Below, in pieces: positions 1-64,000 of a DNA stretch of 64,000 bases. Every line of letters starts with the position of its first letter. Positions within the stretch are counted from its first letter, which is position 1. Below the pieces are notes generated by a model. The model made no database searches. It saw only the letters and a list, made by a program, of their open reading frames with translations, and was not told where the DNA came from. The stretch covers positions 5,766,001 through 5,830,000 of the forward strand of contig JAWMAR010000063.1 of assembly GCA_036785375.1 (NCBI GenBank), given 5' to 3'. This DNA is from Leucoraja ocellata. Taxonomy: Eukaryota. Made by a program: the position numbers and the translations under genes.

Positions 1-1
1 A

Positions 2-3000
2 AAGAATGAAGAGGACGACATGTACATTGAAGATTGCTACATTCCGCAAAGATCTATTTACGACACCATGAGAATTAATGAACAGATAGACCTCGGGGCA
101 AAGGCTAACCCGCCATCAAGATGTTTTGTTGACCACACACATTCGCAAACCCAGAGAGCTGTGGACTCGAGCACTTTATCAAGTAATGGAACGCCCACTA
201 CATCAAATGTATTTGAAACGCGATTTAGTTCTGAAAGTAAAAAGTTGGATGAAAGACTTATATTTGACGCATTAAAACTGAGCAGTGATGTTATTCGGTC
301 TTCTGGTCCACCAAAGCGGAGACCGCACGTAGAGAGAAAGGAAAACACAAATAGGAGATCCTGGAAAGCTTTCCTGCCTCCAAATTTCCCAGACTTCACA
401 GAACGAACGGAGGTGTCCGCCAATGAGCCGACCGGTAGTTCTAATTCAATTAAAGAGAAGAGGCTTTCTAGCCACTTGCTTGCTGAAAGTCCTGATCTAT
501 CTTCTGAAAAAGAACTGATCGTAGCTAAGTCAACAATAGAAAATGAACACAAATCTGCCAGAACCCTGGTCTTTCAGCAAAGAGCAGAAAGCAAATTGAA
601 AACTCCTGCAGTTTTATCTCAAAGTTCAGAGAGTGAAAGTGCTCCATTAATGGAGTGTAAACATGTACTGGAGATGGCAAGATTTTTACCAGAGCATCAT
701 ACAAGTATATCTGCAACATGGCCCAGAGCCTTCAAGGCCCAAGGGACATTGGAAGATGCCTCATTTCTACATAAAAGAACAATTGATCTGGCACAGGAAA
801 GTATCGTTACCTATGCAGCATCTCTGGAATGTCGAGGGGTGTTGGATTCTGGTGCAACCAGACTAGATGTGCAGGAGGTTACAGCTGAATTTGATGAACA
901 GAATTATGAAGAGGCTTGTAAATGCCACATTAACCCTGAGATGGTGCACCGGTGTGAAACTGAAGAAATGCTATTTACGTCAGAATTTCTGAGTGAAGAA
1001 TTAGCACTTCAGCAACTAGATGCTGTAATCCTGGAAGGTAGAGAGGAAGATACTGACTCCCTATTGCAGTTTGAGCAAGAGGAGCAAAGATTGACTGAGG
1101 AAAAAGACAATCTCATTGAAGACTCGGTACCTCAACAGTTAGATCGCTTAATTATTAAGCAGGTAGATGACACAGTCACTCCAATATTTGAAAAAGAAAA
1201 AGTGATTGATGACGAGGAGCCTGGTAAGAAACAATTTCACCGATATACTGCAATAGAGGTTGTACAGGGAGATACTGAATCACTAATACAATTTAAAGAT
1301 GAAAGAAACCCTATGGATAATGAAAGGTATATTTCTGAGGAATCATTTCAGCTAGATGATGTAGCCTTGGGGGAGGCAGAGGGGGATACAGATTCTCTGA
1401 TACAATTTGAAGAAATGGAGCAAAGCCTCATTGAAGATGCAGAATTGTACGATGAATTGGCATTTCAGCAACTAGATGCTGTCATTTTGGAAAACACAGA
1501 GGTATTCCATTTTGCAATGCAGCTTGAAGAAGATGGGAGACTGATTGAAGATGAAAAATTCCTGGATGAAAAATCAGCACTTCAGCAGCTCGATGCAATC
1601 ATCTTGGAAAACACAGAGAGAGATGCAGTCTCTCCCACACATTTTTACGAAGAGCAGAGACAGACGGAAGACAATTTCATTTTTGAAGAGGCTGCACGTC
1701 AATTGGATGCTGTAATCTTGGAGAACACGAAAGGAGATGCAGACTCCCTCCTCCAGTTTGAAGATGAAGAGCGAAAGATGATTGCAGACAGCAAAGATCT
1801 CTTTGAAGAATCAGCATTTCAACAGCTGGATGCTGTCATCTTGGCAAGCACAGAGGGGGGTGCACATTCGTTAAGGTTTGAACAGGATGAGAAGAGAGTT
1901 ATGGGGACGGCCAAAATAATGGAATCCGACGTATTAATAGAAGGGGAAAAAGAATTTATAACTTTACAAACATTGAGCTCTTTAGTCAGCCGGAGTTCAG
2001 AGGAAGAGAAAATATTTGAAGAGTTAGAAAACAAACAGCATCGCCTGAGGAGAGTTATTGCAACTGAACAAAGATCAACTACTTCTACAGAATGGAAATA
2101 TTATGCTGATCAGAAAGAGATATCCGAATGTATCTTTCTACAAGGGTCTGATACTGACCCTGATGCCAATGTAAATCAAGAACTTACAAATGTATCTGAA
2201 GAAGACTACAATTTACAAATTGGTCACGATGCCTCCGAAGTTATGATCGATGCAAATGAGGTGTTCATTGACGAAAATAGTAATAAAGATGAAGAAACCG
2301 CATTTGTGGTGGAGGTTACAGGTAGTGACTGTGAAACTTTAATTGACGGATGTGGAATGCAGAGTACTGGTGTAAAATGTGAAGGACAACTAAACTCTCT
2401 TCATTTCGAAGAATGTGAACCAATTGCTCTTTGCCCCCCAGCAAATCCATGCACACCAACAGATTCAGATCTTGCTCATTATGCTCAGGAAGTGGTCATG
2501 TTGTCTGCTGTTGAAGAAAATCCGGACATGCCGACAGACTTTGTCCACTTAAATGAACATCAGCTTATTACTGAAATTCCTTCAACAGATTCCATCGAAG
2601 CCTCGTATCTCGATCTCTCGCACTGTGCTCAGCAGATGGCAACGTTGCACTGTGTGGAGGAGACCAGGGATATGCAGGCGGCTTTGGTCCAGTTAGAAGA
2701 ATGTGAAATGGTTGCTGAGCCCCCTACGACGAGTTGTCCTTTCCATCCTTTAGCACCTAGTGTAGATTTCACAAACTGTTCTCAGGAAGTTATAATTTCT
2801 AATGTGATTGATGCAGACTGTGATGCAGACAAACTTCCTGGTAATTCCGATGAAGAAGAGCATGATTTTAATTTGGAAAGTAAAAGCCTTGAATTTGAAG
2901 AATGTGAAGTTACTGTTCAATCAGAGTTCTCTGACTTAGTGGAGCCTGATGCAGCAGAGATTCATAGTCTTCAGAGGGACAACTTCACTGATTTTCAATG

Positions 3001-3568
3001 GGACAAACAGAAAGGTTTGATAGAGTTGGATGCAATAATATGCTCAGACATTACCGACCCTGTTGCTTTAGATCCAGTGGACACTGATACCACAGAAACA
3101 CCATGTAACAGTGATAACTCAAAAATAAATTCTACGTCGGATGCGCTTGTTCAACACGGGATAAGTGAGGTCTTGTTGATTGATGAGGATACTGACGAGC
3201 AGGTACTCGAAGCAATCAGGTTCCTTTTCCAATCTGACGAAGATGAGGATACTATTAACACCACCATGGAAAGACAAGCAAACAAAGCTCAAAGTTGGGA
3301 GACTAGCCTGCAGGCGGATGTGCTGGAAAATGTTTCCACTTCATACCTTGATGATGACTTTATCGAAGAAGGAACGCTGGAATCTTTATTTGAGATGCAG
3401 GAAGCAAGCTTTGAATCCAGCCCTTGGGGATTATCCTTAGACCCAGGACCACTCTGTGAACTGGTTGAGACCGGTGGCGACTGCTTCGCTGTGAAAGCTA
3501 ATCAACTCGATTCTTCTGCTCAAAGTGATACAGATGATGAGGTATTTATCTTCCTCTCTGATGCTTAA
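2..3568 (+). CDS. KIAA0754: KIAA0754-like giant acidic exon/ORF nested in MACF1 (5' incomplete; probable alternative first exon)
   Basis: 1182-aa ORF at 20..3568; the frame stays open to the window edge (KNEEDD before the Met). N-terminal motifs YIEDCYIPQRSIYDTMRINEQID, KKLDERLIFDALKLSSD, NRRSWKAFLPPNFPDF and SATWPRA match my recollection of vertebrate KIAA0754, which lies in a MACF1 intron. Phase-0 donor GAG|GTATTT at 3541/3542. Confidence 0.8.
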   Translation, partial: KNEEDDMYIEDCYIPQRSIYDTMRINEQIDLGAKANPPSRCFVDHTHSQTQRAVDSSTLSSNGTPTTSNVFETRFSSESKKLDERLIFDALKLSSDVIRSSGPPKRRPHVERKENTNRRSWKAFLPPNFPDFTERTEVSANEPTGSSNSIKEKRLSSHLLAESPDLSSEKELIVAKSTIENEHKSARTLVFQQRAESKLKTPAVLSQSSESESAPLMECKHVLEMARFLPEHHTSISATWPRAFKAQGTLEDASFLHKRTIDLAQESIVTYAASLECRGVLDSGATRLDVQEVTAEFDEQNYEEACKCHINPEMVHRCETEEMLFTSEFLSEELALQQLDAVILEGREEDTDSLLQFEQEEQRLTEEKDNLIEDSVPQQLDRLIIKQVDDTVTPIFEKEKVIDDEEPGKKQFHRYTAIEVVQGDTESLIQFKDERNPMDNERYISEESFQLDDVALGEAEGDTDSLIQFEEMEQSLIEDAELYDELAFQQLDAVILENTEVFHFAMQLEEDGRLIEDEKFLDEKSALQQLDAIILENTERDAVSPTHFYEEQRQTEDNFIFEEAARQLDAVILENTKGDADSLLQFEDEERKMIADSKDLFEESAFQQLDAVILASTEGGAHSLRFEQDEKRVMGTAKIMESDVLIEGEKEFITLQTLSSLVSRSSEEEKIFEELENKQHRLRRVIATEQRSTTSTEWKYYADQKEISECIFLQGSDTDPDANVNQELTNVSEEDYNLQIGHDASEVMIDANEVFIDENSNKDEETAFVVEVTGSDCETLIDGCGMQSTGVKCEGQLNSLHFEECEPIALCPPANPCTPTDSDLAHYAQEVVMLSAVEENPDMPTDFVHLNEHQLITEIPSTDSIEASYLDLSHCAQQMATLHCVEETRDMQAALVQLEECEMVAEPPTTSCPFHPLAPSVDFTNCSQEVIISNVIDADCDADKLPGNSDEEEHDFNLESKSLEFEECEVTVQSEFSDLVEPDAAEIHSLQRDNFTDFQWDKQKGLIELDAIICSDITDPVALDPVDTDTTETPCNSDNSKINSTSDALVQHGISEVLLIDEDTDEQVLEAIRFLFQSDEDEDTINTTMERQANKAQSWETSLQADVLENVSTSYLDDDFIEEGTLESLFEMQEASFESSPWGLSLDPGPLCELVETGGDCFAVKANQLDSSAQSDTDDEVFIFLSDA

Positions 3569-3724
3569 CATCATTTTTAGGAAACACAGTTGCTTGGGCT
3601 TCGCATGAAACCCCTTTGAAACTGCTGAGCTTTATTTACAGTGTCTTGTGACTAAATTAGAAATGTAGAACTTTTTCATGGATTTTCATCAACAACTGCA
3701 ATATTTGTAACCGTTTTAAGTAAC

Positions 3725-3768
3725 AATTTCCCTCCAGGGATGAATAAAGTTTTATCGTATCGTAAGTA
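3725..3768 (+). repeat. short retroposon 3' tail containing AATAAA (3743-3748)
   Basis: aatttccctccagggatgaataaagttttatcgtatcgtaagta; a near-identical copy lies at 28791-28835. Confidence 0.6.
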
Positions 3769-4954
3769 AGCTGTGATGCCCCCGTGTGTGACTTCAGCCT
3801 TTCAAGGTCCTTCACCATGAGCTGCATTCAATGTCCTGTTTGTGAAATACATTTACTATATTATGACCTTCATATTACTGTAAATATATTTCACAAACAC
3901 TCATTAAAAGCTTCCGCAAGATCTATGTCACTGTGGCAACTATTTTATTGCTCAGCTAATTACTTAAAACAAAATGTATGTGTCGACGGAGATGGGGCCA
4001 TTCCGTTACGAGGAGAGACTGTACCGGTTGTCTTTATTTTCCTTTGAGTGGAGGAAGCTGAAAGGAACTTGACAGGGATGTACTAAATTACACGAGGCTC
4101 ATAGAGGGTGGACAGGGACATACCTTATCCACAACCAAGACGTCTGAAATCAAAGGGCATAGCTTTAAGGTGAGGGGGAGAGGGGACCTGAGGAATATAT
4201 TTGCAATCTAGCATGTAGTGCCTGAAAAGATAGGAGGTAAGTGCTTGCAACATTATACATTTACCTGGATAAGCTCTTGAATCACCAAGGCAAGGAAGGG
4301 TGAAAACCAAGTGCTGCTGAAAGGGATTGGTGCAGCTGAGTGCCCAGTGGTCAGCGTGCACCATGGCGCCCATTTTTGTGTCAATGTTTCAGTAATATAG
4401 AAGCTAAAGGTAGAATGGGAGAAAATAAATGTGGCATTGGCTGTCGATGGTTATTACAGGATGAGGTTGGATAATATTTCAATGCCGACATAATGTTTAT
4501 TTAGATCCCGATGAAAGATTTTTTATTTAGCTTCTTTGAAATTGCCGCTGCACAGATTAGGTTTCAAGTCGGGGCTCAGATTTGGTGATTTGCATGGTTT
4601 TAATGTGGAGGTGCAAGCAGACAAGTTTGATTGTTAAAAATATTTCTGCTGGCCCTTTATATTTTGTATTCGTACACCAGATAGAGATGGAGCTGCCAAG
4701 GCTAACGTTACTCTTCACTTACCGTGTGAGAAAGTAGTGCTACGGTGCCTTCTCTAACTGCTGTGATCCATTGTTGAAGGTGGAGAGAGGCTGTTAGGTG
4801 GAGAGTTCAGCACATTTTCTCAGCAACAGTGAAGGAATAGCAACATGTTGTGCAGCGTGGAGATTGCACCTGCAATCATTGACTTTTTATTTGGAACAGG
4901 TCAGGAGTATAGTCAAATACGTTTTAACAAGTTGATTAAATACAGATGACAAAC

Positions 4955-5072
4955 GTAGAAATAAGGAACTGCAGATGCTGATTTACGAAATAAAAAACAT
5001 AAAAGTGCTGAAGTAACTGAAGTGGAACAAGCAGCATCTCTGGAGAACATGGATAGGTGACGTTTTGGGTTC
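4955..5072 (-). mobile_element. Penelope-like terminal repeat fragment
   Basis: aaggaactgcagatgctg...gcagcatctctggagaacatggataggtgacgttttgggt, shared with the repeat attached to GIY-YIG remnants. Confidence 0.6.
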
Positions 5073-6286
5073 AAGTTCACATTTATTGTCACATGTTGAG
5101 TTACATGATATTTGAGTTACCATGCAGCCATACAAGTAAAAAAGCAAACAATACACAATAGAGTTTAACATAAACATCCACCACAGTGGAATCAGCACTC
5201 TTCACTGTGATGGAAGGCAATTGTGTATTGTTGCTGTCCCTACCACTTCTTACTTTTGTTTCATTTTGTTTATATGTTTGTAATTTGCTTGTTTTAATCT
5301 GTAAGGTGTCATTGAGAGTCCTGAAAGGCACCCATAAATAAGATGCATTATTATTAATATTATTATTAATAAAGTTCAGTCATTGTTTGTTCAATCATTC
5401 AGATCTGATGAAGAGATAGTTTTAGAGGGAATGAGTGATTACGGTGTGGGATGGGCGGCAAGTCCAGCTGGCTACTTTGCCTGAATAGTGTTGTTGTGAT
5501 TTGAAATTGTTGGCATTGCACCCAACCAAAGCGAGTAGCAAGCACCATATCACTTGTGCCTTGTTATCAGGGTGTGAATATGTGAGTCGCTTGCCATATG
5601 ATGTAGTCTCTGACCTGCATTTAGAGCCATGGTCATTACTTATCTAGCTGTTGTTGAGATATTGGTTAATGGTGACAACCCCCTCCACCCCCCCCCACAC
5701 ACACACAACCTACCCTCTGCAAGTTGATGATAGTGGGGGCCGGGAAACTGCTTGTGCACGTCAAAGATAGGTGCCTAGACGTTGGAGGCGCTCATTGCCT
5801 GGCACTTGACACAAATGCTACTTGCCACTTGTCTGCCCATTCCTGCACTTGCTCTGTTTATTTTCTCTTTGTGCACTCATCCATACATGATATGAATGCA
5901 GTCATGTACAGTATGATCGGTATGGATATCATTGTGCTTTTCACTGTATCTTAGTACACGTGACAATAATATACCAAAAACAATCTGGAACTCTCTCCCT
6001 CTGATGGCTCGTTGAGATAATTATTCTGGCAGCATTTAAGAAGTAATTAGACGAGCGCTTGAAATTGTACAGATGTTCATGAACCAAATGCTGAGAAATA
6101 GGATTCCTATGGGCCAGCGTGTAGCAAAGGCCTGTTTATGTATTGTCTGACTGGATTTGTATTGTCTGACTGGATTTGCTCCTTTTTCTGTTTTCAGGTG
6201 CTTTATATACATTAGAGCTCGCCATATTACCTGATAAATATATTCCAAAGTCTTGTACTTTCATATTCCTATATTTTGAAATCAAA

Positions 6287-6504
6287 GTGGAATTCATTGC
6301 CACAGACAGCTGTGGAGGCCAAGTCAATGGATATTTTTAAGTGGGAGATTGACAGATTCCTGATTAGTATGGGTGTCAGGGGTTATGGGGAGAAGGCAGG
6401 AGAATGGGGTTGAGAGGGAAAGATAGATTAGCCATGATTGAATGGCGGAGTAGACTTGATTAGACCAAATAATCTAATTCTGTATCTAGAACTTATGAAC
6501 TTAT
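6287..6504 (+). mobile_element. CR1-type LINE 3' fragment
   Basis: gtggaattcattgccacag...ggttatggggagaaggcagg... 3' UTR; similar to the copy at 59017-59362. Confidence 0.75.
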
Positions 6505-7544
6505 AAAAGTAAGTGTATTTGCAACTGTGAAAACTATTATAGCATTTTCTGGTGTTGATCATTTATGAGATCAAATATAATGTTACACTTCCCATAAATG
6601 TTTTTGATTTCTCAAGGCAAGTCTTAAAAACATCTTGAATGTCTGCACAAGGTGGACATTAATGAATCAATAACCTGTGCACCGTGGTAAAAAGGTTTTC
6701 CAAATGTTCATTTGGAGCTGTCTGGTTTTCTTCTGTCACTGCCTAACACAAATTGAGAATGTAATCCTTTGTTAATAACCTGCATATTACAATGCCCCTT
6801 TTCTTAGTGTGGAAAATTATTTGAATGTTAAGACAGGGCAATATGGACACTGGTTTTATGTAGCAGGCAGCTAGAATTGAATGCCGATTCTTCCATTTGT
6901 TGCAGAAATTGCAAACAAATTGCTCTTTCCGCATATTGATGAAAGGATTTGTTTTTAATTAAGATTAAGCTTTATTGGTTTTGCAGTGTTTACTGATATT
7001 TTATTAGTCAGCCTGTGGTGCCACATAATATGTATGTCACAACAGCTGGAGGGGATTTACAATCCAGTTGGCTTAAGGAATTTTTAAAAATGGAATAAGT
7101 TAATTGATCACTTGTAACTGTTCTGTCATTCAATGAAATTATGGCCAACATCTTATTTCAGCGCTACCTTCCTGCATTAATCCCAGTACCCCTGGGTTTC
7201 CTTGGTATGAAATGATCTTTAGCGATCTATGTTAGCACAGGCAACTGAGCAGCCTGCTAGAATAGTGACGTCCCAAGATTCACTAATTATTTAAGTGAAA
7301 ACATTATTTCCAAAATCCCTCTCCTGAATGGCTGATCCTTTATTTTGGGACTGTGACCACTCGTTCTGGACACCTCCGCCAGAAGTTAGCACGCAACAAA
7401 AGTTTTTCACTGTACCTCAGTACACGTGACAATAAACTAAGCTAAGTTTAAACTTTGTATTGGCCCTGTAAACCCCATTTTGTATGTTTTAGTTAGATCT
7501 TCAGATTTCCAGGCTTGATAGTACACGTCCAGTTCACTTTTTTA

Positions 7545-8185
7545 AAAAAAGGTACAATGTGCTGGACTAACTCAGAGGGTCGGGCAGCATCTCTGGAGAA
7601 CTGATTGTGGGGGCAATGGGGGGCGGGGAGGGGGGGGGGGGTGGACAAAGCTGGAAGAAAGAAGAGGCAGAACGAAACTTGGCCGGTAATCAGTGGATAT
7701 GGGTTTTTTATGGCCAGATGGTTGGGCTGAGGCCACAGATGAAAAGACAGAAGCTGTGAGATGAAATAATTGAAGAGTTACAAATTGTGAAGCTAGAGGA
7801 AGGAATGTAAGTGGAAGGGGAGGTGGAGAGACAAACAGATGCAGTCCAGGTGTGGCACAGGGGGGAAGGGCAATTTAAGTTATTTAGTATTGAAGAATTT
7901 AATGTTCATACTACTGGATTGCAAGTGCTGTTCCTCCATTTTATGTGTGTCCCCACTCTACCAATGGAGTAGGCCCAGGATGGACAGGTCAATCTGGGAA
8001 AGGGAAGAGAGTTAAAATGTTTAGCAGCCGGGAGATTCAGTACGCCTTTGCGGGCCGATCGGACGTGTTTGGCGAAACAGTCGCCAAGTATACGCTAGGT
8101 CTTGCCAATGTACAGAAGGCCATTTCAGGAACACCAGATGCAGTAGATGTGGTTAGAGGAGGCGCAAGTGAACCTCCATCTAACC
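7545..8185 (-). mobile_element. Penelope-like retroelement remnant (GIY-YIG endonuclease pseudogene + terminal repeat)
   Basis: Minus strand reads RFTCASSNHIYCIWCS*NGLLYIGKT*RILGDCFAKHVRS (IY..YIG.T.R...H motif with stops), followed by the gatgctgcc...agtccagcac terminal repeat. Confidence 0.8.
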
Positions 8186-8596
8186 TGGACTCACTAGCAG
8201 TCCTTCCAGATGACACAGAGGTACATGTACACTTGTATTATCAGGGTTCTTCAGTTTATTACACTGATTCCCCTCATCCAAATTGTTGTTTTTAGATTGC
8301 CAAAGACTGTGCCCTAGTACCAATCCCCTCCAGTCCTAATGCAGGTTTCATCCGAAAACATAGACAATTCCTCTCCCGGCCCCACCAATCCACAGATGAT
8401 GTTTGTCCCACAGCATTTCTGCAGCAGATTGTTTGTTACCCTTGTTACCATTGGTTGCATCCTCCCAACTTGAAAATTACCCATTTATTCCCCCGTTTTC
8501 TGTCAAATAACCAATGCTCAATCCATACTCATGTATTGCCCACAATAAAATGTTATGTACACTTGTTTTATTTAATGACCTCTTGTGGGGTCTGTT

Positions 8597-8855
8597 AAGG
8601 GCCTGTCTCCCTTGGCGATTTTTGTTTGGCGACTGCCAGCATCGTTGACTGACGTATCAGGTCACTGAAAAATACGTGGCGTGACACGGCGTGATGACGT
8701 ATGACGCGGCGGTGACGTGGTGTGATCACGTATGACGCGCGGTGTTTTTTCCTGTGTCGCAAAAACTTTTTGCCGCCGCTGGATTTTGAAATGTTCTAAA
8801 TCTTTTGGAGACACTGATATGACATTGGCAAAATCGGCAAGTGGGACAGGCCCTT
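8597..8855. mobile_element. non-autonomous DNA transposon (MITE, PIF/Harbinger-like)
   Basis: TIRs aagggcctgtctccc...gtgggacaggccctt; CpG-rich interior. Confidence 0.7.
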
Positions 8856-8959
8856 TACTGGCATTGCAAGAGTCCAAATGTACCACACCAACTGGTTCCG
8901 CCTTGGCTATTCTGCTAGTCACAACCTCAAATTTCAAACAGATTTGTCAAATATGTTTG

Positions 8960-9056
8960 GTAGACAGCAATGCTGGAGAAACTCAGCGGGCGAGGCAGCA
9001 TCTATGGAGCGAAGGAAATAGGCAACGTTTCGGGTCGAAACCCTTCTTCAGACCAC
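8960..9056 (-). ncRNA. Penelope-type terminal repeat with minimal hammerhead ribozyme core (9021-9054)
   Basis: Minus strand: ggt CTGAAGA a GGGT-TTCG-ACCC GAAA CG TT gcc. Confidence 0.6.
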
Positions 9057-9625
9057 ACCACTGTCAAATATGTTTTTTTTTTCCATAAATCCATCTTGTC
9101 TCTCTCCATTCCTACATTTGCTTCCCACTTCCTCAATAACAAATTCCAGCATATTCCCCACCACTGAAGTTATGTTAACAGGATTGAAAGGGCTCTATTT
9201 CCTCTCTTTTAAATAGTTGGGTTACATTGCAGTCTTCCAGTCTGCAGTCACATTCTGTTCAAGAATCTAATATTGTGTAACAATCAATGAATCTGCTCTC
9301 TCTAGAGCTGCGCACTTCACAGCCCCAGGATGTATGTCAATGATTACTTTAAACCTAAAAGAACCAACCTGGTTTTTGTAAGATACATTTTCTAAATGGT
9401 TATGTGCATAGCTAGCTCAAATACCATCACATCTGTGAAAACCATTTTATAGCAGTTGGATCTCTGTCAGCATTTCTTTTCTCTCTGGCGCTCGCTCTCT
9501 GGCATTCTCGTTCTCTCACCCAACGTTATGCTCCTCGAAGATAAAATTCTACTGAGAGAATTAGATCAAAGCAGGAGATTTTTATTGTCATGTAGGAACA
9601 CTAAAGGTATAAGGTGCAGTGCATG

Positions 9626-9900
9626 GGAAGGAACTGCAGATTCTGGGGCTGTGAAGTGAGCAGCTGTAGAGAGAGCAGATTCATTGATTGTTACACAATA
9701 TTAGATGCTGGTTTAAACCAAAGATAGACACAAAATACTGGAGTAACTCAGCGGAAAAGGGCGGCATCTCTGGAAAGAAGGAATGGGTGGGGTTTCGGGT
9801 CAAAACCCTTCTTCAGACTGGCTCTGGATCTTCTCTCCAGAGATGCTGCCTGTTCTGCTGAGTTACTCCATCCATTTCGTGTCTATAAAAGTTGCAGTTC
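9626..9900. mobile_element. palindromic Penelope-derived terminal repeat with inserted inverted copy of 9265-9328
   Basis: atagacacaaaatactggagtaactcagc... / ...gctgagttactcc...gtgtctat arms; degenerate hammerhead core on minus strand at ~9785-9818. Confidence 0.65.
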
Positions 9901-10630
9901 ATTTTCTGTGCTGCAGATAATGAGCAAGGACACTTCTGGAAGAGCTGAAGTAATTTTAAGTAAAATGTTAAATAAAGGAATGATTTTAAGTGACAATTAT
10001 AAATAATTAAAATACAATATCTTCTAAGTTTTACCAAAGACTGCACACAGTCAGAAAATGTTAAACAAAGGAGGCCGGTTAAAAAAATAAATAGGAATTG
10101 TCAACAGGCCTTTTTATACTCTTCCTACCAGGCATATGATATATAGAGAATAGCTTTATTTATAACTTGGAGGGAAGAGTGGAAGTTCTATTGTTTTTGG
10201 CGTACATTTGGTCATGCGTACATTATCCATGTTCGATGGTGTCCTTTTAAACGTCTCTATCTGATCATGTTGAGTAACAAGTTTTTGTTTACATCTCTAA
10301 GTTGAAATGAAATCTAAGTTCCTCTGTTTTCAGATCTCTGGAGTCGGCTTCAGTTGCACATCAACTTTCTAACATCTTAAGCTTGCTCGTTGTCTTGCAT
10401 AATGTTGGTCAAAGAGAATAATTATACAGACCTTTTAACAAAATCAATCTGTTCCTCCATTTTGCATCTTTGAGCTTGATTTCAATCTGTTCTGTTTTCC
10501 AAGAGAACTTTGTGTATCTGAGTTATTTTAATTGTGTAATGTCTTAAGACTGAATCCTCCATCGCTTGAGAAAATGTAATTAGATAATATTTCATTGTGA
10601 CTTTTTGTGACTTTCATTCTTTTATTTCAG

Positions 10631-10792
10631 ACGTTTCAAAAGGTTCAGGTGGATCCTATACAGTACAAACTTCAGCAGGCCAATGGAGTGGGTCAGGGTC
10701 TTATTCAGAGTGCTGCAAAGAATGCAAATACACAAGGACTTGAACATGATCTAGATGAAACCAATATCAGATGGAACACGCTCAACAAAAAG
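10631..10792 (+). CDS. MACF1: MACF1 exon (TFQKVQVDPIQ...RWNTLNKK), 162 nt, phase 0-0
   Basis: tttcag|ACG ... AAG|gtcggg; spectrin-repeat peptide. Confidence 0.93.
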
Positions 10793-10924
10793 GTCGGGTT
10801 TTCTTTGTCATTTATGCAAAGCAACATTATTTGGCAGGGTGAGGGTAGGATAGTTATTTATTCCGATGGGAAAGTAATTGAAAAATATTTTAAATAAAAT
10901 CTATATATCGAGACTGTGTGTAAA

Positions 10925-11255
10925 CAGTCATAGAGTCTTACAGCACGGAAACAGGCCCTTCGGCCCAACTCGCTCACACCGGCTAACATGTCCCATCTGC
11001 ACTAGTCCTACCTTCCTGCGTTTGGCCCATATCCCCCTAAATCTGCCCTATCCATGTACCTGTCTAAATGTTTCTTAAACGTTGCGATAGCACCTGCCTC
11101 AACTACCTCTATTGGCACCTTACCACCCTTTGTGTGAAAACGGCAGATCCTTAGTATCAGATCCTTATTAAATCTTTCCCCCCTTAAACCTATGAGCTCT
11201 GGTTCTCGATTCCCCTACTCTGGGCAAGAGACTGTGTCTACCCAATCTATTTCAA
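10925..11255 (-). mobile_element. CR1-type LINE 3' end (subfamily whose tail matches the SINE tail)
   Basis: Minus strand ends gggccgaagggcctgtttccgtgctgtaagactctatgact. Confidence 0.7.
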
Positions 11256-11810
11256 TCACTAGTTCAAAGGAAATTCATTCTGAATGTTGAGTTTCTAGAA
11301 TGGCAAGCAAGTTGGTCAACAAGTACTTGAGCATTTTTTTAAAAGCTTATCAACATTATGATATTTATGTATACTTATAGGCTCCGATTTTGCTGCCAGT
11401 TCCTTGTCCAATATCCACATTTATTCATACCTCCCAATGGCCACCATGAAGTGCAACAGTGTGGCAGGAGCTTGCTAACGCTCCCCCGCACTAAAGTGGG
11501 GGATCTGTTCTGAGATCCTGTGCTAGGTTACACCGACCTGCTACAGAGACTGCAAGCCCCCTCATTTGAAAGTCAGTTGTAGGGCTGCAGAGAAGAAAAA
11601 TTAAAGCATTTAGGCAAGCTATGCTTTAGTTTTAAATATTTGCTTTTAATTTTATTGTTCCATTTTAGAAATATTATTGATATTATTGATAAATATTGAT
11701 TTATTTACAACTGTTTTAAATGGTGCTGAATACTCATAAACATTGATGCATTTTGATGTCAAAGCCAGGGCCAAGGTTCTGCCATCTGTCTAAGTCTTCC
11801 AGAGTAACTA

Positions 11811-13454
11811 CAGTGCCCTCCATAATGTTTTAGACATTATTTATTTGCCTCTGTACTCCACAATTTGAGATTTGTAATAGAAAGAAATCACACGTGGTTA
11901 AAGTGCACATTGTCAGATTTTATTAAAGGGTATTTTTATACATTTTGGTTTCGCCATGTAGAAATTACAGCTGTGATTATACATAGGTCGTCCCCCATTC
12001 CAGGGCACCACAATGTTTGGGACACATGGCTTCATGGGTGTTTGTAATTGCTCAGGTGTGTTTAGTTGCCTCCTTAATGCAGGTATAAGAGAGCTCTCAA
12101 CACCTAGTCTTTCCTCCAACCTTTCCATCACCTTTGGAAACTTTTATTGCTGTTTATCAACATGAGGACCAAAGTTGTGCCAATGAAAGTCAAAGAGGCC
12201 ATTATGAGACTGAGAGACCAGAATAAAACTGTTCGAGACATCAACCAACCAGGCTTACCAAAATCAACTGTTTGGAACATCATAGAGAAGAAAGAGAGCA
12301 CTGGTGAAGCTTACTAATGGCAAAGGGACTGGCAGGCCATGGCTGATGAAAGAAGAATTCTCTCTATAATAAAGAAAATTCCTCAAACACCTGTCCGACA
12401 GATCAGAAACACTCTTCAGGAGTCGGATGTGGACTTGGCAATGATCACCGGCTGCAGAAGACTTCATGAACAGAAATACAGAGGCTACACTGCAAGATGC
12501 AAACCACTGGTTGGCTGCAAAAATGGGATGGCCAGGTTACAGTTTGCCAAGAAGTACTTAAAAGAGCAACCACAGTTCTGGAAAAAGGTCTTGTGGAGAG
12601 ATGAGATGAAGATTAACATATCAGAGTGATGGCATGAGCAAAGTATGGAGGAGAGAAGGAACTGCCCAAGATCCAAAGTATACCACTTTATCTGTGAAAC
12701 ACAGTGTTAGGGGTGTTATGGCTCTGGACATGTATGGCTGCTGACGGTATTGGCTCACTTATCTTCATTGATGATCCAACTGCTGATGGTAGTAGCATAA
12801 TGAATTCTGAAGTGTATCGACACATCCTATCTGCTCAAGTTCTCAAAACTTCCTCAAACTCATTGGCTGGCGATTCATTCTACAGCAAGACAATGATCCC
12901 AAACATACTGCTAAAGCAACAAAGGAGTTTGTCAAAGCTAAAAAATGGTCAATTCTTGAGTGGCCAAGTCAATCACCCAGTCTGAACCCTATTGAGCATG
13001 CCTTTTATATGCTGAAGAAAAAACTGAAGGGGACTAGCCCCCAAAACAAGCATAAGCTAAGCTTTAGCTTAAGCTAAAGATGGCTGCAATACAGGCCTGG
13101 CAGTGCATCACCAGAGAAGACACCCATCAACTGGTGATGTCCATGAATCGCAGACTTCAAGTAGTCATTGCATGCAAAGGATATGCCACAAAATACTAAA
13201 CATAACTACTTTCATTTACATGACATTGCTGTATCCCAAACATTATGGAGCCCTGAAATGTGGGGGGAGACTATGTATAAACACTGCTGTAATTTCTACA
13301 TGGTGAAACAAAAATGAAAAAATGGCCTTTATTAAAATCTGACAATGTGCACTTTATCCACATGTGATTTTTTTTCTGTTACAAATCTCAAATTGTAGAG
13401 TACAGAGGCAAATAAGTAAATGATGGGTCTTTGGCCCGAACATTATAGGCACTA
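11811..13454 (+). mobile_element. Tc1/mariner DNA transposon, full length, decayed transposase
   Basis: TA|CAGTGCCCTCCATAATGTTT ... GAACATTATAGGCACTA|TA; ~210-bp TIRs. Transposase from ATG 12162 to TAA ~13198 has [15 protein letters not shown] and SPSLNPIEH motifs broken by frameshifts and stops. Confidence 0.92.
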
Positions 13455-13808
13455 TAAATGGGCAAGGCCTGTTCTGGCTAACCCACGTTACCCATTACAT
13501 CATTCAAAGCCTTTCCATTAATCAAATCTTCGCCACTTGTCTCTGGATTTGTTGCAGCCAGCAATTTTGACGTTGCTGATTTATAGCAGGTAAACGTATA
13601 GAAGTGGCAGGCACAGGTGCCAAAAAATCTAGACCATCATACTTCATGACTATTCGAAGCGCTTGATACAGAACAAATTATTCACACTTGCTTTTGAATG
13701 AGACCATTCAACCCTTTTCCACGTGCCACATGCAACAACATCTTGTGTTGAAACAAACTAACGAATCAGAAAAAAACAGCTACAATTCTGGCCTTTTGAA
13801 GGATGTAT

Positions 13809-13889
13809 AGGAAGGAACTGCAGATGCTGGTTTACACCAAAGATAAACACACAATGCTGGAGTTACTCCAGCATTTTGTGTCTATCTTG
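13809..13889. repeat. collapsed palindromic Penelope-derived repeat (hairpin)
   Basis: aagataaacacacaatgctggagt|tactccagcattttgtgtctatctt. Confidence 0.65.
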
Positions 13890-14610
13890 AAGGATGTTTA
13901 GCTTTGGTAGTACAGCAGTAAAGGGATTATAATTTGCCTCACTGCACATAGTCTGCCCCCCCAGCCCCCAATCCTGAGAGCTTCCAGATATCTCTATTGA
14001 AAGTGCAAGTGGACAAATGCACTTAACAGGTGATGGAGGATCGCAGTTCCCTCTGGTGTCCCTATACAGTTGAATAGCCAAACATAACCCACTGTGAGCT
14101 AACAGGAATAAAAGGCAATTGGATGAGCATGTGAGTGCAACTAATAACTTACACTTGTAGCAATGAGAAAAAGATTTTACAAATTACAAAATATATAATT
14201 ACTTTCAAGAGATGAAAAAGTAAAATTTGTAACTTCATCAATAAAGACCGTGCTTTAGAATAAATACAAAACAATAATGAAGTCCTAATTTGTAAGAGCA
14301 ATGCATGAACATTTGCCGACTGACAATCATCCACTCAGTGCTAATCCCCTCTGGTGAAGCAGCTGGTAAGTCATGTCCAACATGACAGATGAATGTCCAC
14401 TTTTATTTACTGTGTCCCTTTGCATCTGTCTCTCGATCTCTTCCCTATCCCCAAATTCTTACCTGCTCCACCCCCATCTCCTGTCCTTTCTCCTATCTAT
14501 TCTTCTCTTTGTCTTCTTACAATCATTTCATTCTTGATAGTTTCTCTGTAACGCTTCTGTTTGAGAAAGGGGAATCCTAAATGAGAGTTGTTAATACTTC
14601 ATTTTCCCAG

Positions 14611-14781
14611 GTGGCAGAACGTATCTCTCAGTTACAAGAGGCACTGTTGCATCGTGGAAAATTCCAGGATGCTTTGGAACCTTTACTGAGTTGGCTGACG
14701 GATACTGAAGATCTAATTGCCAACCAGAAACCACCTTCAGCGGAATATAAAGTGGTGAAGGCGCAAATACAGGAGCAGAAG
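14611..14781 (+). CDS. MACF1: MACF1 exon ([13 protein letters not shown]...KAQIQEQK), 171 nt
   Basis: ttcccag|GTG ... AAG|gtatct. Confidence 0.95.
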
Positions 14782-14820
14782 GTATCTTTTTGTTATCTGA
14801 ATGGTGTCCGATGTGCAATG

Positions 14821-15100
14821 TCATAGATTAGAGGGCATAGTTTTAATATCCGAGGGGCAAAGTATAAAGGAGATCCGCAAGAATTTTTTTTTTTATCATC
14901 GACTGTTCGGGGTTTGTGGAAAACGCTACCAGAGGTGGCGGTAAATGCAAATACGATAGTGGCGGTTAAGAGGCTTTTAGATAGGCACATGGATGGAGGA
15001 ATATGGGTCACATGCAAGTAGAGGAGATTGGTTTAATGGCATCATGTTCGGCATTGAGATTGTGGTGTTTTGCGATGTTCCATTCCGGTGCTATACTATT
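14821..15100 (+). mobile_element. CR1-type LINE 3' fragment
   Basis: agagggcatagttttaa...gtggaaaacgctaccagag...cttttagataggcacatgg. Confidence 0.6.
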
Positions 15101-17029
15101 TTCAGTTGGCTGTTTATAATTTAATAGCTATACACTAAAAGGATAAAACTTAAAATATGAGGCCAACTTATAAAGTACCTTGTTGAATTTTTAATTTCAG
15201 GATTCGGACCAACAAAGAGACATTTGTTCCATTTGCAAAGATGAACAAATGTCTATCCACTAGGTCTTTGCCAAATCAGAATAGCTAAAATCACTGTTTC
15301 TCTCGAAATCTTTGGGAAATGATATTCGTTTCAATGCCAGATTTCCATCCTAGAGTGCTGTCCTGATGAAAGTATTTGGAAAATCAATTTGTTTTTCTGC
15401 AGATACACATAATGACAACATACATTCCACTAACATATCTCTCGTGTTGCTTATATCTAAGTTGAACATAAGGAAACAGATGTTCAATTTTCCTCAGCTC
15501 GAAAGGAGCAGGCCAGCAAATGTTTTTGTCAAGGCCATGTCACAGCACAATTCACTGCACATTGCTTTCAGGAAATAAACTAAATGTGCTTCGAGGTCAA
15601 GAGGTGGGCAGAGTGTTACAGAGGAATAAATCAGTTTGAGGAGCCGGTCACCAAACATCAAGACCTCAGGGTTAATTTACATTGACGAATATGGGTAGGC
15701 AGCGTAGCTGGACCCGCAAATCTATTCTGAGAAAATCCATTGGAAAGGAATTTTGAGATGAGGGTTGCTATCTGATAATTGTTAAGCAGAATTGGAAATT
15801 GCCAATTGCCAAGGCGAGATAGAGGGATTGGGAGAGGGAATTAGATCATTTTTATATGAATCATTTCTAAAGCAGTTGTAGAATTCTACAGTGTTGTATA
15901 TTTGTTTTAAGCTCGACATTCAATGTTCCCATCCCTTTATAGTGTGGTTAATTTGTGGATGAGAGGTTTCAGTAACCAAATAAACTAACTGAAGACTTCA
16001 AGTGTGATAGACCTTTTGCAGATCCCCAATAAATATTTCCCGTTCTGCTGAATTAAAGGAATAACCTCTCAGTGTTGTGCTTGTTAAACAACGATTGCCG
16101 TTGTGTTTATTGATATCTTTGGAATTAAGGCTAGCAGTATTAAAGGGATTGTGACATGGAGTGTTCTAATGGCAGTGGAACGGCGCCAGCTTTGTGAGTT
16201 AAATCTGCCCGCTCGTGGTTAGAAAAGCATTATCCCTGGAAGATTGAAAAAGTTGGGAGCCTGGTGTCACTTCTGAATCTGTGTGCATCAAGCGTCCTTG
16301 AATGTTACTGTTGCATTGTGCTCGGATGAGAAACTAATCAGTCGATGGGATCTTCACCATGGAGCATTTTTGGCTGGCGGTTTTGGCACAGTTTGCAGCT
16401 TGTTTTCTGTCAGCAAAACTATATTTACCCTTTATAGTTGTGGTCTTCCCAAAGCATGCTTTGGCAGGTACAGTAAATCTGGAGGAGGAGGGAAGTAAAT
16501 TTACACATGCTTGACATAATTATCATGGAATTGAAAAGCTTTCACAGAACAAATGCTTACTTTTCCATTTAAATTCTATCTATCCTCAAGCACAGTATAG
16601 TTGAACATCAGGTGGGGGGGGGGGAGGGCGAAACATCTGTACATTTTAAGACATTTATGGAAAGTGCAGTAAAGGACCAATAATCTGACATTCATTTGTT
16701 TGGATATCCTGATGGTTCAGCATCTGGTTCACTCATTAGTCCAGCATGTGAGCAGAGGGTGCATAGTGTAAGTGAGATGTGGGGGTCTGGCAAGTGGCCA
16801 GGCCTGGTGTCCTGACTATGGGTCAAGTGTGCATCCAGGAGTGTAGCCAGAACAATAGCGGTCTGGAACATCGGTAGTCCTGCGGCTATTAACGCGATTG
16901 TGGGATGTTTATATACTTGCTGCTCTCTTCAAACTCACAGGCTCATTGGGAAATTTATTATCCTACTGTGTAGCATGAAAAATATAGTGAAATAAAAATA
17001 TGTTCTGGTATTAACAGGCTTAGCAGAAG

Positions 17030-17355
17030 ACCATAAGACGAGGGAGCAGAATCTGGCTATTCGGCCCCTCGAGTCTGTTCTGCCATTCGACCATGGCTGA
17101 TCTATTTTTTACCCCTCAAACCATTCTCCTGCCGCCTTCTCATAATCTTTGATACCCTTACCAATCAAGAAACTATCAATCTCTACTTTAAAAATAGACA
17201 TGACTTGACCCCCACCCGCTTTTGTGGCAATGAATTCCACAGATTCGCCATCCACTGGCTAAAGAAATTCCTCCTCGTCTCCATTTCAAAGCTGCGTTTC
17301 TTAATTCAGAAGCTGCACCCTCTGGTCGTAGACTTTCCCACTATTGGAAACATCC
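17030..17355 (-). mobile_element. CR1-type LINE 3' fragment
   Basis: cataagac...ggctattcggcccctcgagtctgt...gaattccacagattc. Confidence 0.65.
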
Positions 17356-17560
17356 AAAACTCCAGAATTCCACCTGTTCAACAGTACCAAATCCCAAAAG
17401 TGTCAAATTATCAGAGTTTTACTGTGTGATTAGTCTCTACCTCTTGATGGACTGATGGATCAGTTATTATTATTCAATGGGCAATGCAAAGACAAATTTA
17501 AATCTAAAGTGCATTGAAACTATTGCCATTGGTACTCATTATTTATTTTGTTCCTCTCAG

Positions 17561-17727
17561 CTCCTGCAAAGACTACTGGATGATCGCAGGTCCACAGTTG
17601 AGATCATTAAGGTGGAGGGAGAGAGGATTGCGGAGTCTGCAGAAACAGCAGAAAAGGATAAGATCCAGAAACAACTGCACAATCTGCGGGGCAGATGGGA
17701 CAGTTTACTGAGCAAGGCTGCTGCAAG
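17561..17727 (+). CDS. MACF1: MACF1 exon ([10 protein letters not shown]...LLSKAAAR), 167 nt, phase 0-2
   Basis: ctctcag|CTC ... GCAAG|gtacat. Confidence 0.95.
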
Positions 17728-17749
17728 GTACATGGCCTTTTTATTTTCA

Positions 17750-18392
17750 TAGAGTCAAGAGTGTTTTATTGTCATATGTCCCAGATAGAAGAATGAAATT
17801 CTTACTTGCTGCAGCACAACAGAATATGTAAACATAGTACACTGTAAACAATATAAATGAGAGAGAAAAAAGTTCAGTGTGTATATATACACATCTCACA
17901 AGTACGCACGCACACACACACACACGTGTATATATGTATATATATATATATACTCAAAAAACAAACAATAGTGGTGTAATAATTCAGATTCAGATTCAAT
18001 TTTAATTGTCATTGTCAGTGTACAGTACAGAGACAACGAAATGCATAATAATAATAATAGTCTATTGTAGCTCAGTTTATTTGAGGTTGTGGTGTTCAAT
18101 TGCCTGAAGGCTGTAGGGAAGAAGCTGTTCCCGAACCTGGATGTAACCGTTTTCAGGCTCCTGTACCTTCTTCCCGATGGCAGTGGCGAAATGAGTATGT
18201 GACCAGGAAGGTGATGATGCTGGATGCCTTTTTGAGGCAGCGACTTCAATGAATCCCTTCGATGGTGGGGAGGTCAGAGCCGGTGATAGACTGAGCAGTG
18301 TCCACATCTTTATGCAGTCTTTTCTGCTCCTGGACATTCAAGTTGCCGAACCAGTCAATATGCTCTCTACTGTACACCTGTAGAGGTTCAAG
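17750..18392 (-). mobile_element. Rex1/Babar-type LINE 3' fragment
   Basis: Minus-strand peptide HLPGHILISPLPSGRRYRSLKTVTSRFGNSFFPTAFRQLN (LPSGRRYRS...NSFFP.A.R.LN C-terminal motif); includes (CA)n/(TA)n at ~17905-17953. Confidence 0.75.
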
Positions 18393-18518
18393 AGGTAGAG
18401 ACTAATCAAAGTGGTCATCAAATGCCAAAACCTCCATCAATTTTTCAGAACTGCAATTTCCAAACAGTCATTCTTACTCAGGGCAGAATTTTGAAGTCAA
18501 TTTTTTCTATTGTTTATT

Positions 18519-19107
18519 TAGAAACATAGAAATTAGGTGCAGGAGTAGGCCATTCGGCCCTTCGAGCCTGCACCGCCATTCAATATCATCATGGCTGATC
18601 ATCCAACTCAGTATCCCGTACCTGCCTTCTCTCCATACCCCCTGATCCCCTTAGCCACAAGGGACACATCTAACTCCCTCTTAAATATAGCCAATGAACT
18701 GGCCTAGACTACCCTCTGTGGCAGAGAGTTCCAGAGATTCACCACTCTCTGTGTGAAAAAAGTTCTTCTCATCTCGGTTTTAAAGGATTTCCCCCTTATC
18801 CTTAAGCTGTGACCCCTTGTCCTGGCCTACCCCAACATCGGGAACATTCTTCCTGCATCTAGCCTGTCCAACCCCTTAAGAATTTTGTAAGTTTCTATAA
18901 GATCCCCTCTCAATCTCCTAAATTCTAGAGAGTATAAACCAAGTCTATCCAGTCTTTCTTCATAAGACAGTACTGACATCCCAGGAATCAGTCTGGTGAA
19001 CCTTCTCTGCACTCCCTCTATGGCAATAATGTCCTTCCTCAGATTTGGAGACCAAAACTGTACGCAATACTCCAGGTGTGGTCTCACCAAGACCCTGTAC
19101 AACTGCA
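18519..19107 (-). mobile_element. young CR1-type LINE, 5'-truncated
   Basis: [15 protein letters not shown]...[12 protein letters not shown]...[21 protein letters not shown]; 3' tail (tttctatg)n. Confidence 0.9.
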
Positions 19108-19561
19108 TTATTTGAATGGGACAGATCTCCACCCATACTTGTCATTGACCTATGTGGTAAGTGCAAGCTTGTCCAATACAGTTTCACGGTTATCAGTTGG
19201 ATTGCCAAAATCAGGCCAAGCCTCAATGGCAATTACGTGCATAGCACTGGGACCTTGCGTGATAAATGTCAGCACCTCTCAGAGTCAATTGAACATCAAA
19301 CAATTTGAAGAATGTAAAATATTTTGCATTAAAATAATCACAAACTGAATCTCGCCAAAAGATGCTGCTCTATTATGAAGAAGCCATGCTTCGGCTTTTT
19401 AATTTTATTTGAATCAATATCTTTATCACTCAGGTACACACAAAATGCTGGAGGAAATCAGCAGGACAGACAGCATCTTTATCACTCAATCTCCTCCCTA
19501 TTCAAATGCATGAGTCACCGTTCTTGCATTTAATGTAACCCAACTCAGTTTTAAAAGCCTA

Positions 19562-20173
19562 AAGCCCCGTCCCACTTAGGCGATTTTTTTTCGGCGACTA
19601 AGTTGTCGCCACATGGTCGTGGGGTGACGCCTGTACGGTCGTGAGTCGTCTCCTCAAGTCGCCTAAAGAGCCGTAACGTTTTTCTGGTCGCCGCTGGATT
19701 TTGAAATGTTCAACATTTTTCGACGACTGTGGGCTTGATGTAGCTTGTCTTCTCCTGTCGTGGGTTGTCGCCAGGGTAAAGCAGGTTGTCACCAGGTGAC
19801 GTTGGTTGTCACCAGCTGCTGATTTCGGTGAATTTCATTGGCGACTACCTACGTCAACCAGCGACAGGTACCGGCGACTGAATTGTCTTCAGTTGTCGCC
19901 GACAGGGTCGTTGCTTGTCGTAGCTTGTCGCGGGTGGACGTAGGTCGACTTCGGTTATCGTAGATTGTCGTCTGTGTGGTCGTAGGTGTGGTCTAGGTGG
20001 ATGTTCTAATGGGTCACCAGTTGTCAGTAGCTTGATGTCGACTAGGTGGTAGGTTGTCGTAGCTTGTTGTAGACATTGTCGTGGGGGGGGGGGGGGTCCA
20101 GTCGCCGCTTTTTCGGCAACCTGCTATGACTGTGATAGTTGCCAAAAAAATCACCAAAGTGGGACAGCCCCTT
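19562..20173. mobile_element. MITE, PIF/Harbinger-like, with internal GTCG repeats
   Basis: ta|aagccccgtcccact...agtgggacagcccctt|ta. Confidence 0.75.
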
Positions 20174-20903
20174 TACTTGTTTGAGATTGATCACTTTCTA
20201 TCATTTTTTACTTGGTGGCATTTTATATGGAGAAATGGCCAAAGTTAAACTTTGAAATGTCAGCATTGATTGCCAAAATCCAGTCCAATAACTTAGTTGC
20301 TCGAAGATCAGTGCAATGGTGCCAGGATTGCAGATGATTCATATCTGTATCAGGGGGAAAAAATAAACAACATTTACAGAAATTGCAATGATTCTAAAGT
20401 TATACATTAGAAGGGCTGACAGTGTTGAAAAACCTGGCCTGAATCTACATTGATAATTATATTAATTTCAGAGAATATATTAATGGAAAAGGATGCTCTT
20501 GCTGCATCTGGGTTCAGGAGAATCTCAATATATGCTTACTTTTAAAATACCTTACTCTGAGCACAATGAGCTAATGATTGCAGCTGGTGGAGTAAAAATG
20601 TTGTACTAGCAGTTAAAGTGGTAAATTCTTGACTGCATTTATGCTGTAATAATTTCATGAATCACGTGTATGTGCAGCTGCAGGGAGAATCACTATCGAC
20701 AACATTTACAACGGCTTAATGCAACCCCAAGATAATAGTTACTCCATTTTAGCTTTATAGATCCATTCACGTTATTTCAATCTGTACTCAAATGTTTAGG
20801 ATTTGCTAGGAATGCAGATGTTTTTACTGAGGATAACACACTGGGAGAAAAATGTATTCATTTTGATCAGCAAATTTTATTTCAAATACCATAAATATGG
20901 ATA

Positions 20904-21178
20904 AAGCGGCTGTCCCACTGCGGCGACCTAATCTGCGAGTTTAGAAGAGTTTTCCCTCGACTCAAACTCGCAGCATGGTCGACACCTGGTCCTATGAGGT
21001 CACTGGAACTCTCCTTCATGCTCGACGGAAGTTCCCGCAAACTCGCGGCCTGTTTGGTCAAGGAAAACTTTTCAGCATGTTGAAAAATTTTCCACAAGTA
21101 AAAATTGGTCAGCATGGTTCTTTCGAACTCGTAATGGTGAAGTGGGGTCGCTATGTAGTTCTAGGCAGTCGAGGGCAG
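20904..21178. mobile_element. truncated MITE of the same family
   Basis: aagcggctgtcccactgcggcgacctaat...; resembles the left end of the 43643 copy; right TIR not seen. Confidence 0.6.
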
Positions 21179-21327
21179 TATTGATCTATCTAAACTAGGA
21201 TATGTTATGTGGCATATTTCATTTATATTAATTGGTGATTTTGCGTTAATTAATATTTGTACTCCAAAACGTACTTCAAAAAGCCAATGTGGTTCATCAC
21301 AATGCCTTGCTTTATTTATTGATACAG

Positions 21328-21487
21328 GCAGCAGCAACTGGAGGATATTTTGGTCATTGCAAAGCAGTTCCATGAGACGGCAGAGCCGCTCAACGACTGG
21401 TTGACCAGTAAAGAGAAAAAACTGGCCAACTCCGAACCTGTAGGAACTCAAACTGCGAAAATCCAACAGCAAATTACACGTCATAAG
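21328..21487 (+). CDS. MACF1: MACF1 exon (QQQLEDILVIAKQFHE...QITRHK), 160 nt, phase 2-0
   Basis: atacag|G CAG ... AAG|gtaaga. Confidence 0.95.
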
Positions 21488-21894
21488 GTAAGAGACAGCA
21501 TCCTATATCAATTCAAATGTGATCTTCTTGGAATACATGGCATGTTTTAAAACATGAGATTATTTACACATAATCCCCTTACAATCTCCTTGGTGTTGAC
21601 GTCTGAAATGCATATGATTTTCATCTCCGTACTATTATCGGAAATTAAAATTTGATTTTCTTGTATTTTACTGCAAGGCCTTTAGTTTCGTATTCAATTA
21701 AGAATTTTTTATAAATTGAATTTTTTTTAATTCACAATTACTCCACCGGTCTATGAAGAGGAATGGATTTGAATAATGTGTTTTCTTTGAACTTCTAGTT
21801 TCATCACTAATTCTGTGAGGGGTCAAGGTTTCTTAGGGAGACCGGCCCACATAGATCGTTTCATGTTCCGTGTAGATAGCCTTTATTATTGTGT

Positions 21895-22225
21895 TAGCGG
21901 TGACACAGTCCTTTGGGCCAAACATTGATGCCAACCAAGAATCCCCATCTAAACGAAGGGCCCCGCGATTGGCCCATACACCTCCAAACCCTGCCTATCC
22001 ATGTATCTGTCTAAGTGTCTTTTTTAAATGCTTTTTTAAATACCTGCCCTAACTAACTTCTCTGGCAGCTCATTCCAAATACCAATTCCAAATACCCACT
22101 GTGAAAAAATTGCCCGCAGGTTCCTTTTCGCTCTCACCTTAAGCCCATGTCTTCTTGTTCTCGATTCCCCTACTCTGGATAAAATGCTTTCACCCTATCC
22201 ATTTCCGTCATGATTTTATGCATCT
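21895..22225 (-). mobile_element. CR1-type LINE 3' fragment
   Basis: Similar to 10925-11255 (ttggcccata...cctatccatgta...gttctcgattcccctactctgg). Confidence 0.6.
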
Positions 22226-23192
22226 AACTCATTGGGAAATCAGGTGGAGAATATCATTAGATTCATAATTATTCCAGCACTGTTGTGTTAATTGATGGCA
22301 TTCAAAGCGAACAGCTGAGATGTACTTGATTTTGGAAATTAGTAAAAACTGAAAAATGATTAGTAATTAATGGGTTCACACCACATGTTACTTATTAGCA
22401 AGAAACATCCTTGGGAATGTAGAGAAATTTGCAGCCCCAAGTTATCCCTGTGGCACAAGGAATAAGCAGTTGTGTGAGATATTGTACCTCAAAGTACGAA
22501 TGTACTGTATGGTTTGCAAGTCTGAATAGAGCATTTGTGGTTTGTTGTTTCATGTATACAACATGTGTTAAAATAATGCCCAAATTAATGGTTTGAAAAT
22601 CTCCGGTTATAAATAATCTGGGTTCAAAAGTAATTTTTTTCCTGTGTTTTTTAAAAAAATTGTACACTATTAATAAAAGCAAGATGAGGGTCAGGATGTT
22701 TCCTGCGTTACTAAATTGTGAATAATTAGCTTTGCAGATGTTTGCTTTTTTTGCACCAAGTGAGCTCATTTATTATTCTGTTTGCATTTAGCTTTATAAG
22801 TGTTTTAGAAATTTCTTTGAAGTCGTATCAAGGTTTTTTTTGTCTGGCATGTCTGTCATAATTTTTGCCGCAGGACATTTTAAGTTAAGTTGATGATGAT
22901 CCCTTGTCAAATTTACCCGTTTCTAGACTTTTTCCCTCTGCTAACTCCATTAATAATGGTATCAGTTCCGATTTAGACATCTCCCCCATGCATTCTTGAT
23001 GTTTATTCCCTCCTCCTTTTCGCAACACCTTAGAAGAATTTGTAATGTCGAAGATTCAAATGAAGTGCATGTGATTATCCAATTTATTTTGATGCATGTC
23101 TTTCATAGACGAGTTCCATTTTCTGTTTTTGTTGCTAATTTTCAGTTCATTATTCAGTTTCTTCACGCTATGATTTTATCCTTGATGTTCAG

Positions 23193-23519
23193 GCGTTAGA
23201 GGATGACATCACAAACCAAACGGAGAGCATACGCCAGGCAGTCGATATCGGCCAGTTTCTCATGACGTTGAGTGCAAAACCAGACCAGGACATGGTCGAG
23301 GACAAATTGGAGTCTATCCAGACTCGGTACAGGGAGATTAGGGACAAGTGCAGCCGAAAGGCTGTCCTGCTCCAGCAAGCCCTTGCCAACGCCAAGATCT
23401 TTGGAGAGGAGGAGGTGGAGGTGTTGAATTGGCTGGCTGATGTTCAGGACAAACTAAGTCTGGTGACCATCAATGATTACAAATCTGACATCCTGCATAA
23501 ACAACACAAAGAGCAGCTG
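23193..23519 (+). CDS. MACF1: MACF1 exon (ALEDDITNQ...KQHKEQL), 327 nt = 109 aa, phase 0-0; candidate cassette
   Basis: gttcag|GCG ... CTG|gtattt. Confidence 0.93.
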
Positions 23520-25225
23520 GTATTTTATTTTTATTTTTTTCATTTGGTGTATTAATTTGATTAATTTAAGTTGCGTTTCTCTAATTTTATAGTCTGTTAT
23601 TTTTCACTTAGTCTGATTTAAGTTTCTTCAGTTTGTTTCTGTTATTGTTTTTAGTTGAATTTTAGTATGTGGTGCAAAAGGTGCAATTTAAGCAACCTTT
23701 TCCAAACTAACGTGCTAAGATCCAACTTTCTTTAAGCATCGTTAAAAAATAATGGTCTAAAAATTCAAATCACATGGAACGATTTTCCCAGAGTGAACAG
23801 CAATTATATTGGTTCCTCAGTTAATTTCTGCCTCAACATAAATTTCATGACTTTGAATTGTAAATCATGGTTCAGGGTTCGGGCACTTTCAACTCAACTA
23901 TATACTTGCCCAACGTCATTAGCATGGACTTCCAAAAGCACCATTCATTCGGCATACTCAGCCCAACCAAGTGCACTGCAGCAGGTTAACTTAAAGAAGG
24001 CTTGCCTTCATGAGAGTGGTTCATGCCTGGGGCTAGGAACATTCCAATTCTAAGCCCCAGTCACTTGAACCAAGCTCATCCGCACCACAGATCCGTGTAA
24101 TCGCCCCAAAAGCCCTCTGACAACCGATTACAGGACCTTGATCCTGCTCCCTAACCACCACCGATTATGGGCTCCAACTTATCACTGACTGTCATTGCAA
24201 CTTTTAGCGCCTTCTCAGTCCCCTTCCAAACTACAACCCTTCCGGCCTCTTCTAACTCATAAATCCCTTACCTGCAGATCTCACTGTCTTGCACACCCCC
24301 ACCTCATCCCTGGCCATCTACCTCATGATACCTGGGCACCTTCATGGCCACCTTGTCTCTGTAAACAACGGTGAATTTCTAGGCCATTGTTTTTTTGTTT
24401 TGCAATTCTGAATTTTTACTTTCCGTTTCATTCCTAATCTACAGAGCTAGATTTCTCAATGTCTTGTTACTTTGCATTATTCTTAAGTTTTTTTAAAAAG
24501 ATGAAAAGATAAAAAATACACCGAGGGATTACATCAGATTTATTTAAAAGTCAAAAATTCAAGTATTTATATATCACCATGACCATTTCCATTTTGAACT
24601 AAAATGGATAATTTTATTCAGAAGTTAACACCACTGATTCTTTGTAACATAATCATTAACATGTTACATGCTGATGACCCATTCACTATCCCAGGTAAAG
24701 GAGTAAATGCTTTTGGAAAAAGTGTTTACTCCAGAATTTAGTGGTATTTACTGTTAAATAGTGTTTTTTTTTTAATTAAAAAGCCAGGGCTAAGAAATGA
24801 ATATTCAGGTATTTCGTATTTTAATTTAACTATGGATTTTCTAACAAAAAGATTTCCCTTATCATTAATTTTAAGCTTTAAATTTTAATTGACATTTGGG
24901 TTAAGGACTTGCATTTAACTTTCGTGTGGATTAATAAGTAACTTCATTATTGAATCACGAATTAATTTTGGCCCAAGATAATTTGAAAATGTAATTTGAG
25001 TTGAGAAAAGGCGTGTTAGCATGTGTTATAAGAGGAGGTTTAAGAATGGGTGCTCATCTCACTGTACCTTCAGCATTGGTAAATGCAGCTGCTCTTTAAT
25101 TTTACTTTCTTTTGGCTGCAATTCAATTTCAGTTCCCTGGTGTTAGAGCCATGAGAAGTAGGAATGATGTTTCCATAGAAACCTCACCATCCTTTTACTA
25201 AGCAGCTGCAATGATCTTTTTGTAG

Positions 25226-25310
25226 GCTCTGAATGATGACATTATATCCCGGAAGAAGAATGTAGATCAAGCAGTTAAAAATGGGCAGGCCCTTCTTAAA
25301 CAAACCACAG
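25226..25310 (+). CDS. MACF1: MACF1 exon (ALNDDIISRKKNVDQAVKNGQALLKQTT), 85 nt, phase 0-1
   Basis: tttgtag|GCT ... ACAG|gtaaca; not in ORF track, read manually. Confidence 0.93.
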
Positions 25311-26826
25311 GTAACAGTTCAGAAACATTTACAACATTTATTCTGAGTTTTTGCTGTCTATCTTCTACATTTATTTGATGGAGCCAGTTGAACGCAGAAC
25401 TTGTACAATAAGTGGCAAAGGGTTTTTTCTTTGTTCTAGAATGTAAAGTTTAATCAAGTCTTTTGATTCATTTATTCTGTGTTGCCATTGTATTGTCACT
25501 TAAAGTCCAGCGTCCATTGTGATCCCCACATAAAGACACCATCTGCCTTGTTCCTGGCAGCAGGAAATGCAGTTGGAACAAATCTCTTTCATATCCTTAG
25601 TAATGAATGCTAAATATGCACTCCTTCAAAGCATGTCGATTAACACTCTGCAAGGCAATAAGAGTTTTCTTTATTTAAAGGAAACTACATTCCAATCGTT
25701 ACTTTTTTATCATTTAGATCTTTTCTATCAAATTAGGAACAGAAATTCTGAGGTTTTAATTGCACGCAGGATATACATCTTTATTTTACGCAACTTCTAA
25801 TTGATCAAAGATTTCTGAGTGTGCAAGCAAGCAGTGTGGTTCTAGTCTTTCTCTTAAACTGGCTGCTGTAATGACAGAATTGAGGATTTAAGGTTTTTTT
25901 TCATTCCTCCTAAATCTTTGCAGTGCAATTGGTAATGTTGGAAATTTAGTTGGAAGCTGGTAGATGTTGTGGGTGTGAATTTGCATGTTGTTACTCTGAG
26001 GCAGAGAGGCACTGTGCCATCCTGCAACAGTTAATTGGGTGATATCCTTGTCATCTCATGCCAACAGTTATAAGAACACGTCAAAACATATTTGTTTTTT
26101 ACAGTCAACCTTTTCACGTGATCTTGAAAATAACGTGTGTTAATTTGTGAAATGGTTTCAACTATGTTACAAGACTGTCACTGCACCACTTAAGACTTTT
26201 TACAAAAGAGAACAGCAGATGTTCAATTCTGTTTTCTCCGATGCATTCTAACTACTACAGTACTCTGCTCACTTGCTTTGTCAGTTAGCCACAGTTTTCT
26301 GAAGTCCATTCCACAAAGAAACTTACATTATGTTGCTTTTGAATTAATGGCTTAGTATCGATTTAATACAGTGGCAGTCCAAATTATGTTGGTTCAGCAA
26401 TTATAATTCTGAAATATTTTATGAACTTTCTCAGGAAGATTTAATTTTGGCATTTTATCCTCAGTCCTTCATATTTTGTTGACAAAAACGTCCAGGATTA
26501 CAAGGAATACTGTTTTGCTATGTCAACCTTCAGTGGTGTGAAGTTTTCTTTAGCTGAATTCTTATTATTAGTAGGGGAGCAAATCATATATTTACAACAA
26601 AATGAAACGTCATATTTATTCACACATTTTGATGCACAATCACAAATGCTTAAGAACAAGATTAAAGAATAATGTGTGTTACATGTTTTTTTTTAAATCA
26701 TTTTCTATTCTCGGTCGGATTTTTTTTTAATGAAAACTTTACCACTGCATTTAATTGTGTTGCCCTTACTTTGCCAAGCAACATGACCACATGGAGAAAG
26801 CAAATAAAATCATCAAAATCAAAATA

Positions 26827-27057
26827 TTTAGACATACAGCATGGAAACGAGCCCATTGAGTCCACGCCGGCCGTCAATCACCCATTCGCACTTGGTCTAT
26901 ATTAAGTTACTTTCTCATCCACTCCCTACACACTAGGGGCAATTTCGAGCGGTCAATTAACGGCCTACAAACCCGCTGTTTTTTGGGATGTGGGAGCACC
27001 TGGAGGAAACCCGTGCGGCCACAGGGACAATGTGCCAACTCCACACGGATGGGACCT
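26827..27057 (-). mobile_element. V-SINE (HE1-like), head truncated
   Basis: V-domain and tail shared with the other SINE copies. Confidence 0.7.
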
Positions 27058-27094
27058 ATACGAAACCAAAATGAATGCCATTAAGTGAGCGACT

Positions 27095-27542
27095 GTCAGA
27101 GTGAGGCCCAACTCAAATTTGAGGAACAGCACCTCTTATTTCGGTTGGGCAGCTCAAAACCCAGTGGTATGAATATTGACTTCTCTAACTTCAAATATCC
27201 CTTGTATTTCCACTTTCTCCACCTCTCCCCCATCCTAGTTCTCTGACCAGTCTGACTGTCCAACTGATTAAATTTTACATTGTCTGCCTCGTTGTCGCCT
27301 TCCCCTAGCTAACAATGATTTATTTTACATTTTCGTTGACCTTGGTCCACTTTGATCTCTTGTTTTCACACCTTACCCTTCCATATCTCTCTTTTCCTAC
27401 TTCCCTGACTCTGTCTGAAGAATGGTCTCGACCCGAAACATCACCCATTCCTTCTATCCAGAAATGCTGCCTGTCCAGCTGAGTTACTCCAGCATTTTGC
27501 GTCTATCTTCAGTGGAAACCAGCATCTGCAGTTCCTTCCTAC
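27095..27542 (+). mobile_element. Penelope-like element 3' end: GIY-YIG C-terminus, 3' UTR and hammerhead-bearing terminal repeat
   Basis: SEAQLKFEEQHLLFRLGSSKPSGMNIDFSNFK, then CTGAAGA (27415) atggtctcgaccc GAAA catc, then the terminal repeat ending gcatctgcagttccttcct. Confidence 0.75.
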
Positions 27543-28150
27543 TCATTAAATGTTTGGTTAAGTACACGATGCATACTTAGACATTCATCCCGATTGGTTA
27601 TGCCAAGTGTGATTGATATGCCTTGGTAAAAGTAGGAATGAATTAGGGTTAAGGTTAATGTAGGGTTAACCCCATAGCACCCCTATCTCTCCCCCAATTC
27701 ACTACATAATACATTTAAAGATACAGCCTGGAAAGGGTTCCTAAGCAAACACTCAAGATGAATCTCCAGGAGTCCAGCAAATAAAACAAAATCTCACATC
27801 AACTCTTTATTGCAGAAATTTTAGTGTTTCAAATTGGTGATTTTCTGCCTTACTGTGAATCAGTTGTTGGGGCAATATTTAAAAGAAACGTGAAAGATTG
27901 TTGTAAGATATTTACTTACAATTAGATTAAAAACACAGAAAATACAGTATAAGAATAGGCCCTTTGGCTGGCAATGTCTGCTTCAGAATGCTTGATATAT
28001 ATTCTCATGCCCATTTCATTAACAAGAGTATTGACAATGGAACTTTAATTTTGTGTTAAATTGAATTTACTTTTGAGCATTAGGTTAACATTGTCCTGCT
28101 CCGTTGAGTATAACGACCCAATGTTTTGTTTACTAATGTTGTTTCCTTAG

Positions 28151-28392
28151 GTGAAGAGGTGATCATAATTCAGGAGAAACTGGATGGTATTAAGAGCCGG
28201 TATGCAGAAATTACTACTTCTAGTTCCAGGGCACTGAAAACATTAGAGCAGGTTCTGCAACTTGCCACAAAGTTCCAAGCCTTCAATGAAGAGCTGTGTG
28301 GCTGGCTCGATGCGGTGGAATCTGAGCTTGCTGCAAGCACGCCACAGTCGCCAATTGGAGAGCAGATACCACAGCTCCACGAGAGACAGAAG
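28151..28392 (+). CDS. MACF1: MACF1 exon (EEVIIIQEKLDGIK...QLHERQK), 242 nt, phase 1-0
   Basis: ccttag|GT GAA ... AAG|gtaagc. Confidence 0.95.
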
Positions 28393-28489
28393 GTAAGCAG
28401 AGCAGTCGGGCATCCAGACTCAACAGGTGTAAACTCTGAGAGGAAGAAGAAAGGGTCATGTATCCATGTTTCTCCAACAATCAAAGAAT

Positions 28490-29060
28490 ATAAGAAATAG
28501 CAGGAGAAGGTCAAAGGACCTACTCTGCCACTCAGTGAATTAATGGGAATTCGGTGACTCAAATACCATTAGTCATCTCGTATCTCTTCATTCCCTTGCT
28601 GCCCAAAACCTGATGATCTCAGGCCTAACAATTGTCAGTCACTGAGAGCATCATTAGCCATCGAATAACCATCAAGATTTCCATCAATCTCAGGGCAAAT
28701 AACTATTTGCCTCATTTTGTAAATTGCTAACCTGCTAATTTGACGCACTGACCAACAGCAGTTGCTGTGTTTTACGACTGTTGGCAGACTAATTTCCCTC
28801 CTGGGATAAATAAAGTTCTTATAGTATCGTAAGTAGCACCTCAGCATCAACCCTTTTTAAATTCAATGTTTCAACAATGTCAACTCTTTTAAATTCCTGT
28901 GCGTGTGTTCTTTCGTGGTTTCTGATGGGACAGCTCCCTAATTCCAAGAATCAAGATGTTGTTTCCAAGTCTGGAATATCCTTCCTTGAGTGTGGAGGTC
29001 CAAGATGTACACAGTACTCAATGTAAAGCCCTGTACTGATGTAGAAGGATTTAACCTGCA
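28490..29060 (-). mobile_element. old CR1-like LINE fragment
   Basis: ataagaaatagcaggag...; gtccaagatgtacacagtactc motif. Confidence 0.45.
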
Positions 29061-29506
29061 ACCCAAGCTCCCGTGCAATAAATTCCATGAGAGCAAATTT
29101 GATTTTGTAACCCTGTTATTGGATCATGATTTGCGAATTCAATGAAGGCAGATTTCCATAACCCGAATGGCCATAACACGGGGGTTGCCTGTATTCCATT
29201 TTATCCTTTTAACCAGTCTTTGTGATGGTAGAATGATTCCATCCTCTTTATTTTATGTGACAGCTTTTTGTTTTATACCTTATATAATGCCTTTTATAAT
29301 TCAAATATGCTATATCCACTATAACTATAACCCAGCAATTAATCAGAAAAGCTCAAATTGTCAGATGCTCCTTTTTATAAACAAAGCTGAACGTGCCAAA
29401 CCATATTTTCATAAATGTGCCTGACAATATGCAGAGGCATCGGATGTGTTCAGCTGAATAGTGCAGATAGTGTTTTGTTTAACTGATTAACTAACTTTAT
29501 GTTCAG

Positions 29507-29713
29507 GAGTTGAAGAAGGAAGTGATGGAATACAGGCTGGTCCTGGATACAATTAATGAAGTGAGCAATGCATTACTGGAGCTAGTGCCGTGGAGAGCAC
29601 GAGAGGGTCTGGACCGACAGGTGGCAGAAGCCAATGACCGGTACAAGACGGTCAGTGACACAGTGACACAGAAGGTTGAAGCAATAGATGCTGCAATTCA
29701 GAGGTCGCAACAG
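29507..29713 (+). CDS. MACF1: MACF1 exon ([11 protein letters not shown]...AAIQRSQQ), 207 nt
   Basis: gttcag|GAG ... CAG|gtaggt. Confidence 0.95.
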
Positions 29714-31419
29714 GTAGGTTGAATTTAATATACAAATTGTTTGTTCGTTAGTTTGGTCAATAGTTTAATCATGTGAGGCGTTCTAAAACATAAGTAAGTG
29801 AAATTGATCAAACCAAATATTAAATACTGCAAACGCAACTGTGAGGTAAGTCTGAACAGGATTATATACAAATTATATCCTGTATGTTCCATGAGTTGCA
29901 GAAATATGGACTGGAGGTTTAGTCGCCACCTTTTTAATTAATTAGTTGCTACTTGTAGAATGTTATGGGCCTGGGAGTAATGGATTAGGTGTTGGCTTGG
30001 GAACAATTGCCTACATTCAGTCAGAATTGGAATGCAACATAGAGAGATCTGAGGAAGGGAAAATGTGTTTAAAAACACCTCTTTTAGTCAATAATAACTT
30101 GTCAAATGTAGTTGTAGTAAATTTACCAGTACTCTGGCATTATCATGGATAGTCAAAGTGAAATGTAGTGTTATGTGTTGTGTAATGGCACCATAATTGC
30201 ACAAGCACAAGCAGATGTTCGATCCTGCACTAATTTCTCAACACCATATTAGTCATAAGAAATGTTTCCAGCTTCCAACTAGGCTTTACCTTTGCTCCTA
30301 TCTCAACCCATCCATTGGGGAAATCTTTCTCTGAGTCTTCAAGACTTGATTTCTAATCTGGCATACACTGTGAGTTCTTAAAACCCACTTCCAACAACTG
30401 GTCTAGGTTTATTTTGCATCCTTAAAGCAAATTAAATGCTCCTCTGTTAAACACCACGAATGTCAATACCTATTAAACCCAGACACCTTTGCCAATTCCC
30501 AAGAATACTTACGACAGAACAACGTTATCATTTTGAAATCTACTGTTGTATACATCTATATGAATCTTCTGGCATTAAAGTGCAAATTCACTGACCGTAA
30601 CCTCAATAGCTTGGGTAAACCTCGATATTTGCATGCTATGTATTGCAAACATTCAAAGTTTATTTTATATTTCTATTTTGGTTTCCTTGCTGGATAGCAC
30701 ATTGGGGATTTGCGGAATGTATCATATAATACATAAGATGCCCCAAGTGATGGTGTTTCCATAAATTAGAGGAACAACAGAATCTAACCAATATTCTAAA
30801 ACAATTGAAAATCCAGTTTTGAATTTAAATCTTGTGGAAGTAAAGTCCGTATGATTATTTACTACATATTTAAAACTGTGACATCGTTCTGAAAATTATT
30901 AAATAGATTTTTTCTTTCTGAGTGAGCATAAAATTGAAATTAATCTAATTATTTGTAAAGATGTCATCTAGTTTAAAGAACCAAAAAGCTCATTTATTAG
31001 CATCACAGTCAGAAAACCAAAACTAGTTTTTACATCAGGAAAAGGAGTACCAATTGGTGATTTTACAAAATACACATACAATTGAGAACCAGAGAGAATC
31101 AACAACTTAACTCTATGCAAAAATGTCTTGGTTGATATTGTCAGTTTTAATTGAGAGGCAATAGTCTCTGCAATCAAAGCACAGTGATATGGATTTTTAC
31201 TACATATGGTTTCACTCTGCTTTAAATTCTGCACATATTTGGAGTCCTAAGCATGTTGGTAAGTAATCGATCACACACTGATTTTATCTGGACAAGTACT
31301 TAGAGGCTACCAGATTTATAGTTATATATTAAGTTTACTATAATGCTTGTTTTATTTGCATGAATAAGATGTTTTAAAACAGTATCACACTAAAGGTCAT
31401 TGAATAGAATTGAAGGAAT

Positions 31420-32475
31420 GGGGGAAATATGCTGATGTTGGAGGATTGTTGTACAAATGGCAAACAAAGTAGAAATACAAGTTGTTTAATACAGGCCCAT
31501 TTCATGTTAGGAGGCTGTGATTCTTTGGATGTCAGGGATTAATGCTCTGCACTCAATTGTTCACAAAACATATCAGTAATTTTGCCGAGAGGATCATGTG
31601 TAATGTATCAAGTGATATGAAGTGAGATAGCAAGGATTCAGAGATGTATCAGAGGATCCAATCAGACCGAGTCAATGGACAAGGTCTTGACAATAGAATA
31701 TAGTACAGAATATAGTGGGGAAAATGGGAGGCCAACCACTTCAATCAAAAAACTAGAAAGACAGAGTATTTTAATTGGATGAGAGTTTGAAAAATATTGG
31801 TACACAGGAACCACAATCATCTTGCACACAAATCGTTAAAAGTGAAAGTGCAAGAACAACATTTTATGAGGAAAGTAAACAGTGTTGTGGCCTCTATTGT
31901 AAGAGGAATTGAATTCAAGATTAACAAATCCATACTGCGATTATATTAGGGCATGATAGGAAATTATTTACAGGCCTTGTCTTCCCACCAAAGGAAGGAT
32001 TTACTTGCGATAGACTGGTGAACAAAAGTTCATCCGTTTAATTCCTGGGACATGCCGATTGTCTAATGAGGAGAATGTAAGCAAACTGAGCTTGTATTTT
32101 CATGTACTTGTAAGAATGATAGCTGACCTCATTGAAATGTACAAAGTTGGTTTGGGCAGTGGGCTTGATGTAGTTGATGCAGGGATGGAGTTTCCCCTGG
32201 CTATCAGTCTCAGAATATGGGGTTGACTATCCAATACTGAAGAAATCCCTTCACCCAGACTGAAGTGTATCCTTGGAAATCTGTGGTCTAGAGCGTAGTC
32301 AAAGCTGAGTCGTGCAACATATTCAAAACAATATTTTGATATCAAAGGGATAAAAAAAAAATGCAGGACCAGTGCAGATAGACAGTACTAAACCAGCCAT
32401 GATGTTATAGCATTGTGGAGCAGGCTACAAGGGGTTAAATGACCTACTCCTGCTTCTGTTTTTTATGTTCTTATA
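31420..32475 (+). mobile_element. old CR1-like LINE fragment
   Basis: Degenerate RT-region and 3' UTR motifs (aggaaggatttacttgcgatag; gacctcattgaaatgtacaa; aatgacctactcctgcttctgttttttatgttctta). Confidence 0.6.
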
Positions 32476-32551
32476 TAAATGTTTGCTGATAATTCAGTTG
32501 GACTGTTGTGTGCTTCACTGCAAATATTTATTTGTTTATTGTTTAATTTAA

Positions 32552-32726
32552 CCCTTTAATGGCTAATTGTCCACAAGAAATAAATTGCTGGGTAAAATAT
32601 TATTTTGTTCCTGTTTTTTCGTAGCCTAATTTTGCACGTGACAAGCAGCATCAAATTAATTCTGTTAAATATAAACGGAAGATCTGGCTTGTAAGATTCT
32701 GTTGAACAAATTCAGCACTCAAAGGG
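32552..32726. mobile_element. piggyBac-like MITE (old)
   Basis: TTAA|CCCTTT ... AAAGGG|TTAA; imperfect TIRs. Confidence 0.5.
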
Positions 32727-34591
32727 TTAAATATAGCTACGACTTTTGTATTGACTTTCTGTGCTATTAATCCAGACTTGGTTTCTACCTTCTGGTCAGT
32801 CCATGCACTCTTCTTAATGTTTTGAAGATGGAATATTTCATTTTAGTTATATATATATATAGTTGTTGCCAAATGTTTCCGGTACCTTAATGGTGAATTT
32901 GGCACATAACGTCTCAGCAGCAAAATATAAAAATAATAATAATACCACTTGCTACTTTTTTCATGAAACCAGTGCAATTGATTATGTGTCCATCAGCTGG
33001 GATGCAGATGATATTAGATATATTCTAATAACTCAACATCTGATATAATTTCCCTACAATTTTTAGCACCTTCCAAGAAAAAAAATAACTAGCCAATATC
33101 CTACTTTTTGTTTTACTCAATTGGATTTGCATTATTATCTGTCCAAGTCAGAATATGTAGATCAGAGCAGGCTGCTAACTGTAAAATATGGGAAAGCTGT
33201 AGATACTTCACGCAAGATTTAAGTTCCGTCCAACAAGAGAACTGAAGTTGGCGTTCTTGAAGTTTAACTTCAGCGGTTTTGTAAAGATTGTTTCTTGTAA
33301 TATTGCCAGTTATCTTCCTTAAAAATAAAAGGTTGAACAAATATTGAAGTGGAAATATTTCTGGTAGACTTGAATCCTTTTCAGCTGAGTCAGATTGGTC
33401 TACTATAATTCAAAGTAGAAATAATAAATAAATATTGCTGAATAGCTATAATATAGCCTCATCTATTGATCTTTGCAAGCGATAGAGGCTCCATTTATCG
33501 TAATTTTCTAATAGGTTATTGATATTTTCTAATAGGTAGTTGATAGACACTATGTTACATATAGCTTGTGAAATGATCTGCCCCAGTGTGTAAAGTGGCC
33601 ATTCTGCAGTTCATACTTCTGTTCCAAAACTGTAGTTTTGTGTGAGTTGACGAGTTGTACGTTTTTAATGAATGGTTTAAGTTTAAGTGGCAAGGGAAAT
33701 ACCTGGAATGATAAATTATAACCAGAACAATGGAGCAATTTTCACTTGAGCAGAAAAAGGAGGGCTAGCCTGAATATTTTTTTTAAATTTGTATGCAGTT
33801 TTGTGGCAAAACCATTTCATCTGGATAATAGTATTAAATCCTTGATGAAAATTAGGAGAGTAGACAAACAATTCTTTGTTAGATCATAAAATACCACTCC
33901 ATTGATGAGAACAAAACTCTAAAAATAAATCATTGCTGTTTAAAGTGGTATGTTCACTATAACCAGTACATTATGTGAGCTATGAAAATATTATTTAAAA
34001 TTGTTTGATCGTGAACGATTAAGTCCTTCGACAAAGCTGAGTGGTGCTAAATATTCTTTCCTCTATCCTTTCCCACTTGCCTACACTGCAAATCAAACTC
34101 AGACCTCTTGATGATATCAAGAATTAATGCAACAAATTAATTTTCAAATTGGTTCAATTAGAAGATCTTGAGTTCAATTAAATATGTTCCAGTCAGCTGT
34201 ACAAACCATTATCAGTTTACATTCAACTTTATTCTGAATTTTCACATTTCATTTCGAAATTGAAGTAAATTTGTGTTTTTTAAATAAATATATTTATTTG
34301 GTGTATATACAAATAATGTTCAATTATTTATAAAATGCATCCTCACTGAATAATTTATTACTGCTCCTGTAGGCTTGCATATTGTTTAAAAGTAACTATG
34401 AAACTGCCATAAGCATTGGTGACTGTTAATTAATTGAGGGTCGGAGTGATTTTGCTCAGTGTAGTTTTCTTTGCTTGCCCTACCTGTGTTCAGATTGCAG
34501 TCCTACCCTAGCTCCATCCGTCTGTTTGTATGTACAGCTGTTTGTCTGCTTTGTTTCCTTAATGTGTCCTGCTGCTTCTCCTTTCTGCTAG

Positions 34592-34711
34592 TATGAGCAG
34601 GCCACTGATTCCGAGCTCACCTGGGTGGCAGAAACTGTGCGAAAGTTAACAGCCTTGGGTCCAATAAGGCTGGAACAAGATCAAACAACAGCTCAACTAC
34701 AGGTGCAGAAG
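34592..34711 (+). CDS. MACF1: MACF1 exon ([11 protein letters not shown]...AQLQVQK), 120 nt
   Basis: ctgctag|TAT ... AAG|gtagga; read manually. Confidence 0.94.
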
Positions 34712-35756
34712 GTAGGAATGCATGGTTCTTGGAATCCGTGTACCTGACAATAAGTTTACAATCCAACATCGAATATTTTGTTCCAAATCATACCTGCAAC
34801 TCGTGATATCGTTTTATTCACTGCATGACCTATACAACAAAACTCTCCAATAAGAAGCTTTTGCATGTTGCTGGCTTTCCTGCCTTTTAGATATTGAGGT
34901 CTCCATCAGTCAAAAGCCAGAAATGTAAGTAATCAAAAAGTGGCCTGACTAAGACAGAAAGAACGTTCTGAAAACATTAATACTTTAATACAAAAAGCAA
35001 AACAAAATTTTACAGAAAATATTACTGCTACTACAGTTTAATTCTTTCCATTCCATTCACAGCTTGAAGGTGGTGGTAGTTAGTTATTTACAGATTTGCG
35101 TAAATGAGATAGTGTTAAAAAGGAGCAAATTCTAAGAGACTAACCACCAATTTGAATTCTGTCCCCCAGTTGTGTTCACTGTTTGGGGACTTTTCTGTCA
35201 TCAGATGATGGACGATCCATTATTTCTCCCTATTTCTCCATAATGTGCCATTGTTCTTTAAAATTGCTCACTAAGCTGGTCGTTGACTGTTTTTACCCTT
35301 TGGCTACCGACAGTCTATAAGTTCATCAAAAGGTTTGCACCATGGGTGCTCCAATTTGTTTTGGTTTTTTTACACACAGTCAAATCCAGATGGGATACTT
35401 GTCTCCATCTCGGAAACCCTTGCAAAAATGACTGAAGCCTGGTTTATTTTAAACACATAGTTAGTGGCAGTGTTTCCAAAATATAATCTCCAGAGCAGGG
35501 CCAGTCTATCTCTGGGAGATCAGATAAGCAACAAACTGCAATTCACACACATTCCTTTTGTGTGACAGATAGCAATCTTCTGGATGAACTAAACTTTCTT
35601 GATTTGTTTTCATGAATGTAACTAGAGTATCGGCGTCCAAAACTTTACTTCACCATCATGTTTAGATAACATTAAAATTAGCAGTCTCTGGCACTGGGGA
35701 TCTTATAACACGGTTACTGACATCAGATTTGAAGCAATTTTCTTTGATGCCTGCAG

Positions 35757-35864
35757 GCCTTTACAATCGACATCATACGGCACAAGGATTCTATAGATGA
35801 GTTGATAAATACGCAAGATGAAATTCTTAATACCTGTAGAGATGAACAAAAGACTGCATTGCAG
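35757..35864 (+). CDS. MACF1: MACF1 exon (AFTIDIIRHKDS...QKTALQ), 108 nt
   Basis: ctgcag|GCC ... CAG|gtatta. Confidence 0.94.
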
Positions 35865-36032
35865 GTATTAATTTTGTGCTTCTGAAGAGTTCCACCCTGA
35901 CTGTTGAGTGGATTTTGCAAACTAAGTTTAAATGTTTAAGCTCCAATGGGCTGTCTGGGAATGTGTGTATTTATATATTTTCCATCTGTAAAATTGATCA
36001 TTATACAAAAATTCAATAAACATTGAATGTTA

Positions 36033-36316
36033 GGGCAGCGCAGGGGTACAGCGGTAGAACTGCTGCCTCACAGTGCCAGGTACCCAGATCTGACCCTGAC
36101 TACAGGTGCTGTCTGTGTAGAGTTTGCACGTTCTCCCAGTGACCCTGTGAGTTATCTGCGGTTTCCTCACCCATTCCAAAGATGTGCAGGTTTGTCGGTC
36201 AATTGGCTTCCGTAAGTTGTATAAGATGCGAATATGGGATAACATAGAACTAGTGTGCGGGTGATGGAGGGTCAGCATGGGCTGAAGGGCCTGTTTCCAC
36301 GCTATTTCTCCAAACT
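36033..36316 (+). mobile_element. tRNA-derived V-SINE (HE1-like)
   Basis: tRNA-like head, cggtttcctc V-domain, gggcctgtttccacgct tail. Confidence 0.85.
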
Positions 36317-36480
36317 CCACCAAACATTAACAATGTGGAAAGAGGTTCTCATAATTCTGATGTATATAATTGAATTGTAAAATATCACCAATCTAATTAT
36401 TTTTAATTTAATATTTTTTATAATGATCATAATAACAATGCCAAAGTTTAAAATGCATGTCCTTGCACGCTTACTCATAG

Positions 36481-36699
36481 GACAAGATGGACTTATTGCA
36501 GCAGCAATATGAGATGGTCAGTCAGATGAACACTGAAAGGTACTCCCAACTGGAGAGAGCTCAAGTCCTGATTAACCAGTTTTGGGAAACCTACGAGGAG
36601 CTGTGTCCATGGCTCGATGAGACCAGAGCTCTGATAATGCAGCTCCCACCACCAGCTGTGGACCATGAGATCTTGAAGCAACAACAGGAAGAAATGAGG
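36481..36699 (+). CDS. MACF1: MACF1 exon (DKMDLLQQQYE...QQQEEMR), 219 nt
   Basis: tcatag|GAC ... AGG|gtgagt. Confidence 0.95.
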
Positions 36700-36918
36700 G
36701 TGAGTACAATATCGGTTAGACTGTGTACTTAAAAACTCATTATATATGCGCACTTCTGGGAAACATTGGCGGCAGTAGACCACGTGTGATAATAAAACAG
36801 CACAAGATTGAGGGGATTAAGTATGTTGTCAAAATGTAAACGTCTTGCATGTTGTTCTTTTTAGCCAATAAAGCAGAAGATTGAAATCATATTTTGATAG
36901 AGACAGAATATTTCCGGT

Positions 36919-37227
36919 TGTGGCACAGTGGTGCAGCGGTAGACTTGCTGCCTTGCAGCACCATAGACCGGGTTCGATCCTGACTACGGGTGCTGTCCAA
37001 ACAGAGCTTGTATGCTCTCCCTGTGACCGCTTGGGTTCTCTCCAGGTGCTCTGGTTTCCTCTCCCATTCGAAAGAAATGCAGGTTGTAGGTTAATTGGCT
37101 TCTGTAAAATTCCTACTGTGTAGGATGCGAAACTGGGATAACATAGAACTAGTGTACGGGTGATCATTGGACGGTGCCAACTCGGTGGGTCGAAGAGTCC
37201 ATTTCTATGCTGTATCTCTAAACTAAA
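36919..37227 (+). mobile_element. tRNA-derived V-SINE (HE1-like)
   Basis: A box tggtgcagcgg, B box ggttcgatcc (36971), tail tgtatctctaaactaaa. Confidence 0.88.
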
Positions 37228-37526
37228 TCTCAAAACAAAATTGAAGTTGTAATTGCTGGCTTGTTAATCAAGACTGTGTTGTGTGAAATATATGCAAGAT
37301 ACTGCATGATATGTATATAAAATAACAAAAAAAAATCTGTTCTGCAAACCGGTGTCTATTCTTGAAGCTGTTCCATGGTAGAGCATAGCTACATTGTAGT
37401 TGTGTTCTGATGCAAATTCCCTTTGACTGAGCAACAATGTAGAGAGAGCCGCTCAGCCAAACTTGACCATTTCTTCCTTTTTCTCATTGGGTTGGAATTT
37501 AAGATCTGTAAATTATTTCACAACAG

Positions 37527-37730
37527 CAACTCCGTGAGTCAATCTCTGAGCACAAGCCTCATATTGATAAGCTAATGAAGATTGGGCCTCAGTTGGTGCT
37601 GTTGAATCCAGATGAAGGCAGAATGGTTCATGAGAAACATACCACGGCAGAAGCACTCTATGCTAAAATAAAGCATGATGCCCGAGAGAGGGCTTTGGCG
37701 TTGGATGAAGCAATTTCACAGTCTGCTCAG
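37527..37730 (+). CDS. MACF1: MACF1 exon ([16 protein letters not shown]...AISQSAQ), 204 nt
   Basis: caacag|CAA ... CAG|gtactt. Confidence 0.95.
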
Positions 37731-38502
37731 GTACTTGCATTTGCATGGGCATGTTTTTTTTATGGGTGTTTCTCAAAAAGGAATCTCGTTGTGTTAGATT
37801 TCCATTCCTGCCGTAACCTATTATAATTTCTCATATTATTGTCCAACATCAGTGCTTTTCTTTAAAATGAGAGATGCACTTCAGAGCGTTTACTCCTTTG
37901 TGATTGATTTTAGGACTATCATAGATGGTAACAAAATAACATGTGAGCAGATGAATGACCGATTCCCCAGGTAGCATGTTCAAAGTATTTGGAACCATTG
38001 ACCAAATAAATTCAATTTCCATTGTAAACCCCACAGGGTTTTCCTATACTGTAGTGAATATAGATATGCATTGGATTTCCTTCAGTTGAAGACATCTTTA
38101 TGTCATTTTAAAATAGCTATTGATATATACTCAATCCTTCCATCAGTGGAGTATTGTAAGTTGACCATAGTATGACACGTTGTTCTGTCTGGATATTAAT
38201 AGTAATGAAAGCAAAATTGAGGAAGGACGCCCGCCTAATAGAATAAAAAGCACATTGTGGAATCCGTCTTTCTAGTAGTATAGAAACACTACAACATAAC
38301 ATTGGTCATGTTTGTAAGTTGTATTCATTCCATGTTTGTCCTGTTTAAGACACTCCCGTGTGTTATCCCTTGACAGTTTTCTCATACTAATATGTCGTTT
38401 GTTTTCCATTCCGCCCACCTCGTGGAATTAAATATTTATTTGCCGACACGTCCTGCTACGTTGTGTTTTATTGTTGTGTTCATCACATCATCCACTCATT
38501 AG

Positions 38503-38511
38503 TTTGATGAG
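38503..38511 (+). CDS. MACF1: candidate 9-nt MACF1 microexon (Phe-Asp-Glu)
   Basis: cattag|TTTGATGAG|gtaagc; phase 0-0; 124-nt AG-free zone upstream with TACTAAT at 38385-38391. Confidence 0.75.
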
Positions 38512-39295
38512 GTAAGCGGAACTCCTTGCACGCTCGCTTCTGCCGCACATAAGGGTTGCTTTTCTGCTCTGTTTTCTAGTTAGGTCTGCTGTTCACTAAC
38601 GCTGATCACTGAATAGCTGCGTTGGAGATAGAGGGCAAAACCTGCACATTTGCTATGTGCATTTATTCTTAATAGGGTGCTTATTCTTTTAAAACGTAAT
38701 TGTTCAATTGAAATTTGCTACATTTTAAAAAACAAAGTGGGCTGCTTTGCAATGTGTAATTTGAGCTTGTTAAAGAATTTCCATCATTTTTAATACTCAG
38801 TAAATTTTTGGCATTATCTAAATGTCTTTTGTCTATGATTCTGTTGGAGTGCCCAAATTTGATGGAAATGCCTCGTTTAACAGCCTTTAGGATGGGCTTG
38901 GGTCCAACTTCAAAATAAAAAGGCCTCTGTGGAATAAAATAAAGATTTCATTTTCACTTCTCATGCTTACAGACTGTTGAGATTTGACTGCCTAATTATT
39001 GTTAGGTTCTGGACTCTATCTGTTTCTAATATCGTTAAGATCTACTCAGATTGATTTAAGTTTGACCTCTTTTGTGATATGAGAAAGCAAAGTTTTCTCC
39101 CAAACATATGGATTTAATTTGAACCTGGATCTCGGGGTGAAAAAAAACGTTTCAAGCCCGAGTTATTATAAACACAGACATTTTTTTCTGACCTACATTT
39201 TTGTTCAAAATGGCGTAGGCTCTTCTAAATCTTTTTATGGCTCCCTTGTTGTCTGTGATTGACAAGGATTTAACTTGACTTCATCGATTGTTCCA

Positions 39296-39530
39296 CAAGA
39301 CATGGGAGCAGATTTAGGTCATTTGGCCCATCAAGTCTGCTCTGCATTCGATCTGTGGAACCTTAAAGGCATCATAGAGTCATACAGCATGGAACAGGCC
39401 CTTTGGCCAACTTGCCCACACTAACCCCATCAGCACTAGTCCTACCAGCCTATAACCTTTTAAACCTGCCCTGTCCACATTCCAGTCCAAATATTTTTTT
39501 AATGTTGTGATAGTACCTGCCTCAACTACA
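39296..39530 (-). mobile_element. adjacent CR1-type LINE 3' fragments
   Basis: caagacatgggagcagatttaggtcatttggccc and catagagtcatacagcatggaacaggccc tails. Confidence 0.55.
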
Positions 39531-39854
39531 GGTCAGGAGTCCAAGCCACAGAGTATAGGTCTGAATTTAATGATGAATAGATGCCCAGAGATTTAACACT
39601 TCTTTATATATGCATGTTTGCAAATTCTAAACTTGCTGCGATATATGTGGAGAAAATCTTGCAGGTCTGTCAGAACTTATCTTACTCTGTCCATTTTTCT
39701 GAAATCATACTGTAAAATGAGGCTGTTTACTGCTCAGTTAGAAATGAGACCCTTTCAAAGCAAATGGTAATTCTGAGAAAATCCTCAGACAATGCCAACA
39801 ACCACCTCTTAAAGCTATCTCTAAAGTCTCAACTCGTGTTTTTGGTCTGTTTAG

Positions 39855-40086
39855 TTTCATGACAAGATTGATCCAATGCTGGAGTCTCTGGGGCACATTG
39901 CTGACCGAATGAGGACGCCTCCCTCCATACCAGCTGAGGTTGAGAAAATCCGAGAGCACATCAATGAGAATAAAAATATTGCAATGGAGCTCGAAAAACT
40001 CCAGCCATCTTTTGAAGCTCTCAAACGTCGTGGTGGGGAACTGATCAGTCGGTCATCTGGAGCAGAAGAGGATCCTGCAGCTAAAT
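39855..40086 (+). CDS. MACF1: MACF1 exon (FHDKIDPMLESL...EEDPAAK), 232 nt, phase 0-1
   Basis: gtttag|TTT ... AAAT|gtaatg. Confidence 0.93.
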
Positions 40087-40554
40087 GTAATGAACTTTAC
40101 ATTAATGTCCAAATATGTATCTATAATTAGATGTCTGTTTGCTATTGATAAAGCTTCTGTTACTCCATGCATCTCAAACTGATGAAGATAAATGACCCAG
40201 CTTCTGGATTTCAAATTACCATTTTATGATGTTCTTAAAAAATTTGGGTCCAAATTCCTTAATCTGTCTGGCATATGTTAAAGCCAAAGTACAAAATATA
40301 CAGTTTCCCATTGTAATTGAAATGGTATGTTGAGAGATCAAACAACCTGACCATTATCATGTCTATTATTCTGAAATATATAGGGCAATTAGGAAGGTAA
40401 AATATGTCACCTGATTTTTTACTTTTAAATGTTTGGTATTAGTTTGATAGATTACATATGTTTGCTTCAAATCTTCATTGGATAGAATGCAGGAGGTATG
40501 ATTGAATGAAAAGCCTGAACTTCATACAGGTCTAAAACTATCTCAGAACATACT

Positions 40555-40676
40555 AAAGTCAGAAGCAGGGTCCCGCCATGAAACATCACCTGCCCATTTC
40601 CCCCCAGAGATGCTGCTTCACCTGCTGAGTTACAACAACACTTTTTGATTTACTAAAGATTCCAGCATCAGTGGAT
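40555..40676 (+). mobile_element. degenerate Penelope-type terminal repeat
   Basis: agaagcagggtcccgccatgaaacatcacc...agagatgctgc...ctgagttac. Confidence 0.55.
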
Positions 40677-41500
40677 CCATATGACTCCGTACTAAGGTCC
40701 TGTATCAGTTTGAATTATCTGTGGTCATTGTTCAAATATGAAGCAGCATTTACCCCGCACACATGATTGATGTGAATGAACATGTTATATTTGGTTTTAA
40801 TATTCAACTAAATAAAACTTGCTCATTAAATTAATCCAAAGTGAAACTCTCCTATTCAGTTAATAAGAATTGCATACATGAATGTATTTTCATGCTGGTG
40901 ATAGTTAGTTTATCACGTTCTAACTAATGTGAAGATAAAGAGAAGAAAAAGCTCTGCACCTCTGATTTAGGGAGATAAAATTGCTGTTAATCTGCTTTGC
41001 TTTCAGTGACAGAAGGCAAACCATACTTTTGTGCTGCAATTATGAATTATTTACTTTTTTAGAATCTCTCAGCTGGGGGAAATCTCTAGAACTGTGTATT
41101 TAAATAGATTGAACAGTAATATACAATTACTAAATAATAATGTGTCTATGAAGCATAATTAACGTGGCTTCCTAGAGGTGTTTCCAAACTAAATGCCCCA
41201 TGAGGTGTAAGGGTAGATCAACAAAATTTTAGTCAAGAGATATAGACATTAAAGAGAGTTTTTAAGGAGCGTGGTGGGTAGAAATGTGGGAAGTTTCATG
41301 AAGAGAATTTCAGAGTTGAAGGCCTTAACAACTGAAAATCCAGGAGACATTGATGGAACATTTTACGTGCCGGTAGTTAGGCTATAATGCCATAGTTACA
41401 TTACGAAGGAACCCGGGTATATTAAATAGTCACGTAATTAACAGAACATGCTGTAGTTGCCTTCTAAGAACGGATTTAAACAGGTTTTCACAATCACAGT

Positions 41501-42090
41501 TCCCAAACTGCCTATAACCCACTGGGGCCCCAGTTTCTGCACTCCCTTTAACAAACTGGGACCCTGGTCCCCACGCTTCCTATAACACTAGGGCCCTGAT
41601 TCCCATGCTCCCTTTAACACACTGGGGCCCCAGTTTAGTGTTTAGATTAGTTTACAAATACAGCACGGAAATAGGCCCTTTGGGCCACCAAGTCCGCACT
41701 GACCAGCGATCCCCGCACATTAACACTGCCCTACACACCCTAGGGACAATTTTACATTTATATCAAGCCAATGACCCTGCAAACCTGTACGTCTTTGGGG
41801 TGTGGGAGTAAACCAAACATCTCGGAGAAAACCCACGCAGGTCATGGGAAGAACACAGAGAATCTCCGTACAGACAGCATCTGCGGTCAGGATTGAACCC
41901 AGGTGCTATAAGGGGGTAACACTACCGCTACGCCACTGTGCCGCCCACACTTCTTGTAACACTGGGGCTCCGGTTCCCATGCTTCCTGTAACACACTGGG
42001 GCCACGGTTCTCATCCTTCCAATCATACTGGGGCCTGTGCCTTCACTCCATTCATATTCACCCGTGCTCCAGTTCCTGTACTCCCTTTAA
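41501..42090 (+). repeat. degenerate ~33-35-bp minisatellite interrupted by a SINE
   Basis: Units like cccatgctccctttaacacactggggccccagtt, ~4 on each side of the SINE. Confidence 0.7.
41633..41946 (-). mobile_element. tRNA-derived V-SINE (HE1-like)
   Basis: Reverse complement of the 61084-type SINE. Confidence 0.85.
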
Positions 42091-42371
42091 ACTCATCAGT
42101 TGAGAAAATCTGTCAGTCCATAACCACCAAATTCCCCAAGTGTAGCGGATTAACAGATCTTTACTTGGAGGCATGTTGTACAATTTAGGAGTGACCTCCC
42201 CAACTTTTGATGGGATTCTGTAAAATTAGAATTAACAAAACAATTCACAGATTAAATCAAATAAAAACTGGTAATCCTAGAAATCCAGAATAAAAACTGG
42301 AAACACTCAGGAGGTTAGGCCACACTTGGGGGAAAGAGAAGAGATAATGTTAAACAGATACTGCCTTTATT

Positions 42372-42696
42372 TTTAGTTTAGTTTAGAGATACAGCATGAA
42401 AACAGGCCCTTCTGCCCACTGTCCTCACTGACTACCAATCACCCGTTCACAGTAGTTCTATGTTATCCCACTGTCACACTCATTCCCTACACACTAGGGG
42501 CAATTGTTAGAAGCTAATTAACCTACTAACTCGCACGCCTTGGGATGTGGGAAGAAACTGGAGCACCCGGGGGAAACCCACGCGATCACAGGGAGAACAT
42601 GCAAATTCCACACAGACTTCACCCAAGGTTGGGATGGAACCCAGGTCTCTAACGCTGTGAGGCAGCTGCTCTGCCAGCTGTGCTACTGTGCCGCCC
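42372..42696 (-). mobile_element. tRNA-derived V-SINE (HE1-like)
   Basis: tttagtttagtttagagatacagcatg...ctgtgccgccc. Confidence 0.88.
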
Positions 42697-42863
42697 ATAT
42701 CTTGTCTCCCCTGCTGACTGTTTCCAGCATTTTCTACCTTTAGCACAGTTACTTAGATAATTCTTTTGAAGTTTGAATGTGCAATGCTCTTACCTCAGGA
42801 GCAGAAATGCCAGCCTAAAAATTCTAACTTGCTTTGTTTTCCTCCCATTTACTGTTCAATTAG

Positions 42864-43090
42864 CTATTCAAGACAAGTTGGATGAGATGACATTTTACTG
42901 GGATGATATCAAAGCTCGTGGCGAAGAGAGGGATAATAAGCTTCTGGATGTACTTGACCTTGCTGAGAAGTTCTGGTATGATATGGCTGCCCTACTGACT
43001 ACCATTAAGGACACCCAGGAAATAGTGCGAGACCTGGAGAGTCCTGGTATTGATCCGTCAATCATTAAACAACAGCAGGAGGCTGCAGAG
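42864..43090 (+). CDS. MACF1: MACF1 exon ([12 protein letters not shown]...QQQEAAE), 227 nt, phase 1-0
   Basis: caattag|CT ATT ... GAG|gtatgg. Confidence 0.94.
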
Positions 43091-43276
43091 GTATGGAGAT
43101 GGTTCAAGTGCAGAAAACCTTACAGTACAATTTTGAACGATGAATAACCATATTGATCGTGTCCAGCTATTTCTCTTGTTCATATCACATAGACCAACTG
43201 ACTTTCTCAAACATTGAATGGTAACATGTTACCACAGTGAATTGCTAATGATTTTGTGAAAATATGTTGATTTCAG

Positions 43277-43399
43277 ACAATTAAAGAGGAGACTGATGGA
43301 CTTCACGAGGAACTAGAATTTGTGCGAATCTTGGGAGCAGACCTCATCTTTGCCTGCGGGGAATTCGAAAAACCTGAAGTGAAAAAGAGTATAGATGAG
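43277..43399 (+). CDS. MACF1: MACF1 exon (TIKEETDGLHEELEF...KKSIDE), 123 nt
   Basis: tttcag|ACA ... GAG|gtgaaa. Confidence 0.94.
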
Positions 43400-43642
43400 G
43401 TGAAATATGAATGGATATAATAAATAATTAGGTTGGATTGTATGGTATTAAATGTACCAGAACGTTTTTAAAAGACCAATTTAAAAAAGGAAGAAGGTAT
43501 GTCAGGTGGTAATCAACAATTGAATGGCTAAATAAATATTGTAACATAAGCAGTGAATCCTAATGAAACATAAAGCAAGAGGAGGGCTTACTGCCTGCAC
43601 TGCCATTTAATAAGATTGCAGGTGACTTTGTGTTTAATCCTA

Positions 43643-44204
43643 AAGCCCCTGTCCCACTTTCACGACCTAATTGGCGACCTCTGCCGAGTTTGCCCTTGAC
43701 TCGTACTCGCAGCATGGTCGCCACAAGGTCGTAGGAGGTCTTCATGCTTGTGAGTGGTCTCCGTGTACTCATGGCCTCAAGTAGGTCGCGGCATTTTTCC
43801 AGCTTGTTAAAAAATGTCCACGAGTAAAAAAAAAAGGTTGGCATGGAAAAAAACGATACTTTTTACTCGTAGGTAGGTTGTAGGTAGGTCGTAGTAGGTC
43901 ATGATGGTAGTCGTAGATAGTCGTAGGTAGTCGTAGGTCGGTAACTGGCCTGAGAAAAAAAATCAAACATGACATTTTATCATATGATAATTTTCCACTC
44001 GTAGCTAGTCGTAGTCGGATTTAGGTGTGGAAGACTGGGGTCGAGGGGGGTCGTAGGAGGTCGTAGACATACTCGTAGGAGGTCGTAGACGTAGTCGTAG
44101 AAGGTCTTTTACTTTGGCGAGTCAACACGACCTTGACATTTTTTTCAACTCGTCCAGGGTCTTTTAAACTCGTGGATTAGGTGGTCCAAGTGGGACAGGC
44201 CCTT
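43643..44204. mobile_element. MITE, PIF/Harbinger-like, nested in an old CR1 fragment
   Basis: ta|aagcccctgtcccact...agtgggacaggccctt|ta; internal gtcgtag repeats; CR1-like sequence on both flanks (~43565-44660). Confidence 0.78.
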
Positions 44205-44710
44205 TAGTCATTGTCCTCACGAACCACACATCTCTTTTGCCCCCTTAAAGTCTTAAAAATCTATGGATTTGTCATGAATATAATCACTGACTGATCCTCC
44301 ACAGAAATTCCAAAGATTTATGATCCACTAGGTCAAGGCCTTGCTTCTCGTGTCTTTTGGCATTGTTGACCCCTGTTCTAAACATCCCAACCAGAGGAAA
44401 CATCAGCTTTGCATTCACAATGCCAAGTCCTGCATGGACTGAGATCATCTCTTATTCTTTTAAACATGAGTGAACAAACTTTTTGATCCGTTTCATCTCT
44501 TGTCATACGAATAACTTACCGTAATTGGAATTGATCAGATGAATCTTCACTGCGCTCCCTTAATCACAAATATATCCTTCCTTGGGTAGACACACCAGAC
44601 CTTTATCCAGTATTCCAAATATAAATACATCAGAGCAATTGGAGCAAGACTTGTACTGAAATCCACTTCTGAAAGTACTAGTGGTGGATAGCCCAGTGGC
44701 ACAGCCGGTA

Positions 44711-44990
44711 GAGAAACAAGCCCTTCGGCCCACCGAGTCTGCGCCGACCAGCGATCCCCACACACTAACACTATCCTACACACACTAGAGACAATTTACA
44801 ATTGTACCAATTAACCGACAAACCTGTACATTTTTGTAGTGTGGGAGGAAAATGGAGATCCCGGAGAAAACCCATGCAGGTCTTGGGGAAAACATACAAA
44901 CTTCGTACAGACAAGCACCAGTAGTCGGGATCGAACCCGGGTCTTTGGCGCTGTAAGGCAGCAATTCTACTGCTGTGCCACCTTGCCACC
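44711..44990 (-). mobile_element. tRNA-derived V-SINE (HE1-like)
   Basis: B box (ggatcgaacc on + strand), V-domain, tail. Confidence 0.85.
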
Positions 44991-45079
44991 CCAATACATT
45001 TTGGAAGATTTTACTGGATTAAAAGCACCGCGTTACAGTGTTGCCATTCTTATAGATTATTTATTTTAAATATTTCTAG

Positions 45080-45181
45080 CTTAATAACACTTGGGATAAC
45101 CTGAATAAAACTTGGAAGGAGCGAATGGACAAACTAGAAGATGCCATGCAAGCTGCTGTCCAATACCAAGATGCATTGCAA
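45080..45181 (+). CDS. MACF1: MACF1 exon ([15 protein letters not shown]...YQDALQ), 102 nt
   Basis: ttctag|CTT ... CAA|gtaagg. Confidence 0.94.
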
Positions 45182-45271
45182 GTAAGGACTGCTTTGCATA
45201 AAATCTAATTATATGCAAATATGGTGCTAATGTGGATGATGGTTCCTAATTTGATCATTCTGACTTTTTAG

Positions 45272-45373
45272 GCAATGTTTGACTGGCTGGATAACACTGT
45301 AATAAAACTGGGAGAGATGTCTCCAGTTGGCACAGATATCAATACAGTAAAGCAACAAATAAATGAAATGAAG
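45272..45373 (+). CDS. MACF1: MACF1 exon ([13 protein letters not shown]...QINEMK), 102 nt
   Basis: ttttag|GCA ... AAG|gtaggt; preceded by a 90-nt intron. Confidence 0.94.
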
Positions 45374-45811
45374 GTAGGTAAATGTTACAGGATTATACTG
45401 AACCAGCCCACCATTTTAGAAAAGCAGTATGAAAAGATAAAAAAATAGTTCTCTACTTTTGCTTCTTCTGTTATTTTTTTTCAACCATTTAATAGTTTCC
45501 ATTTAAAATATAATATTCCATTTATGTATTTATGATGTCTGCCAAATATTCCTTGTTAAATTATGTAATTGATTTAGCAGCAAACAGCTAAAGCACAAAG
45601 TGAAAGGTTTGTGCTGATTTTTGGCCCTCCTGGGACTCAGCAGTTATTATTATAGCGTGAGAGAAGAAAATGCCGAGATGACAAATGATCACAGTATCAG
45701 ACGCTCAAGGTCTTGACAAAAGTTGTATGAGCTGGCTTCATGGTATGATATTGAGCCTTGAAGGCTTTGTTCAGCTTTGCTGTTGGGGAGACCAACATAT
45801 TATAGCAAAAT

Positions 45812-46012
45812 AAAAGACACGGAGTGCTGGAGTAATTTAGGTGGTCAGGCAGCATCTCTGAAGAACATGGATAGATGACATTTCGGGTTGAGTCTTTTGA
45901 AGCTTTCCAACCTGAAAGGTCACCTATTCATGTTCTTCACAGATGCTGCCTGACCCACTGAGTTGCTCCATCACTTTATATATTTTTGTGTAAAGCAGCA
46001 TCTGCAGTTCCG
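45812..46012. mobile_element. palindromic Penelope-derived terminal repeat
   Basis: gtgctggagtaa...ggcagcatct...atttcgggttg / caacctgaaaggtcacctattcatgttc...agatgctgcctgacc...gcatctgcagttcc. Confidence 0.65.
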
Positions 46013-46217
46013 GTTGATTCTACAATCTTCTTAATATTGTAACAACATGCCAACAGCTCGAGAAAGAATAAGGGGAAATATTGGTGGAAAAAGTAGGAAA
46101 GAAAAACAGTCTCTCATTTGGTCGCCATGATTTAAAAATTGTTGCATTCTTACCTGTATAAAATTAGTTTACCAGTGTGGATGGCACGTAACGTTCCCAT
46201 TGTGTTTCTTGCCACAG

Positions 46218-46391
46218 GAATTTAAAATGGAGGTTTACCAGCAACAAATCGAGATGGAAAAGCTGAACCACCAGGGGGAGCTCCTACTGAAGAAAGCGTC
46301 AGATGAGACTGATCGCGACATCATTCAACAACCACTCAAGGAACTCCAACATCTGTGGGAAAATCTGGGAGAGAAGATCATTAACAGACAG
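46218..46391 (+). CDS. MACF1: MACF1 exon (EFKMEVYQQQIEMEK...KIINRQ), 174 nt
   Basis: ccacag|GAA ... CAG|gtatta. Confidence 0.95.
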
Positions 46392-46439
46392 GTATTAGAG
46401 GGCCGACTATAACCCAAATCTATATATGTTGCCAACATA

Positions 46440-46758
46440 CAAACTGCAAAACACCTATAAACACCAGATTCGGGACAGTTTCTTCCCAGCTGTTATCAGG
46501 CAACTGAATCGTCCTACCACAACCAGAGAGCAGTGCTGAACTACTATCTACCTCTTTGATGACCCTCAGACTATCCTTGATTCGACTTTGCTGGCTTTAT
46601 CTTACACTAAACGTTATTCCTTTATCATGTATCCACAGCATACACCGTAAAGGGTTAGATTGTAATCATGTGTTGTCTTTCTGCAGGCTGGTTAGCTCGC
46701 AACAAAAGCTTTTCACTGTACCTCAGTAAATGTGACAATAAACTAGACTGAACTGAAC
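46440..46758 (+). mobile_element. Rex1/Babar-type LINE 3' end
   Basis: ...DSFFPAVIRQLN, then tail aaaagcttttcactgtacctcag...gtgacaataaact; tail fragments also at ~5930-5970 and ~7385-7445. Confidence 0.7.
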
Positions 46759-47196
46759 CTTGCAGATGAGGGAGGCATATTTGAAAGGAAATGGCCCAAA
46801 ACACTTGTGAAATCAATTTAGTTCTTCAACCCAAAGAGTTGTTATATATTGAAAGCATTGGAGGGGAAATTATACATTTTATGAATTGTTATATTTTGAA
46901 AGGATGGAGGGAAATTATAATACATTAAACTGACAAAGTTCCAGATTGTGAAGTAGTTTATTTTATCAAATAATTATGAAACATTCAAAGTGATGCCTTC
47001 ATCTCGTATTTAATCCCTCCTGATAGTAATGATCAGCAACTAATATTCTGAGACTATGACTTGAATTGTAGTGGGAATGATGGCAATGGCTATGGCATTA
47101 CATATTTATTATCCCATGCAGACATCTAAAAGATGCTGTGAATTAATTAGTGCTCCTCTACAGCTTGTGCTTTCTTGCAGCCTTTTCAACCGCAGT

Positions 47197-47500
47197 CTAG
47201 TGTAGAGATGCAGCATGGAAACGGGCACCATCAGCCCACCAAGTCAACACTGACCATTGGTCACCTGTTCACACTACTTTTATGTTATCCCACTTTCGCA
47301 TTACTCCCTACGCACTAGGGGTAGTTGACAGAGGCCCATTTAACCTACAAAGCCACACGTCTTTGGGATGTGGGCGGAAACCGGAGCACCCGGAGTAAAC
47401 CCACGTGGTCACAGGTAGAGAGTGCAAACTCAACACAGACAACACCCAAGGTCAGGATCGTGTAACGCAGCAGTTCTACCAGCCGCACCACCGTGCACCC
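47197..47500 (-). mobile_element. tRNA-derived V-SINE (HE1-like)
   Basis: Same head, V-domain and tail. Confidence 0.82.
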
Positions 47501-48339
47501 AGGAGAAGTTAATGACCCTGGTGTGAATTTGGGGTAGTTACAAAGGAGAACCGCTATGAAATTAAAAGCTTGCACTTTGTTGCATGAGATGTAAATGGGT
47601 TTTAATGGCATACTAATCAATAATTATTATTGTTTAGCAAACCCTTGATCCTGATAGAACTGATTTTATGGACGTGGCCCATGGTTCCCTCAAGCGCTTC
47701 ACATTACAAGCTTTCAAAATAAATTTTCCCTTTTAAAAACGTAATTTAAAAATTTAGCATTTTGCTTACGCGCATGCGGTTTGGGTGAATTCTAACCATT
47801 GGCCTTTGAGCCATCAACAACAAAGTCAGGGTTTCCTTTGACCCGATAGCAGCAGATGCTGGAAAACAGGGAAGATCTCACCCCATAGACGGTTAGTTCT
47901 TTGTGAAAAACATTGAGGTCAGTAGACAATATATTGCTTCATTGCCGATTTCAAAGTGCCGACAAATGGAAAAGAGAAGTAAAAGGTGCTGTTGGACATG
48001 TCTTATTAGCACTCAGAGCAGTTTGTAGAACGTGAACACAATCAAACTAGTGTGCTGGGCTGCCACTGTTCAGTCACTGGGATTAGAACCATCACTGTCT
48101 GTCTGTCTCGTTACTGTAAAATGTACTGCTGTGGCTGATGAGCACAATGAGCATATCAGCCGAAGCAGTCCCCAACAGGTTTGAATAATCAGTACCCAAT
48201 AGGTTTTTATTCGCATTAGTCATTATTTTATAAGCTCAATCCGAACAGTCTTTTGGAAGATTTTCCTGAGACCATGATGTAAGACTTGTTCTGCCTGCTT
48301 GTATTTTGTGAGTGATTGTGAATTTACTTTTCTCCACAG

Positions 48340-48495
48340 CACAGGGTGGAGGGTGCACTCTTGGCACTGGGTCAGTTTCAGCATGCACTGGCTGAACTTG
48401 TGGCATGGCTGAATCATACAGAGGAGCTTCTGGAAGGACAAAAACCAATCACTGGAGATCCAAAGGCCATAGAAATTGAACTGGCAAAGCACCAC
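48340..48495 (+). CDS. MACF1: MACF1 exon ([15 protein letters not shown]...ELAKHH), 156 nt
   Basis: ccacag|CAC ... CAC|gtaaat. Confidence 0.94.
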
Positions 48496-49337
48496 GTAAA
48501 TACAACATTCATTATACCAAGTAGATTGAATTATCTGCTTGCAAAATAGCCATGTATATTATTGTTGATATATCATTATACCTTATACAAAATATAATCT
48601 AGCCATGTATATTATATATTGTATTTAATCAATACAAATGTATTAGCTGATTAAATAAAGAAAATGTTTAACTTGTTTATAAGGTAACTGAACCTGGAAT
48701 GGTACCATTTGACGCTGCCGTTTCGGCGTCTCCGTTTTGGCGCCAAAAAGTACCCAACCCAACTGAACCGTCCCCTCACCAGCCAGAGTGAGATCCCTTT
48801 ACAGTGCTGGCAGCATAGTGGAGAGAGGCAGTTCCTCCAGATTCCAGCAATTGTTGTATCTTGTGATCACTTTTTTAAAATTTTGAATTAAAGAGAGGGG
48901 AAGAATTCATATTTGCTGAAGATCCATTTATTTATAAAGGAGATGAGGAATTGGGAGGGTACTTCAAGAGTAAAGCTGATGGCTGAAGGAGGTTCTACAT
49001 CAGTGATGAGAGCCAATTATGCTGACAGGATAGATTTTGCACATGTGTTAGAGGAGGAAAGGTTAGCTGTGATGAATGACGGATGGATTTAGATTGCAAC
49101 CTGATTGAGATGATAGTGTTTTCTACAAGTTGGAACTTGTGAATGATGACAATAAGGGATGAGAGGAGACCAGTCACAAATGGCCTCCTCTTCAGAAATG
49201 CTGATAATCTGCAAATTTTTAGCATTTGTGAAGAGAAGGCCATCTGATTCATGAATCTTAATTTAAGTAAAGATCTGCTGGAGCTAGCAAAGTAGGCTGG
49301 GAATATTGTATTAAATGAAACTGTAATATCTCCATAG

Positions 49338-49535
49338 GTCCTGAAAAACGATGTCCTTGCACACAAGTCAACATTTGACACCGTGAATAAAGCTGGGAAT
49401 GAGCTTCTGGAGTCGAGTGCAGGGGAGGATGCCAGCAACCTAAAGCATCGACTCGACACACTGAACAAGAACTGGCAATCTCTGCTGAGGAAAACCGAGG
49501 GGAGAGAGCAGCAACTGGGGGCTGCTTTGCAGCAG
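49338..49535 (+). CDS. MACF1: MACF1 exon ([14 protein letters not shown]...GAALQQ), 198 nt
   Basis: ccatag|GTC ... CAG|gtaagc. Confidence 0.95.
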
Positions 49536-49790
49536 GTAAGCTATGAGGGAAAGACATGGGCATCGAGAGTTTGAGAAGAGGATATCTATGGATAGAGACC
49601 GGCTTTTAATATGATCAGTTCTGACCTGGCATTGCTTATGATGCTGTTTTATAATTACCATATATTTTGCCGTAAATATTTACACTGAAGTTAATCACTG
49701 AAGATAATCCCTTGTAAGTTTAATGCTGATTAAAGAAATATTGACAACAACTTATTGGTCATTTTCTGAATGATGCCTCTTATTTTATAG

Positions 49791-49919
49791 GCTGAAGGAT
49801 TTCATGCAGAAATTGAGGACTTTTTGCAGTGGCTAAGTAGGATTGAGAATCAGTTGGCAATATCAAAGTCCACTGGAGGTTTACCTGAGACAGCGCGAGA
49901 ACAACTCAACACACACTTG
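49791..49919 (+). CDS. MACF1: MACF1 exon ([14 protein letters not shown]...QLNTHL), 129 nt
   Basis: ttatag|GCT ... TTG|gtaatg. Confidence 0.94.
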
Positions 49920-50574
49920 GTAATGAGTTTACTTTATGGCTTGGCAGTCCAGCATTAAACAAAATGGTGTTCTTTAAACTTCGATGTGATAAAATGTAAC
50001 TAGACTTTCTCGTTTAAGGCGGTAAATGATTTTGTGCAACTCCCGACATTCTGTATGTGGTGCGCTTCCTATCTAAATCCAAGCTGAAGTACTGTTCTTG
50101 TAAATGCTTGGGTGCATTTTTTGTAGTTTGCATTTACAATGGAGAAGATGGCTAAATAAAGACATAAAAGAGGATGGAGCACTGGAGCAGCAGTAGGCTC
50201 GTTAGCCATTTGAATCTGTTCTGCATTCTGTGTAATCATGGCTAGCCTATGGCATAACATTCTCTTCCTGCCATTTTCACTTAATCCTTTTGCTCAGTCT
50301 AAAATTAAAAATGAGCAATTGATCTAGTGTTACATATGAAACTGTTTTGCAAATTTCCAGCAACATTTGTGTGTGAAAGTATTGTCTTTCTTTACTCCTT
50401 GAAGACCAGACTTTTACAGGCATTAAACAATGTAACATTAGTTTATATCTGCCATTTATTGGACTATTCCTTCAGCAGAATTCTTACCAATACTTGTAAG
50501 GCCTCAATGAAGTACTACAAAATAGTGCCACTGATTTCTTCTACCCCTTTCACCGTGATATTGATCCAAGAAAT

Positions 50575-50975
50575 CAAGCGGTAACCTTGTAGCATTTTTC
50601 ACATTGCACTGTCGGGGTTGGTCGAAACTGCTGCGGCTTACGGCTTCCCGACATCGAGACTGCGAGGTCCTCGATGTTGAAATCCGCAGGCCACGGTTGC
50701 AGCCTCCGATGGTAAGTCCGTGGCTCCGCAGTCAGTTTCGAGCAAGGCCGCCAGCTCCATGATGTTAGGCTGCAGAGCGACCGGAGATATGATCCAGAAA
50801 ATCGCATCTCCAGCAAGGTAAGAGATTGATAAAAAGTTTCTCCCAACGCCCACCACTCACATAAAACAAACCGGAGAACATTAAAACATATTCTTTTAAC
50901 ACCTACCTAAAATAACAAAGAAGAAAGGACAGACTGTTGGCGAGGCAGCCATTGCCGGCGCCACCCGGTGGTGTT
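50575..50975 (-). mobile_element. unclassified CpG-rich interspersed repeat fragment
   Basis: Abrupt CpG-rich block ending gccattgccggcgccacccggtggt in an otherwise AT-rich intron. Confidence 0.4.
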
Positions 50976-51267
50976 ACTCGTTATAAAGTATAATTCATTC
51001 ATTCATTAATTTATTCATTCATTCACGTGGAAAGTCAGGCAGCATCTGTGGAAAGAGAAACATTCTGACAATGTGAAACTGGTCAGTGACATATCTTTAA
51101 CAATGTATTCTGCTGTTAATAAAGTGTAATGAAGCTATACAGAGAATTTTGCTAAGTAGACATATAATCCTTTCTTCTGTAAATTAACTTGAGTGGAGGA
51201 GTTATTTGCTGATTGTCACAATTTAGTTGCCACAAAGTCACAAGAAAATTATTTTCTTTTTTTGCAG

Positions 51268-51438
51268 GACCTCTACAGGGAATTTTGTGCCAATGAAGAA
51301 ACGTACAAGAACGTGCACGATAAGGGTCGGCTGTTGCAGAGTAGTCGTGACGATGCTGCTGGATCCAACGTTGAACAATGTGTAACATTACTGGAGCAGA
51401 GGTGGCAATCGATGAGCACAAAGATGGAGGAAAGAAAG
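51268..51438 (+). CDS. MACF1: MACF1 exon (DLYREFCANEETY...KMEERK), 171 nt
   Basis: ttgcag|GAC ... AAG|gtaaga. Confidence 0.94.
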
Positions 51439-51633
51439 GTAAGAGAACCAGCAACATTGGCATAGGATTCATAGGATTTTTTTTACAAATCAGTAAGTGT
51501 CCATATTCCCAAGCTGGAGCCTGAGTCTATGCAATAAAGAAAGAATGTATGTTCACTCACGGTGTACTTTAATGTTTGTCTTTAACATTTATTTGATTTC
51601 ACTGAAATTCTCTGTTGTGTTTTTCCTGTTCAG

Positions 51634-51789
51634 ACCAAGCTGGAAGAGGCACTCACTCTTGCAACAGAATTTCAGAATTCGCTACAGGATTTCATTAACT
51701 GGCTTACACAGGCAGAGCAGGGCCTGAACATCGCGGCTCCTCCCAGTCTTATCCTGGATACAGTTCTTTTCCAGATAGATGAACACAAG
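51634..51789 (+). CDS. MACF1: MACF1 exon ([16 protein letters not shown]...QIDEHK), 156 nt
   Basis: gttcag|ACC ... AAG|gtatta. Confidence 0.95.
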
Positions 51790-52568
51790 GTATTAAAGTT
51801 CTGTTTTATATTTTATGAGAAAGTGGTGTGGGCTGATAGACCTGTGGAGTGTTGAGGACAGTGAACGCAATTACCTCGTCTCAGAGAATAAGTGATTGCA
51901 AAACTTCTTCATCGCAATTCCTTGGCTGGGAATGCGGTGACTAATTTAGCATTGGGGACTGCCTCTGACTTGAAAATGCAGAAGAAAATATTATGTTGTA
52001 AAGAGGTGATAAGTGCCTTGAAAATGGTGATCGGAATGAATTGGTTGTGTGAAAACAAGTGACCAGAGTGATATAGAGAGAAGGGATGGAGAGATTCCTG
52101 GACATTGGACTGGGGCGAGTGCTCTACAACAAACTTGGTAATGGGCGTGCAGACTTGGTAATGACTGAAAATGGGTGTGGAATAACTTTTCAATGGTGGG
52201 AATCAAACCTATGTGATTCATCAGTGCAGAGAAGCATGCTTCAAGTCTCTGTAAATCTAAGAATATTAGAGGGCAACCTAGCCTTAAGTGCAAATCGGGG
52301 GAATCCTTGATACTAGTGACCAAGAATGACCCTCCTCCCCAGCAGGTCTGGAAGATGGCAGCATTTCTTGCAGTGTAAAGGTAGATTGACAATCACAACA
52401 CATGTCACTTCATCATAGCCTTCCAAAGTTGTTTTGAAACGTGCATTTTGCCTTCAATCTAAGCTGACCAAGAATGGATAGAACTTCACCAAAAGCACAA
52501 AGCTTGTAGAGATTAGTGTTAATGTATCAGTTCTTGTTTAGATTTAATACCCATCCCTTCTTTTCCAG

Positions 52569-52775
52569 ATTTTTGCCAATGAAGTCAATTCTCATCGGGA
52601 TCCAATCATCGACCTGGATAAAACTGGAAATCAGCTGAAGTTCCTCAGCCAGAAGCAGGATGTAGTGCTGATAAAGAATCTTCTATTCAGTGTGCAGTCG
52701 CGATGGGAGAAGGTGGTGCAGCGCTCTGTAGAGAGAGGAAGGGCACTGGATGAGGCCAGGAAACGGGCAAAGCAG
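52569..52775 (+). CDS. MACF1: MACF1 exon ([11 protein letters not shown]...ARKRAKQ), 207 nt
   Basis: ttccag|ATT ... CAG|gtacac. Confidence 0.95.
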
Positions 52776-54204
52776 GTACACAGATTGTAATGCAAGTGAC
52801 TGGGTTTGTACCTTGACAGTTACCTAAAGTACACAAGGGGAGATGTGTTGGTTGATTAGTTAAAGACAAAAACAGTAGGGTAAACCTAGTTGTGTGCAAT
52901 CAATGTATATGTACAGACATGGTATTGGCCTTCTCATGTGCTGAATGCAATGTAGTCAGACACTACCTGATCAGAGCACAATCCGCAACAATAAGTAACA
53001 TCACGTCATTGCCACACAATGGCGCAGTATGAAGGCCCTGGTGGATAATTTTGGCTGCAAAAGTCTTTGTGCTGTTCAGAATTTGCAAAACTGCAAAGTC
53101 CCATCGAGGTGAAATGCTGAGCTGGTCTTGAGAAATCATTCTTTCATAAAGGCTGCTCTATAGAAGGTTCTATGATGAGAAGTGGGCAGCGTGGGAATTA
53201 AACACTTTATCTATAGTGGCAGGGCAACTGACGAATGTTTTCAATCAGTTTTCAGGTCTAACTGGTGGCAAGTATCTGGGGATTGATGTTGGTAATTAAG
53301 ACAGCGGAGGGACAGGAATTCAGGATCACATGTGTGTTCATGGAAATGTTTAGCCAGGACCACCAGATAGAGAGTGTTCATTACTTCATATTAAAAGGCA
53401 ATGGCTGAGATTTTTGCTTGGATTCCCCCACATTGCCTCAGCTTGGCTGGCTTAGTATTCTTCTACAAATTCCTTGTGTGCACGCACTCTGGGACAATGA
53501 AACTCTTTTGCTTATCATTGACGTTCCCCATGTGCCAGACCAAATAAATTATTGTAATAGTAATAAAATGATTTTAAAGGTCCAGTGATCATTTTCCTTT
53601 TCTTGTTTAGTGTTTGAATCAGTTTAATTTTGATTGTAAGTCTCATCATTTATCCCATTATCCTTGTGCCTGCTTCAAAATCACCCAAGGGCCTCTGATT
53701 CATTATTATGGTGGCCTAAAACACAAGTTCAGACCCAGAATGTGATTTGTCACTGTACTGCACTATCCATAAAATACATCACACCCAATGTGTGAGAATT
53801 TGGGACATCAAACCGTTTGGAGTAAATCCATGTATTCAACAGGAAAAAACAAATGATCTCATCTGTATGTCTACAAGGTTAACATAATAAGGCACTTGAA
53901 AGTTGTTAGATTAGTGATTCTACAAAGAGCGTTTTTAAGGCAGTGTAATTCATTAATATATTTTATTTGTGTTCTTCTAGCCTACTTCACAAATTTTGTG
54001 TTTGAAACACAAATGTTTTCCTCCATCTCTTGGCTAAAATGTTTATTTAAGTCCTCAAGAGTATTTAATTGTCAAATATACCAACAACAGAACATACTGT
54101 GGACAGTATTTTCAGTCTGTTGTTCCAGTCTAATAGAACTAGTTTATCAGCAATTCTGCCAAACTAGGAAGCAAGCAAAAAGTCATTTTCAGACGTCGTT
54201 GCAG

Positions 54205-54450
54205 CCCCCAAACACTAGTTCTATGTTATCCAACTTTCTCATCCACTCCCTATGCAAAATTCACAGAGGCCATTTAATCTACATTTTTTCCAATGTCTTT
54301 GGGATGTGGGAGGAAATTGCAGCATCCACAAAAAGCCCACGAGATCATAGTCAGAACATGCAAACTCCACACAGATAGCATGGTAAATTCGAACCCGGGT
54401 CTCTTGTTTCTTCGAGGCTTCAGCTCTACCAGCTAGGCCACTGTGCTGCC
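54205..54450 (-). mobile_element. degenerate V-SINE
   Basis: actagttctatgttatcc...ttgggatgtgggaggaaa...tcgaacccgggtctct. Confidence 0.7.
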
Positions 54451-55004
54451 AAGTACACCACTGTAAGACGCTGTTTCTTGGAAGCAGTGAACTTTAGTTT
54501 ATATGCCACTGATATATTGGATGGAGCATCGACTCAATAAGTGACATCCGAAGGGATAGAGTGCGTCTTTGTATTGAGATTAATTTATTTTTGTTAATTA
54601 ATGCTATTGTGTTGCATTCTGTATATAATGCTGTACATTTGGACATTCAACGTACCTATTTGTAACTTCAAAACATATCCATACCAATCCCATCAATTGG
54701 ATACATTCTACCCACTTTGGATAACATTCAGAATGTCTGTTCACTAAACACCACATTCCTTTTGTCTTGGTTTTATTTATTTTGGGGATATTAGCATGGC
54801 TGGCAAAATTTATTGCCCATCCTTAATTACCCCTGAAATAGTGGTGGGGACCTGGTGTCTTGAATCACTGCAGACTTTCTCCGAATCCAGCTGGGCAGCG
54901 AGTTCCACAGTTTGGAACAATAATGGACTGGAGACATGTATCCAAGGTGCACACCTTGCATGGGATCTTTCGGATGATGGTTTCCAGAACGATAACTGGA
55001 TTAG

Positions 55005-55445
55005 AGGATATTAGCGACAGGGAGAGTTTGGACTGACTTGGATATTTTTTTCTGGAATGTTGGAGGTTGTGGGGAGACCTGATGGAATGATATTAAACTC
55101 TGACAGGCATCAATAGGGTAGACAGTCAAACCCTTTTAACCGAGGTGGAAACATCAAATACCAGAGGGCATTGCTTTTAAGGTGAGAGGGGCAAAGTTTT
55201 AAGGAGATGTGCAGGGCATGTTTTTTTTTTACACAGTCTGGAATGCGCTGCTGGGGGTGGTGGTTCAGGTAGGAATGATACTGGCATTTAATAGACTTTT
55301 GGATAGGCAAGTGGATATGTGAGGAATGGATTATAATAATCCATAATGTAATGTAATTATAGATTATGTGGAGGTAGATAAGAGATGGTCTTGGCATCAT
55401 GTTTGGCACATACATTGAGGGCCAAAGGGCCTATTCCTCTATGTA
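55005..55445 (+). mobile_element. CR1-type LINE 3' fragment
   Basis: ggggagacctgat...agagggcattgcttttaaggtgagaggggcaaag...gggccaaagggcctatt. Confidence 0.7.
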
Positions 55446-56185
55446 CCTGGTGCTCTCCACTATTTTTGGCCGTATTAGTGGGTTGGGGGGTTTCCGTCAG
55501 AGTAGCCTGGGTGAGTAATTGCACTGAGTTTTGCCAGTGATCCACATTAGAGACACCATGTGTCCATTGTAGAGGAATAAATGTTGATTGAATGCCAAGC
55601 ATGCATGATGCTTTGTCTTGGGTAATAGAGATATCCTGACAGGTTTTGGCACTGTTCTCACCTCGGCAACTCTCCCAGTTTAGACCAGCATAATTCTTCC
55701 TTTCTCCTCTTCAAATTAGCACTCTTCTTTATCCCTGTTAATTTCAATTATGGTTCATTCCTTTCTCAGCTTATGTAATGTTGCACCTTTGAAACTAGCG
55801 CCTCCCAAGAATTACTGTAAATTGCTTTCAGCCCGGCATGCAACAAGGTTGAAACGTTAACCAAGCGACACTGGGTATCATTTCCAAACAAGGTAGAAGA
55901 AAGAAGGCATGTATCTTTGTTCACAAATGCCGTTTGGAAAATACTGGCCTTTGAGTTTGATATTTGATACAGTTGGATATTTTTGCACGCATTTCTCTCA
56001 GCACAATTATCTTCCCATATTATCTTCTCGAAGGAGAAAGAACACTTCAGCAGTCCGATCCATGAGCTCTCCGAAATACTCCTGACTCCAAACTAAGCGG
56101 GTCTACTTGCATATTTTCAGCTGAAATGTACCATTGATTTTATTCCAAGTGAGTTTAGTTCCGAATATTTTTGTTTTAATCCCAG

Positions 56186-56305
56186 TTCTACGAAGCCTGG
56201 AAAAAGTTGATTGACTGGCTGGAAGAAGCAGAAAACAATCTGGATACTGACATAGAAATCTCCAATGACCCAGATAAAATCAAACTGCAGCTTACAAAGC
56301 ACAAG
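56186..56305 (+). CDS. MACF1: MACF1 exon ([14 protein letters not shown]...QLTKHK), 120 nt
   Basis: tcccag|TTC ... AAG|gtaaga. Confidence 0.95.
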
Positions 56306-56364
56306 GTAAGAAATCTATTTTTTCATAAAATTGGATTGAATTTGTTTAAAAATCAAAGTACAAC

Positions 56365-56752
56365 ATCAAGAGTCAAGAGTGTTTGGGGTCCAAGTTCATA
56401 CCTCCCTGAAAGTGGCAACACAACTGGATAGAATGGTTAGAAAAGACGCATGGTTAGCTTGCCTTCATTGGTCGAGGCATTGAGGATAAGAGTCAAGAAG
56501 TCATGTCGCAGCTTTATAAACCCCTTTTACGTGAAGGATGTGGCGGCTTTGGTGGGGGTTGCAGAAGGGGTTTACCAAAGGTTGGACAAACTTGGATTGT
56601 TTTCTCAGGAGAGGCTGAGGGGAGACCTGATCAAAGTTTATAAAATCATGAGAGACGTAGATGTAGTTGACAGTCAGAACCTTTTCCCCAGTGTGGAAAT
56701 GTCAAAGACTAAAGGGCATAGCTTTAAGGTCAGAGGGGGGGGCAGTTTAAAG
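56365..56752 (+). mobile_element. CR1-type LINE fragment
   Basis: RLDKLGLFSQERLRGDLIKVYKIMR...KTKGHSFKVRG. Confidence 0.75.
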
Positions 56753-57341
56753 GAGATGCTGCCTGACCCGCTGAGTTACTCCAGTATTTTATGTCTATCT
56801 TTAATGTATTGGAATTTCTATCTATATTGATCTCTGGTGATAGAGAAAGAAATGTGAACATCCTTGTTTAACTGTGAATAGCAAATTGCTGGATATATCC
56901 ATACTGAACCACCCATGCAATCCTTTCCTTACTCTATGTTTACAATTGTGGCGATAGCTAATGACAGATAACCAGTATGAACTGTTGAAGAGCAGACATC
57001 GTGCTCATTGTTCCTTGCTGACAATTTTTCCCTGGGCAGGTTGGGACTCCTGTGAAACTCCTTCCATCTGCTCCATTTTGTTTGAGCAGCTTGCACCGCA
57101 CTGTGCACCTTCTGCTCATTTTTGATGTCTTGCTTTGTTGCAACGAGCAAGTAACTGTGAACACTTTGATTTTTGCCGAAACCTTCAAATTAGCGCAAGG
57201 TTCCTACTTCACCTGTCACGCGATTCCCTGCAGGCATTAATAACTTGAGGACGCTACAGAAAGCACCAAACGCTATGAATCATAACGTAAGTCATAAGGA
57301 CTTTTGACTGCAAGTCATACAGTCAGTCTGTACGTCAAGAG

Positions 57342-57468
57342 TAGAAGCAAGGAACTGCAGAAGATGGTTTACAAACATTTGCTGAAGAAGGGTCCCGACC
57401 AGAAACATCACCAATCACCAAGAGATGCTGCCTGACCCACCGAGTTACTCCAGCACTTTGTGCCTATA
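57342..57468 (+). mobile_element. Penelope-type terminal repeat with degenerate hammerhead core (57382)
   Basis: CTGAAGA agggtcccgacca GAAA catc...agagatgctgcctgaccc...ttactccagcac. Confidence 0.6.
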
Positions 57469-58189
57469 GGTTTTAGATCTTTCACATTAAACGTGATTGG
57501 TGGGTGGGTAGGCCTTTGTTGCTGCTTGCCTGTTTGACAGTATGAGATTGAGAGAGCATTGGGTTCCAAGGTCGAAATGACAACACTGAAGTCTACCACT
57601 GTCAAATGCTGATTGACAACTTGATCTGCCTTCAATGTGCACACTTCCAGAAGACATTCAATCTGTGTATTTTAACACCCTTGCAAATGTGTGCCTACCG
57701 AATAGAATGGTGGATCAAATCCAAATTCTTTTCAAAGGAATCTAATATTTTTGCCTACCTGGGGTGGTTCAGAAATGAATCCAAGGAAAGAATCAAGGTC
57801 TTCAAATGGCAGCTGCAACACTTATTGAATGTATATAATATTTCTAATTGGGAAATCAATTCTAGTTATAAAACTGTTGATTAAATAAAGTTCCATAAAT
57901 AAGTGGTTGATATAGTGCCCAAAGATTTGCAGACCTGGAGTTGGTATTCTGAACCATTTGACTATACAAATATAATTTTGTGAAACAAATTACATAATTT
58001 GTTGCCAAATACTGTGGACAAAGAAGTTCCAGCGGCAATCTAAGTTTTGGGCATCAACTCAAAAATGTCGATGCATTTAATAGCCAAATTAGTAATTGCC
58101 AACACGGGATATGATGTGTTATTCAGAGACGTACAGTCTGTGCCCTTGCATATCTAGCGTTATTGTGGTTTTCTTTCAAATTAAACTAG

Positions 58190-58359
58190 GATTTTCAAAG
58201 AACTCTGGGTGGGAAACAGCCAGTGTATGATACCACAGTCCGCATGGGCCGCTCGATGAAAGATAAGGCTTCACATGCGGATGACCATCCGAAATTGGAC
58301 AATCTCCTTGGAGAAGTGCGAGACAAGTGGGACACCGTCTGTGGCAAGTCAGTCGAGAG
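58190..58359 (+). CDS. MACF1: MACF1 exon ([16 protein letters not shown]...CGKSVER), 170 nt, phase 0-2
   Basis: aactag|GAT ... GAGAG|gtgagg. Confidence 0.94.
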
Positions 58360-58796
58360 GTGAGGGAGAAAAATTAAAGCGTTAACAATTGTTTCTTAAT
58401 ATTTTCTCATGAAGAAAGTGATTCTGTGGCTTACCATTCAGCAACAATTGGTGCATAAGACCTGGCAATTGTTCCGATTAATATCCATTATGTGCATATC
58501 ATAATTAAGCTCGTTTTAACATGTTCTATTAAGTAGAAGAACTGTCTGCATTTAGCAATGGGGTGCTTTATCAATATTCATGCTTCTCTGCAACATTATT
58601 TCCCAGAGATTACATTACATGATACTATTACATTATGTTACATCAACATGCAAGTGTAAACTGATGTTTATAAGATGATTATTTGCTTAGAATGTCAATT
58701 TTGTTTGGGTTGATATAATTTCATAATTGTATGTTTAATATTTTCAGTGTAATTTTCACCAATATTACAGTTTGTTTATTTCCTCATCCTCCTCAG

Positions 58797-58956
58797 GCAG
58801 CACAAGTTGGAAGAGGCCCTGCTGTTTTCAGGGCAGTTTACTGACGCTCTCCAAGCGTTGGTTGACTGGCTGTACAAGGTTGAGCCGCAGTTGGCTGAGG
58901 ATCAACCTGTCCATGGAGATCTAGATCTGGTGATGAACCTGTTGGATGCTCACAAG
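58797..58956 (+). CDS. MACF1: MACF1 exon ([14 protein letters not shown]...LLDAHK), 160 nt, phase 2-0
   Basis: cctcag|G CAG ... AAG|gtagag. Confidence 0.95.
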
Positions 58957-59016
58957 GTAGAGTTTTATTGCTCAGAAGGCTATGCATTCATCTTTGCACT
59001 AACTTAACACAAACAA

Positions 59017-59362
59017 AAATAGTGAAAGGTCTGGATAGAGTGGATGTGGAGAGGATATTTCCACTAGTGGGAGAGTCTAGGACCAGAGGTCATAGCCACA
59101 GAATTAAAGGACATTCCCTTAGGAAGGAGATGAGGAGGAATTTCTTTAGTCAGAGGGTGATGAATCTGTGGAATCCATTGCTACAGAGGTCGTGGAAGCC
59201 AAATCAATTGATATTTTTAAGGCAGAGATAGGTAGATTCTTGATTAGTATAGGTGTCAGGAGTTATGGGGAGAAGGCAGTAGAATGGGGTTAGGAGGAAG
59301 AGATAGATCAGCCATGATTGAATGGCAGTGGACTTGATGGGCTGAATGGCCTAATTCTGCTC
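59017..59362 (+). mobile_element. CR1-type LINE 3' end
   Basis: KIVKGLDRVDVERIFPLVGESRTRGHS...FFSQRVMNLWN. Confidence 0.85.
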
Positions 59363-59537
59363 CGAACAAATACGTACACTTGCATGAACGTACAGCTGAA
59401 AGTTCTATAAGGCTTAATTTCTGCAAAAAGGTAGAACTGTTAGTTTGTGCTGAAAACTTTACGAGAAGTAGATTTTTTTATGCTTTACTTACAAATAGAT
59501 TTCACACACTGAAACGACTTGTGTTTTATTTATACAG

Positions 59538-59732
59538 GTTTTCCAAAAGGAACTTGGCAAGCGCACGGGGAGCGTGCAGGTCCTGAAAAGGTCGGCCCGT
59601 GAACTGATTGAGAACAGCCACGATGATACAACCTGGGTGAAGGCTCAACTGCAGGAGTTGAGCATACGATGGGACATAGTGTGCAAACTCTCCGTCTCTA
59701 AACAGACGCGGCTTGAGCAGGCACTTAAACAG
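59538..59732 (+). CDS. MACF1: MACF1 exon ([16 protein letters not shown]...EQALKQ), 195 nt
   Basis: atacag|GTT ... CAG|gttaaa. Confidence 0.95.
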
Positions 59733-59961
59733 GTTAAATTAATGTTTTCAAATTCTATTTTAACTTAATCTTATCCAAGTTTTTAAAAATCCACCAGTAC
59801 TTGCTATAGCATCAGGGAAACTATGATGCATTGTTTCACACAGCACTGATAACTAATAATGTAGGTTATTATCTATGATGAAAATAATTTCACAGCTGCT
59901 GAGAGGTTGAAAATAAGGTGAAAATATTTTGCAAGACAAAACCTGTTGATCTGTCGTTTGA

Positions 59962-60185
59962 AAGATAGACACAATGTGCTGGAGTAACTCAGCGGGTCAG
60001 GCAACATCTCTGGTGACAAAGGATGGGTGATGTTCAGGTCGAACCCTTTTTCGGGTCTGAAGAAGGGTTCGGACCTGAAACGTCACCCATCCTTTTTCTC
60101 CAAAACTGCTGCCTAACCTACTGAGTTGCTGCAGTACTTTGTGTCTTATCTTTGGTATCAACCAGCATCGGCAGTTCTTTGTTTC
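59962..60185. mobile_element. palindromic Penelope-derived element with ~90-bp inverted arms
   Basis: aaagatagacacaatgtgctggagtaactcag... / ...ctgagttgctgcagtactttgtgtcttatcttt. Confidence 0.72.
60053..60088 (+). ncRNA. minimal type I hammerhead ribozyme motif (Penelope-type)
   Basis: GGGT CTGAAGA A GGGT-TCGG-ACCT GAAA CG TC ACCC; stem I GGGT/ACCC, palindromic ACGT stem III, GUC triplet. Confidence 0.6.
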
Positions 60186-61083
60186 TCTGATCCCTCATTC
60201 AGTTTGTCAAGCAGACCCATGATGAATTAATTTTCACTCCATGTTAGCTTTATCTCAAGAAATCATGAATCAGTTTCCCATTCATTCAGACCTCATCTGT
60301 TCTGTACCAATGACTACATTTGCTCCATTTCCTTTGACATGCCAAATTAACAAATATGTTTTAGATCTAAGCCTTGGAAATTTCTACTAACCCTGCATTT
60401 TATGATAAGAAGTCCATATTCTGCTAACTTCATTAAATGGATCTTGGGTTCACCAACATCACTCAAGCCAGTATTTGCCAACTCATTTCACTCCAGGGGA
60501 CAGCAGAGAGCACTGATGCACTGTTGAAGATGTCTGTTCTAGAACTCGCTAGATCTCTAGCCTAGTAAAATAACAGCCCTAGCTTTCATCTATGTTAGAA
60601 ACCTCTCACGAAAAACAAGATGTATCCAATATGGCCAAATTACAACCAATCAGTCTTTTCTCATTCATCAGTCAAGTAATTCATAATGCTCTCACATGAC
60701 ACTTATTATAATCTCATTAGACAACTAATTCATAATCCTCTCATGTGGCACTTATTATAATCTCTTTGCCGATGTCCAGTTTGGATTTCAAGATCAACAG
60801 CTCCAGACCTCTTCATGTCCTTGGACAAAACAAGGAAACTCCCTCCACAAAAGCTCCAGAAAGACTGGAGCAGTTCCAGGCAATGGCTCACCATTGTCAT
60901 CTAACGGGAAAATGGAGATGGCCAATAAGTGCTGACCTTGCCAGAAATGCACAGACCCCAAGAATAAAGGCATTTAAATAAAAATAAGTGCTCCCTGAGT
61001 GATCTAGTCCTGATTTTAGGGTTGGGTTTTTCATTCTTATCCATCTAAGCTCAAGGGACCACAAACCAAGCAGATGAAAACTA

Positions 61084-61379
61084 GGGCGGCACGGTGGCGC
61101 TTCGGTAGAGTTGCTGCCGTACAGCGCTTGCAGTGCCAGAGACCCGGGTTTGATATTGACGGAGTTTGTACGTTCTCCCCGTGACCGCGTGGGTTTTCTC
61201 CGAGATCTTCGGTTTCCTCCCACACTCCAAAGACGTGCAGGTATATAGGTAAATTGGCTTGGTAAATGTGAAAATTGTCCCTAGTATGTGTAAGGTAGTG
61301 TTAATATGCACGGATCACTGGTCGGCGCGGACCCGGTGGGACAAAGGGCCTGTTTCCACGCTGTATTTCTAAACTAAAC
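61084..61379 (+). mobile_element. tRNA-derived V-SINE (HE1-like)
   Basis: gggcggcacggtggcgc...cggtttcctcccacactcc...gctgtatttctaaactaaac. Confidence 0.88.
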
Positions 61380-61912
61380 ATAGAAACATAGAAATTAGGT
61401 GCAGGAGTAGGCCATTCGGCCCTTCGAGCCTGCACCGCCATTCAATATGATCATGGCTGATCATCCAACTCAGTATCCCGTACCTGCCTTCTCTCCATAC
61501 CCTCTGATCCCCTTGGCCACAAGGGCCACATCTAACTCCCTCTTAAATATAGCCAATGAACTGGCCTCAACTACCCTCTGTGGCAGAGAGTTCCAGAGAT
61601 TCACCACTCTCTGTGTGAAAAAAGTTCTCCTCATCTCGGTTTTAAAGGATTTCCCCCTTATCCTTAAACTGTGACCCCTTGTCCTGGACTTCCCCAACAT
61701 CGGGAACAATCTTCCTGCATCTAGCCTGTCCAACCCCCTAAGAATTTTGTAAGTGTCTATAAGATCCCCTCTCAATCTCCTAAATTCTAGAGAGTATAAA
61801 CCAAGTCTATCGAGTCTTTCTTCATAAGACAGTCCTGACATCCCAGGAATCAGTCTGGTGAACCGTCTCTGCACTCCCTCTATGGCAACCTTCTCTGCAC
61901 TCTCTCTATGGC
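61380..61912 (-). mobile_element. young CR1-type LINE, 5'-truncated, tail-to-tail with the SINE
   Basis: [42 protein letters not shown]...FFTQRVVNLWNSLP; near-identical to 18519-19107. Confidence 0.9.
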
Positions 61913-62315
61913 ATCTGCACGGTACCTGTTGAAATGTGGTGCCAAAATTGAACACAGCACATCAGGTTATCTATTACTTGTATCTTTTTCCCCTCTGCAT
62001 GCCACTTACTTTTGAGATAAAGCAAATATTTCATTGTACAATAAGATTACATTCTATGCATAAACATTAACTTTAGTGATTTGCATCCAGCTACAGTGCC
62101 AACCATTAAGAAAGAATTTCATTAACTATTTTGGTTACCTGTTAAATGAAATTTGGATGAGAAGATATAATGAGAAATTCCTATCAGAATCATTTCCTGC
62201 TATGTCGCTGTAATCTGCAGTTTTACAGCACCTGCAGTCCACAACCTGACCACCATTCAAGTGTAAAGTGAAGGGGCGATTTAATTGATTTTTGTTTTAT
62301 TGAATTTGGTCCCAG

Positions 62316-62444
62316 GCAGAGGAATTCCACAATGTCGTCCATGGGCTGCTGGAGTGGCTATCTGAGGCTGAGCAATCACTTCGATTCCGAGGAGTTCTAC
62401 CGGATGATGTGGAGGCTCTACAGTCCTTGATCGATCTACACAAG
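62316..62444 (+). CDS. MACF1: MACF1 exon ([14 protein letters not shown]...LIDLHK), 129 nt
   Basis: tcccag|GCA ... AAG|gtgggt. Confidence 0.94.
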
Positions 62445-62501
62445 GTGGGTTGCCCAGCTGAAGGCGATTATTTTAAAACAATCACTCTGGTCGTCTAAAA
62501 A

Positions 62502-62827
62502 GGGGCACACAGTGGCGCAGCTGGTAGAGCTGCAGCCTCATGGTGCCAGAGACCAGGGTTCAATCCAGACCTCGGGTGCTATCTGTGTGAAGTTTACGTG
62601 TTCTCCCTGTAACTGTAGGTTTCCACCGGGTGCTCCATTTCCCTCCCACAACCTAAAGATGTGCAGATGCATAGATTAATTGGACTGTACATTGCCCCTA
62701 GTATGTGGGGAGTAGATGAAAAAGTGGGATAACATAGAGCTGGTATGAATGGGTGATCAATGGTCAGTATAGACTTGGTGGGCCAAAGGACCTGTTTCCA
62801 TGCCGTATTATTTATAAATTAAACTAA
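62502..62827 (+). mobile_element. tRNA-derived V-SINE (HE1-like)
   Basis: A box tggcgcagctgg, B box ggttcaatcc, tail. Confidence 0.85.
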
Positions 62828-63284
62828 AAAGGCTAAATATCAAAATCATAGTATGACATCAATTATGAAATATATGCATTTGACCTTCTGAACTTTAAAA
62901 ACTCAACCTCAAATTACTTTTAGTGATGTTTTGCTTAAACATTATTTAAAGTTAAAGCATTGAGGGCTACCTATTATTAACAGTATTGAAGGCGGATTGT
63001 CTAAATCCTAAGAGTTAAGAACATTTACAAGTTTGCCATGGAATATTCCTGGAAATTAAATTGTAAAAAGCATTTAAGGCTGAAAGGAATAACATAGTAC
63101 TACTGTGTGTATTAAAAAAAAAAAAAGTTTTAAATTAAATATCTGGTTCAATGCGTGCACTGCAAAACTGCAGAACTGAAATTCTTAAACAGTGAATTGT
63201 GTGTGTATTCGAAAAACTTTGACTATATATTTCTTGCATTCAGCACAATAGAACTTAGCTTTAAATTGAGTACCATACTTTGCG

Positions 63285-63450
63285 TGCAAAAAGCAGCAGA
63301 ATACTGGAGGAACTCAATGGTGCAGGCAGCATCTGTGGAGGAAATGGACAGGTGACTTTTTGGGTCAGGACCCTTCTTCGGTCTGAGTTCCTCCAGCACT
63401 TTGTTGTTTTTTGCTCAAGATTCCAGCATCTGCACTTCCTTGTGTCTCCA
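63285..63450. mobile_element. palindromic Penelope-derived terminal repeat (partially deleted)
   Basis: ctggaggaactca...ggcagcatctgtggag...acccttcttc / tgagttcctccagcac...ccagcatctgcacttcctt. Confidence 0.6.
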
Positions 63451-63622
63451 GCGTACGATGCAAAAACTCTTTTAACAGGATTCTGGAAGATAGTTTTTCT
63501 TTTGGACCTGTTCATTTGATTAACTTGATGCAAGGTATGTCATTGTACGGTAGTTTACCATTTACTTTCTCCATTGTACATTACTTCTTTTAAAAGTATT
63601 GTGTTGCTAATTAATATTTCAG

Positions 63623-63766
63623 GAATTTATGAAGAAAGTGGAGGAGAAGCGTGTGGATGTAAATAATGCAGCTGGCATGGGAGAGGCTATATTAGCAGTG
63701 TGCCACCCAGACTGTGTCACCACCGTCAAACACTGGATCACCATCATCCGAGCCCGCTTTGAAGAG
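63623..63766 (+). CDS. MACF1: MACF1 exon ([13 protein letters not shown]...IRARFEE), 144 nt
   Basis: tttcag|GAA ... GAG|gtaagt. Confidence 0.95.
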
Positions 63767-64000
63767 GTAAGTGAGAGTACTGCTGCAGTTCGGAGCATTA
63801 AAAATAAGTTCTATCGCACATAATGTGATTCAAGTCATTTCTTTAGAATGTGCATTTCAAATGTCATTTATGGGGCAAAGAATCATTTCTATTACATTGT
63901 GACAAAATGCCATTGAACCAGAATATTTTTCTATTTTTCCCTGCCTGATTGAGTGGTGCAGTAGCCCCGAGGGGATTGAATATCCTAATTGAGCTTGTGT

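Follow-up and report, generated by a model that had tools for sequence, protein, structure and literature searches.

The dispersed repeat in this stretch of skate DNA is, at a probability that we put at about three in four, the hammerhead-plus-tail end of the pseudo-LTR (pLTR) of a Neptune-type Penelope-like element (PLE), and each stub or palindrome is likely the dead by-product of a single insertion made by the element's own protein. The mirror pairs were likely built afresh at each insertion, one RNA being copied onto both cut DNA ends, rather than spread by a separate ribozyme family. The window analyzed here is 64,000 nt of Leucoraja ocellata (JAWMAR010000063.1:5,766,001-5,830,000, forward strand).

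Copies in the window and their source element

A search with a profile of the 142-nt core retrieved 20 arms in the window and 0 on the reversed sequence. The repeat was present at all 11 sites listed in the first-pass annotation and at three more (19424-19480, 56753-56808, and, weakly, 8343-8436), and the head-to-head pairs described there were recovered at six sites (9626, 13809, 45812, 57342, 59962, and 63285). The copies are as follows.

4957-5071, minus: solo pLTR end with tail, beginning inside stem II, without the CUGA box; old subfamily.
7543-8200, minus: 5'-truncated PLE copy with broken GIY-YIG remnant (7895-8187), 3' UTR, deleted hammerhead, and tailless end.
8343-8436, plus: weak, very decayed copy (profile E 2.7e-5).
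8959-9054, minus: tailless solo stub, -2 to ~+93, with whole hammerhead motif; perfect 14-bp target duplication (8945-8958 and 9062-9075) and ~7 nt of filler.
9626-9886, head-to-head pair: the minus arm (9626-9821) has a tail, into which 70 nt matching 9262-9331 are inserted in inverted orientation; the plus arm (9830-9886) has neither tail nor hammerhead; target duplication 12/14.
13804-13889, head-to-head pair without hammerhead: tailed minus arm, tailless plus arm, junction at a short self-complementary motif; target duplication 14/15.
19433-19474, minus: tailless stub of ~42 nt with perfect 14-bp target duplication; absent from the first-pass list.
27080-27545, plus: 5'-truncated PLE copy with the last endonuclease codons (27097-27192), pyrimidine-rich 3' UTR, hammerhead motif (27415-27442; stems II and III damaged), and tail.
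40556-40686, plus: solo stub with tail, its start coinciding with the edge of the hammerhead, whose core is broken; old subfamily.
45813-46024, head-to-head pair: only the plus arm has a tail, and the motif is broken in each arm.
56753-56808, plus: tailless stub without hammerhead, from the profile search; absent from the first-pass list.
57343-57467, head-to-head pair: the minus arm consists of tail alone; the plus arm, which has no tail, retains the core bases but has damaged stems II and III.
59961-60187, head-to-head pair, both arms reaching the hammerhead: tailed plus arm with whole motif (60057-60084), tailless minus arm with broken motif.
63292-63447, head-to-head pair: minus arm with a broken core and no tail, plus arm with a tail but no hammerhead.

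Among 13 old window insertions, target duplications were not above chance for 5 and borderline for 3. No head-to-tail tandem units each with a hammerhead were found in the window, which holds only solos and inverted pairs.

The Penelope origin proposed earlier was borne out, as the window repeats match in sequence identity the pLTR of intact elements elsewhere in the genome. These elements carry 1,221-aa ORFs with RT, DKG, a CX4CxxC linker, and GIY-YIG, flanked by copies of the repeat, at a median identity of 99.7%. The ORF in L156 is a single frame with RT and C-terminal GIY-YIG, with two cysteines between GIY and YIG; Pfam RVT_1 matched the 1,221-aa protein at E 1.4e-6, just under the cutoff. 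Both DKG and the CX2-5CxxC linker between RT and EN, listed as features of EN+ PLE Neptune in PMC8557442, could be read in this protein. The linker also occurs in Nematis. According to PMC8557442 and PMC3846280, Neptune insertions show partial tandems, an inverted head-to-head pLTR, a 30-40 bp tail at one end, and a target duplication; here, likewise, we found partial tandems with pLTRs, an inverted 5'-truncated partner, a one-sided tail of ~35 nt, and target duplications, together with a similar ORF layout and motifs. On ORF motifs and insertion architecture, the element would belong to the Neptune clade of EN+ PLEs. Unlike the Neptune insertions described there, those of the skate are often under 250 bp in full and number about two million arms (extrapolated), with ~430,000 palindromic pairs, also by extrapolation; the repeat makes up 5.4% of the 600 kb of genome sampled. 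The family as a whole is not free of coding sequence, since the 7545 and 27411 copies extend upstream into GIY-YIG remnants of the PLE ORF; over 60 aa, the remnant at 7545 shares 60% identity with the intact protein, and Pfam GIY-YIG matched it at E 6e-4, which is below the cutoff.

Origin of the head-to-head pairs

The 3' ends of 348 sampled arms were bimodal, at ~+95 and ~+130 from the C of CUGA, and target duplications measured 13-18 bp. Of 60 clean old pairs, 50 had a single tail per palindrome (expected 30, p 7e-8), and all 23 young pairs, in a sample drawn from two contigs only, had one tailed and one tailless arm, each with its own target duplication. Under the mechanism that we propose, the GIY-YIG endonuclease would nick both strands ~14 nt apart, and reverse transcription would start within the RNA from one or both nicked ends, one at the end of the tail and one where the tail begins; where both ends prime, a head-to-head product would arise by joining two cDNAs of the same RNA, either via filler or via short matches that are self-complementary. 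Twin priming of L1 is comparable in that both target strands prime on one RNA, giving an inversion joined by microhomology; L1 arms cover different parts of the RNA, whereas the skate arms cover the same part, offset by the tail. In the anole Poseidon element PAc (Frangieh et al. 2024, PMC11167929), as here, two internal RT start sites bound the tail, and the protein, predicted to be dimeric, nicks and extends both target strands from them. PAc differs in belonging to another clade and in that its ORF starts inside the hammerhead, while the skate ORF starts ~35 nt after the tail; that study draws no link from two-strand extension to inverted insertions. A search of the literature on palindromic nonautonomous Neptune elements, PLE twin priming, and mechanism since 2023 returned no description of the proposed mechanism, with subscription papers, Repbase, and preprint supplements outside its reach.

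The palindromes had instead been suggested to be a nonautonomous ribozyme-bearing retroposon family, transcribed and mobilized as a unit by the PLE protein, to be recognized by identical junctions. Junctions proved heterogeneous, with 65 classes in 81 pairs. Two junctions at self-complementary motifs do recur, at 737 and 1,938 loci, the larger class being unevenly distributed along the first contigs; these recurrences, the sheer number of pairs, and the ability of rotifer pLTRs to mobilize other DNA in trans, reported in PMC3846280, speak for such a family. Nevertheless, equal junctions span several subfamilies, and centre base and tail side are uncoupled; the central base came from either arm in 29 recurrent-junction loci (7:7 and 9:6), as annealing of two strands predicts. 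Moreover, the outer ends on both sides coincide exactly with RT start sites, and copying of a palindrome would not restore these; the stubs also lack the start of the ORF, a sequence that a template must contain for the anole protein (PMC11167929). Arms matched their own locus best, differing by 1.3-1.4 bases within a locus vs 2.4-3.4 between loci (28 loci), and arm-specific variants common across loci were not found, although the likeness of arms could also come from later gene conversion, and 37 of 65 nonmajority sites were not common to both arms. No short-only lineage emerged from comparison of short with long copies (nearest-neighbor value 0.68 vs 0.67 shuffled), and the two motifs of a palindrome lie on opposite strands. 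The reading as a palindromic family is therefore already largely refuted, and we regard it as highly improbable.

The earlier alternative, inverted truncation products, fares better than a palindromic family, with the amendment that the ends are in many cases nonrandom, clustering at the front edge of the hammerhead. A related proposal has the same origin for the pairs but derives the inverted arm from a single strand that folds back or primes itself, on an antisense template, instead of from two cDNAs; this is the interpretation of Arkhipova et al. 2013 (PMC3846280). Junctions often lie on short palindromes or contain small fold-back fillers, and variants are common to both arms, as fold-back would have it. 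For fold-back of a tailed first cDNA, however, the tailed arm would have to extend farther at the 5' end, but it is often the shorter one, length differences between arms reach 1.3 kb, and the even origin of the central base does not suit it. We consider fold-back improbable, and two cDNAs copied from one RNA remain the preferred source of the pairs.

State of the hammerhead motif

The minimal hammerhead motif reported for the best-preserved copies is real, with the whole motif being rare. Eight of the 20 window arms span it and four keep all core bases; core, stem II, and ACGT palindrome are kept together in only two (9054 minus and 60054 plus). Of 170 sampled arms spanning the hammerhead, the core was intact in 65 and the whole motif in 24. 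The picture of ribozyme ends meeting at the centre holds at most for 59962 and 45812; one arm is without the motif at 9626, 57342, and 63285, and both are at 13809. The young element keeps the core bases, an extra base after A9, G10.1-C11.1, and a palindromic 15.2-16.2, with a stem II of 4 bp. A helix I of 4-5 bp was not found, only two pairs holding; a 2-bp helix I is given for Drosophila Penelope in PMC4209133. With the metazoan PLE minimal type I hammerheads of that source (Cervera and de la Pena 2014), the skate motif shares the CUGANGA/GAAA boxes, the extra base before stem II, G10.1-C11.1, a palindromic 15.2-16.2 without loop 3, and an occurrence mostly as dispersed singles, some close together on opposite strands. 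This putative ribozyme differs from them in its 4-bp stem II, its stem I of only 2 bp, and the absence of covariation among the copies.

Covariation in stem II, the check suggested earlier, was absent among 61 copies (score 0.164 vs 0.168 shuffled; 325 of 500 shuffles as high), and the sole differences among subfamilies there were a change of U-A to U-G and changes within the loop. Core boxes were identical in seven well-defined cluster majorities, while the flank varied. Non-CpG core conservation in copies was 0.955 vs 0.917, a comparison biased by end trimming; composition matched, it was 0.93-0.97 for the core vs mostly 0.91-0.97, and G12 decays like a CpG (0.70). An Rfam search of the window gave no hammerhead family at E up to 1; the minimal motif falls outside the Rfam models. 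Even for solos, folding did not favor the motif, stem II reaching a probability of 0.09 at most, and the longer palindromes fold into hairpins of -95 to -128 kcal/mol. Lying on opposite strands, the two motifs of a palindrome cannot form the dimer within one transcript. Piling of 5' ends at the cleavage site (+29 to +34) was not supported (5/105, p 0.17, at low power), and the result was the same in 174 and 151 arms. The hammerhead would work, if at all, in the RNA of the source element, and decays in the copies.

Ends at the hammerhead edge and small tandem arrays

At the front edge of the hammerhead (-9 to +3), 5' ends occurred at 4.9% per base, vs 0.5% and 0.2% on either side (105 arms, p 7e-23), an approximately tenfold excess that sets the skate copies apart from Neptune PLEs as described in the available parts of PMC8557442 and PMC3846280. 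An origin of the pile-up in the profile edge was rejected with an exact long reference; a measure of upstream extension, being confounded by palindromes, was left out of the counts. Stops at the edge were found in 3 of 49 internal passes vs 35 of 78 (p 1e-6), so the position likely marks an RNA end, although internal passes may be enriched for processive enzymes. It would be the start of a linear RNA, probably a transcription start at the initiator-like TCAGTCT, and most stubs would then be copies of the RNA's 5' leader. The upstream pLTR of full-length copies stopped at the edge in 0 of 21 cases, and therefore a simple linear mRNA is not the sole template. In raw RNA reads of a related species, the repeat was covered ~2,000-4,000-fold on both strands, and the first 1.4 kb of the ORF mostly under 5-fold in two oligo-dT runs; no site of beginning or ending at -3 or +29 rose above threshold, in libraries unable to show such ends or circular RNA. 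Among the records containing the repeat, none was listed as RNA.

The copies might otherwise all be ordinary 5' truncations of the 3' pLTR, the pile-up reflecting a barrier to RT (structure, bound protein, or C-rich tract) or a 3' splice site. Just upstream there are indeed a run rich in C and a CTRAY resembling a branch point, followed by CAG; the Drosophila Penelope intron ends at helix I (PMC4209133), and no cap-derived extra G was seen at the pile-up, whose edge is ragged (-5 to +3). Against this, internal passes seldom stop there, and solos adjoin the target duplication directly, without an upstream exon. We rate this explanation as unlikely, though less so than fold-back, and favor an RNA end.

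Outside the window, small arrays consist of head-to-tail units of 200-700 nt. All 22 array junctions differed, three of them recurring at a second locus with other flanks. Five small arrays each had one junction in both inverted arms, so that one RNA likely templated both; one of these junctions was absent from the rest of the assembly (3 matches). As the arrays combine a junction of their own locus with RT-start ends and target duplications, they look insertion-made rather than locally amplified later. Back-splicing as the source of the junctions was rejected, with no GT/AG at the ends. Like animal non-LTR retrozymes (PMC7229834; bioRxiv 10.64898/2026.07.22.740005), the skate copies are hammerhead bearing, noncoding, and pLTR related, and the arrays have comparable head-to-tail units; unlike those retrozymes, the copies in the window occur singly or as inverted pairs instead of in tandem, and array junctions differ by locus. 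At roughly even odds, the insertions record a Penelope cycle in which both nicked target ends serve to copy a single RNA from two fixed positions within it. Stubs would then result where copying reaches the RNA 5' end, at the hammerhead edge, and short RNA fragments across the pLTR-ORF junction (3' end often exactly +267) would be copied repeatedly, either by jumping from one end to the other or because they are circular; retrozyme-like tandem arrays would thereby arise anew within a single insertion.

The inverted pLTR, the tail, and the minimal hammerhead are already published; the 5' pile-up at the hammerhead edge and the arrays with a locus-specific junction in both inverted arms go beyond the literature as searched. 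The claim of a new ribozyme element does not stand, its parts and architecture being already in print. These copies are valuable as a natural record, on a very large scale, of the insertion of Penelope-like elements, supplying testable numbers: two priming sites, the nick spacing, one RNA for both arms, and an end of the template at the hammerhead edge. Tests of the mechanism are practical because this genome also contains an intact young element. Moreover, repeated copying of short RNA fragments, if true, would show how retrozymes originate from PLEs.

The repeat and its source element

Spectrin-repeat exons (Pfam Spectrin E 3.7e-5) traverse the window (G000:C63:5766001-5830000 of a 3.44-Gb assembly), and the host gene spanning it is presumably one of the plakins, for example dystonin or MACF1; the source animal we take to be a cartilaginous fish. 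A 56-nt unit occurs five times at 990-1855 (spacing 114-123 nt, one 456), probably representing repeated coding sequence within one large exon of this gene. BLAST and a 142-position profile recovered the repeat at all 11 sites listed by the first-pass annotation (4955, 7545, 8960, 9626, 13809, 27411, 40555, 45812, 57342, 59962, and 63285) and at three more, giving 20 arms (single repeat copies), with no profile matches in the reversed window sequence. Head-to-head pairs of arms were present at six window sites. Other repeats were as follows.

Other repeats in the window
26860-26961, 36162-36265, 41668-41855, 42421-42635, 44713-44894: second abundant SINE-like repeat family
47243-47458, 54212-54394, 61161-61377, 62508-62783: the same SINE-like family
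18504-18803, 61366-61961: LINE reverse transcriptase (RT) fragments

The Penelope origin proposed in the first pass was borne out, with the repeat present in intact elements. The family is not devoid of coding sequence: upstream of the copies at 7545 and 27411, the sequence continues into the end of a GIY-YIG open reading frame (ORF). A protein search of the genome revealed young intact elements, arranged as tandem units of ∼3.95 to 4.0 kb, whose 1,221-aa ORF carries RT, a DKG motif, a CX4CxxC linker, and GIY-YIG; 17 young copies had a median identity of 99.7% over 1.3 kb. These ORF features define Neptune or Nematis (PMC8557442), and by them the source would be a Neptune-type Penelope-like element (PLE). 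The repeat comprises the hammerhead, ∼65 further bases, and an optional ∼35-nt tail, beyond which the ORF of the young element starts after ∼35 nt. A very young Neptune-type family (L156 and related loci) has intact 1,221-aa ORFs with a long proline-rich N-terminal insert, and its hammerhead has 22,899 exact genomic matches.

In 60 arbitrarily picked 10-kb stretches from the 60 largest contigs, 348 arms occupied 5.4% of bases, which extrapolates to about two million arms genome-wide; the assembly contains some duplicated stretches (G000:C329:2110513-2110833 duplicates a portion of the window at 99% identity), and copy numbers are therefore inflated. The arms formed eight sequence clusters, seven containing copies with upstream 3' UTR or ORF and the eighth consisting of five degenerate arms.

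Decay of the hammerhead motif

The motif agrees with the published minimal hammerhead (PMC4209133), as the first pass had supposed. The whole motif survives in 24/170 spanning arms (core in 65/170). Eight window arms span it, four keeping the core bases and two the whole motif; at 7600-7612, the hammerhead of the 7545 copy was lost through a ∼40-nt deletion starting at the motif front edge. G12 falls to 0.70 in copies, like other CpG sites, and the motif is thus decaying in copies. Covariation in stem II was absent from 61 copies (from 138, after 9 of the first 70 were dropped as gapped or misregistered). All cluster majorities share the same hammerhead boxes, suggesting selection in the source elements.

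Dimer cleavage of such motifs was reportedly described by Lunse et al. Within a palindrome, each motif is on a different strand. Plus-strand hairpins of -95 to -128 kcal/mol were predicted for the three longest window pairs. Folding of solos (single arms) does not favor the motif either, and activity can therefore hardly be judged from folding alone. The anole motif cleaves only with protein and was dispensable for insertion in vitro (PMC11167929).

Origin of palindromes and small arrays

The palindromes had been proposed to constitute a non-autonomous retroposon family, which would share junctions, rather than independent products. Among neighboring arms ≤60 nt apart in the sample, 75 had a head-to-head arrangement; tail-to-tail and same-strand arrangements accounted for 11 each. 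The 81 pairs (sample plus six window pairs) fell into 65 junction classes, and exactly one tail was present in 50 of 60 pairs with two clear ends, versus 30 expected (p 7e-8). Exact ends came from matches to a young-family motif, 6,612 in all, of which the first 100 were fetched; after removal of 7 duplicate loci, 105 arms with ≥96% identity remained. Each of the 23 young pairs in this set bears a single tail and a target duplication of its own (13-18 bp). Self-complementary motifs of the element form two recurrent junctions, present at 737 and 1,938 loci, and each was found in several subfamilies (first 15 loci per junction). At these junctions the central base came from the tailed or tailless arm in ratios of 7:7 and 9:6 (by eye; one complex locus omitted from 7:7), and arms differed by 1.3-1.4 bases within a locus versus 2.4-3.4 between loci (28 loci; two omitted). 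Similarity among short copies did not exceed that expected by chance (169 arms, p 0.54). Given the mixed junctions, the single tail and own duplication of each young pair, and junctions crossing subfamilies, the palindromes are likely made anew at each insertion; the repeats are real, belong to an already known kind, and do not constitute a novel non-autonomous family. Among the matches listed, the 1,938-locus class was absent from the first 18 Mb of contig C1 and from contig C3 and frequent on contigs C2 and C5, an unevenness that could stem from the search itself or from chromosome class.

The tail-to-ORF motif had only 153 genomic matches, many being head-to-tail arrays, of up to four full units, of a fragment running from an upstream point x to a point y in the ORF start.

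Small arrays of 200-700 nt PLE fragments
L290, L295, L299, L303, L313, L316, L318-L324, L328, L338-L341: loci outside the window contig

None of these arrays lies in the window. Each locus has one junction (22/22 tabulated differ), 3' ends at the RT start sites, +95 or +130 (+1 being the C of CUGA), and mostly clear target duplications. Point y is often +267, where 57 matches break, most joined to varied upstream points; fragment 3' ends also recur at +242 and +202, and such fixed points within the ORF start commonly separate a G from an A. These ends may be set by nuclease cleavage, by the footprint of a protein, or by the place where RT lands. At five array loci the junction is present in both inverted arms; one such junction is restricted to its own locus and another was found once elsewhere. 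Because an arm stops at x itself in two loci, the evidence leans to a linear RNA template with jumps rather than a closed circle. Retrozymes have been proposed as pseudo-LTR (pLTR) derivatives (bioRxiv 10.64898/2026.07.22.740005 and PMC7229834), and the retrozyme-like arrays here were apparently made during insertion.

5' ends and a proposed insertion mechanism

Of 78 young-set arms that extend to +3, 35 end within -9..+3, a rate of 4.9% per base versus 0.5% at +4..+58 and 0.2% at -100..-10 (p 7e-23), with no excess of 5' ends at the cleavage site (p 0.17). Among solos, 18/59 end within -9..+3, and solos adjoin the target duplication directly, without an extra exon. In RNA reads from a related species, loose ends on the upstream side are most frequent at -3 and -2, reflecting the same genomic junctions; several hundred reads (joint 27494 to 27457 in runs X23 and X24) also contain a ∼66-nt short tandem repeat that derives from the repeat but lacks the CUGA box. 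Internal passes, which comprise the upstream pLTRs in 21 long copies together with the later rounds in small arrays (tallied by hand), stop at -9..+3 in only 3/49 cases (p 1e-6), which argues for an RNA end rather than a barrier. The sequence at the pile-up fits the initiator consensus; a cap-derived G was not found there. An internal promoter that includes an initiator is known from Drosophila Penelope (PMC2377424). Long copies need another template, by read-through, a jump, or a circle, the last proposed in PMC4209133.

Insertion would begin with staggered nicks at the target, followed by priming from one RNA on both strands, at +130 on one and at +95 on the other, and the products would be joined via short matches or filler. 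Such priming agrees with the anole protein, a Poseidon-clade PLE enzyme that extends both strands from two internal sites (PMC11167929), and is unlike the proposal of PMC3846280, in which self-priming takes place on antisense RNA. The tail of the 9626 palindrome contains, at 9640-9709, 70 nt copied in inverted orientation from nearby host sequence (9262-9331; 94% alike). The inverted pLTR and tail are already published (PMC8557442, PMC3846280, and PMC8969392), and no account of the twin-priming or array result was found in the openly accessible literature. The value of these repeats lies in the mechanistic record of insertion that they preserve, rather than in the ribozyme.
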